Assembly: GCA_035525885.1 (NCBI GenBank)
Contig: DATLDL010000039.1
Span: 1-36,489 of the forward strand
DNA: 36,489 bases
Direction: 5' to 3'
DNA from: Minisyncoccota bacterium
GTDB taxonomy: Bacteria > Patescibacteriota > Minisyncoccia > Phycocordibacterales > Phycocordibacteraceae
The notes under the pieces are model-generated. The model was given only the letters and a program-made list of their open reading frames with translations, was not told the origin of the DNA and made no database searches. Numbering within the stretch: the first letter of the stretch is position 1; each line of letters opens with the position of its first letter. Both the position numbers and the translations under genes were made by a program. This document shows positions 1 through 36,489 of the stretch, in pieces.

Positions 1-1
1 T

Positions 2-163
2 CCGGAGCAAATCGCGCACGCAGTGAGGGATATTCTGGCTCGACCAGAAAAAGTGAAACACGTAACGGAAGAAGCGGAGCGTCTCGTGCGTCAAAAGTAC
101 GACTGGCGGACGGTAGCAACCGCTATGCGGCACCTATTCGACCAGGCGTTTCAAAACAGCTAG
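2..163 (+). CDS. glycosyltransferase (GT4-like), C-terminal fragment; 5' end lies outside the window
   Basis: The frame is open from the window edge to TAG at 161-163. Translation PEQIAHAVRDILARPEKVKHVTEEAERLVRQKYDWRTVATAMRHLFDQAFQNS looks like the C-terminal helix region of GT-B/GT4 enzymes. Confidence 0.55.
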   Translation, partial: PEQIAHAVRDILARPEKVKHVTEEAERLVRQKYDWRTVATAMRHLFDQAFQNS

Positions 164-166
164 AAT
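161..166 (+). promoter_or_regulatory. candidate -10 box TAGAAT, 6 nt upstream of ATG 173
   Basis: TAGAAT at 161-166, a 6-nt gap (gtctat), then ATG. There is no SD. It overlaps the stop codon of the upstream gene, so it may be an internal promoter or a coincidence. Confidence 0.3.
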
Positions 167-172
167 GTCTAT

Positions 173-1300
173 ATGAAGCTCGTGCTTGCCACACCCCTCT
201 ATCCGCCCGAAATTGGGGGTCCAGCTACGTATGCAAAAGTCCTTGAAGAAGGGCTTCCGAAGCGGGGGATCGAAGTTGAGTTGGTGAAGTTTTCAGATGT
301 CCGGCACTTGAGCAAGTTTTTCCGCCATCTCGTGTATACGTACCGCGTCTGGAGTAAGGCGCGCCATGCGGACATGGTGTTTGTGCAAGACACCGTAAGC
401 TGCGGCTTGCCGGCGCTTATTGCGGCACGCCTTGCGCGCGTGCCGCTCGTGGTGCGCGTTCCCGGCGACTACGCCTGGGAGCAGGGCAGACAACGATTTG
501 GCGTTACCGATACCATCGACTTATTTCAGGAGCAGCGATACGGCGTACGGGTGAGTCTGCTGCGTCTCGTGCAGCGTACGGTCGTGCGGCACGCGGATCG
601 CGTCGTGGTGCCAAGCCGATACTTCGCGTATCTGGTGTCAGGATGGGGTGTTGCACCCACCAAGCTCCATGTCATCTATAACGGCATCAAGCTGCCGCTC
701 CCAAACCCACAAGTACCGCAGCATGCGCCAGTGCCAAGCATCGTGTCTGCAGGACGTCTCGTCGAGTGGAAGGGTATCCAAGGTCTCATCGGGCTTCTAA
801 AACTTCTTCCCGAATGGCACTTGATCGTGGTGGGAGAAGGTCCGATGCGCTCCTCGCTTCAAAAGCAGGCGCAAGAGACGGGCGTCGCCGACCGCGTCCG
901 CTTCACCGGTTCACTGGCACCTGAGCTCCTCATCGGCTGGTATCAGGCGGCAACGGCATTCGTCCTCAACACGTCATTTGAAAGCTTCTCATTCCAGATT
1001 GCCGAGGCCATGGCGGCAGGCATTCCTATCATTGCGACGGAGATCGGCAGCATTCCTGAACTTATTGAGGATCGCAAGGAGGGTGTACTCGTTCGCCCTA
1101 ACGACTTGAAGGCACTCAAAGAGGCGGTTGAAAGCGTACGTGCACAACCTGAACTCTGGCAGCGGCGCGTCCTTGCCGCAAAAGAAAAAGCCGAGATGTT
1201 CTCCATTGATCGGACGCTCGACACCCTTGTTCCGGTGCTTCAAGAGCTCATCTCGCCCATGCCGAAAAAAGTAACGGTGGCCGCTCGTCCGCTCCCATGA
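173..1300 (+). CDS. glycosyltransferase family 4 (GT-B fold)
   Basis: 375-aa ORF. The N-terminus MKLVLATPLYPPEIGGPATYAKVL is typical of GT4. The E-x7-E region is ESFSFQIAEAMAAGIPIIATEIGSIPELIEDRKEGVLV. Confidence 0.85.
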   Translation: MKLVLATPLYPPEIGGPATYAKVLEEGLPKRGIEVELVKFSDVRHLSKFFRHLVYTYRVWSKARHADMVFVQDTVSCGLPALIAARLARVPLVVRVPGDYAWEQGRQRFGVTDTIDLFQEQRYGVRVSLLRLVQRTVVRHADRVVVPSRYFAYLVSGWGVAPTKLHVIYNGIKLPLPNPQVPQHAPVPSIVSAGRLVEWKGIQGLIGLLKLLPEWHLIVVGEGPMRSSLQKQAQETGVADRVRFTGSLAPELLIGWYQAATAFVLNTSFESFSFQIAEAMAAGIPIIATEIGSIPELIEDRKEGVLVRPNDLKALKEAVESVRAQPELWQRRVLAAKEKAEMFSIDRTLDTLVPVLQELISPMPKKVTVAARPLP

Positions 1301-2427
1301 GAGCGCTGTTCATTTCAAACGACCCTCTTTTGTTTGATGCAGCAAGTACGGTGCGTACTCGCATGCGCGCCTATGCGCGCGCGATTGGCGAGCTCCATAT
1401 TGTTTCACTAGCGCCACGAGGCAGTGGCGAAGCGCATGAAGAAGCGCTGCATCTCTATCCCGTTCATGGCTCGAGACTTTTTAGGACAGCCATACTCGCA
1501 GCGCGTGCGCGTGCACTCATTGAGAGCAAGCATATTGAGATTGTGTCGGCGCAGGATCCGTTTGAGCATGGGCGCGCAGCGCTCCGCGCAGTACAAGGCA
1601 CAGCAGCAAAGCTTCATGTGCAAGTGCACACGGATTTCCTTTCCCCTTGGTTCACGCGGGGAGGCAATTGGCGCGCGCCGCAGGTGCGCATGCCATTTTT
1701 AAATCGTTTTCGCCGGCGTATGGCGGACGGGGTGTTACCACAAGCGCACGGCATTCGCGTCGTATCAGAGCGCGTGAAGCAATCGTTGGTTGCGCGCTAC
1801 GGCAGTCGCATTCCTGAACCGTCGGTTATTCCCATCGCGGTTGATGCGACAGTACCCGAGCCAGTAGCATTGCCGCCTCGACCGTTCACGTTCACGCTCA
1901 TCACTGTTGCGCGACTCGAGCCGGAAAAACGTATTGAAGATATTTTGGCAGCGCTTACATTGGTAGCGCCGCACTATCCCGTTGCAGGCCTTGTCATCGT
2001 CGGCGAGGGGCGCGAACGAAGACAGCTCGAACGCCTGGCTCGATCTTTTGGAATCCGAGACAAGGTCGTATTCCTCGGTGCACGAAGCGATGCGTGGGGA
2101 CTTATGCGCAGTGCCCAGGCCTTCATACAAGCTAGCGCGTATGAAGGATATAGTCGTACTCTTATGGAAGCCGCGCTCGCGAAAATTCCCATTATCACGA
2201 CCGATGTAGGTATCGTCGGCGAAGTATTTACGGGGTATGAAGATGTGCTTGCGGCGCCTGTAGCAGATCCAACGGCGCTTTCGTACCACATCGTCGGTCT
2301 CATTGAAGACATGGAGGTCCGGCTCTCGCTTCCTATGCATGCTGAGGCGAAGGCACGCGCGCATCTGGCTACGCAGGGCGATGTGCCGGCGCGCATCGCG
2401 GCGGATTTGCAAAAAGCGATCGGATAA
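1297..2427 (+). CDS. glycosyltransferase family 4 (GT-B fold)
   Basis: 376-aa ORF with an ATGA overlap onto the upstream gene. The C-terminal sugar-nucleotide binding region is SAYEGYSRTLMEAALAKIPIITTDVGIVGEVF. Confidence 0.85.
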   Translation: MRALFISNDPLLFDAASTVRTRMRAYARAIGELHIVSLAPRGSGEAHEEALHLYPVHGSRLFRTAILAARARALIESKHIEIVSAQDPFEHGRAALRAVQGTAAKLHVQVHTDFLSPWFTRGGNWRAPQVRMPFLNRFRRRMADGVLPQAHGIRVVSERVKQSLVARYGSRIPEPSVIPIAVDATVPEPVALPPRPFTFTLITVARLEPEKRIEDILAALTLVAPHYPVAGLVIVGEGRERRQLERLARSFGIRDKVVFLGARSDAWGLMRSAQAFIQASAYEGYSRTLMEAALAKIPIITTDVGIVGEVFTGYEDVLAAPVADPTALSYHIVGLIEDMEVRLSLPMHAEAKARAHLATQGDVPARIAADLQKAIG

Positions 2428-2456
2428 CCCGAGCTGGGCTGAACCGGATAACTCGT

Positions 2457-3437
2457 ATGACGAAACGCATCGTTACGATCGGCGGCGGCACAGGGACCTT
2501 CGTGGTCCTTTCAGGACTCCGACGCATCGACGGCGTCTCGCTCACGGCCATCGTTTCGTCTGCAGATGATGGGGGATCGACGGGGCGACTCCGCGATGCG
2601 TACGGCATTCTCCCGCCAGGCGACGCGCGGCAGGCCCTCGTCGCGCTTGCAGAAGAAGACACTATTTTGCGCGAGCTGTTCGCATACCGTTTTTCAAAAG
2701 GCGACGTCGCTGGACATAATTTAGGTAATTTATTCATTACCGCTCTCTCGGGGCTTCTTGGTTCTGACACTGCGGCCATTCAAGAAGCATCACGCATTTT
2801 ACGCATCAAAGGCCAGGTGCTTTCTGCATCAGAACGTCCCGCCTCGCTTGTCGCCCATCTGGCTGATGGCACGCTCGTGATCGGCGAGCATTTCATTGAT
2901 AAGCGGGTACTGGATCGTCCGCGCATTACCAACCTTACCTGCGCCGAACCCGTACTTTTTGCAACCGCCGCACGCCGCGCTATCGGCGAAGCTGATCTGG
3001 TGGTGCTTGGTCCCGGCGATTTATACACATCAACGATTGCCGCGCTTCTGCCGAACGGCGCTCAAGCTGCACTGGCGAAGACTGAAGGGAAAATCGCCTA
3101 TGTCATGAATCTGTTCACCAAAGCGGGTCAAACAAGCGGATATGCCGCCTCGGACCATCTGCGTGAGGTGGAGCGATATATGGGCCGGCCAGTGGATATG
3201 ATCATATTGAACGCTGATGGGTTTACCACCGATGCGCTTGCGCAATATGAAAGCGAGGGGGAGTATCCGGTCGTAGACGATTTGGGCAGTGATCCACGCG
3301 TCGTGCGCGCCAACCTTGCATCGGTAGCGGTGGTGCCGCCGCTCCCTGAAGACCCAGTGCCGCGCTCCCTGATTCGCCATGACACGCTCGCACTCGCTCG
3401 CGCACTGGAGCGCTACCTCTTTTCGCTCCCCGACTGA
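2457..3437 (+). CDS. YvcK/CofD-family protein (UPF0052; gluconeogenesis factor / 2-phospho-L-lactate transferase-like)
   Basis: 326-aa ORF with the N-terminal signature IVTIGGGTGTFVVLSGLRR followed by SSADDGGSTGRLRD, which is characteristic of the YvcK/CofD family. Confidence 0.85.
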   Translation: MTKRIVTIGGGTGTFVVLSGLRRIDGVSLTAIVSSADDGGSTGRLRDAYGILPPGDARQALVALAEEDTILRELFAYRFSKGDVAGHNLGNLFITALSGLLGSDTAAIQEASRILRIKGQVLSASERPASLVAHLADGTLVIGEHFIDKRVLDRPRITNLTCAEPVLFATAARRAIGEADLVVLGPGDLYTSTIAALLPNGAQAALAKTEGKIAYVMNLFTKAGQTSGYAASDHLREVERYMGRPVDMIILNADGFTTDALAQYESEGEYPVVDDLGSDPRVVRANLASVAVVPPLPEDPVPRSLIRHDTLALARALERYLFSLPD

Positions 3438-3484
3438 CTCGTGTCCTCCCGTGCCGTCGGGTATACTGTGGCCATCACTCGTTC

Positions 3485-3925
3485 ATGATGTCCCGCGTCG
3501 CCACGCTGTATTACGCGATTGAAAAACGCTATCCGCGGCTTACCAAGATCGCGCGGTACTTAGTGTCCGGGGGCACTGCCGCCACCGTTGATCTCGTCTT
3601 GCTCTACGCGTTTACGGAGTGGGCCGACCTTTGGTACCTGCTTTCTTCCGTTCTCGCTTTCATCATTGCGTTTGGTGTGAGTTTCGTACTTCAAAAATTT
3701 TGGACGTTCCAGGATCATGACAAAGAGAATATGCATGTGCAGGCCGGCGTGTATCTGGCTGTCGCGGTTATGAACCTCACTCTCAATACCTTCCTCGTCT
3801 TTTTCTTCGTCCAGCATTTCGGATTCCATTATCTGTTCGCGCAGATCTTCACGAGCGCGCTCATTGCCGTTGAAAGCTTTTTTGTCTACCAGCGCTTCAT
3901 CTTTAGAACACCCACCACTGCATGA
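3485..3925 (+). CDS. GtrA-family membrane protein (putative polyprenyl-phosphate-sugar flippase component)
   Basis: 146 aa with about 4 hydrophobic helices. The motif YLVSGGTAATVDLVLLYAFTEW is typical of the GtrA-like family. A TATACT box lies at 3462-3467. Confidence 0.8.
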   Translation: MMSRVATLYYAIEKRYPRLTKIARYLVSGGTAATVDLVLLYAFTEWADLWYLLSSVLAFIIAFGVSFVLQKFWTFQDHDKENMHVQAGVYLAVAVMNLTLNTFLVFFFVQHFGFHYLFAQIFTSALIAVESFFVYQRFIFRTPTTA

Positions 3926-5607
3926 GGGTTCGACTTTTCCCGCTCCTCATACTGATCGGCATACTGTTCGTAGCGTTGCGATTGCCAGGACTGGATCTGC
4001 CGTATCACCAGGATGAGTGGAAAAATGTTGCGGCCGCAGCAGATCCTGCGTCAGGCGCGTACTGGGCACACCCGCCTCTTTTCCAGGTCCTTTTTCGTGC
4101 CGGGAGTGCGATCACCGGACCAGATGCTTTTCGACTCCTCCCGCTTCTCTTTTCGCTCGGGTGTTTTGCGTTGCTCTATCTCGTCGTGAAAGCGCGAGCA
4201 GGAACACGTGCCGCGCTTTTCTCGCTCCTTTTCTTTGCGCTCTGTTTTTATAACGTGCTCGGTTCTCTCATGCCTGACGTTGATGGCGCCATAATTCCTT
4301 TTTTCTTTCTATTGTCTGTCTATTACTACGACCGCTACATGCATGCGCCGGATCCTCGCAAGAACCGATTTCTTGCGCTCCTCCTCCTGTCGCTCATGCT
4401 CGGTTTCTTGGTGAAGCTTAATTTTGTACTTGTCATTGGAACGCTCCTGCTCGATTATCTCTGGAATCAGCGCCACTCACTCACACGCAAGCGACTGACT
4501 ATGTTTGTGGGTGGAGGAATTGCCTTTGGCGGTGCCTATGTCGCGCTCTTGTATGTCATTCAGGCCATCTATCCGTCTTTTACGATTGCTGCAATGATCG
4601 GGCACGCCGATCAGTTTGCTCCCGGGCAAGAGCGACAGTATCTGCAGATTGCAGTACAGAGCATCAAGGCCGTCTACTATCTCTCGCCGCTCCTCATTCT
4701 CCCGCTTCTCCTTGTATCGAAGCGCGTCGCGGCGCAGGTAACACCCTTTCTCATCTATCTCGTTTCAGGCCTTTTCTTTTATCTCGTGCTCTTTGATTTT
4801 TCTCGCGGCGCGCTCGACAAGTATTTAATGTTTCTCATCGTACCGCTCTGCGTCGTCGTCGGGACGTTATTCGCGGACGTGTTTGCGCAACGAGAAGTGC
4901 AGGAGGGTGGCGTGTGGAAGGGAATCCGCGGCGCAGTGGGTCTTGGAGGCGCACTTTCAATGGCATTAATTGCGTTGAATTTCATACCGCACGAGGTGGC
5001 AGCGCTCTATCCCAAAACGGAGTGGTTCGCGCGCATCGTGCACGGGCAGTGGAATGTACTGACGCCGCTTACCGGCGGCTCGGGCCCGCTCGGTTTCTAC
5101 GTGTCGTTCCTGTTCATTGCCGTCTCGTATGGTGGTGCAGCACTCATTCTTATTGCTGCGAACATACGACCCGAGTGGCAACGAAGCGCCCTCAGCATGT
5201 TGTTTGTGATCGCCATTGCCTATAACGGCATCTTTCTCGAAGAGCTTATGTGGGGACGCATCAACGGCAATGCGCGCGCGGTAGTGCGAGATACTGTGGC
5301 ATATGTTGCGCAGGATGCGTCTATCAAAAAAGTACTGACCTATAACGACAGCGGTGCCGGTCTGCTTGAGGGGGCAGGTAAGTACGGCGGGCGCTTTTAC
5401 GCCACGCCCTCTTTCGAAGAAGGGCATAAAGAGAAGTTTGCGGCCTTTGAAGGCGCGTATATGGTCGTCGACATTCCACATCTCTATGAAAATGGCTTTT
5501 ACGCACAGTTCTTTGCCAACTGCACCGTGCTCCATGAGACCGTATCTGGTCGAATAACAGGACGCGTGTATGATTGCAGGAACGCGAAAGCGCTTCTCAC
5601 GCAATGA
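3922..5607 (+). CDS. polytopic membrane glycosyltransferase, GT-C fold candidate (ArnT/PMT, GT39/GT83-like)
   Basis: 561 aa with more than 10 hydrophobic segments. An acidic DE pair follows the first TM segment (LPGLDLPYHQDEWKNV), as in ArnT/PMT enzymes. It has an ATGA overlap with the GtrA gene. Confidence 0.65.
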   Translation: MRVRLFPLLILIGILFVALRLPGLDLPYHQDEWKNVAAAADPASGAYWAHPPLFQVLFRAGSAITGPDAFRLLPLLFSLGCFALLYLVVKARAGTRAALFSLLFFALCFYNVLGSLMPDVDGAIIPFFFLLSVYYYDRYMHAPDPRKNRFLALLLLSLMLGFLVKLNFVLVIGTLLLDYLWNQRHSLTRKRLTMFVGGGIAFGGAYVALLYVIQAIYPSFTIAAMIGHADQFAPGQERQYLQIAVQSIKAVYYLSPLLILPLLLVSKRVAAQVTPFLIYLVSGLFFYLVLFDFSRGALDKYLMFLIVPLCVVVGTLFADVFAQREVQEGGVWKGIRGAVGLGGALSMALIALNFIPHEVAALYPKTEWFARIVHGQWNVLTPLTGGSGPLGFYVSFLFIAVSYGGAALILIAANIRPEWQRSALSMLFVIAIAYNGIFLEELMWGRINGNARAVVRDTVAYVAQDASIKKVLTYNDSGAGLLEGAGKYGGRFYATPSFEEGHKEKFAAFEGAYMVVDIPHLYENGFYAQFFANCTVLHETVSGRITGRVYDCRNAKALLTQ

Positions 5608-6872
5608 CTACCGCATCGCACCATCCGTTCTGGAAGCGCTACTACTATAGCTATCTCGAGTCGTTTCTCGGCTTTTTGGTTCCCGTCGGATCGCAGGTCT
5701 ATACCGTCGAGCCATCAACAACTGCACCGCACCGAGCTATGTTCCCGACCTCTCAGTATGAATATATCGTTGCTTCAGACGTACTTGGAAATACACCTGA
5801 TATTGTCGAATTTCTGCAGAGTGCACGTCGCGCACTTACTGACGACGGCAGAGTAGTACTCACGCAATACAGCGCGCTCTGGGAGCCCATCCTGCGTCTT
5901 GCCACCACGCTCGGTTGGCGTCGAGCCGTGGTCGAGCAGAACTGGCTCTCAATGTATGATCTCTATAATTTTTCGCATCTGGCGGGATTTGACGTGGTGA
6001 AGTCAGGCAAAAAGATGCTGATCCCGATTTACATTCCACTCATCTCAACATTTTTTAATACCGTCGTCGCAAATATCTGGCCATTTACCCACTTTTGCTT
6101 ATTCCATTACGCCGTGTTGCGTAAGGCACAGCGACCAGGGTTGATCAAAAATCCGTCGTTCTCCATCATTGTTCCGGCTCGTAATGAAGCGGGGACCATA
6201 GAAAAGATCGTTACGGAGTTATCCAACGTTGGCGCCTATACAGAAATCGTCTTTGTCGAAGGAAATTCAACTGATAACACCTATGCCGAAATAGAGCGAG
6301 TGGCTGCGAAGTACGGTACGAAGAGGAAAATTATCTACGCAAAACAGACAGGAAAAGGGAAGGGAGATGCAGTGCGAAAAGGATTCGACCTGGCCACGGG
6401 AGATATTCTCTCCATTTATGACGCTGATATGACCGTGCCGGCGGGAGAGATGCAAAAATTCTATGAAGCGCTTGTTGCCGATAAGGGAGATTTCATAAAC
6501 GGATCGCGTCTCGTATATCCGCTTGAAAAAGATTCCATGCGCGTCCTCAATTTCTTTGCGAATAAATTTTTTAGTCTCGCATTCAGTTGGATTTTGGGTC
6601 AACCGCTGAAAGATACTCTCTGCGGAACAAAAGTATTGTGGAAGAGAGACTACGTGCGCATACAGGCAGGCCGCTCTTTTTTTGGCGACTTTGATCCGTT
6701 CGGCGACTTCGATCTGCTCTTTGGCGCGGCAAAACTCAATCTGAAAATCATCGATCTGCCCATTCACTACCAGGAGCGGGTATATGGCGCCACCAACATT
6801 AGCCGGTGGAAGCACGGATGGCTTTTGTTGAAGATGACTCTATTTGCTGCACGCAAAATCAAATTTATTTAA
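5604..6872 (+). CDS. GT2 glycosyltransferase (Dpm1/GtrB-like) with an N-terminal degenerate class I methyltransferase-like domain
   Basis: GT2 motifs are FSIIVPARNEAGTIEKIV, VFVEGNSTDNTYAEI and SIYDADMTVP, with a C-terminal TM segment. The N-terminal ~190 aa keep post-motif-I methyltransferase features (YEYIVASDVLGN, ALTDDGRVVL) but have no GxGxG loop. I placed the start at ATG 5604 (ATGA overlap with the upstream stop) rather than at the track start 5574. Confidence 0.8.
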   Translation: MTTASHHPFWKRYYYSYLESFLGFLVPVGSQVYTVEPSTTAPHRAMFPTSQYEYIVASDVLGNTPDIVEFLQSARRALTDDGRVVLTQYSALWEPILRLATTLGWRRAVVEQNWLSMYDLYNFSHLAGFDVVKSGKKMLIPIYIPLISTFFNTVVANIWPFTHFCLFHYAVLRKAQRPGLIKNPSFSIIVPARNEAGTIEKIVTELSNVGAYTEIVFVEGNSTDNTYAEIERVAAKYGTKRKIIYAKQTGKGKGDAVRKGFDLATGDILSIYDADMTVPAGEMQKFYEALVADKGDFINGSRLVYPLEKDSMRVLNFFANKFFSLAFSWILGQPLKDTLCGTKVLWKRDYVRIQAGRSFFGDFDPFGDFDLLFGAAKLNLKIIDLPIHYQERVYGATNISRWKHGWLLLKMTLFAARKIKFI

Positions 6873-6878
6873 TCCACT

Positions 6879-7619
6879 ATGACCAACAACACTGAACGAA
6901 TTAGTCACGAGATTGAACACGGCAAAAAATTGCTTGCCGATGGTGCGGAAGATGTATGGAATTGGGCAAGTCCGGCAGGGAAGATGCGCGCCGATCGTCG
7001 CGTCGCGTATTTGGTCGAGAAAGGGCATATCACTGCTGCTGATAAAGTCCTTGAAATCGGGTGCGGCACCGGACTTTTCACGCGCAAAATGGCAGAGCGG
7101 ACTGGTGCAGATATTACCGGCGTCGACATCTCGCCTGATTTACTTGCGGTTGCCAGAAAGAACGCCACCGCTCCGCGAGTTCAGTTCGTGGAAGGAAACG
7201 CCATGCAACTACCGTTTCCAGATGGTGCATTCGATGTGGTGTATGGCAGTTCAGTACTCCATCATCTTGATTTCGACCAATCATTGGCAGAACTATTCAG
7301 AGTACTCAAACCTGGCGGCCGCATGGTCTTTGGAGAACCCAACATGCTCAATCCTCAGATTTTCGTTCAAAAGAATGTCCCCATCATCAAAAAGTGGGCC
7401 GGAGACTCTCCAGACGAAACCGCTATCGTTCGTTTTACGTTTGCGCGCCGTATGCAAAAAATCGGATTCTCACACATCCACATCATTCCGTACGACTTCT
7501 TGCACCCTGCCATTCCCGCAGCTCTCATTCCGTTTTTTGATACGGTAGGGAAGACCATTGAGCGCATCCCGCTCCTCAAAGAAATTGCCGGTTCAGTCAT
7601 TATTTACGGTGAAAAATAG
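6879..7619 (+). CDS. class I SAM-dependent methyltransferase (Methyltransf_11-like)
   Basis: SAM motif I is VLEIGCGTGLFTRKMA. The acidic motif II is ITGVDIS. The later motifs are AFDVVYGSSVLHHL and LKPGGRMVFGEPN. Confidence 0.9.
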   Translation: MTNNTERISHEIEHGKKLLADGAEDVWNWASPAGKMRADRRVAYLVEKGHITAADKVLEIGCGTGLFTRKMAERTGADITGVDISPDLLAVARKNATAPRVQFVEGNAMQLPFPDGAFDVVYGSSVLHHLDFDQSLAELFRVLKPGGRMVFGEPNMLNPQIFVQKNVPIIKKWAGDSPDETAIVRFTFARRMQKIGFSHIHIIPYDFLHPAIPAALIPFFDTVGKTIERIPLLKEIAGSVIIYGEK

Positions 7620-7649
7620 TGCTTACAAACTCGCGTTTTTCTGATTTCG

Positions 7650-7658
7650 TGGTATATT
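7650..7658 (+). promoter_or_regulatory. candidate extended -10 promoter (TGgTATATT) for the DUF218-like gene
   Basis: TGGTATATT at 7650-7658. The downstream SD AAAGGAG at 7691-7697 precedes GTG 7704. Confidence 0.35.
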
Positions 7659-7703
7659 CACTTTAGATATGAACACATGGCCTTGCCATGAAAGGAGTGT
7701 GTC

Positions 7704-8237
7704 GTGCGAGAGAAAATTATCCTGCCTTTAACTAAAAGTGCGTGGCCGGGCGGTCGAGTTGGGTCGCTATATCTGCAGGACTGGTATCAGGGACTCCTCA
7801 AAGCAGTCGAGCTTGTCCGAGAATCGGCGGGGCCTGCCTTCGTCCTCATTTTGAGTGCGGTGCAGACTCCTCCCGAACCATCGGAAGTTGATGTCTATCT
7901 CACAGCTCTGAACGAGCTTGGCGTCGACGTGAACGATTTCATGGTGATTCGTGAGGAGGTAGAAACCATCGGGCAGTTGGAGTATGCAAATCGACTTGCA
8001 CAAGCTCGTGGAGCACGTCTCATTGTTATCTCAACATGGACTCACTACCCCCGCGTTCGGTGGCTGTGCCGAGGAAGGCAGTTCGAACATCACTGTGTGT
8101 GGGGTATTCCGCGTCCGCGGGAAGCGGTCACCGATATCGTCCTCTGGCTCGTCTTCCCGATACTCGACTCAATTCCTGGTGGCCGTGACTGGTTTCTCCG
8201 CAAAGTGCACGTTCATCGTAAAAGTGGAAAGTTTTAA
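7704..8237 (+). CDS. DUF218 / YdcF-ElyC-SanA-like protein (tentative)
   Basis: 177-aa ORF with a GTG start 6 nt after the strong SD AAAGGAG. RLIVISTWTHYPRVRWL resembles the conserved (S/T)xxxHxxR stretch of DUF218 proteins. The family call rests on recollection, not a search. Confidence 0.5.
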   Translation: MREKIILPLTKSAWPGGRVGSLYLQDWYQGLLKAVELVRESAGPAFVLILSAVQTPPEPSEVDVYLTALNELGVDVNDFMVIREEVETIGQLEYANRLAQARGARLIVISTWTHYPRVRWLCRGRQFEHHCVWGIPRPREAVTDIVLWLVFPILDSIPGGRDWFLRKVHVHRKSGKF

Positions 8238-8254
8238 ACAACATGCTCATTGAA

Positions 8255-8284
8255 GATCGCGCAATGTTGGCGCGGTTTTTCTTT
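8255..8284 (+). terminator. candidate rho-independent terminator
   Basis: CGCGC (8258-8262) pairs with GCGCG (8270-8274) around a 7-nt loop. The stem can extend by A-T and G-U pairs. It is followed by TTTTTCTTT. Confidence 0.45.
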
Positions 8285-8303
8285 GCATATGATACAGAAA
8301 AAC

Positions 8304-8331
8304 TTGACGTAATTTTATAAAAAAGTATAAT
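8304..8331 (+). promoter_or_regulatory. sigma70-type promoter TTGACG-16 nt-TATAAT
   Basis: TTGACG at 8304-8309, a 16-nt AT-rich spacer, then TATAAT at 8326-8331. The -10 abuts ATG 8332, which argues that the ORF really starts downstream at GTG 8389. Confidence 0.55.
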
Positions 8332-8388
8332 ATGATTAGGCTCGCCCGTGCGACTAAATACCCATTTCCTCAACAGGGAGAATTGCAA

Positions 8389-9045
8389 GTGAAAAAGCTG
8401 ATCTGGATTGCTGCCTTTTCGATGGCCGCCTTTCTCGATTTTGCAATCGGAACGTTCATTGCTGCCGTTGTCGGCAAAGTAATGAATGTACCGGTGACCT
8501 GGTGGCACCTCGCTATTGCAGGTGTCGTGGCGCTTTCTCCCGACATGCTTCAGATCGTGAATTCAAAACTCACGAAGCAAGAAGCATTTGGCGGTTTGCA
8601 TCACGAGACCTGGGATCATTGGCCCATACCCCTCATGTTCGTGGGTGGACTCGTTGGCTCGGTGTGTGGCGGAGGGTATTGGGCCATCACGGTCTTCCTG
8701 TGCCTCTTCTTCCACTTCACGCATGACATGGAAATCGGAAACACGGGCGGCATTGCGTTCTTTGCGCCGTTCGAGCGCGATCGGTACTTTGCGTGGTGGC
8801 GCGGGTTTTACGACCCCGCTACTTCTGCAATGTTCCGGCCGGAGAACCAGCTCGACCCATGGATCCGTGAAAACTGGCTCTGTCCCAGCCGCATGTCGCT
8901 GATCGAGCTTTCCCTTGGGATGCTGGCACTCTCGATCGCAGCCCATTTGGTTTTGGGAACGGTCGTCGCAGAAGCGCTGCTTGCCGCAGTTGCTGCAGGG
9001 ACTATCGGAGTCTGGTTTCTGGCTGCGCGACTCAACATGACCTAA
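8389..9045 (+). CDS. integral membrane protein, possibly a YdjM/DUF457-type membrane-bound metal-dependent hydrolase
   Basis: The ORF is in frame with track ORF 8332-9045. I chose GTG 8389 because SD GGGAGA (8376-8381) lies 7 nt upstream and the promoter -10 abuts ATG 8332. It has several TM helices and His/Asp-rich motifs (HHETWDHWPIP, HFTHDMEIGNTGGIAFFAPF). The family assignment is tentative. Confidence 0.5.
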   Translation: MKKLIWIAAFSMAAFLDFAIGTFIAAVVGKVMNVPVTWWHLAIAGVVALSPDMLQIVNSKLTKQEAFGGLHHETWDHWPIPLMFVGGLVGSVCGGGYWAITVFLCLFFHFTHDMEIGNTGGIAFFAPFERDRYFAWWRGFYDPATSAMFRPENQLDPWIRENWLCPSRMSLIELSLGMLALSIAAHLVLGTVVAEALLAAVAAGTIGVWFLAARLNMT

Positions 9046-9073
9046 TCCGAAGCCTTGCAGGTAAAGGCAATAC

Positions 9074-9102
9074 AAAGCCCCGATTTCGATTGGGGCTTTT
9101 TC
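9074..9102 (+). terminator. rho-independent terminator
   Basis: AAAGCCCC (9074-9081) pairs with GGGGCTTT (9092-9099) around a 10-nt loop. A T-run follows. Confidence 0.6.
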
Positions 9103-9119
9103 TATCCCCATGACACCCG

Positions 9120-9125
9120 TATACT
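9120..9125 (+). promoter_or_regulatory. candidate -10 box TATACT, 7 nt upstream of ATG 9133 (leaderless-type arrangement)
   Basis: TATACT at 9120-9125, a 7-nt gap (ttgagaa), then ATG 9133. It sits directly after a terminator. Confidence 0.4.
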
Positions 9126-9132
9126 TTGAGAA

Positions 9133-10572
9133 ATGGCACTCACCACTATTCAGAAGGTGTTGTTACTAGGTCTTACAGGAGCTGCTGTTTTCTTCGCTAC
9201 CTATCACCTTACTGAAAGCCCGCCGTTTACGTTTGACGAAGGGTGGTACTTCCAGACAGCCGCAAATCTGGTCACGGCCAATGTGGAAGGCATTCAGCTT
9301 GCTCCGGGCGATATCGAGCACGTCTCTACCTTTGTCACGGTCGGGTATCCGCTCATCTATCCTCTCGCGCTCTGGTTCAAACTCTTCGGTATAAGTGTAC
9401 TCAGCGCTCGAAGTCTCATGGTGCTTTTCATTCTCCTGTTCCTCATAACAAGTTACGTGCTCGCCCGCAAACTGTGTGGTGTTGCTACGGCACTTGCAGC
9501 GCTCGCACTCCTCGCGACCTTTCCTCCGCTGTATGGGAATGGGAAACCTGTGCTTGGGGAAGTGCCAGGACTACTCTATCTCGTGCTATCGCTCTTGTGT
9601 TTGTATCAGGCGAGAACACACACGCTCCACAAAACGTTTTGGATTATCCTTACGGGCATCAGTGTCGGGCTTTGTATTGTTACGAAACCGCTTTTCCTCA
9701 TCATGGCGCCAGCGCTTCTGGCAGGTGTGTATGGCGAATGGAAAAAGAATATCTTTACGCTTCGCGATATCGGCATTGGTTTTTTGAGCACGCTTGCCCC
9801 TATCGCCGCGTGGGTCGTGGTGCAGTTTCGATCAAGCGACTCTTTTTCTACCGTGCTCTCGTACTATGCAAATCCATACAATACGCAACTCTCGACTACC
9901 ATTTTGCATAACCTCGGCGGCCTCTTTTCGGACGTAAATACCTTGTATACGGTTGGGATCGCGTTCGTTTGGGCTGCAGCGCTCTGGGTGAGACGTACGG
10001 CGCAGGAGGATATTCCATCCGAAGAACGTATCGCTTTTGTTTTTGCAATGCTGGTCATACTCGCGTATTTACGTACAGGGGGTTTTTATCGCTACTTGTT
10101 TCCGGCGCAAGCGGTCATGCTTATCTTCTTTCCGCACGCGCTTATGCGCATAAGCATGTTCGCGCATTCATTTTTTCCGCGCCTTCAGTCGCGCCTCGTG
10201 GCCATGAGTTTCATAACCCTGCTCGGCATGCTCGGTTCTTATCAAGTCCTGTTCCATTCGTGGGTTGCTGAAGCATATACGAGCCAAAAGACAGCGTTTT
10301 GGGAGTCCTACTTGAGCGAAGTATCGACTACGACCAGTATCTTTTTCTATAACGCGCCTGAAGTTGCGGCGTTCGCACCACACAGAAATTACTATCAATA
10401 CATTGAAAACTTCGGCAGATCGATCGGTGCGGATCAGCGCACGGCTATTACAGCCGGAACCGTCGATAGGATCATCATTCAAACGGGCTGGTACATTCCT
10501 ACTGATCCGCTTTTCAAAAAATATACGACTGACCGCACGGCTTATAAATACTCGGTCTTACGGCTTCGGTAG
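9133..10572 (+). CDS. polytopic membrane glycosyltransferase, GT-C fold candidate (ArnT/PMT-like)
   Basis: 479 aa with about 11-12 hydrophobic segments. A DE pair follows TM1 (ESPPFTFDEGWYFQTA). A soluble C-terminal tail is present. Confidence 0.65.
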   Translation: MALTTIQKVLLLGLTGAAVFFATYHLTESPPFTFDEGWYFQTAANLVTANVEGIQLAPGDIEHVSTFVTVGYPLIYPLALWFKLFGISVLSARSLMVLFILLFLITSYVLARKLCGVATALAALALLATFPPLYGNGKPVLGEVPGLLYLVLSLLCLYQARTHTLHKTFWIILTGISVGLCIVTKPLFLIMAPALLAGVYGEWKKNIFTLRDIGIGFLSTLAPIAAWVVVQFRSSDSFSTVLSYYANPYNTQLSTTILHNLGGLFSDVNTLYTVGIAFVWAAALWVRRTAQEDIPSEERIAFVFAMLVILAYLRTGGFYRYLFPAQAVMLIFFPHALMRISMFAHSFFPRLQSRLVAMSFITLLGMLGSYQVLFHSWVAEAYTSQKTAFWESYLSEVSTTTSIFFYNAPEVAAFAPHRNYYQYIENFGRSIGADQRTAITAGTVDRIIIQTGWYIPTDPLFKKYTTDRTAYKYSVLRLR

Positions 10573-11358
10573 TTTTTTCGCAATGACGATGATGCCATTC
10601 GGTTCGCCAACTGTAAGTAGGGCGTCAAGAAGATAGAGGGCATAGAAGGGGTAAAAGAGAAGGCCCATGAGTGCTTTTGAGTGAAAACGGTTGTAGGCGT
10701 CGAACAAAAACGTACCGAAGCGATACTCATAGAAGGATACTTTTTCGATCTCAAATCCGCGCTCGGTCAGAAAAGCACGAAGCGCGCCTTCGGTGTATCC
10801 GGGGCGCTCGTGGTCGAATGATCTGAAAATGCGCAAATTGTGGGTGGACCAGTGCGGAACGGAAAGGAGTAGTGTTCCGCCGGGCTTGATGACGCGCGCC
10901 AGTTCGTTCAATGCAGGCACGTCTTCGGGCATATGTTCGATGACTTCAGAACAGACGATAAGGTCGTAGACCTGATCCTGAAACGGGAGCGTTGCAAGCG
11001 AACCGGCCACCGGATGCACGCGCGCAGCAAGGTCGGGTGCCTCGGTAAGCATTTTTTTGATTTCTTCGATGCGAACCGTTTCCAGATCAATCGAATCGAC
11101 CGTCCATCCACGCTCGGCAAGGGAGAATGAATAGATGCCGTAGCCGCAGCCCGCATCAAGCGCGCGGCCGGCAGCGGGAAGGCGTGATGCCGCGCGCAGC
11201 ATTACCCGTGCGCGTGCGCGAAATCCAAGATGTGGCACGCCAATCAGGCGGAGTGCCAACCGTGTCAGAAAATTGTTTTCAAGGGTATACTGTTTCTCAT
11301 CCGCCGTGGAAAGCGACAATCGAGAAAATCTCCCTAGTACTGAGCCGATGATTGCCAT
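10558..11358 (-). CDS. class I SAM-dependent methyltransferase
   Basis: Motif I is ALDAGCGYGIYSFSLAERG, followed by DSIDL, LIVCSEVIEHM and IKPGGTLLLSVP. I placed the start at ATG 11358 (MAIIGSV) because SD AGAGG (complement of 11366-11370) lies 7 nt upstream. The track start 11466 would be antisense to the conserved N-terminus of the neighbouring GT2. Confidence 0.8.
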   Translation of the reverse strand: MAIIGSVLGRFSRLSLSTADEKQYTLENNFLTRLALRLIGVPHLGFRARARVMLRAASRLPAAGRALDAGCGYGIYSFSLAERGWTVDSIDLETVRIEEIKKMLTEAPDLAARVHPVAGSLATLPFQDQVYDLIVCSEVIEHMPEDVPALNELARVIKPGGTLLLSVPHWSTHNLRIFRSFDHERPGYTEGALRAFLTERGFEIEKVSFYEYRFGTFLFDAYNRFHSKALMGLLFYPFYALYLLDALLTVGEPNGIIVIAKKLPKP

Positions 11359-12076
11359 GTCCACGCCTCTGTCTGTTACGATAGTGATCCCAGTATACAA
11401 CGAAGCGCTGATTATTGCGGATTCACTTACGAAACTTCTCACCTTCCTTTCGAAGGAATTGCTCACCTATGGGTACCGCATTCTTGTCGTCGACAATGCG
11501 AGTACCGATCAGACGGCTGACCTAGTCTCCGCTATCGCCCGCCACCATCCAGAAGTTTCCCTGCTTCGACTCACAGAAAAAGGGAAGGGGCGCGCCGTGC
11601 GCGCCGGGTGGGATACGGGCGGCGATATTTTAGTGTTTATGGATGCCGACCTTTCTTCGGACTTGTCGTTCTTCCCGGCGCTCATTACGCCGATCGCGTC
11701 CGGCACTGCCGATCTTGCAATTGGCAATCGGCTTGGACGCACCTCCGTGCTCATAAGCGAGAAGCGGGGCCGCAAGATTGCATCACAGTTTTATAACGCG
11801 CTTGCGCGACTACTTCTGCGTACCGGAATCGACGACCACCAATGCGGCTTCAAGGCGATTTCAAAAAACGCCTATGCGCGCATTCGTCCGCATGGTATCG
11901 ACCCCGGTTTCTTTTTTGATACCGAACTGATTGCGTGGACTAAGAAGCTTGGATTCGCCATTGCCCAAATTGATATTCGCTGGGTCGATAGTCCCGTATC
12001 GAAAGTATCGCTGTTTTCTGATTCGATCAGAATGTTCGGATCAATGCTCGAACTCGCTGCTCGCCTACACCTATGA
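11348..12076 (+). CDS. GT2 glycosyltransferase, Dpm1/GtrB-like (polyprenyl-phosphate sugar synthase type)
   Basis: Motifs are VTIVIPVYNEALII, VVDNASTDQTADL, VFMDADLSSD and QCGFKAIS. The start is ATG 11348 or 11357. The track start 11273 adds a non-conserved extension. Confidence 0.85.
   Translation: MIAMSTPLSVTIVIPVYNEALIIADSLTKLLTFLSKELLTYGYRILVVDNASTDQTADLVSAIARHHPEVSLLRLTEKGKGRAVRAGWDTGGDILVFMDADLSSDLSFFPALITPIASGTADLAIGNRLGRTSVLISEKRGRKIASQFYNALARLLLRTGIDDHQCGFKAISKNAYARIRPHGIDPGFFFDTELIAWTKKLGFAIAQIDIRWVDSPVSKVSLFSDSIRMFGSMLELAARLHL
11392..11397 (-). promoter_or_regulatory. candidate -10 box TATACT for the minus-strand methyltransferase, embedded in the GT2 coding sequence
   Basis: The reverse complement of AGTATA at 11392-11397 is TATACT. 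It lies 33 nt upstream of ATG 11358, with SD AGAGG in between. Confidence 0.3.
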
Positions 12077-13830
12077 ACCGCACGCTCTCGATTGTCATTC
12101 CTTGTTACAACGAAGAAGCCACGCTCGCGACGCTTCTCGATCGTGTCCTGGCAACGTCTCTTCCGGGCTGGAACAAGGAAGTCATTGTTGTTGATGACGC
12201 CTCTACAGACGGCACACCCGCGATTCTGGCAGCGTATGCTTCACGCATAACCGTCCGGCGATTGGCACGAAATGGAGGAAAGGGAACCGCCGTTGCTGAA
12301 GGACTGGGGGTTGCTGCGGGCGATTTCATCCTCATTCAAGACGCTGATCTTGAATATGCGCCTGAAGAAATTTCACGCCTTACTAACGCGGTGCAAGATG
12401 AGCGCTCGGTGGTCTACGGCTCTCGTAATCTTGAGAATCCGCAGCGTACTGGTTTTTGGATACCGCGCCTTGGCGTATGGGGCATCACGGTATTGATCAA
12501 TGTGCTTTATGGCGCACGTCTTACTGATGCGTGGACGTGCTACAAGCTATTTCCCGCGTCTGCAAAACGGTTTTTTCCCGCCGGCCGTTTCGATGCCGAG
12601 ATTATGTTTACGCTCGAGCTTGTGCGGAAAGGGTATGCAATAGATGAGGTGCCGATCACGCATTCGCCGCGGGATGCTGCGCACGGGAAAAAGATTCAGT
12701 ATACCGACGGACTGAGGGTCATCGGGCTTATCTTGAAAGATTCCATTCAGCATATCCGTCCGTTTTGGCTATTTCTGCTTACACTTATCATGCTCGCGAC
12801 GCTTTCGTTTGCCGTACTGAAGCCGGCGTTTTCGCTTGAAGGCGATGCGCCGTCCTATATCGCTTCCGTACAGTTTCTGCAGGCGGGTGCAGTCGATGCG
12901 CATTTTGTACCGAACAGGATTCTCACTACCTTCCTCGGTCTTGAGGCGATCAGTCTGCTTTCCCAAGTGACTGGAGGGAATCTGCAGACTGCATGGCTGC
13001 TCCTGAACGCGATCTTCTACGTGCTTGGCGGTCTCGTTTTTTACCTCATGCTCCTGACCGTGTTCAGAAGCCAGTCGGTGGCGTTTCTCGGCGGCCTGTT
13101 CCTTGCTGCAAACTACGCGTATCTTACCTTCGGTCTGAGTTATTTCATGGACATGGGCGGATGGTTCTTCTATCTTCTCGCTCTCTTTTTCACGGCATAC
13201 TATCTCTATTCTCGTCGAACGCGCCACTTGTATTGGAGTGCAGTCGCAATCGGCGTGGGGGTTTTGTTCAAAGAGTACGCGCTTCTGGGAGTCATACCGC
13301 TCATACTCACCGTGGTCTGGGAGAAATGGCCACGGGCTGGCGCAGCTAGTAAACAGCTCATCCCGCTTGGGACGCTGGTGTGTATCCCTCTCATACTTTT
13401 ATACCTCTACGTCTATCTTCGGTTCGGATACACCTACGCCGATTGGTTTACCTTCAACCATAGCTACTACGTCTACTCCTCGCGGCTCATTGAATATGTA
13501 AAAGCGGGCGGCGTACTCGTGAATTTCCTTGCTCTACCAGTGCTCCTTGGCGCCTATCAATTGTTCGTCCAAAAGGGAAAAGCGCTCGCTCGGCCGCACC
13601 GTATGTTCGTGGGGGCGGTTATAGTCTCTGCGCTCCCGGCATTCATATGGCCCGCCATCACCGAGCGCATACTCTTTATTACGATACCCGCGCTCATCTT
13701 GATCGCGAGCATCGCATTCAAAAGATACGAACAGCGCTGGTTCGTATTTCTTCCGATACTCGGGCTCTATGGGCTCATGAGTTTGTATATGGACTCCGTT
13801 ATTCTGCCGCAGATAAATCTGCCATTTTAA
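12073..13830 (+). CDS. fusion protein: N-terminal Dpm1-like GT2 domain plus a C-terminal ~350-aa polytopic membrane domain
   Basis: 585 aa with an ATGA overlap onto the upstream GT2. N-domain motifs are LSIVIPCYNEEATL, VVDDASTDGT and LIQDADLEYAPEE. From about residue 235 onward there are roughly 9-11 hydrophobic helices. Confidence 0.85.
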   Translation: MNRTLSIVIPCYNEEATLATLLDRVLATSLPGWNKEVIVVDDASTDGTPAILAAYASRITVRRLARNGGKGTAVAEGLGVAAGDFILIQDADLEYAPEEISRLTNAVQDERSVVYGSRNLENPQRTGFWIPRLGVWGITVLINVLYGARLTDAWTCYKLFPASAKRFFPAGRFDAEIMFTLELVRKGYAIDEVPITHSPRDAAHGKKIQYTDGLRVIGLILKDSIQHIRPFWLFLLTLIMLATLSFAVLKPAFSLEGDAPSYIASVQFLQAGAVDAHFVPNRILTTFLGLEAISLLSQVTGGNLQTAWLLLNAIFYVLGGLVFYLMLLTVFRSQSVAFLGGLFLAANYAYLTFGLSYFMDMGGWFFYLLALFFTAYYLYSRRTRHLYWSAVAIGVGVLFKEYALLGVIPLILTVVWEKWPRAGAASKQLIPLGTLVCIPLILLYLYVYLRFGYTYADWFTFNHSYYVYSSRLIEYVKAGGVLVNFLALPVLLGAYQLFVQKGKALARPHRMFVGAVIVSALPAFIWPAITERILFITIPALILIASIAFKRYEQRWFVFLPILGLYGLMSLYMDSVILPQINLPF

Positions 13831-13834
13831 CTAT

Positions 13835-14875
13835 ATGAAAATCTGCTGGTTCGGTATCTATAACCCAGACTTCTCACGAAATCAGATCTACATCCGCGGT
13901 CTGCGCGTAAATGACGTTACGGTTCTCGAATGTGCTGATCGCAGTCCTGGGCTTCGCAAATACCTCCGGCTGTGGCAGAAACACCGCGCACTGCAGGGGA
14001 ATTACGATGCGCTCGTTGTCGGCTATCCTGGTCATCTCGTCGTACCGTTTGCCAAACTACTTTCCAGAAAACCAGTAGTCGCTGACCTGCTCGGCTCGCT
14101 TGCTGATGCCGAGCAGCACTCGCATATGCCAAGCCGCATACGATTGCTCAAAAGCCGCATTGCCGACTGGTGTGCCGTGCATTTTGCCGATCTGGTACTG
14201 CTTGAAAGCGAGGCGCAAAAACGCTATTTCGAAGAGCGATTTGGCCCGTCTGGCAAATATCGTGTCCTCTATACGGGCGCCGACGATAGCGTCTTTTACT
14301 GTGACTCTTCATCTTCAGGCACACCACGCACTGTTTTGTTTCGCGGCCGCCTGACTCCCGAATGCGGCATTTTGCATATCCTTGAGGCGGCACGTCTATT
14401 GAAAAATGAGCACAATATTCGTTTCCGCGTGCTTGGCTCAGGGCCGCTACTTGCTGTGGCACAGGCATACATTCAGACACACGCTCTTGAGAACGTGGTG
14501 TTGGTTACTGAGTATCTTTCTGGGGAAGCACTGCGAACACATATCTGTGACGCATCGCTCGCGCTTGGGCAATTCGAACACAATCCACGCCTCTCACGCA
14601 CCATTCCTCACAAAGCATTTGAAGCGTTCGCGATGGGTATTCCGTACCTGACGGGAAATGGGGAAGCCGTGTGCGAAATTGTGCAGGAGCGCGAAACCGG
14701 CTTCCTGGTCCCGCTCGGGGATCCCGCGCAGCTCGCAGAAAAAATACGCTCTCTTATGCACGAGGATCACATACGTTTGAGCGTTGCGGCAAAAAGCAGA
14801 CAGCTTTTTGCCGAACAATTCGCACCTGCCGTACTTGCGCGAAAATTAGTCTCGCTGCTTGCGGAACTTACTTAA
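13835..14875 (+). CDS. glycosyltransferase, GT-B fold (GT4/GT1-like)
   Basis: 346 aa, starting 4 nt after the upstream stop. The C-terminal donor-binding region is PHKAFEAFAMGIPYLTGNGEAVCEIVQERETGFLV. Confidence 0.8.
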   Translation: MKICWFGIYNPDFSRNQIYIRGLRVNDVTVLECADRSPGLRKYLRLWQKHRALQGNYDALVVGYPGHLVVPFAKLLSRKPVVADLLGSLADAEQHSHMPSRIRLLKSRIADWCAVHFADLVLLESEAQKRYFEERFGPSGKYRVLYTGADDSVFYCDSSSSGTPRTVLFRGRLTPECGILHILEAARLLKNEHNIRFRVLGSGPLLAVAQAYIQTHALENVVLVTEYLSGEALRTHICDASLALGQFEHNPRLSRTIPHKAFEAFAMGIPYLTGNGEAVCEIVQERETGFLVPLGDPAQLAEKIRSLMHEDHIRLSVAAKSRQLFAEQFAPAVLARKLVSLLAELT

Positions 14876-15480
14876 CAGCAAAGCAGAGGAAACCGCTCGT
14901 TTGTTCGCTCGCGTCTTTGCCAAACAGGCGATCAATCCACTCAAAGAAACGAGTCCTTTTGGTGAAGACTGGAATAAGGTTCATGGCGGTCGCAAGCGCA
15001 CCGCGTTCACCCACCATTTCTATGGAAGAAAAGTCACGCATGAGATAGGCAAGCCCGTCGCGTGTAAATCGGTAGAAGTCTTGGTAATACCCCTTTTCCG
15101 GATGATAGTAAAAAATAAAAGGTATTTTCACGAGGCAGTATCCGCCCTTTTTCAGAACGCGATGCATCTCCCGAGCAGCTTGTTGCGGTTCTTCGACGTG
15201 CTCAAGCACATCAAGACAAAGGATCGCTTCCACAGAGTCACTCGGCAGGGGTAAACGTATGAATGTCTCCGACGATGTCGGGATGATAATCCGGCACTTT
15301 GTCGAGAATCTTGTAGTCCTTGCCTGCGGCAAGCGGCACGGCCCATGGATGCATCACGCCTCGATTGTTCCGCTTCGGATCAATTTTCAATCCGCCACCG
15401 ATATCAATGATCTCGTGTTTCTCAGTAAAGATTTTGCATATCTTTTCCCTGAAAAATAATTCATCTCGCCTCATGCTCAT
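14868..15480 (-). pseudogene. class I SAM-dependent methyltransferase interrupted by a single-nucleotide frameshift (pseudogene or assembly error)
   Basis: Two overlapping minus-strand ORFs (15238-15480 and 14868-15332) each carry half of one methyltransferase. They encode IIDIGGG...PDIVGDIH and LPLPSDSVEAILCLDVLEHV...LKKGGYCLVKIP. Removing one base from the AAA/TTT run at 15253-15255 joins them as GDIHTLPLPSDSVEAI. Confidence 0.75.
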
Positions 15481-16181
15481 GCACGTATAAATAACGCGTC
15501 CTCAAACAATATGGCTCCCGTGACCGGATCGCGCTTTTGATGGAGTGCGCCCCGATACGAAAATCCGGCATCTTTCATGAGCGTGTACACGCGATCAAAC
15601 AGCGGCTGGCCTTCATACAAGCGTACGAATGATGCTTCAAGCAGTGCCACTTTCGTTTGCGCGAGCGTTGCAGGTCCTCCTGCAAGCACCTGCTCCTCAT
15701 ACCCCTGTGCATCTATTTTTAAGAGCACGTTCGGTGCCAGCGGTAGACCGGCAAGCGCATCGTCCATACATTCAATGCGAATCGTCTCATCGACGCCGCC
15801 TTTGGTGTGCGGGAATAGATCGGTATGGAGCTTTTCCATAGGAAGCAGGGAAGAGCTCGGACTGTAGCTGCTGCGGTGGATGGTAGCCGTGCCGGATGTT
15901 TCGCCAAGCGCAGTATTAAACGCATGAAAGTTCGCATCGCCCTTCATGCGCGCCGTGAGTTCGGCAAAACAATCCGGAAGCGGTTCAAAAGAGTACATGG
16001 TCGCGTCAGGCAGAAGTGCCCGTACTTCCTGCGCAAATTGACCAACATTCGCACCCACGTCGATGATGGTTTTAATGTCGAGTGTTGTGAGAATGGCGAG
16101 TGGCTCAGGGCTGGCATGGTGCCGATGCACGTCAATGCCGATTTGATTCAGTGCACGGCGCACAGGGTGTCGAGAGCTCAT
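15477..16181 (-). CDS. FkbM-family methyltransferase
   Basis: 234 aa. IIDVGANVGQFAQEV and FEPLPDCFAEL match the FkbM-domain pattern. It has 4-nt overlaps with both neighbouring genes. Confidence 0.85.
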   Translation of the reverse strand: MSSRHPVRRALNQIGIDVHRHHASPEPLAILTTLDIKTIIDVGANVGQFAQEVRALLPDATMYSFEPLPDCFAELTARMKGDANFHAFNTALGETSGTATIHRSSYSPSSSLLPMEKLHTDLFPHTKGGVDETIRIECMDDALAGLPLAPNVLLKIDAQGYEEQVLAGGPATLAQTKVALLEASFVRLYEGQPLFDRVYTLMKDAGFSYRGALHQKRDPVTGAILFEDALFIRA

Positions 16182-17275
16182 GCCGCAAAACGATTAAGGG
16201 CTGCAATGACGTACATAACTTCCTCGTCAGTCAGCTCAGGAAAAAGTGGAAGAGACAGCACTTCCTGTGCGGCGTGCTCACTTTCCGGCAGATCGCCCGC
16301 CTTGTATCCCAAGAATTCATACGCTTTTTGGAGGTGAATAGGGAAAGCGTAGTGCGTGCCAAATCCGACGCCGGCCTCAGTGAGATGTTTTTGAAGCGCG
16401 TCGCGATGCTTGGTCCGTATCACGAATAAGTGAAAGACATGCGTCGAATCCGGCCGAAGTTTCGGCAACGTAATCAGCGGATTTTGTATTTCGGTGAGGT
16501 ATCGAGTGGCAATCTCTCTACGGCGTCCGTTCCAGGTATCAAGGTGGGGAAGCTTCACGCTAAGGACTGCGGCCTGCACTTCATCCATACGGCTGTTGTA
16601 GCCCTCGATGTCGGCGAAATACGTTTTAGCCATCCCATACATGCGCAGTTTTCGGCAGGTGGCGGCAAGCGCTTCGCTACTGGTGAGAATCATGCCGCCA
16701 TCGCCATACGCGCCCAAGTTTTTAGTCGGATAAAAACTGAAACAGCTTATGGCGCCGAACGTGCCGGCGGTCTTGCCCTTGTACGTCGCTCCCGTTGTTT
16801 GAGCGCAATCTTCCACGACGGGAATCTCATGTCTGGTAGCGACCGTCATGACCGCTTCGATATCGACTGGTTGACCATAGAGATGGACTGCGACGATCGC
16901 TTTCGTGTTCGATGTGATTTTCCCTTCAAGCTTGTTCGGATCCATGCCGAAATAGTCATCACTGTCCACAAAGACAGGAATCGCTCCACGCTCGCGTATG
17001 GCGCTTACGGTCGGGACTGCGGTGTTAGTAACTGTAATGACTTCATGTCCCGGTCCAACACCCAGTGCGGCAAGTGCGATTTTAAGTGCATCGGTGCCAG
17101 AGTTAACCGCAATGCCATGCGCAGTGCCAATGTATTTTGCAAAAGACTCTTCAAAATGCAGCGTCTCGTTTCCAAGTACAAATTTTCCAGACTCGAACAC
17201 GCGTGCCGCTGCGGCCATCATTTCTTCATGCAGCGTGGCGTATTGGCGCGTGGCGTTAAAGACGGGCACATTCAT
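16178..17275 (-). CDS. DegT/DnrJ/EryC1/StrS-family PLP-dependent sugar aminotransferase (FdtB/QdtB/TylB-like)
   Basis: 365 aa. DALKIALAALGVGPGHEVI is present. The PLP-lysine context is FSFYPTKNLGAYGDGG. Confidence 0.9.
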   Translation of the reverse strand: MNVPVFNATRQYATLHEEMMAAAARVFESGKFVLGNETLHFEESFAKYIGTAHGIAVNSGTDALKIALAALGVGPGHEVITVTNTAVPTVSAIRERGAIPVFVDSDDYFGMDPNKLEGKITSNTKAIVAVHLYGQPVDIEAVMTVATRHEIPVVEDCAQTTGATYKGKTAGTFGAISCFSFYPTKNLGAYGDGGMILTSSEALAATCRKLRMYGMAKTYFADIEGYNSRMDEVQAAVLSVKLPHLDTWNGRRREIATRYLTEIQNPLITLPKLRPDSTHVFHLFVIRTKHRDALQKHLTEAGVGFGTHYAFPIHLQKAYEFLGYKAGDLPESEHAAQEVLSLPLFPELTDEEVMYVIAALNRFAA

Positions 17276-17694
17276 ACTTTTTTCTCTGCGACGATGCGTT
17301 TGAAGTCCTCATAGGAGCGAATGTAATCCTTTTCGTCGTAGGTGCGATCCGCGATCACCATGAGCGTCGTATCAGGAAGGAACGTGTGCATGACATGCCA
17401 CACATATGGGTACAGTAACAATCCCTGATTGGGCGTGGTCAATACCACATCTTCCTTGTGTTCGCCGTCGTCAAGTTCAACGGTGCATCCGCCGGAGATG
17501 GCGACGAGGATCTGGTTCGTCTCGTAGTGTGTATGGGCGCCGCGGCGGTCGTTCCCGTTCATGCCTTTGGTGATGAGGACGCGTTTGGGAGTGAAAGGGA
17601 GCGCATCCGGTACTTCCTGGAACATGTAGAGCACACCGTTTTTAGTATCCGAAGACGGGAACGTAATGAGTTCGTACGGAGGTTTATGATCCAT
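17272..17694 (-). CDS. WxcM/FdtA-like cupin, dTDP-4-keto-6-deoxyhexose 3,4-ketoisomerase candidate
   Basis: 140 aa, the size of FdtA/QdtA. The RGxHxH motif is present in RRGAHTHYETNQILVAISG. The gene sits between the dehydratase and the aminotransferase. Confidence 0.8.
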   Translation of the reverse strand: MDHKPPYELITFPSSDTKNGVLYMFQEVPDALPFTPKRVLITKGMNGNDRRGAHTHYETNQILVAISGGCTVELDDGEHKEDVVLTTPNQGLLLYPYVWHVMHTFLPDTTLMVIADRTYDEKDYIRSYEDFKRIVAEKKV

Positions 17695-18679
17695 AAAAGA
17701 TTTTTTCTAGTCCGAGTTTTCGGGCAATCGAGCGCTTTTTCCCGACGCCCATCTTGCGCGTCCGCTCTTCGTTTTGTGCTTTGCAGATGGGGAGGTATTG
17801 CTCAAGCGTCATGGTTGGCTTCCACCCCAGCGCTTGTATCTTCGTCGTATCGACGGAGTAGCGGATGTCTTGCCCGGGACGATCGCCTACGTACTCGAAG
17901 AAGTCGGACGGACGGCCCATAATTTCAAGAATGCGCTGCACGACGTCTAGATTCGTTCGTTCCTCACAACTTGAAATATTGTAAATTTCTCCATCAAGTC
18001 CATTTTCCATAACCAGGAGAATTGCCTCGCAGTTGTCATTCACGAACGTCCACTCGCGTTTGTAGAGGCCGGTCCCATATACCGCTGCCTTCTGGCCCTT
18101 CTGCGCACGCTTCATGGTGTTCGGAATGAGTTTCTCTGCGCGCTGACCGAAACCATAGTTATTGCTTGGACGACAGAGGCGTGCGCGGAGGTTATAGGTA
18201 CGTGCCCATGCAAACACGAGCTGATCTGCAGCGGCCTTCGTAGCAGAGTACGGATTCGACGGCTTCAGACGATCGCTTTCTGTAAACGAACCTTCAGCAA
18301 TGTCGCCATACACTTCATCCGTTGAGATTTGTATAAAGACGGGGCGCTGTGCCGGTTCTATTTTTCGCACAAGCTCAAGCAAAGTATAGACTCCTTCAAC
18401 ATTTGAACGGAAAAAAGGGCTACTGTTTTTTATGGAATTATCGACGTGCGACTCGGCAGCAAAGTTCACCACATGCGTAATGTGCCGGGGAAGCGCTTTC
18501 AAATCACAAATATCGCTCACGACTAATTCGTAGTTTGGGTGTTTCTCGAACTCAAGATCTTCTCGGATGGCGTACGTTTTCTTGTCGACGTTAATCACGT
18601 AGTACCCCTTATCAAGAAGGAGTTGTACAAAATGACTGCCGATAAACCCGAGACCTCCCGTAACGAGAATGCGCTGCAT
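17684..18679 (-). CDS. rfbB: dTDP-glucose 4,6-dehydratase
   Basis: The Rossmann motif is ILVTGGLGFIGSHF. ISTDEVYG and the YxxxK motif YSATKAAADQLV are present. I placed the start at ATG 18679 (MQRILVTGG). The track start 18688 lies inside a perfect TATAAT box. Confidence 0.9.
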   Translation of the reverse strand: MQRILVTGGLGFIGSHFVQLLLDKGYYVINVDKKTYAIREDLEFEKHPNYELVVSDICDLKALPRHITHVVNFAAESHVDNSIKNSSPFFRSNVEGVYTLLELVRKIEPAQRPVFIQISTDEVYGDIAEGSFTESDRLKPSNPYSATKAAADQLVFAWARTYNLRARLCRPSNNYGFGQRAEKLIPNTMKRAQKGQKAAVYGTGLYKREWTFVNDNCEAILLVMENGLDGEIYNISSCEERTNLDVVQRILEIMGRPSDFFEYVGDRPGQDIRYSVDTTKIQALGWKPTMTLEQYLPICKAQNEERTRKMGVGKKRSIARKLGLEKIFYGS

Positions 18680-18686
18680 CGCCGGC

Positions 18687-18692
18687 ATTATA
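18687..18692 (-). promoter_or_regulatory. candidate -10 box TATAAT, 7 nt upstream of rfbB ATG 18679 (leaderless-type)
   Basis: The minus strand reads TATAAT-GCCGGCG-ATGCAGCGC. No convincing -35 box is present. Confidence 0.45.
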
Positions 18693-18718
18693 CTATAAAA
18701 AACCGAACTTTTTAGAAT

Positions 18719-19708
18719 TTAGTTTCGTTTCAAAATGGCCTTAACAAGGGATTTTAGATAGTAGAAAGAAGTGAATACTAATTCGCTATACCAGCTTGGT
18801 CGGGGAAGGGTCCCACTCGTAAAGTCTGGTCGGATTTTGCGGATGTCGGTCATTGCCTGATACATCGCATGCGCATAGGGGCGGTATAATAGCTTCTTCT
18901 CGATTGAGGGCACGATGTAGAGACTGGGCGGTCCCCATGGTAGCCACGACGAAGGCGGCCAATACAGCTTAAAGCGAGAAAAGTGGAAGAAGATCAATGG
19001 GTCACCATCTATAAACACCGAGTCTCCTTTTTTTGTAATTCTGCCCGCATAGGCCTCGATATTCCACGACGCCAAGTTCACTCCTTTCCACGGAAGCACC
19101 CACACCCCTTTGAATTTTTCTTCAAAGTAATCCAAATATTTCTGATCGCCAAAACGAGTCGGTTCGACTTGGTCATAGCACCATTCGAGGCAGCGCTCTT
19201 TCCACCAGTTCAAACATGCACGCGCATTCGCATCGTTGTTGAAAATGAGCATACCGACATTGTATTTACCGACCTCTGCTTCACGCTTTGCGGCGTCCCC
19301 ATGGAGGCGGTGGGGAATGATCATGACGGAGTGTCCGGCACATGCTTCGTATATCGGCTCAATGGAAGCGTAATAGAACAAGTCACCGTCAACGTAGGTG
19401 ACCGTCTCGGCATCTGGATTTCTTTGAAGCACGTACCACGTGCTCCAGGCACTTAACGTCCAACAGTATTCAACAAAGGTACGGGTCTTTTTAACTGCCT
19501 TGAGCTCGTCGTCTTCAAATTCTGCCATTGAAACCGCTTTCAGGTGCGGAAGATTCATTGTGGTCAGAATTTCATGCGTCTCGTCATCCATGCAGAGCAC
19601 CCAAAAGGTAAATGGTGTGCTGCAATTTGCCGCAATAGATCGATACAGGCAGAGTCCTCTATTCAGGAATCCTTTATCAAACAAGGTGACGAAATGTCGT
19701 TTAGGCAT
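18719..19708 (-). CDS. nucleotide-diphospho-sugar transferase, GT-A fold candidate (GT8-like)
   Basis: 329 aa. The N-terminus HFVTLFDKGFLNRGLCLYRSI and a DxD-like VTYVDGDLFYY suggest a GT-A enzyme. It is Trp-rich and visibly more AT-rich than its neighbours. The family call is tentative. Confidence 0.5.
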   Translation of the reverse strand: MPKRHFVTLFDKGFLNRGLCLYRSIAANCSTPFTFWVLCMDDETHEILTTMNLPHLKAVSMAEFEDDELKAVKKTRTFVEYCWTLSAWSTWYVLQRNPDAETVTYVDGDLFYYASIEPIYEACAGHSVMIIPHRLHGDAAKREAEVGKYNVGMLIFNNDANARACLNWWKERCLEWCYDQVEPTRFGDQKYLDYFEEKFKGVWVLPWKGVNLASWNIEAYAGRITKKGDSVFIDGDPLIFFHFSRFKLYWPPSSWLPWGPPSLYIVPSIEKKLLYRPYAHAMYQAMTDIRKIRPDFTSGTLPRPSWYSELVFTSFYYLKSLVKAILKRN

Positions 19709-21020
19709 GGGCTGGAGGTGTCGATTCTACTGAGGAATATGACCGTGCAAGAAGATGGTACAGGAGAATGAAGAAGATCGTTGTTGAAGCAAGCCCGATC
19801 GCCATACGAGCCCACGAGTCATACGGTACGTGCGTAAATCGTGGCAACAGGTAGAGAAAGAAGAGGTTGAGTGCATTTAAAACACCAAGAGCATAGCCCG
19901 CATAGAGCACGAGTCGGTCGCGAAGCCATGCACCAAGCACTATGGTCGCCATGAATCCAAAGTAGAAATGGTTCTCGTGCGCGCTTGTGGTGAGATAGGG
20001 AACCGCGATAGGAACAAAAAGTAGAGTCAGTGCCACGAGTTCTTCAAGGGAATGTGTGTTTTCTGCGATTTTTGTAATAAACAGTCCAATAACAACAAGT
20101 AAGATGAAAAGACTAAGCGAGCGATACGAAACGCCAAACAGCGTGCTGGTATCTGTGACCCGATAAATAGGTTGACCAGGACTTCGCACATAATTTGCGA
20201 CAAAAAACCACGCATTCGGCATGTTCGCGTTTAGTGCGGGCATAACGTCAGGAACATGCGCATAATGGGCAATTAAGAATGAGCTGTTGGCGATGAATTC
20301 GCTCATGCGTGCTGATACCCCATGCTGCTCAAGGGCAGTAGCTATGTTCGTCAGCGTATGATGATTCTCGATCTTCAGACTTAGTCCGAAATAGATCGAA
20401 AACAGAACGACAAGGGTGAGTGGTGCCAGAGCGAGAGCCGCAAGACGTCCTGCGCCCGCTTGTCGCTTAAAGAGAAGAACGACAAACAGGAGACCCAATC
20501 CTATGAAAAGAGGAATCGCTTGCGGCTTCATCAGCAGTGCTACCCCAAGCGGAATGCCTGCCGTAAGCCAAGAACGCACACCCGATGCTTTGGTGATAAG
20601 CCAGAGTGCAAGCAGTATGAAAAATGAGAACTGCGGATCAACGTAGCCCTGTTGAGACAGGAAAAAGTGGAAGGGGTTTAACCAGTAGAGTCCTACCACA
20701 ATCCACGGCGCAAGACGTTTACGTGTGAGTGCGACAAGGAGCGTCAGTGTTCCGATTTCGAACAAGAGCGTAACGATCTTAATGCCGTATTCGAACGTGA
20801 CGAGTCCCTGCGCATGCAGAGAGGACACACCCGCAAAGATAAGGTACTGGATAGGGAAGTACACGCCATCAAATGACTCGGCAAGTCCGCTCGTATACGT
20901 GCGGTCCCCCCAACGCTCGTAGCTTACAAGGTCCGATGATCCTGGAGTCGGCAGGAGACAGAGACGTACGATAAGGCCTATAAAAAAGAGGATAAACGCA
21001 AGACGCTTGGCGGTGAGCAT
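19701..21020 (-). CDS. polytopic membrane protein, GT-C-like candidate (DUF2029/GT87-type)
   Basis: 439 aa with about 11-12 hydrophobic helices. The first loop contains an acidic residue (PGSSDLVSYERWGD). It overlaps the downstream GT-A gene by 8 nt. Confidence 0.5.
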   Translation of the reverse strand: MLTAKRLAFILFFIGLIVRLCLLPTPGSSDLVSYERWGDRTYTSGLAESFDGVYFPIQYLIFAGVSSLHAQGLVTFEYGIKIVTLLFEIGTLTLLVALTRKRLAPWIVVGLYWLNPFHFFLSQQGYVDPQFSFFILLALWLITKASGVRSWLTAGIPLGVALLMKPQAIPLFIGLGLLFVVLLFKRQAGAGRLAALALAPLTLVVLFSIYFGLSLKIENHHTLTNIATALEQHGVSARMSEFIANSSFLIAHYAHVPDVMPALNANMPNAWFFVANYVRSPGQPIYRVTDTSTLFGVSYRSLSLFILLVVIGLFITKIAENTHSLEELVALTLLFVPIAVPYLTTSAHENHFYFGFMATIVLGAWLRDRLVLYAGYALGVLNALNLFFLYLLPRFTHVPYDSWARMAIGLASTTIFFILLYHLLARSYSSVESTPPAHA

Positions 21021-21026
21021 ATGCGC

Positions 21027-21035
21027 AGTATCACA
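21027..21035 (-). promoter_or_regulatory. candidate extended -10 (TGtGATACT), 6 nt upstream of ATG 21020 (leaderless-type)
   Basis: The minus strand reads TGTGATACT-GCGCAT-ATG. Confidence 0.4.
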
Positions 21036-21105
21036 TATTTTCCGGGTCTACCGAACCGCAAAAAGAGCACAATATGGGATATACTTGCGGCAACCAAACG
21101 GCCCT

Positions 21106-21828
21106 ATGTATCGCACTAAAAAGGTAAGTGTCGTCATTCCCACCTATAACGAGGCAGGAAGCATTCGCGCGGTGATTGACGGCTTCTTTGCGACCGGTTT
21201 TGTGGATGAAATAATCGTGGTCGATAATAACGCCAAAGACCCTACCAAGGCAGAAGTAGCAAAAACCAATGCGCGTCTTGTCGAAGAGAAAGAGCGTCAA
21301 GGGTACGGCCATGCCATCATGCGCGGCCTGACAGAGGCCACGGGCGACCTCATCGTTATGGTCGAAGCAGATGGAACGTTTGATCCAAACGACATTCATA
21401 AGTTTCTGCTGTACAGCGATCATTTTCCCGTGGTCTTTGGCACGCGCACCTCTCGTGCTGCCATCTGGTCGGGCGCCTTCATGCCGTTTCCCGTGCGCTT
21501 CGGGAACTGGGCGGTAGCGAAGGTGCTCGAGGTTTTGCATAACGGCCCGACGCTGACGGATGTCGGGTGCACATATAAATTGATTGATCGCGCATCGCTC
21601 GAACGCATCAAGAATTATTTCCCGCGCTCGCCAGGCGATGGGAAATTCTCTCCCGAACTCATGATCTGGTTGATTCGTACGCAAGCCGATAAGAATGTGC
21701 TTGAGATTCCGATCATGTACAAGCCGCGCGTGGGCACCTCGACCTATACCGGCAGCATTTGGAAGGCGGCCAAGCTTGGGTGTACCATGCTGCCACTCAT
21801 CTTCGCGTATCGCTTCAGGAAACTATGA
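21106..21828 (+). CDS. GT2 glycosyltransferase, Dpm1/GtrB-like
   Basis: Motifs are VSVVIPTYNEAGSI, IVVDNNAKDPT and VMVEADGTFD. I placed the start at ATG 21106. The track start 21007 overlaps the divergent gene. A TATACT box lies at 21080-21085. Confidence 0.85.
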   Translation: MYRTKKVSVVIPTYNEAGSIRAVIDGFFATGFVDEIIVVDNNAKDPTKAEVAKTNARLVEEKERQGYGHAIMRGLTEATGDLIVMVEADGTFDPNDIHKFLLYSDHFPVVFGTRTSRAAIWSGAFMPFPVRFGNWAVAKVLEVLHNGPTLTDVGCTYKLIDRASLERIKNYFPRSPGDGKFSPELMIWLIRTQADKNVLEIPIMYKPRVGTSTYTGSIWKAAKLGCTMLPLIFAYRFRKL

Positions 21829-22469
21829 AAGACGCGTACTACGCTTCCCGCTACACTCCCGATCCCGCACGTACTGTGGTGTGGAAAGAAATTGTCCGAT
21901 TCCTCGCACCTTATATTTCCCCCGAAGCGACCGTGGTTGATTTGGGGGCCGGGTACTGCGATTTCGTTAATACGGTACGCGCGAAGGTGAAATATGCGGT
22001 CGATACCTCCCCTGAACTGAGTGAGCACGCAGGCGCAGGAGTTATGCTGATTTCGCAGCCCGCCTGGGAACTCAACTCCATCCCAGATCATTCGGTCGAT
22101 GTAGTACACGCGAGCAATCTCTTCGAACATTTTACCGACGACGAGCTCGAGCGGGTTATGGCCGAAGTACGCCGCGTACTAAAACCGGGCGGACGCCTGA
22201 TTTTGATGCAGCCCAACTACCGACTCACCTACAAGAATTATTTTGATGATCCGACTCACAAGAAGATATTTACCGATGCGTCCTTGCAAGCGTTTCTCGA
22301 AAGTCATGGGTTTGCCATACGACTCGCGAAACCAAAATTCCTTCCGTTCTCGATGAAATCACGAGGAGCGCTTCCCGTGTCTCCGCTTATCGTACGTGCC
22401 TATATACACTCACCTATAAAGCCGTTTGCAGGACAGATGCTCGTGATTGGGGAACTTACACGTGCTTAA
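21825..22469 (+). CDS. class I SAM-dependent methyltransferase
   Basis: ATGA overlap with the GT2 stop. Motif I is VVDLGAGYCDF, followed by VVHASNLFEHF and LKPGGRLILMQPN. Confidence 0.85.
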   Translation: MKDAYYASRYTPDPARTVVWKEIVRFLAPYISPEATVVDLGAGYCDFVNTVRAKVKYAVDTSPELSEHAGAGVMLISQPAWELNSIPDHSVDVVHASNLFEHFTDDELERVMAEVRRVLKPGGRLILMQPNYRLTYKNYFDDPTHKKIFTDASLQAFLESHGFAIRLAKPKFLPFSMKSRGALPVSPLIVRAYIHSPIKPFAGQMLVIGELTRA

Positions 22470-23262
22470 ACAAGTATCCTTTTTCAAGCGCAATCGTGTC
22501 ACTGAGCCGAATGGTCGAGCGGAGTGATTCAAAGTCGGTAATGAGTGTGTATTTTTTGTTCAAGATACTCAAGACCTTTTGTTCGTTTAAGAACCAAGCC
22601 GGATAACTCGCGTCGTAAATGCCCGGCCGTACTTTTTGGACGGTTAACCGATCGGTATTCGGGAGCACGGCAGTACGATCAAAGAGAACGAACGGGAAAT
22701 CTCTGGCGGCAACTTCCTCAAGAAGCGCATACGGATTTTCAATATATTGTATCGAGCTTGAAGCGAAAAATACATCGATCGGATGCGTCTGTACGCACGC
22801 ATCAATGGTGCTGAAAAAGGAAAGGTGGTCGTCTGTAAACGTAGCATTGCCAGCGTCTACGAATGTTTCTTGTTCGACGACGTTCCACGCGAGTTCAGTC
22901 AGCGGCTTCAGGAATGCACGATTCTGAAAATACGAGCTGCCAAGCGATCCTCCGAAATCAAGTACCCGGAGCCGTGACGTACGCTGCGCGGCGATCCAGA
23001 GCAGGGACGCAAGGACGGGCCATGAGTACTGAATCGTATCGAATACAACGGAGTCGCGCTCATACGCCGCCTCACCCCGCTTCACCGTAAGGAGCGCTTG
23101 CTTCACCTTCTCGAGAATATGCGGGCTGTCATAGCCGGAAGAATCTGCCAAGGCGCTCTTCCAGTCCGGATACGTTCCGAAAAAACCATAAGCAGCCGGT
23201 TTTTTGAAAAGGGAGAGCAGGGCAGGAGGCACCCATGCTTTAAGTGTGGTTTTTAGCGACAT
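22456..23262 (-). CDS. putative methyltransferase, TIGR04325 (LIC12133)-like family
   Basis: 268 aa. The N-terminal pattern is GTYPDWKSALADSSGYDSPHILEKV...GEAAYERDSVVF, followed by RVLDFGGSLGSSY. This matches my recollection of that family and has not been checked by a search. Confidence 0.65.
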   Translation of the reverse strand: MSLKTTLKAWVPPALLSLFKKPAAYGFFGTYPDWKSALADSSGYDSPHILEKVKQALLTVKRGEAAYERDSVVFDTIQYSWPVLASLLWIAAQRTSRLRVLDFGGSLGSSYFQNRAFLKPLTELAWNVVEQETFVDAGNATFTDDHLSFFSTIDACVQTHPIDVFFASSSIQYIENPYALLEEVAARDFPFVLFDRTAVLPNTDRLTVQKVRPGIYDASYPAWFLNEQKVLSILNKKYTLITDFESLRSTIRLSDTIALEKGYLFKHV

Positions 23263-24146
23263 AGTTTGTTCCAGATCCGCTTGAGGAGCGAAGGTCGAAG
23301 CGATCGAAAGTACACAGTGAAAATTCCACGTGCCTCACTGCTTTCAGCAAGGGGAATGCGCTTCACCAGGACACGCTCAGTATATACCGCGCTATCGAAT
23401 CGATTTGACCGGGATGCGTGCGTGCCGCTCGCGTCGTTACCAATATTGTGCACAAGTGACGCGTGCGGATAGAGCGTTAATGCGCCAGCAAGATAGGCAG
23501 ACGCATTCCACCTGATTGCCCACGAATCGTTTTTGCCTTCGATCTGTCGCTTGAGCATGTCTGAAAAATGATCCGTGTCGTCAAAGTCAAAAGAGCGTAT
23601 GAGCTTTTGCATTTCAAGCTGCCGCAGCAGCTTCGTACCGTCGGGCTCGAACAAATCCCACGCCCGTTTCCAGGTCGCCCATCCCCAGCAGTCCGCGCCA
23701 CGTAGAAAAAACGTCTCAGGGAGCGGCGTTCCAATCGGATAGACGTATCCATGAATGCTGGCGACAATCGCATCATCTGCATAGGTAGTGAGGCCGTCAT
23801 TCATATAGTCGAGAAAGTGAGGGCCAGTAACCAGATCGTCTTCAAGTACGATCACGCGACCGAATTGGTTCACGAGTTCCGTTACTCCGGCAATAATCGA
23901 TTGCGCCAGACCCCAATTCTCGAATCGCTCGGTTACATGTACCGCCTTGAAACCCTCGATGGTTTGAAGCAGGCGACGCACTTCAGCAACTGCGGCGCGA
24001 TTCGTTTCGCTTTTTGGTCCGTCTGAGAAAACGAAGAGCTCGGTTTCGGATGCGTGCTTGTTTGCTTTGAGCGCCTCAAGCGTCTTCCGAGTGTGCTCGG
24101 GGCGGTTGTATACGAAAAGCGCGATCGGTGCAGGTTGCATAGTCAA
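23253..24146 (-). CDS. GT-A fold glycosyltransferase candidate (GNT-I/GT2-like)
   Basis: 297 aa. ALFVYNRPEHTRKTLEAL, ELFVFSDGPK and the acidic VLEDDLV resemble GT-A enzymes of polysaccharide loci. Confidence 0.55.
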   Translation of the reverse strand: MTMQPAPIALFVYNRPEHTRKTLEALKANKHASETELFVFSDGPKSETNRAAVAEVRRLLQTIEGFKAVHVTERFENWGLAQSIIAGVTELVNQFGRVIVLEDDLVTGPHFLDYMNDGLTTYADDAIVASIHGYVYPIGTPLPETFFLRGADCWGWATWKRAWDLFEPDGTKLLRQLEMQKLIRSFDFDDTDHFSDMLKRQIEGKNDSWAIRWNASAYLAGALTLYPHASLVHNIGNDASGTHASRSNRFDSAVYTERVLVKRIPLAESSEARGIFTVYFRSLRPSLLKRIWNKLCR

Positions 24147-24845
24147 TTACATGGGTCGCGTGAAGATAGTCGTTTTCCAGAAATACCAGTTGTATGGACC
24201 GGGTCCCCAGAATTCTTGTCGCGTATAGGGTGCATAGAGTGTGAAAATCTCTTCATATTCGGGCCGCTCAGCATTATCCAATATAATAGAACCTCCTGGC
24301 CGCACCTTCCTGAATGCGTGGCGCGCACAGCTTCTGCGCGCTCTTCCGTCTATGACGATGATATCGAACGAGTCATCCGGATACGCATCGATCGCGCCGA
24401 TATAGTCGGCAAACGAAAGATCCTGATACTGTTTTGGATTTGAAAAATGATTGACCACTGTGCCGTCTGCTCGTGTGGCGGGTTTCAGTAAGACCTGCGC
24501 ATGAGAAAGTCCCTCGCGCTTGAGTTGCGCTTGTACCACCAGAGACCAGTCGCGCTCGTGCTCAATCGCAGTATGCGACGCGACGCGATCGGCAAAGTAC
24601 AGGGTGGACCCGCCGCACCCCCATTCAAATGTCTGCATGTTTTGCGTAAGCGTACGGCGGAGCCATTCTTGTGCAGGATAGACAATCCATGGTACGCGCG
24701 TAGAGAGCGGATCCCGCGTATAGAGAGACATAAGCCACGGAACAAGAAAGCGAATTGCCGAGGGCTGACGGAGCACGAGAGCGATCCATGCGCCGAGTGA
24801 GCGCATCATGGTGAACAGGTACCGTGATTCTGAAGTAATCGACAT
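24147..24845 (-). CDS. class I methyltransferase-like protein (tentative)
   Basis: 232 aa. FEWGCGGSTLYFADRV provides a glycine-rich loop. It is followed by AIEHERDW, IIVIDGRAR and RPGGSIILDN. The stop abuts the start of the next gene. Confidence 0.45.
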   Translation of the reverse strand: MSITSESRYLFTMMRSLGAWIALVLRQPSAIRFLVPWLMSLYTRDPLSTRVPWIVYPAQEWLRRTLTQNMQTFEWGCGGSTLYFADRVASHTAIEHERDWSLVVQAQLKREGLSHAQVLLKPATRADGTVVNHFSNPKQYQDLSFADYIGAIDAYPDDSFDIIVIDGRARRSCARHAFRKVRPGGSIILDNAERPEYEEIFTLYAPYTRQEFWGPGPYNWYFWKTTIFTRPM

Positions 24846-24850
24846 ACCGA

Positions 24851-26146
24851 TTACAAAGTTTCGCCTGCCTTGAAGAAAAAGACCATAGCAACCAGAGAAG
24901 CGGCGAGCGCGCTTACGACGCGAGCAATGACTAAACCCCAGAGTCCGCCAAGCACGATGCCTGCAATCAATATGACAATCTGAAGCAGGGGCGTAATGAT
25001 TTTATAGGCATACAACAGTTTGATGTGGCCGTGGGCGACGAGCGCCGTGGTGAAAAATGAGCCGAACATTGCCGCAGTAAGAAAGACATACACCTGCGAA
25101 TACGGGACGGCATCAATATAGCGTGGAAAGAAAAGCGCAAAAAACGAATGGGCAAGCACATTCCAGACTAGGGCAATCACGAGTGCCGCGCCAATGCTGA
25201 TGAACAGTTTGTGCGCGATGGAAGAACGGATTTCCGCATGGGTGCGATTCGCGAATTTAGGAAACGCCGCCGACGTGACGTTTTTAAAGATATCCAGCCT
25301 ATCAGGAACAGCGGTCGCGAAACTATAGAGCGCGAGCGGGCCAGCGCCGAGAAAATGGAACACCAGTATGTTATCGAGCTGGGCGATGGTTGCCGAAAGA
25401 AAGTTCATGGTACTCAGATGGATGCCGTAGGGTATGGCTTCCGGGTCACGGATGTCAGTCGGCTTGAAGGTCCGTAGGGTTTGTCGATGTGCCAGCACAT
25501 AGCCAAGGCACTGCGATACGAGATTGGCAATAAGGAGCGCAAGTGCGGTTGAAACTGAAAACGCCGTACTGATAACTGCAAGATAATAAGGAGCATTGAT
25601 AAACAGACTGTATAAGAAGCTGCGCCGGAAATCTCTTTTTGCAGTGAGATAGGCCCCATACGTATTGAGTGTCGTATTGAGAGGGACGAAAATACCGAGC
25701 ACAATAAGACCGATACCGAGGGTGGCATTGCCGTGCACGAGATAGTACGCGCTTGCGACCCATGCGCCGATCGTAGGAATGATTCCCCATAGGAGCTGCA
25801 CGCGGATTGACTCTCGAAACGATCCTTCGAAGCCGCGGGCAACGGCACGAATGACGGCGGTGCTCATGCCAGTCAGAGTGAACGAGGCAACGATCGTTCC
25901 TATCGAGAGCAGGTATTGGTAGGTCCCATACACCTCTTTCGGGACCACGCGCGCGAATACCAGATACAGTCCGAATGAGGCGATCGCGATAAAAACGGAA
26001 TTGGCCTGCATCCAAAAACCGCTCTCGGCAAGATAGACCATATCCGTCTTCGTGTAGCGTTCGCTCCACCGTAAGAAGCGGTAGAGGCGTTCCTGTATGC
26101 GGGTATACATATATATAAGCAGCCGCTCGTGCTGGTATCGTACCAT
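24851..26146 (-). CDS. Wzx-type oligosaccharide/polysaccharide flippase (MOP superfamily)
   Basis: 431 aa with about 12-14 TM helices. The N-terminal region YLAESGFWMQANSVFIAIASFGLYLVFARVVPKEVYGTYQYLLSI is typical of Wzx-like proteins. The start could instead be Met13 at 26110. Confidence 0.75.
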   Translation of the reverse strand: MVRYQHERLLIYMYTRIQERLYRFLRWSERYTKTDMVYLAESGFWMQANSVFIAIASFGLYLVFARVVPKEVYGTYQYLLSIGTIVASFTLTGMSTAVIRAVARGFEGSFRESIRVQLLWGIIPTIGAWVASAYYLVHGNATLGIGLIVLGIFVPLNTTLNTYGAYLTAKRDFRRSFLYSLFINAPYYLAVISTAFSVSTALALLIANLVSQCLGYVLAHRQTLRTFKPTDIRDPEAIPYGIHLSTMNFLSATIAQLDNILVFHFLGAGPLALYSFATAVPDRLDIFKNVTSAAFPKFANRTHAEIRSSIAHKLFISIGAALVIALVWNVLAHSFFALFFPRYIDAVPYSQVYVFLTAAMFGSFFTTALVAHGHIKLLYAYKIITPLLQIVILIAGIVLGGLWGLVIARVVSALAASLVAMVFFFKAGETL

Positions 26147-26155
26147 CTACAACTA

Positions 26156-26161
26156 AGGATA
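26156..26161 (-). promoter_or_regulatory. weak candidate -10 box TATCCT, 9 nt upstream of ATG 26146
   Basis: The minus strand reads TATCCT-TAGTTGTAG-ATG. Confidence 0.25.
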
Positions 26162-26191
26162 GGCGGCGGCGAGTTACGCGGCTTTTCATCG

Positions 26192-26200
26192 TGGTATAGT
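26192..26200 (+). promoter_or_regulatory. candidate extended -10 (TGgTATAGT), 7 nt upstream of ATG 26208 (leaderless-type)
   Basis: TGGTATAGT at 26192-26200, a 7-nt gap (gccgaac), then ATG. The track start GTG 26199 lies inside the -10 box. Confidence 0.5.
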
Positions 26201-26207
26201 GCCGAAC

Positions 26208-28370
26208 ATGCAGGCAAAACGAGTTGCAGAATGGGCAGCGTTAGGCGCGCTGTTCCTTATACCGCTCACGCCCCTCATTGTTGCCAACTCTTTTTTCTTT
26301 CCGTTCATTACCGGAAAGGCCTTTTATTTCCGGATCATGGTCGAAATCGCCACTGCGGCGTGGGCAGTGCTTGCGGTACTTGATAAGGCGTACCGGCCTC
26401 GGTTTTCGTGGATCGGCGCAACCGTACTTGGCTTTGTCGTCTGGATGTTCATTGCAGACGTGTTTGCGGTAAATACGCTGAAGGCGTTCTGGAGCAACTT
26501 TGAGCGTATGGAGGGATGGGTGCTCGTCATACATCTCGGTGTCTTCTTTGTCGTTTCGTCATCCGTGCTTCGTGTGAAATCAAAATGGCGCGCATGGTTC
26601 CTTGCATCGCTTGCGGTCTCGGTCGTGCTCGTCGTGCATGCGCTCTTCCAGCTCATGGGGCTCGCCGATATTCACCAAGGATCGACACGCATCGATTCAT
26701 CGCTTGGGAATTCCGCATATTTTGCGGTCTATCTTCTCTTCAATGTATTTCTTGCCGGATGGCTTGCATTGACTGAGACACGTCCTTGGTTGAAACGCGC
26801 CCTCCTTGCGCTTGCGGGTATTGAAGCGATACTCATTTTCTTTACCGAAACGCGCGGTACCGTACTCGCGCTTCTTGGCGGTGTGCTGCTCGCTTCACTT
26901 CTGACTGCGCTCACGGCGGACGGACGCGCGCGGCGGTACGCAGCGGGGGCGTTCATACTGATTGCGCTCATCGCAAGTGGCTTCTACCTTGCGCGTAACT
27001 CATCAGTCATTCAAGAAAATCGTGTGCTCCAGCGCATCGGCTCCATTTCTCTAAATGACGGTAAAGTGCGGTTCACCATCTGGCATATGGCATGGCAAGG
27101 ATTTCAAGAAAATCCCATGCTTGGCTGGGGTCAGGAAGGATTCAATTATGTATTCAATACATACTACGATCCCGCGCTCTATAAGCAGGAACCGTGGTTT
27201 GATCGTGCACACAATGCATTTATTGACTGGCTCATGGCCGGCGGACTCCCTGCGCTCATGCTCTACCTCGCCTTATTTGGAACGGCGATCACGCTATTGT
27301 GGACCAACTCCAGCTTGTCGCGGCCAGAACGCATTGCGCTCACGGCCGCACTCGCTGGCTATGCGTGTCACAATTTCTTCGTGTTCGACAATTTGTATTC
27401 CTATATCTATTTCTTCTCTATCCTTGCGCTTATCGATAGTCAGGTAAGCAGGCCGATTCCGCTTTTTGAGCGGATGGCGGCAGCAGAGGAGAGTCAAGGT
27501 ACGGTCCCGCTTGCGATTGGGACCGCACTCGCGCTCGGGCTTATCTATTTCATTAATGTGTCGGGCATGACGGTAGCGAGCAATCTTATCGTTGCGATTT
27601 CTCCGTCTTCGTCTGGTGCTGAGGGAAATCTTGCCACCTTTCAGAATCTCTTGCAGCACCCGTCCTTTGCAGCACAAGAGGTACGGGAACAGCTCGTTTC
27701 GATTGCGGCAGGCGTGGCAGGTGATGCCGCCACATCCGAAACGGTGAAAAAGCAATTTGCTGCGTTTGCTATTAGCGAAGTGCAAAAGCAAGACGCAGCG
27801 CATCCTGGAGATGCACGCACGGTCTTGCAGCTTGCCGCCGCGTATCGCACCGCAGGGGACTTACCTGATGCGTTGAAGGAAGTACGTGAAGCAAGCGCGC
27901 TCTCTCCGGGTAAGGAGCAAATTTTCATTCAAGCAGCAGCAACGGAGTGGGATCTGGGAGATACGGCCGCAGCAAAAATAGATTTTGAAAAAGCGTATGC
28001 GCTCGGCCCTCAGTTTCCTGATCTGGCTGCATATGCCGCTGCGGGGAACATCGTCGTGGGAGACGCGGCACGTGCGCAATCGCTCTTGCTCGATGCGTTC
28101 GGTACGACGACCGTCGATAGTGAAATTCTGGCTTATGCGTATTACCAAGTGAAAGATTTTCCGCGCCTGATTGCCGTGTGGCGCTTGCGTACGGCGCAAC
28201 CGGACGCGCCGATCGATTCATGGTTTGGGCTCGCTGCCGCATATTTCTTATCCGGAAATAAGCCAAAAGCGATTGCGGTCGTGAACGAAGCGGTTGCACT
28301 GCATCCGGAGGCGGCAGAGCAAGCCAAGGCAGTCATTGCCCAGATTGAAACTACCTCCGTGCCGCAATGA
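26208..28370 (+). CDS. Wzy_C-domain protein (O-antigen ligase / polymerase / O-oligosaccharyltransferase family) with a C-terminal TPR-like domain
   Basis: About 720 aa. The N-terminal ~440 aa are polytopic, with the family-typical FTETRGTVLALLGGVLL segment and a large loop that follows it. The C-terminal ~250 aa are Ala-rich helical repeats (AAAYRTAGDLPDALKEVREA, AKIDFEKAYALGPQFPD). Confidence 0.75.
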   Translation: MQAKRVAEWAALGALFLIPLTPLIVANSFFFPFITGKAFYFRIMVEIATAAWAVLAVLDKAYRPRFSWIGATVLGFVVWMFIADVFAVNTLKAFWSNFERMEGWVLVIHLGVFFVVSSSVLRVKSKWRAWFLASLAVSVVLVVHALFQLMGLADIHQGSTRIDSSLGNSAYFAVYLLFNVFLAGWLALTETRPWLKRALLALAGIEAILIFFTETRGTVLALLGGVLLASLLTALTADGRARRYAAGAFILIALIASGFYLARNSSVIQENRVLQRIGSISLNDGKVRFTIWHMAWQGFQENPMLGWGQEGFNYVFNTYYDPALYKQEPWFDRAHNAFIDWLMAGGLPALMLYLALFGTAITLLWTNSSLSRPERIALTAALAGYACHNFFVFDNLYSYIYFFSILALIDSQVSRPIPLFERMAAAEESQGTVPLAIGTALALGLIYFINVSGMTVASNLIVAISPSSSGAEGNLATFQNLLQHPSFAAQEVREQLVSIAAGVAGDAATSETVKKQFAAFAISEVQKQDAAHPGDARTVLQLAAAYRTAGDLPDALKEVREASALSPGKEQIFIQAAATEWDLGDTAAAKIDFEKAYALGPQFPDLAAYAAAGNIVVGDAARAQSLLLDAFGTTTVDSEILAYAYYQVKDFPRLIAVWRLRTAQPDAPIDSWFGLAAAYFLSGNKPKAIAVVNEAVALHPEAAEQAKAVIAQIETTSVPQ

Positions 28371-29383
28371 TTCAGGAACACGTTCCTCTCGCCCCACATA
28401 CCACTTTTAAGATTGGAGGAGCGGCACGTTTTTTCGCAAGCGTTTCAGATTTGCGCGAGGCCGAAGATGCTGTGGCGTATGCCGCCCTGCATCAGGTACC
28501 CGTACGCGTGCTCGGCGGTGGCTCCAACGTTCTCGTGAGCGATATGGGTGTCGATGCGCTCGTGCTCGCGTACGGAGCGAAACAGATTTCGTTCGTACCG
28601 CATGGTGATACGGTGCATGTGGTTGCTGATGCGGGTGCTCCGTGGGACGAGCTCGTGTCTGCGGCGAGTGCGCGGGGACTCTGGGGTACTGAAAACCTCG
28701 CCGATATCCCAGGAACCGTAGGGGGCGCGCTCGTGCAGAACATCGGCGCCTATGGCGCCGAACTGAAAGACATATTCGTGGAGGCAGAAGTGCTCCACCT
28801 GCCAAGCAGCACGCAGCGCGTTATTACTAAAAACGAAGCAGGGTTCGGCTACCGCACGAGTTTGTTTAAAAAACAGCCGGAGTTTCTCATCATGCGCGCG
28901 ACGCTCGCGCTTGCGCCGCTAGGTATGCCGCAGCTCTCCTACCCGGATCTCGTAAAGGCCAATGAGCGCGGGGAAGTACTTAGGACGCCAACTGAGATTG
29001 CGGAGGCGGTGCGCCGTATCCGTCGTGGCAAATTTCCGAATCTGGATGAAGAGGGTACTGCGGGCTCATTTTTTAAAAACCCAATCGTGAGCGCCGAACA
29101 GGCCGCACGGCTTACGGAACAGTTCCCTGAACTCAGGCAATTCCCGCACAAAGACGGACTGGTGAAAGTATCGCTCGCGTGGATTCTTGATCATGTGCTG
29201 CATCTGAATGGTTTTGCTATGGGCCATGCACGTCTTTTTGAACGACAACCGCTCGTGATTGCTACGTCATTTGGTGCAACTGCCGAAGAAGTTGAAAATC
29301 TCGGCGCCGAAATTGCGAAGCGTGTATTCGATGCAACTGGCATTGCGATTGAGCGCGAAGTTGAATCGTTCAAACTAAAATAA
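28367..29383 (+). CDS. murB: UDP-N-acetylenolpyruvoylglucosamine reductase
   Basis: 338 aa with an ATGA overlap onto the upstream gene. HTTFKIGGAARFF and VLGGGSNVLVSD (FAD-binding domain) are present, along with a MurB C-terminal domain. Confidence 0.9.
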   Translation: MIQEHVPLAPHTTFKIGGAARFFASVSDLREAEDAVAYAALHQVPVRVLGGGSNVLVSDMGVDALVLAYGAKQISFVPHGDTVHVVADAGAPWDELVSAASARGLWGTENLADIPGTVGGALVQNIGAYGAELKDIFVEAEVLHLPSSTQRVITKNEAGFGYRTSLFKKQPEFLIMRATLALAPLGMPQLSYPDLVKANERGEVLRTPTEIAEAVRRIRRGKFPNLDEEGTAGSFFKNPIVSAEQAARLTEQFPELRQFPHKDGLVKVSLAWILDHVLHLNGFAMGHARLFERQPLVIATSFGATAEEVENLGAEIAKRVFDATGIAIEREVESFKLK

Positions 29384-29419
29384 TTTTTTGCAAAGAGTTT
29401 TTTAGAAAAGTTATCCACA

Positions 29420-29450
29420 TGCAGCGCAACTTTCGCTGCAATTTTTTTTT
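29420..29450 (+). terminator. rho-independent terminator after murB
   Basis: TGCAGCG (29420-29426) pairs with CGCTGCA (29434-29440) around a 7-nt loop. A run of nine T follows at 29442-29450. Confidence 0.65.
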
Positions 29451-29540
29451 AATCGCGCAATAATTAACTTTAGAAACGTTTGCACATCGTATGTTGTGTA
29501 AACGGGTCGACCTATCAGCCAACCGTAATACACAACTATC

Positions 29541-29624
29541 ATGGCAAAGAAAAAGATGAAGAAGGCAAAGAAGACCACTAAGCGCAAGGCAAGCAAGAAG
29601 AAGGCAACGAAGCGCCGCCGCTAG
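29541..29624 (+). CDS. small Lys/Arg-rich protein (27 aa), unannotated candidate
   Basis: The ATG..TAG ORF encodes MAKKKMKKAKKTTKRKASKKKATKRRR, with 19 of 27 residues basic. It lies between two plus-oriented terminators. It falls below the ORF-track length cutoff. Confidence 0.4.
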   Translation: MAKKKMKKAKKTTKRKASKKKATKRRR

Positions 29625-29633
29625 TTTCTCTTC

Positions 29634-29664
29634 AAAAACACCTCCCCTCGGGGAGGTGTTTTTG
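29634..29664 (+). terminator. rho-independent terminator (potentially bidirectional)
   Basis: ACACCTCCCC (29638-29647) pairs with GGGGAGGTGT (29650-29659). An upstream A-run and a downstream TTTTT flank the hairpin. Confidence 0.75.
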
Positions 29665-29688
29665 TATATATGCCTCTCGAAAGCAAAA

Positions 29689-29697
29689 TGCTATAGT
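29689..29697 (+). promoter_or_regulatory. candidate extended -10 (TGcTATAGT), 9 nt upstream of secA ATG 29707
   Basis: TGCTATAGT at 29689-29697, a 9-nt gap (gcccccact), then ATG. There is no SD. Confidence 0.45.
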
Positions 29698-29706
29698 GCC
29701 CCCACT

Positions 29707-32244
29707 ATGGCCAGCTTCCTGTCGAAGCTTTTTTCGAAGAACCAATCAGCTGCTTTTTTGAAAGCGGCTGAGACGGTCGTGGCTGCCGCAGGGGCGCTTG
29801 AAGACGGAATTCAGAAGCTTTCTGACGCCGATCTCATTGAGAAGGTTACAGAAGTGCGAGCGCGTTCAGCCAAAGGCGTATCTGAAGCGGATCTCCCCAC
29901 TGTCTTTGCGCTCGTTCGCGAAGCGGCACGCCGTACGCTCGGTCAACGCCACTATGACGTGCAGCTCATGGGCGGACTAGCGCTCACGCAAGGGAAAATC
30001 GCTGAAATGCGAACCGGAGAAGGAAAGACACTCGTCGCAACGTTAGCAGTCTCCGCTGCCGCACTGGCGGGCAAAGGGGTGCACGTCGTCACGGTCAATG
30101 ACTATTTGGCGCGACGCGACGGTGCGTGGATGGGGCAGGTGTATGCCGCGCTCGGCCTTTCAGTCGGCGTCGTCACCTCGACGGGTGCGTATCGCTATGA
30201 CGCGTCGCATGTTGAAAAGAAAGAAGATGCGGAGCGTGATGCGCAAGGATCCTTCCGCGTGTTCTACGACTATCTGCGTCCCGTGACGAAAAAAGAAGCG
30301 TATGCCACAGATGTTACCTACGCGACTAACAACGAGCTCGGTTTTGATTATTTGCGCGACAACACTGCGTATGATATTTCGCAGATCAGTCAGCGTAGTC
30401 ATGCGTATGCCATTGTCGACGAGATCGACTCGATCTTGATTGACGAAGCGCGCACGCCGCTCATTATTTCCGGTCCTGCCGGTGATTCTGAAAAACTATA
30501 CGAACGCTTTGCGGACATTACGCGGGACTTCAAAGAGAACGAAGATTATACGGTTGATGAGAAGCAGCGCGCTGTGCAGCTCACCGAACAAGGCATGCAA
30601 AAGGCTGAGACCGCGCTTGGCATGGATAACCTCTATACGGAAGGCGGCATGAAATATGCGCATCATTTGGAAACGGCCGTGCGCGCTAAGGCGCTCTTCC
30701 GTAAAGACAAGGAGTACGTCGTTCGAGATGGCGAAATCCTGATCGTTGATGAATTTACCGGTCGTATGCAGCCAGGCCGTAGATGGTCAGAAGGGCTGCA
30801 CCAGGCCGTTGAAGCAAAAGAGGGAATGGAGGTAAAAGCGGAAACGCGTACTTATGCGAGCGTCACGTTCCAAAATTATTTCCGTATGTACGAGAATCTT
30901 GCCGGCATGACTGGTACCGCGCTTTCTTCGGAAGAAGAGTTTTATACCGTATACGGACTCGACGTAGTCGTGGTGCCAACGCACATGGCGATTGCGCGTA
31001 AGGATTTCGATGATCTTATCTTTCAAACAGCGGCAGGGAAGTATCGTGCGGTTGCGCGTGACGTGAAGGCGCGGCATGAGAAGGGACAGCCGGTGCTTGT
31101 TGGAACAGTGTCTGTTGAAGACAACGAAGCGGTAAGCAGTTATTTGCGCGATGCGGGTATTCCGCACGAGCTGTTGAATGCTAAAAACCACGAACGTGAA
31201 GGAGAAATCATTGCGCAGGCAGGCCGAAAGGGGCGGGTCACGGTCGCAACCAATCTCGCCGGGCGCGGAGTCGACATTAAGCTTGGCGGCGATCCGACCG
31301 ATCAGACGGAGCGCGAAGATATCTTGAAAGTGGGCGGACTTGCGGTACTTGGTACCGAGCGACATGATGCGCGCCGCATCGACAATCAGTTGCGCGGTCG
31401 CTCAGGCCGCCAGGGTGATCCGGGTGAAACTCGGTTTTATGTATCGCTTGAAGACAAGCTCATGCGCGTGTTTGCGTCCGAAACCCTCAAAAAGGTCATG
31501 GGTTCGTTCGGTATTCCCGAAGATGAGGCGATTGAGAGCTCGATGATTACCAAATCGCTCGAAACGGCGCAAACCCGCATTGAAGGATTTAACTTCGATT
31601 CGCGTAAACAGGTGTTGGCATACGACGACGTCATGAATACGCAGCGCCTCGCTATCTACGCGCGCCGACGCGCCGCACTCCTTGGTACCCCGGAAGAGGT
31701 AACTGTTACTATCGATGAACTGATTGCCGGAGACGATGCGGCGCGCGTGGCGCTTGAATCTAAGAAAACTGAACTGGGAGCCGACCGGGTCATTATTCTG
31801 TTGCGCCGCCTACTCCTTCAGGTGATTGACACGTTTTGGCTTGAGCATTTGGAAACGATGGATTACCTTCGCCGTTCGGTTTCTCTGCGCGCGTACGGTC
31901 AGCGTGATCCTTTGATTGAGTATCGTCGCGAAGGACTTGCGCGCTATCGCGACCTCGAAGCACGCATCAGCGAAACGGTGCGCAAGACCATTCCAACGAT
32001 CGCGCCAGCCGACGATGCGCGCATCCGCGCCGAAGAACAAAAGACGCGCGCAAAGTTGGTTGCCGTAGGTGCCGAAGAGGGCGGTGCGCCGCAGCCCATC
32101 ATGAAGAATCAGCAGTACGGTCGTAACGATCTCGTGACTATCAAAAAGGGCGAGGAAACGCAGACGCTTAAATTTAAAAAAGCAGAGCCGCTCATCGCGA
32201 TTGGTTGGGAATTAGTCACTCCGGAAGATTCGCGATCAAACTGA
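29707..32244 (+). CDS. secA: preprotein translocase ATPase SecA
   Basis: Walker A is MRTGEGKTLVATL. The DEAD-like motif is VDEIDSILIDEARTPLIISG. TNLAGRGVDIKLGG is also present. I placed the start at ATG 29707 (MASFLSKLF) because the track start GTG 29656 lies inside the terminator hairpin. Confidence 0.95.
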   Translation: MASFLSKLFSKNQSAAFLKAAETVVAAAGALEDGIQKLSDADLIEKVTEVRARSAKGVSEADLPTVFALVREAARRTLGQRHYDVQLMGGLALTQGKIAEMRTGEGKTLVATLAVSAAALAGKGVHVVTVNDYLARRDGAWMGQVYAALGLSVGVVTSTGAYRYDASHVEKKEDAERDAQGSFRVFYDYLRPVTKKEAYATDVTYATNNELGFDYLRDNTAYDISQISQRSHAYAIVDEIDSILIDEARTPLIISGPAGDSEKLYERFADITRDFKENEDYTVDEKQRAVQLTEQGMQKAETALGMDNLYTEGGMKYAHHLETAVRAKALFRKDKEYVVRDGEILIVDEFTGRMQPGRRWSEGLHQAVEAKEGMEVKAETRTYASVTFQNYFRMYENLAGMTGTALSSEEEFYTVYGLDVVVVPTHMAIARKDFDDLIFQTAAGKYRAVARDVKARHEKGQPVLVGTVSVEDNEAVSSYLRDAGIPHELLNAKNHEREGEIIAQAGRKGRVTVATNLAGRGVDIKLGGDPTDQTEREDILKVGGLAVLGTERHDARRIDNQLRGRSGRQGDPGETRFYVSLEDKLMRVFASETLKKVMGSFGIPEDEAIESSMITKSLETAQTRIEGFNFDSRKQVLAYDDVMNTQRLAIYARRRAALLGTPEEVTVTIDELIAGDDAARVALESKKTELGADRVIILLRRLLLQVIDTFWLEHLETMDYLRRSVSLRAYGQRDPLIEYRREGLARYRDLEARISETVRKTIPTIAPADDARIRAEEQKTRAKLVAVGAEEGGAPQPIMKNQQYGRNDLVTIKKGEETQTLKFKKAEPLIAIGWELVTPEDSRSN

Positions 32245-32290
32245 AACAGGTTCGAACAGAATTGGTATCTATGCTAGGGTGCATTTATAT

Positions 32291-33268
32291 ATGGCATTTG
32301 TTGATGACATAAAGATTGATGCGGCTGCCGGAAAGGGCGGCGACGGTGTCGTACGCTGGATTCATATTAAAGGTACGGACAAGGGTGGCCCAGGAGGAGG
32401 TGACGGTGGTCGCGGCGGCGATGTCATCCTTCTTGGTGTTCACGATCTTGCAGCGCTTGCGAATTACCGTTACGAAAAGAAGTTTCGTGCAGAAAATGGC
32501 GAAGCAGGTGGAAACGAGCTCTGCCATGGCGGCGACGGTAAATCCATCATGCTGAAAGTGCCGGTAGGCACGGTTGCTACAGTCATTGAGACCGGAGAGA
32601 CCCATGAAATCACCAAAGAAGGCGAGCAAATCGTTCTGTTCAAGGGAGGAGGAGGGGGAAAGGGAAATGCCCGTTTTAAGGGTTCAACAAACCAAAATCC
32701 CTTCCATGCGACTCCAGGTAAGCCCGGAGGAGCGGGAGATGTGCAATTCACACTTAAGCTTATTGCGGATGCTGGTCTCGTTGGCCTGCCTAACGCAGGG
32801 AAATCATCGCTCCTGAATGGCCTTACTCGAGCAAAGTCTAAAGTGGGTTCGTATGCCTTTACTACACTCGAACCGGCACTCGGAAGCTTCCATGGACGTA
32901 TCCTTGCAGACATCCCCGGTCTCATTGAAGGTGCCTCGACTGGACGAGGTCTTGGAACTAAGTTTTTAAAACATATAGAAAGAACAGGAATTATCTTTCA
33001 TCTCGTCTCGGCAACCCAAGATGACCCCGTTGCAGCATATAGGGAGGTGCGCAAAGAACTTGAGTCATTTGGACATGCACTTGGTGAAAAGAAGGAGATA
33101 GTGGTCCTGTCCAAAATTGACCTTATTGATGAAGCCGAGCGAGAAACAAAAGTTGAGCTTCTGAAGCGCGAGACGGGCAGGGAAGTGCTTGAAGTAAGCG
33201 TTGAGGACCCGAAAGTCCTGAAAAAGTTCTCCGATCACCTCGCCAAACTCCTCCCCTCTGAAAAATAA
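32291..33268 (+). CDS. obg: GTPase Obg/CgtA
   Basis: The Obg fold N-domain is FVDDIKIDAAAGKGGDGVV with Gly-rich repeats. G1 is GLVGLPNAGKSSLLN and G3 is DIPGLIEGAS. The start is ATG 32291 (MAFVDD). There is no extended C-terminal domain. Confidence 0.9.
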   Translation: MAFVDDIKIDAAAGKGGDGVVRWIHIKGTDKGGPGGGDGGRGGDVILLGVHDLAALANYRYEKKFRAENGEAGGNELCHGGDGKSIMLKVPVGTVATVIETGETHEITKEGEQIVLFKGGGGGKGNARFKGSTNQNPFHATPGKPGGAGDVQFTLKLIADAGLVGLPNAGKSSLLNGLTRAKSKVGSYAFTTLEPALGSFHGRILADIPGLIEGASTGRGLGTKFLKHIERTGIIFHLVSATQDDPVAAYREVRKELESFGHALGEKKEIVVLSKIDLIDEAERETKVELLKRETGREVLEVSVEDPKVLKKFSDHLAKLLPSEK

Positions 33269-33452
33269 CCCCTCGAGGCAAATCTTGAGCGAAGGCATGT
33301 TGCGAGGAGAGGCTTCGCAGCCGGGTAGGCGAGACGGAGCGAAATTTCAGCAGAAATTTACGCGTACTCCCGCAGCAATATGCAGAGCGAGAGGCGCCCA
33401 ATCATCCTCTAGGCATTTGAGGGTAAAAACTATAAACTAGTACCAAACAACT

Positions 33453-34871
33453 ATGGGTTATCGCCCCACCATCGGTCTTGAAGTGCATGCAGAACTTCGT
33501 ACGCAAACGAAGATGTTCTGTTCCTGCAAAAACGACCCTGATGAGGAGCGGCCAAATATACACATCTGTCCGGTGTGTCTTGCGCATCCCGGTACTCTGC
33601 CAGTGCCAAACAAAGAAGCGGTCCGACATATTTTGCGCATGGGAGCAGCAATTGGAGGAAAGCTCTCGACTACGTTTAGTGAGTTCGATCGTAAAAGTTA
33701 CTTTTATCCCGATATTGCAAAGGGATACCAGATCACGCAGTACGAGTATCCGTTTGTAAAAGGAGGAACTCTTTCAGGGGTTGCCATTACGCGTATCCAT
33801 CTCGAAGAAGATACGGCGCGCTCAACACACGCGGGCGGGAAATCACTCATTGATTTCAATCGAGCTGGTGTGCCGTTGATGGAACTCGTCACTGAGCCAG
33901 TGATTCATGATGCAGAGACCGCCGGAACATTTGCACGCGAACTGCAGCTGCTCTTGCGCACCTTGCGCGCCGGGGAAGCAAATTTGGAAAAAGGAGAGAT
34001 GCGGATCGAAGCAAATATCTCTGTTTCAAAAGAAGAAGGGAAGTTTGGTACCAAAGTTGAAATCAAAAACCTCAACTCATTCCGATCTGTTGAGCGCGCC
34101 ATTGAGTATGAAGTACAGCGTCAGATCGCTGAGATCGAGAAAGGAGGGAAGGTGGTGCAAGAGACTCGCGGATGGAACGAAGGAAAACAAGAAACCTTCC
34201 ATCAACGATTTAAGGAGGGTAGTGCAGACTATCGTTATTTCCCAGAGCCGGATGTGTCAAAACTTATATTGAGTGACGTCGCAGAATTTTCAGAAATCGC
34301 AATCAAAGAAAGTCTTCCAGAACTTCCGTGGGAAAAGCGTGCACGGTACGCATCAACCTACGCACTCCCCGATGCTGCGATCATGTACCTTACGGGAACG
34401 AGTGAGCGCGCCGCTTTTTTTGATTCGGTTGCATCGGCACTACAAAACGAAAACGCACTCGTGCTCCTTGCGGCAAACTACATTGTTTCCGACCTTACAG
34501 GTATTTTTGCTAAAACGGGTGTTGAGACATATGAAAAAATAGATCCAAGATCAATTGCCACATTGATACGTATGACGAATGAGGGGAAGCTCTCATCACG
34601 CGGCGCAAAAGATCTTCTCAGTGTCTTGGTGGAAGTTGGCGGTGATCCTGAGTCTATTGCGTCGGAGAAAGGATTGCTGCAGGTCAATGACACGAGTGCG
34701 CTTGGCGCCATTGTGGACGGCGTGCTCGCTGCAGAAACAAAGGCGGTTGAAGAGTATCGTGCAGGAAAGGAGGCAGCTCTGCAGTACTTGGTAGGGAAGT
34801 CTATGAAGGCGAGTGCGGGTGCCGGGAATCCGGGCGTCCTGAAGGAGCTCATTACACAGAAATTGAGCTAA
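33453..34871 (+). CDS. gatB: Asp-tRNA(Asn)/Glu-tRNA(Gln) amidotransferase subunit B
   Basis: 472 aa. PTIGLEVHAELRTQTKMFCSC and CPVCLAHPGTLPV are present, along with a C-terminal YqeY-like tail. Confidence 0.95.
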   Translation: MGYRPTIGLEVHAELRTQTKMFCSCKNDPDEERPNIHICPVCLAHPGTLPVPNKEAVRHILRMGAAIGGKLSTTFSEFDRKSYFYPDIAKGYQITQYEYPFVKGGTLSGVAITRIHLEEDTARSTHAGGKSLIDFNRAGVPLMELVTEPVIHDAETAGTFARELQLLLRTLRAGEANLEKGEMRIEANISVSKEEGKFGTKVEIKNLNSFRSVERAIEYEVQRQIAEIEKGGKVVQETRGWNEGKQETFHQRFKEGSADYRYFPEPDVSKLILSDVAEFSEIAIKESLPELPWEKRARYASTYALPDAAIMYLTGTSERAAFFDSVASALQNENALVLLAANYIVSDLTGIFAKTGVETYEKIDPRSIATLIRMTNEGKLSSRGAKDLLSVLVEVGGDPESIASEKGLLQVNDTSALGAIVDGVLAAETKAVEEYRAGKEAALQYLVGKSMKASAGAGNPGVLKELITQKLS

Positions 34872-34900
34872 AGGCGAACTTTACTGTGAGTATTAGTGAT

Positions 34901-34925
34901 AACCGGCGCTATGCTGGTTTTTTCA
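34901..34925 (+). terminator. candidate rho-independent terminator after gatB
   Basis: AACCGGC pairs with GCTGGTT (7 bp including one G-U) around the loop GCTAT. TTTTTT follows. Confidence 0.45.
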
Positions 34926-34965
34926 TATCTCGGCATGGCGAGAGAGTGGGATATACACAAAGCAC

Positions 34966-34994
34966 TTACATCCAAGACGAGATAGCGCTATACT
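34966..34994 (+). promoter_or_regulatory. sigma70-type promoter TTACAT-17 nt-TATACT, with the -10 box 7 nt upstream of ATG 35002 (leaderless-type)
   Basis: TTACAT at 34966-34971, an exactly 17-nt spacer, TATACT at 34989-34994, then a 7-nt gap to the ATG. There is no SD. Confidence 0.5.
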
Positions 34995-35001
34995 ACTGGC
35001 C

Positions 35002-35799
35002 ATGAACGAGATCGTTATTGACGATAAAAAATATATCTCCTCCAAACAAGCAGCCGAACTCACTGGTTATGCAAAAGATTACGTGGGCCAGCTTTGCCGA
35101 GAAGGCCGAGTCCCAGCTCGGCTCATTGGGCGTAGTTGGTACGTATTAGCTTCTGCAATCCAGGATCATAAATTTGGCACTGAAGAGGTAAAAAAGGCCC
35201 CACTATCAACTGCACCTCAGACTATAAAAGAGTCCGTGCTCGCGCAGACTTGGGAAGCTCCACGATATAAGCAAGAAACAGAAAGCCATTTTCCATCAAT
35301 AAATAAACTATCCGCTCCACGTCCACAAGCTCCAGAAAGGGGTCCAGAAGAAGAGAAGACAGACGAGCTCGGTACCATGCAGGTCATGCATGACGCTTGG
35401 AAAGATTGGTTTTCGGGTATCAAACAGCAAGAATCAAAAGCAGCAGTTGAGAGTGCAGAACCGGCAATGGAGATACGTGAGGAGTCGAAAGAACTCTTTA
35501 TTGAGACTGCTGAGGTACAGATTCCCATACACGCCGTAGAACGGGCGGAAATAGCACCTATTAAGCGATACGGTGAGTCGGAGATTCCTCAAGAGATGGT
35601 ACAGAAAGAGACTTCTGGATCGAATCCTCCCAAGAAGGGCAAAAAGAGATCGAATCGTTTACTTAAAGCGCTTTTTCTACTTACGGCTCTCAGTTCAGTT
35701 TTTCTAGGCGTAATTGGTCTTGGTTTTGCAGATAAAATAATCTCGTCTCAAATTTACCTATATCAACTAGCAGGAATCACTGTCATAAAAGATAAGTAA
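35002..35799 (+). CDS. membrane-anchored helix-turn-helix protein (excisionase/MerR-like HTH_17 N-domain, acidic linker, C-terminal TM helix)
   Basis: 265 aa. The N-terminus YISSKQAAELTGYAKDYVGQLCREGRVPARLIGRSWYV resembles HTH_17/Xis-type DNA-binding domains. The middle is low-complexity and rich in Glu, Pro and Lys. A basic patch KKGKKRSNR precedes the TM helix LLKALFLLTALSSVFLGVIGLGF. Confidence 0.7.
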   Translation: MNEIVIDDKKYISSKQAAELTGYAKDYVGQLCREGRVPARLIGRSWYVLASAIQDHKFGTEEVKKAPLSTAPQTIKESVLAQTWEAPRYKQETESHFPSINKLSAPRPQAPERGPEEEKTDELGTMQVMHDAWKDWFSGIKQQESKAAVESAEPAMEIREESKELFIETAEVQIPIHAVERAEIAPIKRYGESEIPQEMVQKETSGSNPPKKGKKRSNRLLKALFLLTALSSVFLGVIGLGFADKIISSQIYLYQLAGITVIKDK

Positions 35800-35835
35800 A
35801 TAAAGGTTTTCTCGTCTCGTATATACAAGTCTGAT

Positions 35836-35847
35836 TTGATATATCAA
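35836..35847. repeat. perfect 12-bp palindrome TTGATATATCAA
   Basis: Read directly from the sequence. It lies 37 nt after the stop of the HTH gene, in the AT-rich tail. Confidence 0.9.
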
Positions 35848-36114
35848 GGAAGTAATATAAAATCACAAATTTATTATTTTCTGCGGATTTTTATACAGAT
35901 TTCTTTAAAAAAGAGCGATTTTTTGTAATAAGGAGGCAATCACTACATATCTCTATGCAAAGAACAATTTATTCTTCGCACAATGTAATGAGATATAATT
36001 TTGCGAAGATAAAAATTCAACTAAAGTACGAAAACTTTTGATAGAAACGTCATTTAAAACATACATTTATATAGGTAGAGCGGATAGCCGGAATAACTAG
36101 TGTATATAAAGCGC

Positions 36115-36130
36115 ATTAGCAATTGCTAAT
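36115..36130. repeat. perfect 16-bp palindrome ATTAGCAATTGCTAAT, nested inside the AGCCGG...CCGGCT inverted pair (36085-36090 / 36132-36137)
   Basis: Read directly from the sequence. It could be an operator-like site or an RNA hairpin. Its function is unknown. Confidence 0.9.
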
Positions 36131-36489
36131 CCCGGCTGTTCTTAGAGGAATACATGTAAGTCAACGCCTATAGGGAAGAAAGTTGCTCGATAGAGTAATA
36201 AATCACAGGTTTTGTTGACAAAGAACCGTCATAGCGAGCTTGGTTTGGCAGCAAATGACCATTTGTAGCTGTAACAGGACCTCAAACCCGCTCCCCTGGG
36301 TAATAAACCGATCAAAAAAGACTTGCAGATCATCGGAGGTGACATATGGATTTTATGAAAATTTTTCAAATGTAGAAAGGCAAAAAAGTTTTTATTTTTA
36401 ATGCGACTTATCCACAAAGAAAATAGGAGGAATAACAGAATAGCAAGGTAGAATCTAAGTAATTCGGCTATCCGACATGGATCCTCTCT

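Follow-up and report, generated by a model that had tools for sequence, protein, structure and literature searches.

The window analysed here spans the whole of one 36.5-kb contig from the MAG of an uncultured, ultra-small Candidatus Paceibacterota (CPR) bacterium, and was compared with the 20-kb related loci of five contigs (L001, L002, L085, L086 and L087). The following features were found:

173-1300 and 1297-2427, +, two GT4 glycosyltransferases (PF00534, E 1.4e-33 and 1.4e-26)
2457-3437, +, YvcK-type (CofD-like) UDP-GlcNAc-binding protein (TIGR01826, 269 bits vs cutoff 196)
3485-3925, +, GtrA-family small membrane protein (PF04138, E 2e-22, profile positions 1-117 of 117)
3922-5607, +, GTC1, PMT_2/GT39-like GT-C protein, 561 aa (PMT_2, 37.6 bits; 11 hydrophobic segments)
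5604-6872, +, GT2_1 (PF00535, E 1e-21, residues 197-327; ORF start 5574/5604)
6879-7619, +, SAM-dependent methyltransferase (PF08241, E 1.1e-29)
7704-8237, +, DUF218 protein (PF02698, E 2.6e-7)
8332-9045, +, YdjM-like membrane protein (PF04307, E 7.7e-5, under its cutoff)
9133-10572, +, GTC2, PMT_2-like GT-C protein, 479 aa (PMT_2, 38.0 bits; 9 hydrophobic segments)
10558-11466, -, SAM-dependent methyltransferase between GTC2 and GT2_2 (PF08241, E 2.3e-19)
11348-12076, +, GT2_2, short soluble, 242 aa (PF00535, E 2.5e-22; ORF start 11273/11348)
12073-13830, +, GT2_3–GTC3 fusion: N-terminal GT2_3 (residues ~1-225; PF00535, E 3.3e-33) and C-terminal membrane domain GTC3 (~230-585; PMT_2, 34.0 bits; 7 hydrophobic segments)
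13835-14875, +, GT4 glycosyltransferase (PF00534, E 5.7e-22)
14871-15456, -, frameshifted methyltransferase, halves 15456-15259 (N-terminal) and 15254-14871 (C-terminal) in different frames
15477-18688, -, nucleotide-sugar block: FkbM-type methyltransferase (PF05050), DegT-family aminotransferase (PF01041, E 1e-117), FdtA 3,4-ketoisomerase (PF05523), dTDP-glucose 4,6-dehydratase (PF16363)
18719-19708, -, weak GT8-like protein (PF01501, E 0.0028, under its cutoff)
19701-21020, -, GTC4, GT-C-fold membrane protein (predicted structure; 8 hydrophobic segments)
21106-21828, +, GT2_4, short soluble, 240 aa (PF00535, E 2.5e-22; ORF start 21007/21106)
21759-22469, +, methyltransferase (Pfam)
22456-23262, -, TIGR04325 methyltransferase (223.8 bits vs cutoff 80)
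23253-24146, -, weak GT2-like protein (Pfam)
24147-24845, -, Methyltransf_24-like protein (Pfam)
24851-26146, -, Wzx-like (MOP family) flippase (PF13440, 49 bits vs 23)
26199-28370, +, Wzy_C membrane protein with TPR repeats (PF04932, 68.4 bits vs 31.7)

By sequence comparison, all four GT2 domains resemble most closely the polyprenyl-phosphate sugar synthases (DPMS, ArnC, GtrB, AglJ). In NCBIfam their highest scores, although far under the equivalog cutoffs, go to AglJ, dolichyl-phosphate hexose transferase, ArnC, PgfS and PpgS, and their best PDB sequence matches are DPMS 5mlz, ArnC and GtrB; GpgS and other GT2s with different acceptors are also among the matches. In particular, AglJ and 5mlz are the top NCBIfam and PDB matches of GT2_1, GT2_2 matches 5mlz over residues 8-178 (E 4e-14) with ArnC next, and GT2_4 retrieves AglJ (E 2.8e-25) and dolichyl-phosphate hexose transferase (E 4.5e-17). 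The predicted structure of the GT2_3–GTC3 fusion (pLDDT 86.8) retrieved exclusively ArnC, DPMS or GtrB among the top 25 Foldseek matches (E 1e-10 to 8e-7). Processive synthases such as PgaC and NodC score lower than these enzymes in NCBIfam, and no domain has such an enzyme as best match in NCBIfam or among PDB sequences, which speaks against a processive-synthase identity. The first-pass annotation had assigned to all four GT2s a short Dpm1/GtrB architecture and the motifs xIPxYNE, VVDxxSTDxT and DADxx. Indeed, 11348-12076 and 21106-21828 are short, but in 5604-6872 the GT2 domain starts from about residue 197, preceded by a degenerate methyltransferase-like N-terminal region (Methyltransf_23, E 2.4e-8, residues 34-143, partial) and a hydrophobic segment. 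Likewise, the motifs are exact in 11348-12076 and 12073-13830 but not in 5604-6872 (VPARNE, FVEGNSTDNT, YDADMT) and 21106-21828 (IPTYNE, VVDNNAKDPT, VEADGT). The starts at 5604, 11348 and 21106 are each an ATG. The features named in the first-pass annotation all lie at its coordinates, with scores well above what chance would give.

Every GT2 adjoins, or is fused to, a polytopic membrane protein, and the four membrane domains previously proposed were all found in place, with 7-11 hydrophobic segments each. Three of them, GTC1, GTC2 and GTC3, exceed the Pfam gathering score of PMT_2 (26.1 bits). Among the 371 homologs of GTC1, several are named at source as glycosyltransferase family 39 protein; a PDB search with the profile of GTC3 stand-alone homologs gave no match. 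The residues conserved across homologs include Q30, D31, E32 and K34 in GTC1 (30 homologs), D35, E36 and G37 in GTC2 (5 orthologs), and D258 and K400 in GTC3 (19 homologs), and the DE pairs already pointed out in YHQDEWKN and FTFDEGWY are present and invariant. All four families, that of GTC4 included, carry an invariant acidic residue just after TM1 (D31/E32, D35/E36, D258 and D30 in GTC1 to GTC4, respectively), followed about 135-150 residues further by an invariant lysine (K165, K185, K400 and K165). The acid and the lysine lie where GT-C catalytic residues would be expected. Profile-profile links among the four families are weak (about 10% probability).

The sequence of GTC4 found no match in Pfam, NCBIfam or PDB, hence none to any GT-C family. 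Its predicted structure (pLDDT 91.3, pTM 0.90) retrieved only GT-C enzymes or GT-C-like proteins among the top 20 PDB structure matches: GPI-MT-I (9wno, E 2.3e-4, TM 0.58/0.62), PimE (TM 0.54/0.60), ALG3 (TM 0.53/0.60), and also ALG9, AglB, PglB and Pmt4. TM-scores are moderate (0.53-0.62), with a single match having an E-value below 1e-3. The family, whose profile finds 700 representatives, has D30, K165, H348 and H351 as invariants, and no Pfam GT-C match was found in 10 sampled representatives. As modelled, GTC4 is a GT-C-fold protein of a family that no Pfam model covers, so that the GT-C assignment put forward earlier agrees with PMT_2 scores for three proteins and with the predicted fold for the fourth.

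The GT2/GT-C pairs recur in the five related contigs with 40-78% identity, the synteny comparison thus being in favour of the pairing. Orthologs of GT2_1 (64-66% identity) adjoin those of GTC1 in L085 and L087, and the L002 ortholog of GT2_4 (78% identical) adjoins that of GTC4; in the window these last two genes are divergently transcribed. GTC2 and GT2_2 orthologs are directly adjacent in L001, L085 and L086, where the intervening methyltransferase (10558-11466) has no match. L087 carries a GTC2 relative (41% identity) joined to a different GT2 domain. In this contig three proteins combine GT2 with GT-C, and one combines GT4 with GtrA. GtrA–PMT_2 fusions occur in the GTC1 family, and a relative, P0022, has a GT2–GtrA–PMT_2 fusion. 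These fusions tie the GT2, GtrA and GT-C components together. The GtrA gene itself, proposed at 3485-3925 and confirmed by a match across the whole PF04138 model, overlaps with its stop the start of GTC1 and presumably encodes a flippase for polyprenyl-phosphate sugars; the window holds a single GtrA gene against four branches. The YvcK-type gene adjoins GtrA in L006 too, its membership of the pathway being uncertain.

The GT4 pair at 173-2427, with orthologs in L003 and L087 (the first one fused to GtrA in L087), presumably builds glycan in the cytoplasm, and the third GT4 adjoins the GT2–GT-C fusion also in L001, L085 and L086. In the nucleotide-sugar block the dehydratase scores slightly under the TIGR01181 cutoff (348.8 vs 365.1 bits), and FdtA matches the FdtA structure 2pa7 (E 1e-26) and keeps the three catalytic histidine positions. 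Since it has a histidine at the position marking inverting isomerases, the block probably makes a sugar of the dTDP-3-amino-3,6-dideoxy-galactose (Fuc3N) type. The GT8-like protein has orthologs (33-40% identity) in L001, L002, L085 and L086; it sits immediately beside GTC4 in L001 and L002, and in L086 a single gene separates the two. Most genes at 21759-24845 have orthologs in L001, L002 and L086, and a YdjM-like gene is present in L087 too. The frameshifted methyltransferase, with intact orthologs of 207 aa in L002 and L087, reflects either pseudogenization or a mistake in the assembly. Including it, the window holds seven methyltransferase genes, which suggests heavy methylation.

Both genes of the Wzx/Wzy_C block described in the first-pass annotation are present in the window, but L001, L002 and L086 have no ortholog of the Wzx-like gene and carry at its position ABC2_membrane and ABC_tran/Wzt_C (Wzm/Wzt) genes. 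Export by Wzm/Wzt needs no Wzy polymerase. Since the Wzy_C–TPR orthologs persist, beside MurB, in these ABC-transporter-type loci, the protein is more likely to act as a ligase or O-oligosaccharyltransferase than as a polymerase. Its best NCBIfam match, a weak one, is a putative O-glycosylation ligase. As previously noted, a priming phosphoglycosyltransferase, a chain-length regulator and an ABC exporter are all missing from the ORFs scanned across the window. Since the five related 20-kb loci lack a priming phosphoglycosyltransferase as well, only synteny connects the cytoplasmic block to the GT-C branches.

The analysis shows domain identities, the predicted GTC4 fold, conserved residues, gene pairings and fusions, and these support the proposal of up to four parallel polyprenyl-phosphate-sugar branches. 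The region is likely to be the core of a conserved cell-envelope glycan locus of Paceibacterota with four parallel three-component glycosylation branches, in which the GT2/GT-C pairs probably use lipid-linked donors for sugar addition outside the cell. What the enzymes do, which sugar each branch carries, in what order the steps run and what the acceptor is are inferred, as follows. In the cytoplasm, GT4 and other transferases would build a lipid-linked glycan from substrates including the dTDP-Fuc3N-type amino sugar, and the Wzx-like flippase (Wzm/Wzt in relatives) would carry it across the membrane. In parallel, each GT2 would put one nucleotide-sugar-derived sugar on polyprenyl phosphate at the cytoplasmic face, with GtrA, or its fused equivalent in relatives, aiding the flipping. 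Outside, GTC1 to GTC4 would each pass their own sugar to the acceptor by means of the conserved aspartate after TM1, and the Wzy_C–TPR protein would join the finished glycan to a final acceptor, maybe a protein or other envelope component.

Sugar transfer outside the cell from lipid-linked donors is a known three-component mechanism. The Paceibacterota locus places it in a group with an uncharacterised envelope and includes one transferase family without a Pfam model. For export, the window has a Wzx-like flippase where L001, L002 and L086 have a Wzm/Wzt exporter, and its Wzy_C–TPR protein shares the layout of the O-oligosaccharyltransferases WsfB and PglL, in which Wzy_C is likewise combined with TPR (PMC2943079).

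The gene map of the window was drawn from an ORF listing and from Pfam and NCBIfam scans over its whole length. The first-pass annotation, made from the sequence without database searches, had proposed up to four parallel branches in which each GT2 enzyme makes a polyprenyl-phosphate sugar and a GT-C partner transfers that sugar outside the cell. The features it had listed were all found where it had placed them, with domain E-values from 1e-9 to 1e-33 in the Pfam scan; its start positions are ATG codons, and both of the "DE" strings it had quoted from the membrane proteins occur in the sequence. The four GT2 domains are here termed GT2_1 to GT2_4 and their polytopic membrane partners GTC1 to GTC4, numbered pairwise, GT2_3 and GTC3 being the two halves of a single protein.

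Predicted features of the window (coordinates, strand, assignment; from the Pfam/NCBIfam scan unless another basis is named)
173-2427, +, two GT4 genes
2457-3437, +, YvcK-type protein
3485-3925, +, GtrA (PF04138, E 2e-22, full model)
3922-5607, +, PMT_2 protein, GTC1 (PMT_2, 37.6 bits)
5604-6872, +, methyltransferase-like region plus GT2, GT2_1
6879-7619, +, methyltransferase
7704-8237, +, DUF218 protein
8332-9045, +, YdjM-like membrane protein
9133-10572, +, PMT_2 protein, GTC2 (PMT_2, 38.0 bits)
10558-11466, -, methyltransferase
11348-12076, +, GT2, GT2_2
12073-13830, +, GT2–PMT_2 fusion, GT2_3–GTC3 (PMT_2, 34.0 bits)
13835-14875, +, GT4
14871-15456, -, frameshifted methyltransferase (halves in different frames)
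15477-18688, -, FkbM methyltransferase, DegT aminotransferase, FdtA isomerase and dTDP-glucose 4,6-dehydratase
18719-19708, -, weak GT8-like protein
19701-21020, -, polytopic protein with no family by sequence, GTC4 (fold match of the model)
21106-21828, +, GT2, GT2_4
21759-24845, both strands, three methyltransferase-type genes and a weak GT2-like gene
24851-26146, -, Wzx-like protein (PF13440, 49 bits)
26199-28370, +, Wzy_C plus TPR protein

After the Wzy_C–TPR gene come MurB, SecA, Obg and GatB. The DUF218 and YdjM-like pair (7704-9045, +) lies inside the locus, and the YdjM-like gene is also present in L087, one of five related contigs used for comparison. At the contig end, around an HTH_17 gene (window 34001-36000), the GC content is about 0.45, against 0.50-0.57 elsewhere.

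By similarity, the four GT2 domains are predicted to be polyprenyl-phosphate sugar synthases of the GtrB/DPM1/ArnC kind. AglJ was the top NCBIfam model for all four, with haloarchaeal dolichyl-phosphate hexose transferase, ArnC, PgfS and PpgS matching at lower and varying ranks. When PDB sequences were searched, the DPMS of P. furiosus (5mlz) came first for three of the four domains and joint first for GT2_4, with ArnC and GtrB among the further matches. When the fusion was modelled with AlphaFold (pLDDT 86.8), its 25 best Foldseek matches were all ArnC, DPMS or GtrB, and GpgS and other soluble GT2 enzymes ranked after them. The three rankings agree with the first-pass assignment of the GT2s to polyprenyl-phosphate sugar synthases and not to processive synthases. 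The processive reading was indeed rejected, the PgaC/NodC models of NCBIfam scoring below the synthase-type models for most of the domains. All NCBIfam scores were well below the equivalog cutoffs, so that the similarity is at the family level only and does not fix the sugar specificity.

These scores far under the synthase equivalog cutoffs, together with GT2_2 and GT2_4, in which the segment count is zero transmembrane segments, would suit a different reading. The GT2 proteins could be ordinary cytoplasmic glycosyltransferases working on a growing glycan and the polytopic proteins could have other roles, for instance as polymerase, transporter or acyltransferase, with no lipid-linked branch at all. 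Against it, DPMS, ArnC and GtrB are consistently at the top, both by sequence and by fold.

Not all of the details first reported for the GT2 enzymes were retained. The short architecture assigned to 5604-6872 proved wrong, since the GT2 domain of this protein starts near residue 197, and the part ahead of it contains a partial match to Methyltransf_23 and a single hydrophobic segment. The N-terminal region has probably lost SAM binding, as VYTVEPSTT is found at the position where the glycine-rich SAM-binding motif is expected. This methyltransferase-like region (window 5604-6160) is kept in the orthologs of L085 and L087. As for the GT2 motifs, their canonical form was recovered only in GT2_2 and GT2_3, GT2_1 (ARNE) and GT2_4 (EAD) being off consensus. 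The nearest relatives of the GT2_3 domain (55-60% identity) are not GT-C fusions; they are GT2 plus Methyltransf_11 fusions of about 518 aa (the proteins P0037, P0039 and about 80 others), and those with a named source are mostly from Patescibacteria.

Three of the four membrane partners score above the Pfam gathering threshold of PF13231 (PMT_2; GT39; 26.1 bits), namely GTC1 (37.6), GTC2 (38.0) and GTC3 (34.0 bits). A few residues after TM1, the invariant positions are Q30, D31, E32 and K34 in GTC1 (n = 30 sequences), D35, E36 and G37 in GTC2 (n = 5), D258 in GTC3 (n = 19) and D30 in GTC4 (n = 17), and in each family an invariant Lys follows 135-150 residues further on (K165, K185, K400 and K165, from GTC1 to GTC4). 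We infer from the predicted topology that D258 of GTC3 lies outside the cell, because the cytoplasmic GT2 domain precedes TM1 in the fusion; in GTC1, GTC2 and GTC4 the N-terminal positive charges suggest the same orientation, with loop 1 outside. PMT_2 matches (GTC1–GTC3), Foldseek (GTC4) and the invariant Asp thus bear out the description of these proteins as polytopic GT-C enzymes carrying an acidic residue in the predicted first outer loop. Searched one by one against PDB sequences, GTC1, GTC2 and GTC4 had no match, even at E ≤ 1, and a profile of stand-alone GTC3-domain homologs run against PDB gave chance matches only (Cas3-HD at E 0.23). The Foldseek list of the fusion was dominated by its GT2 half; Pfam is the one source of the GT-C assignment of GTC3. 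Profile-profile comparison among the GT-C families was weak (10-13% probability) and served only as a consistency check on the residue alignment.

The model of GTC4, built from 17 homologs, was of high quality (pLDDT 91.3, pTM 0.90), and the top 20 PDB matches by Foldseek were all GT-C enzymes or GT-C-like proteins. GPI mannosyltransferase I led the list (E 2.3e-4, TM 0.58/0.62), followed by PimE (TM 0.54/0.60) and ALG3 (0.53/0.60), with AglB, PglB, ALG9, DPY19 and Pmt4 likewise among the matches; unrelated transporters start at rank 21, with TM <0.2. The similarity to GT87 (PimE) and GT50 (GPI mannosyltransferase I) is one of fold (11-15% identity, TM 0.54-0.62), and by sequence GTC4 belongs to neither, with zero matches in Pfam, NCBIfam and PDB. 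The GT-C nature first proposed for 19701-21020 therefore holds at the level of the modelled fold, the sequence-level signal being absent. A word-index search retrieved 18 relatives, the named ones all from Parcubacteria/Patescibacteria and none with a Pfam domain, while 700 representatives passed E ≤ 1e-3 in the full profile search and at least 111 clusters passed E ≤ 1e-30. No Pfam GT-C match was seen in any of ten family members sampled along the ranking. Judged from its modelled fold, GTC4 is predicted to stand for a sizeable GT-C family without a Pfam model. Some of the distant members (P0323, P0351, P0400) bear C-terminal Calx-beta, hexapeptide acyltransferase or Methyltransf_11 domains.

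A GTC4 with no sequence-defined family would also fit ordinary cytoplasmic GT2 enzymes flanked by unrelated membrane proteins. That explanation is, however, hardly credible in view of the GT-C fold with its invariant loop-1 Asp, of the repeated fusion of GT2 domains to PMT/PMT_2 and GtrA domains, and of a dedicated GtrA gene that overlaps the start of GTC1.

Fusions and synteny, as predicted from the related sequences, tie the parts of the locus together in support of the multi-branch reading. The GT2–PMT_2 fusion is full-length in at least 15 proteins, P0022 joins GT2, GtrA and PMT_2 in one chain, and split versions with the PMT_2 domain as a separate protein occur as well. The GTC1 family includes GtrA–PMT_2 and GT4–PMT_2 fusions, and L087 encodes three GT2–GT-C fusions and one GT4–GtrA fusion. 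A scan of GTDB genomes with the fusion alignment returned mostly GT2-only relatives from many phyla, with the membrane domain in two loci only; synteny was therefore drawn from contigs encoding close homologs. In five of these (L001, L002, L085, L086 and L087) the GT2/GT-C pairings recur at 40-78% identity: a GT2 stands beside GTC4 and GT2_2 beside GTC2, GTC1 is accompanied by the methyltransferase-like GT2, and a GT4 comes after the fusion. The GT2 beside the GTC4 ortholog in L001 (9265-9999) and L086 (9268-9999) is only about 26-30% identical to GT2_4 (21106-21828), while the L002 counterpart is 78% identical; a swap of the synthase, and with it a different donor sugar, may account for this divergence. 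The longest ORF of the minus-strand methyltransferase (10558-11466) overlaps the start of GT2_2 (11273/11348, +) head to head; in L001, L085 and L086 this methyltransferase is missing there, and GTC2 and the GT2 gene are direct neighbours.

The same pairs might instead glycosylate proteins directly, adding single sugars onto Ser/Thr of secreted or membrane proteins independently of the GT4/Wzx/Wzy_C glycan. Actinobacterial Ppm1/Pmt works in this way, a single sugar passing from a polyprenyl-phosphate sugar to protein Ser/Thr. Three of the GT-C domains do fall into PMT_2, a family named after protein O-mannosyltransferases, although ArnT-like enzymes, with lipid or glycan acceptors, are likewise within it; GTC4 has Pmt4 in its list of structural matches, and no priming enzyme that would link the branches to an undecaprenyl-pyrophosphate-linked glycan was found among the window ORFs. 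A precedent is described for streptococci (PMC12041528), where GtrB-type systems glycosylate Ser/Thr-rich (disordered) regions of membrane proteins. Direct protein glycosylation nonetheless appears unlikely, given that the pairs alternate with genes for GT4 enzymes, nucleotide-sugar synthesis, export and ligation, an arrangement kept in the five contigs, and that GT4–PMT_2 and GT4–GtrA fusions connect the GT-C branch to glycan assembly.

With regard to export, the first-pass annotation had seen no phosphoglycosyltransferase, chain-length regulator or ABC exporter, and none was found among the ORFs scanned in the window. Wzm/Wzt genes, by which an ABC-transporter-dependent pathway would be recognized, are absent from the window ORFs, and of the full Wzx/Wzy pathway set the Wzx-like gene is present, while phosphoglycosyltransferase and Wzz were not found there. 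A priming enzyme was found neither in the window nor in the related loci. A Wzm/Wzt pair with a Wzt_C domain replaces the Wzx-like gene (24851-26146, -) at the same position in L001 (3396-5451), L002 (2075-4616) and L086 (3348-5483), the other gene order being kept, and the Wzy_C–TPR protein is orthologous across the Wzx-type and the ABC-transporter-type loci. As ABC-exported glycans are completed in the cytoplasm, the persistence of these orthologs in ABC-exporter loci argues against a role of Wzy_C as polymerase; that role was rejected, and the predicted protein is read as a ligase or O-oligosaccharyltransferase. WsfB and PglL show the same architecture of Wzy_C plus TPR (PMC2943079). The PDB search with the Wzy_C protein returned designed TPR proteins only and does not discriminate between ligase and polymerase.

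These genes also bear on whether the GT-C enzymes decorate a glycan or elongate, outside the cell, the main chain of a lipid-anchored one. The latter is the case of mycobacterial LM/LAM, in which PimA/PimB (GT4) prime the lipid and PimE and MptA/B (GT-C) extend it from Ppm1-made polyprenyl-phosphate mannose. The locus does have GT4, GT2 synthases and GT-C enzymes with no phosphoglycosyltransferase among the window ORFs, and the nearest folds of GTC4 (PimE, GPI mannosyltransferase I and ALG3, all mannosyltransferases using polyprenyl- or dolichyl-phosphate mannose) extend lipid-linked glycans. On the contrary, relatives have Wzm/Wzt with Wzt_C, and all of them a Wzy_C ligase-like protein, as is usual where a glycan is completed on undecaprenyl pyrophosphate inside the cell; this argues against elongation, and four distinct GT2 synthases suggest four donor sugars rather than a homopolymer. 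Main-chain elongation is for these reasons considered very unlikely, and decoration by several branches is preferred.

The FdtA homolog (17272-17694, -) aligns with the solved FdtA 2pa7 (E 1e-26) and retains all three histidines, among them the one diagnostic of inverting isomerases; the probable product of the sugar block is accordingly a dTDP-Fuc3N-type sugar. Neither an FdtC/QdtC-type N-acetyltransferase nor RmlA was found in the ORF scans of the window. Methyltransferase genes number seven in about 18 kb, the frameshifted one included, and there is a degenerate domain besides. The gene at 22456-23262 (-) has no Pfam match and is a TIGR04325 (LIC12133-type) methyltransferase, with 223.8 bits against a cutoff of 80. 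The methyltransferase at 14871-15456 (-) is split by one frameshift near 15255, with intact orthologs of 207 aa in L002 and L087, and would be either a pseudogene or an assembly error.

Taken together, domains, fold, fusions and synteny support the three-component, multi-branch reading at the computational level; candidates for the acceptor are a polymer, a protein and a lipid-anchored glycan. CPR/Patescibacteria account for much of bacterial diversity, yet how their envelope is structured and assembled is not known (PMC5220378). The literature searches gave nothing specific to glycan loci of CPR bacteria, nor to fusions of GT2 with GT-C. A genome-reduced lineage would here spend more than 25 kb on a predicted, heavily methylated surface glycan with four branches, in a layout conserved in its relatives. 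That such glycans determine how these episymbionts attach to their hosts and are recognized by phages is plausible, and is speculation here. The four synthase/transferase pairs, the GTC4 family and the natural synthase–(flippase)–transferase fusions are candidates for experiments. A bolder and, to our mind, improbable proposal is that Paceibacterota assemble a good part of the envelope glycan on the outer side with self-contained enzymes, a single polypeptide (a GT2–GT-C fusion, or the GT2–GtrA–GT-C fusion of a relative) making the polyprenyl-phosphate sugar inside and using it outside, and that GTC4 founds a new GT-C (CAZy) family. If this were true, the GT-C membrane domain of the window's GtrA-less fusion would itself help the lipid-linked sugar to cross, and with GT2–GT-C fusions the flipping of polyprenyl-phosphate sugars could be studied in a simple system.

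As predicted from its genes, the scheme of the window is a known one, the three-component GtrA/GtrB/GtrC pathway of O-antigen glucosylation in Shigella and Salmonella (PMC11127046). The locus shares with it a GT2 related to GtrB/DPMS/ArnC, a small GtrA protein and a GT-C enzyme with an acidic residue after TM1, all genetically linked. It differs in its four pairs, which share a chromosomal locus whereas the known pathway has a single phage-borne set, in the fusion of one pair into a single polypeptide, and in two synthases that, by segment counts, lack the C-terminal transmembrane helices of GtrB. The host is also different, the window being from a CPR bacterium, and in a related Parcubacterium the lipid A/LPS genes are reported absent (PMC5220378).

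Multi-branch side-chain glycosylation is described for the rhamnose-rich wall polysaccharides of Lactococcus, Streptococcus mutans (SCC) and GAS (GacI/GacL) (PMC10821137, PMC11754754, PMC9574508). The likeness lies in several GtrB-like GT2/GT-C pairs (four pairs and one GtrA in the window) that presumably share a flippase and decorate an exported wall polysaccharide. Unlike those systems, the window has no rhamnan genes and a predicted Fuc3N-type sugar block in their place, is rich in methyltransferases, has a Wzy_C–TPR ligase-like gene with no LCP-type ligase among its ORFs, and takes one GT-C enzyme from a family without a Pfam model.

In the mycobacterial Ppm1/PimE/Mpt/Emb pathway (PIM, LM, LAM), a GT2 polyprenyl-phosphate mannose synthase supplies several GT-C enzymes. 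The locus resembles it in the GT4 enzymes on the cytoplasmic side and in PimE being among the best structural matches of GTC4. By sequence, however, GTC4 matches no GT-C Pfam model, phosphatidylinositol-related genes are absent from the window, and the fusion partner of Ppm1 in M. tuberculosis is an Lnt-like domain, whereas that of the window GT2 is a GT-C domain.

In overall layout, the locus comes nearest to the S-layer glycan (slg) clusters of Paenibacillus alvei, Geobacillus stearothermophilus and Aneurinibacillus (PMC2943079). In the slg cluster of P. alvei, Wzm/Wzt occurs together with a Wzy_C–TPR transferase, and a branching glucose is added via a separate lipid carrier (PMC2943079). 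Features of slg clusters that are seen or predicted in our loci too are Wzm/Wzt export (in the relatives of the window), a protein with the Wzy_C (+TPR) architecture of the O-oligosaccharyltransferase WsfB, methylation (there an O-methyl cap) together with FdtA-type Fuc3NAc genes, and branching through a separate lipid carrier, there with glucose by WsfH/WsfD (PMC2943079). Unlike slg clusters, the window has neither a WbaP-type initiating enzyme nor an S-layer protein gene among the ORFs scanned, no FdtC/QdtC-type acetyltransferase was found in it, a Wzx-like gene replaces the ABC exporter, and four lipid-carrier branches stand against one. Besides the lack of a priming enzyme in the loci, what is distinct here is the combination of a CPR host, four branches in one locus, a synthase fused to its transferase and a GT-C family without a Pfam model.

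Follow-up and report, generated by a model that had tools for sequence, protein, structure and literature searches.

We favour, at somewhat better than even confidence, the reading that this DNA encodes a dTDP-3-amino-3,6-dideoxyhexose pathway set in a glycan locus with heavy O-methylation, whose methyltransferases would be part of a glycosyltransferase frame. The window analysed here is a whole contig of 36,489 bp, with a glycan assembly context (Wzx, Wzy_C and GT-C proteins) and eight methyltransferases in 36 kb. The five minus-strand ORFs described in the earlier note were all present in the ORF list, namely an RmlB-type dTDP-glucose 4,6-dehydratase (17684-18688, or from an ATG at 18679; TIGR01181, PDB matches and motifs), a 140-aa stand-alone cupin of the FdtA/QdtA 3,4-ketoisomerase type (17272-17694; PF05523 and PDB), a PLP-dependent DegT aminotransferase of the FdtB/QdtB/DesV C3 type (16178-17275; PF01041 and PDB ranking), an FkbM-family SAM methyltransferase (15477-16181; PF05050 and TIGR01444) and a class I SAM methyltransferase whose frame is broken by a single extra base (14868-15480; reading frames and PF08241). 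Their junctions, said to overlap by 4 or 11 nt, do so by 11, 4, 4 and 4 nt according to the ORF coordinates.

The operon starts farther upstream, its first gene encoding a polytopic membrane protein of 439 aa (19701-21020, minus strand; an ORF with no significant Pfam family), which overlaps by 8 nt the gene for a 329-aa GT8-like GT-A glycosyltransferase (18719-19708, minus strand) carrying a 'VDGD' DxD-type motif and lying ahead of RmlB. Convergent with the operon is a plus-strand GT1 (GT4-type) glycosyltransferase gene (13835-14875; PF00534 at 5.7e-22), the 3' end of which overlaps the class I methyltransferase by 8 nt, and this is adjoined by a gene for a GT2 + PMT_2 (GT-C) fusion protein (12073-13830, plus strand; PF00535 and PF13231). 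The minus-strand genes form an operon with translational coupling, within a surface-glycan locus, and the bacterium is Patescibacteria (CPR)-like.

By homology, the operon is a real 3-amino-3,6-dideoxy sugar pathway, and the previously claimed series of steps from RmlB through FdtA to FdtB, leading to dTDP-3-amino-3,6-dideoxyhexose, proved sound in both homology and catalytic motifs. The RmlB-like protein scored 348.8 bits against TIGR01181, just short of the 365.1 cutoff, so the nucleotide carrier of its product is assumed; its ten best PDB matches were all dTDP-glucose 4,6-dehydratases (top match 2hun, 5e-87), and its translation shows the motifs 'STDEVYG' (TDE) and 'YSATK' (YxxxK). The cupin matched PF05523 at 1.8e-35, with FdtA as its best PDB match (2pa7, 1.1e-26) and QdtA also retrieved (4zu7, 2.9e-17). 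Its 'RGAHTH' aligned with the 'RGFHAH' of FdtA, at the positions mutated in the H49N/H51N entries 2pae/2pak, and its 'VWH' aligned with the position of FdtA His95; the catalytic His pair, on which the earlier note had made its proposal depend, is therefore in place when aligned with 2pa7. The aminotransferase matched PF01041 at 1.2e-117, its PDB ranking (7b0d, DesV (2oga), QdtB (3frk), 7n63 and WlaRG (5u1z)) placed C3 aminotransferases above C4 enzymes, and its lysine motif 'FYPTKNLG' is aligned.

The amine produced by these enzymes is probably not acylated by any enzyme that this locus encodes, judging from its gene content. Domain searches detected no Hexapep, GNAT, formyltransferase or NTP_transferase domain in the real ORFs of the 36,489-bp window, and neither a crude regex for hexapeptides nor a tblastn search using a control acyltransferase picked up an acyltransferase in it, confirming across the whole contig the absence of acyltransferase, formyltransferase and RmlA that had been noticed before. 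FdtA and FdtB also occur without an acyltransferase in five related Patescibacteria loci (L005, L009, L097, L098 and L099), suggesting that the design is conserved, although the compared loci are related to one another and their counts are not independent. The possibility that an acyltransferase lies just outside the window and is conserved together with these genes found no support in the five related loci, and none was found within 8-20 kb in the six loci, window included.

In this the six loci differ from the characterised clusters known to us, in which fdtC/qdtC is kept beside fdtA/fdtB, and all 86 FdtA relatives found were stand-alone proteins of about 140 aa, none of them fused to an acyltransferase domain. 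Both observations weigh against an ordinary Fuc3NAc/Qui3NAc or N-formyl pathway in which the acyltransferase and RmlA are encoded elsewhere in the genome and the methyltransferases decorate a conventional glycan. We regard such a pathway as rather unlikely. In its favour, RmlA is missing from the contig and also from the syntenic loci, so that the pathway genes are evidently dispersed, and the 3-amino sugar is N-acylated in characterised systems, an E. coli O-antigen review naming the enzymes FdtA/B/C and QdtA/B/C (the enzymes, not their gene order).

Comparison across loci revealed a fixed frame, running from the GT8-like protein to RmlB, a slot and FkbM facing GT1, in which the slot between RmlB and FkbM either holds FdtA/FdtB or is empty; in other loci a gene for an additional SDR reductase or for a B12 radical-SAM protein immediately precedes RmlB. 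Orthologues of the 439-aa membrane protein (43-46% identity) are found at the equivalent place in L005, L009 and L097. The GT8-like protein, for which the PF01501 match is weak (E 0.0028), has homologues in all related loci, ahead of RmlB or FdtA, with 37-45% identity in FdtA-containing loci versus 29-33% in loci without FdtA, and a further homologue adjoins DegT in L101, an Indioceanicola plasmid locus; it is a candidate for transferring the 6-deoxy or the amino sugar. Orthologues of GT1 (40-58% identity) converge on FkbM in L002, L005, L007, L013, L014, L022, L023 and L097 and on DegT in L098, while the GT2 + PMT_2 fusion lies beside GT1 in 5/5 syntenic FdtA-containing loci and was not found in L002, L007 or L013.

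The FkbM enzyme is probably a component of this conserved frame and an O-methyltransferase, as suggested by its family and its distribution. It matched PF05050 (3.5e-17), TIGR01444 (89.8 bits, above the cutoff) and, weakly, the RfbT family (PF05575, E 0.0011), and its AlphaFold model has a pLDDT of 91. All the FkbM-family members of established function that we know of (FkbM, V. cholerae RfbT and NoeI) are O-methyltransferases. The FkbM tree contains three sister pairs, each uniting an FdtA-containing locus with one lacking FdtA: the window with L002, its closest orthologue (62% identity), L005 with L013 (60%) and L016 with L018 (82%). FkbM orthologues are equally frequent beside non-amino cassettes, L098 has RmlB-FdtA-DegT facing GT1 without any FkbM, and L002 and L013 encode GT2-like + FkbM fusions, as does L007 according to its gene table alone. 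Since identity between the orthologues and the window protein is only 46-62%, a change of acceptor atom is possible: were the heteroatom at C3 its target, the enzyme might act on OH in one cassette and on NH2 in another.

This bears on the mycaminose-like logic put forward in the earlier note. On this reading FkbM, the class I enzyme or both would methylate the nitrogen of the dTDP-3-amino sugar, and the surface glycan would contain a 3-(di)methylamino-3,6-dideoxyhexose resembling mycaminose or ravidosamine. The 4-nt DegT/FkbM overlap, a coupling that is tight in four loci and fits a direct pathway role for FkbM, the DegT-FkbM order repeated in L005, L009, L016 and L097, and the lack of a competing acyltransferase for the amine all speak for it. 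However, the closest FkbM orthologue and the 82% pair straddle amino and non-amino loci, FkbM is lacking in the FdtA-containing L098, the class I gene carries a frameshift here, is missing in L005, L097 and L098 and has most of its occurrences in loci that lack FdtA, and the FkbM relatives of known function mentioned above methylate oxygen. Nor did five of the window methyltransferases, the two flagged ones and three others, retrieve TylM1/DesVI from the PDB by sequence or profile, or the two flagged ones by fold; these two show no similarity to TylM1/DesVI beyond the generic class I fold. We therefore consider N-methylation by these enzymes very improbable. Both methyltransferases appear to belong to the glycosyltransferase framework rather than to the amino group, which leaves the antibiotic-like reading unsupported, and nothing placed them with lipid or protein methyltransferases. 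What survives of the proposed N- and/or O-methylation is O-methylation somewhere in the glycan, which is plausible; nothing positive pointed to N-methylation by either enzyme.

The class I methyltransferase gene is either a pseudogene or affected by a sequence error. Its two frames (15238-15480 and 14868-15332) are joined by a +1 shift near 15258-15262, where the extra base lies in the context CATACGTTTACCCC. An assembly or sequencing error, with an intact gene and two working methyltransferases after the aminotransferase, is possible and somewhat short of an even bet: the lesion is single, and once the frame is restored the protein, of 203 aa, can be aligned over its full length with intact homologues (about 201 aa), with no family-invariant residue lost across the shift. 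Those listed of its 886 matches include more than 100 intact homologues with 56-77% identity to it, in a Patescibacteria-wide family (PF08241). On the other side, the extra base is outside any long homopolymer, the gene caller of the source contig likewise recorded only a 121-aa fragment (P0206), and the gene is dispensable, being missing from most syntenic loci. Members of its family always adjoin a GT1/GT4 gene, in five independent contexts (L008, L009, L010, L093 and L095/96), only one of which, L009, contains FdtA/FdtB.

The sole methyltransferase that co-occurs with FdtA/FdtB across loci is a TIGR04325-family enzyme (22456-23262, minus strand; 223.8 bits versus a cutoff of 80), which is encoded outside the run described in the earlier note and overlaps by 10 nt a GT2 ORF immediately upstream (23253-24146, minus strand). 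Its gene lies upstream of FdtA-DegT in 5/5 FdtA-containing loci that extend far enough in that direction and is present in 0/39 FdtA-less loci of 10 kb or more, a co-occurrence that extends to the otherwise different Taylorbacteria locus L099 and, near a 47% identical DegT, to Indioceanicola, where GT2 and TIGR04325 are fused in one 611-aa ORF (L101). It might accordingly be this enzyme that is tied to the amino sugar, N- or O-methylating it after transfer by the partner GT2. We hold this to be quite unlikely, because fusion to or overlap with GT2 argues for action with that glycosyltransferase, Caballeronia pNK83 carries TIGR04325 in a cluster without FdtA or DegT, the loci with TIGR04325 are not phylogenetically independent, and our literature search returned nothing on the function of the family and no characterised member.

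In the pathway that we favour RmlB would produce dTDP-4-keto-6-deoxyglucose, the FdtA-type cupin would move the keto group to C3 and the FdtB/QdtB-type transaminase would yield dTDP-3-amino-3,6-dideoxyhexose in the galacto or gluco configuration, FdtA and FdtB forming one among several interchangeable cassettes in the fixed frame. Regardless of the cassette, FkbM would most likely O-methylate a hydroxyl, either of the 6-deoxyhexose or of what the facing GT1 makes, and the class I methyltransferase would be an optional part of the frame, inactivated here by the 1-nt insertion unless this is an assembly error. The locus methyltransferases would then pair with glycosyltransferases and not with the nucleotide-sugar amine, which may be left free, modified later or acylated by an unlinked enzyme such as an FdtC, a GNAT or a formyltransferase.

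Among known systems, those for dTDP-D-Fuc3NAc (FdtA/B/C, Aneurinibacillus thermoaerophilus S-layer glycan) and dTDP-D-Qui3NAc (QdtA/B/C, Thermoanaerobacterium and E. coli O antigens) use the same RmlB-type dehydratase, stand-alone cupin and C3 aminotransferase, and share with the window adjacent, overlapping genes in a surface-glycan locus and a cupin with the catalytic His pair. In contrast to them, the window and the five related loci contain neither the left-handed beta-helix acetyltransferase FdtC/QdtC nor another enzyme for acyl or formyl transfer, and the window, from a Patescibacteria-like organism, lacks RmlA and has an FkbM methyltransferase after the aminotransferase. The mycaminose and desosamine pathways (Tyl1a/TylB/TylM1; DesV/DesVI) resemble the window in their isomerase and C3 transaminase steps and in having no N-acyltransferase, and the window aminotransferase has DesV (2oga) in second place among its PDB matches; they differ in that no TylM1/DesVI-type N,N-dimethyltransferase was detected among the window methyltransferases tested, that these do not co-vary with the aminotransferase, and that the window is a glycan assembly locus rather than the polyketide cluster of a macrolide producer. 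As with V. cholerae RfbT/WbeT and rhizobial NoeI, the FkbM domain scores above the Pfam and TIGRFAM cutoffs and is encoded in a polysaccharide locus beside 6-deoxyhexose genes, but here its gene and GT1 form a conserved convergent pair, and none of its close relatives is characterised. Finally, the flagellin glycosylation island of Geobacillus sp. PSS1, from another phylum and with another locus architecture, offers a computational precedent for FdtA and FdtB without FdtC, for which its authors, from computation alone, suggested a non-acetylated sugar (PMC5109656).

The ORF coordinates bear out the gene order proposed in the earlier note: five minus-strand genes, encoding an RmlB-like 4,6-dehydratase (17684-18688), a 140-aa FdtA-type cupin 3,4-ketoisomerase (17272-17694), a DegT-family PLP aminotransferase (16178-17275), an FkbM-family methyltransferase (15477-16181) and, as the last gene of the run and split over two frames, a class I methyltransferase (14868-15480), with overlaps of 4 or 11 nt at every junction (11, 4, 4 and 4 nt in gene order). 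The operon itself starts further upstream, where a 439-aa membrane protein and then a GT8-like GT-A protein are encoded.

The assignment of the first three steps towards dTDP-3-amino-3,6-dideoxyhexose also held, as judged by motifs and PDB matches. The translated RmlB-like protein contains 'STDEVYG' (the TDE motif) and 'YSATK' (YxxxK), and dTDP-glucose 4,6-dehydratases account for all ten of its top PDB matches; its TIGR01181 score (348.8 bits) is slightly under the cutoff of 365.1. The cupin matches PF05523 at 1.8e-35 and has FdtA (2pa7, 1.1e-26) as its best PDB match, with QdtA at 2.9e-17; FdtA-type enzymes give the galacto product and QdtA-type enzymes the gluco product. Both residues of the catalytic pair (FdtA His49 and His51) are present in the cupin, in which 'RGAHTH' aligns over the FdtA 'RGFHAH', the columns being marked in the PDB alignment by the FdtA mutant entries 2pae and 2pak (H49N, H51N). 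The aminotransferase, in which the Schiff-base lysine motif 'YPTKNLG' aligns with that of its PDB relatives, was placed in the C3-specific group; this regiospecificity is inferred from the PDB ranking, where 7b0d, DesV, QdtB and WlaRG come ahead of the C4 aminotransferases, and from the adjacent isomerase gene.

When all real window ORFs were scanned against Pfam, no hexapeptide, GNAT or formyltransferase domain was found in any of them over the whole 36,489-bp contig, nor was an RmlA-type NTP_transferase domain, and a cruder test for a hidden acyltransferase, combining a hexapeptide-repeat regex with tblastn using a control acyltransferase, was equally negative; these searches agree with the absence of both enzymes that had been noticed by eye. 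Since the window is the whole contig, related loci (L-numbers) were used in place of the flanking DNA, and in the gene tables of five such stand-ins (L005, L009, L097, L098 and L099) no acyl- or formyltransferase lies within 8-10 kb on either side of the genes. A fusion was not seen either: each of the 86 relatives of FdtA is encoded as a stand-alone protein of about 140 aa. The acyltransferase-less arrangement of the FdtA/FdtB (DegT) cassette is a conserved feature of the loci compared. MAGs with the cassette include GCA_034680565.1, GCA_038211765.1 and GCA_001821015.1. The E. coli pathway has FdtC or QdtC as its final enzyme, and the sugars are found there as Fuc3NAc and Qui3NAc (PMC7685785). 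A flagellin island of Geobacillus that encodes FdtA and FdtB without FdtC has been described from sequence alone (PMC5109656). The amine made here may stay free, undergo later modification, or receive an acyl group from an enzyme encoded elsewhere in the genome.

The earlier note had suggested that the sugar may be N- and/or O-methylated rather than N-acylated, by a mycaminose-like logic. Sequence, profile and fold comparisons do not support such logic, as neither enzyme resembles the N,N-dimethyltransferases TylM1 and DesVI. These were not retrieved up to E = 10 either by phmmer with the restored class I methyltransferase or with the profiles of both families, and they were absent from the top 50 structural matches of each AlphaFold model (pLDDT 91 for FkbM and 85 for the class I enzyme). 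Three other methyltransferases of the window gave the same result: neither protein was found with MT214 as query up to E = 0.01, with the TIGR04325 family member up to E = 10, or with MT11a among the best 60 of 91 matches (E <= 1e-4). The fold matches of both models are generic class I methyltransferases only (TM about 0.4-0.55), a level at which structure does not separate O- from N-methyltransferases.

The FkbM protein is a clear member of its family (PF05050, 63.5 bits against a cutoff of 22.7; TIGR01444, 89.8 against 37.7) and its model has a Rossmann-type class I fold; a PDB sequence search returned nothing at E <= 1 and the family profile insignificant matches only. Its exact sequence was found in no other contig by exact-sequence look-up, and a scan of reference genomes gave a single match, an Actinomycetota relative 37% identical. 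Named relatives of the FkbM, class I methyltransferase and FdtA proteins come nearly all from Patescibacteria (Paceibacteria, Zambryskibacteria, Komeilibacteria, Taylorbacteria, Kaiserbacteria and Parcubacteria).

To place the gene in context we used the gene tables of contigs carrying FkbM relatives, 80 metagenome loci and a tblastn map made with the window proteins. A fixed frame recurs across these loci, in which a GT8-like gene is followed by RmlB (61-70% identity), a slot, and FkbM facing a convergent glycosyltransferase gene, GT1 (13835-14875 in the window). The slot between RmlB and FkbM holds FdtA and DegT in the window, L005/6, L009 and L097, and only DegT is visible before FkbM in the short contig L016. 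It is empty in L002-4 and L018, where an extra 298-aa SDR reductase lies directly upstream of RmlB, and in L007 and L013, where a B12-binding radical-SAM gene lies just upstream of it; the radical-SAM loci also carry a 288-aa ORF without known function. The RmlB-FkbM interval reads, at the level of gene order, as a variable sugar-tailoring slot.

This arrangement bears on the proposed coupling of the methyltransferases to the amine and does not support it. FkbM occurs without FdtA/FdtB in L002, L007, L013 and L018, and FdtA/FdtB without FkbM in L098, where RmlB-FdtA-DegT faces GT1, and in L099, where genes for an SDR and a carbamoyltransferase come after FdtA-DegT. Neighbour joining of the FkbM orthologues placed an FdtA-containing locus beside an FdtA-less one in three sister pairs (window/L002, 62% identity; L005/L013, 60%; L016/L018, 82%). 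Because FkbM and the cassette dissociate in both directions we argue that FkbM can do without the amine. To our knowledge the characterised FkbM-family enzymes are O-methyltransferases, and with this dissociation the most economical reading is that FkbM O-methylates either a position common to all cassette products or the product of GT1. Our literature search gave nothing usable on FkbM glycan O-methyltransferases, on TIGR04325 or on Patescibacteria glycan loci.

The class I methyltransferase is likewise found mostly outside FdtA loci. It directly adjoins a GT1/GT4 gene in five independent contexts (L008, L009, L010, L093 and L095/96), with FdtA/DegT in L009 only, and three syntenic loci, L005, L097 and L098, lack it. 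In both the window (14868-15480) and L009 (3280-3906) the gene lies between GT1 and FkbM, on opposite strands, being co-directional with FkbM in the former and with GT1 in the latter. The intact frame of about 200 aa looked for in the Patescibacteria family is absent from the window gene, where a single additional base within CATACGTTTACCCC, around 15258-15262, interrupts it. Of 886 matches to the 203-aa protein obtained by joining the frames, more than 100 were listed; these homologues are about 201 aa long and nearly all intact, and the restored protein shares 56-77% identity with them from end to end. In the family alignment (A2) the sequence across the junction is GDIH-x-LPLPSDS, which brings back the invariant Leu and Pro, and all family-invariant residues are kept in the restored protein; the lesion is either a very recent pseudogenisation or an error. 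A 209-aa methyltransferase of L002 was rejected as an orthologue of this gene, the two being 30% identical.

The methyltransferase that does co-occur with the cassette is a third one. The TIGR04325 gene (22456-23262), which overlaps a GT2 gene (23253-24146) by 10 nt, was found with its GT2 upstream of FdtA-DegT in 5/5 FdtA loci with enough upstream DNA and in 0/39 FdtA-less loci of at least 10 kb, a contrast whose independence is overstated since the loci are related. On this count the TIGR04325 enzyme could be an amine-specific methyltransferase. That explanation is weakened, however, by an Indioceanicola plasmid (L101 7981-9816), in which GT2 and TIGR04325 form one 611-aa ORF, and by Caballeronia pNK83, where a family member sits in a cluster with neither FdtA nor DegT. 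At the equivalent position, FdtA-less CPR loci encode a GT2-like protein fused to an FkbM domain (560-570 aa; L002 3499-5181, L013 3023-4735). Such GT2/methyltransferase fusions appear to link the two activities in the Rosetta-stone sense. Pairing of methyltransferases with glycosyltransferases, the theme shared by these loci, suggests that methyl groups are added as or after the sugar is transferred, rather than to the amine of the nucleotide sugar.

The same pairing runs through the window, where all eight methyltransferase genes (5574-24845) adjoin or are fused to a glycosyltransferase gene (GT1, GT2 or PMT_2), including an MT-GT2 fusion at 5574-6872 that is the only such neighbour of the methyltransferase at 6879-7619. 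The window also has several GT1/GT4 and GT2 genes, and it encodes three PMT_2 (GT-C) proteins, GtrA, a Wzy_C-TPR fusion and a flippase of the Wzx type; taken with the methyltransferases, this content suggests a heavily methylated glycan assembled partly outside the cytoplasm. Housekeeping genes (MurB, SecA, Obg and GatB) are also present, and a CofD/YvcK-family protein (2457-3437; PF01933, 3.2e-75) is encoded between glycosyltransferase genes and GtrA. Towards the contig end (35001-36489) GC falls to 0.41, from about 0.52 elsewhere, an HTH_17 protein (35002-35799) adjoins and no long ORF occurs in the final 690 bp; a mobile element may have its edge here.

A GT2 + PMT_2 (GT-C) fusion (12073-13830) stands beside GT1 in all five syntenic FdtA loci (window, L005, L009, L097 and L098); none was found in L002, L007 and L013. 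The fusion may deliver the amino sugar by a polyprenyl-phosphate route of the ArnC/ArnT kind, or its distribution may reflect shared ancestry only. In L099 (Candidatus Taylorbacteria, GCA_001821015.1) GT8-like, FdtA, DegT, SDR and 621-aa carbamoyltransferase (Carbam_trans_N/C) genes stand in a row (8001-12548), which may specify a carbamoylated variant of the amino sugar.

Taken as a whole, the gene content, the first three steps and the missing acyltransferase of the original proposal stand, and the methyltransferase-amine coupling and the mycaminose analogy are not supported. One could imagine that Patescibacteria with the cassette display an unacylated 3-amino-3,6-dideoxyhexose in a surface glycan, its amine left free, as a cation, or N-methylated, with the TIGR04325 enzyme as one candidate, the sugar also O-methylated and possibly delivered through the GT2-GT-C fusion by an ArnC/ArnT-like polyprenyl-phosphate route, but we hold this full picture to be rather unlikely. 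If true, it would bring new surface sugar chemistry to a lineage whose cell envelope is essentially uncharacterised, and a free or methylated amine would mean that an unusual 6-deoxy sugar, cationic or hydrophobic, is exposed on a surface whose glycans are almost unknown and probably mediate attachment to host cells. The analysis defines a recurrent modular glycan locus, with a fixed RmlB/FkbM/GT1 frame and a swappable tailoring slot, one option for which is the FdtA/FdtB cassette, never accompanied by an acyltransferase in the loci compared. The result is a gene-content prediction that corrects an over-reading towards mycaminose and reveals no new mechanism.

Wzt-type ABC transporter genes with a Wzt_C carbohydrate-binding domain adjoin FkbM or other methyltransferase genes in L007 (1-1123), L097 (1-21) and L099 (1-180), while the window has a Wzx-like flippase instead; Wzt_C beside a methyltransferase brings to mind systems in which a methylated chain terminator gates export. 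A mycaminose- or desosamine-type pathway would be expected to have a TylM1/DesVI homologue, co-inherited with the C3 aminotransferase, and neither feature was seen in the searches and loci compared. A canonical FdtABC or QdtABC cluster would have an adjacent N-acetyltransferase, or a formyl- or other acyltransferase, and RmlA; the window locus has neither on its contig. The pathway is a variant of a known one, in a lineage about which little is known.
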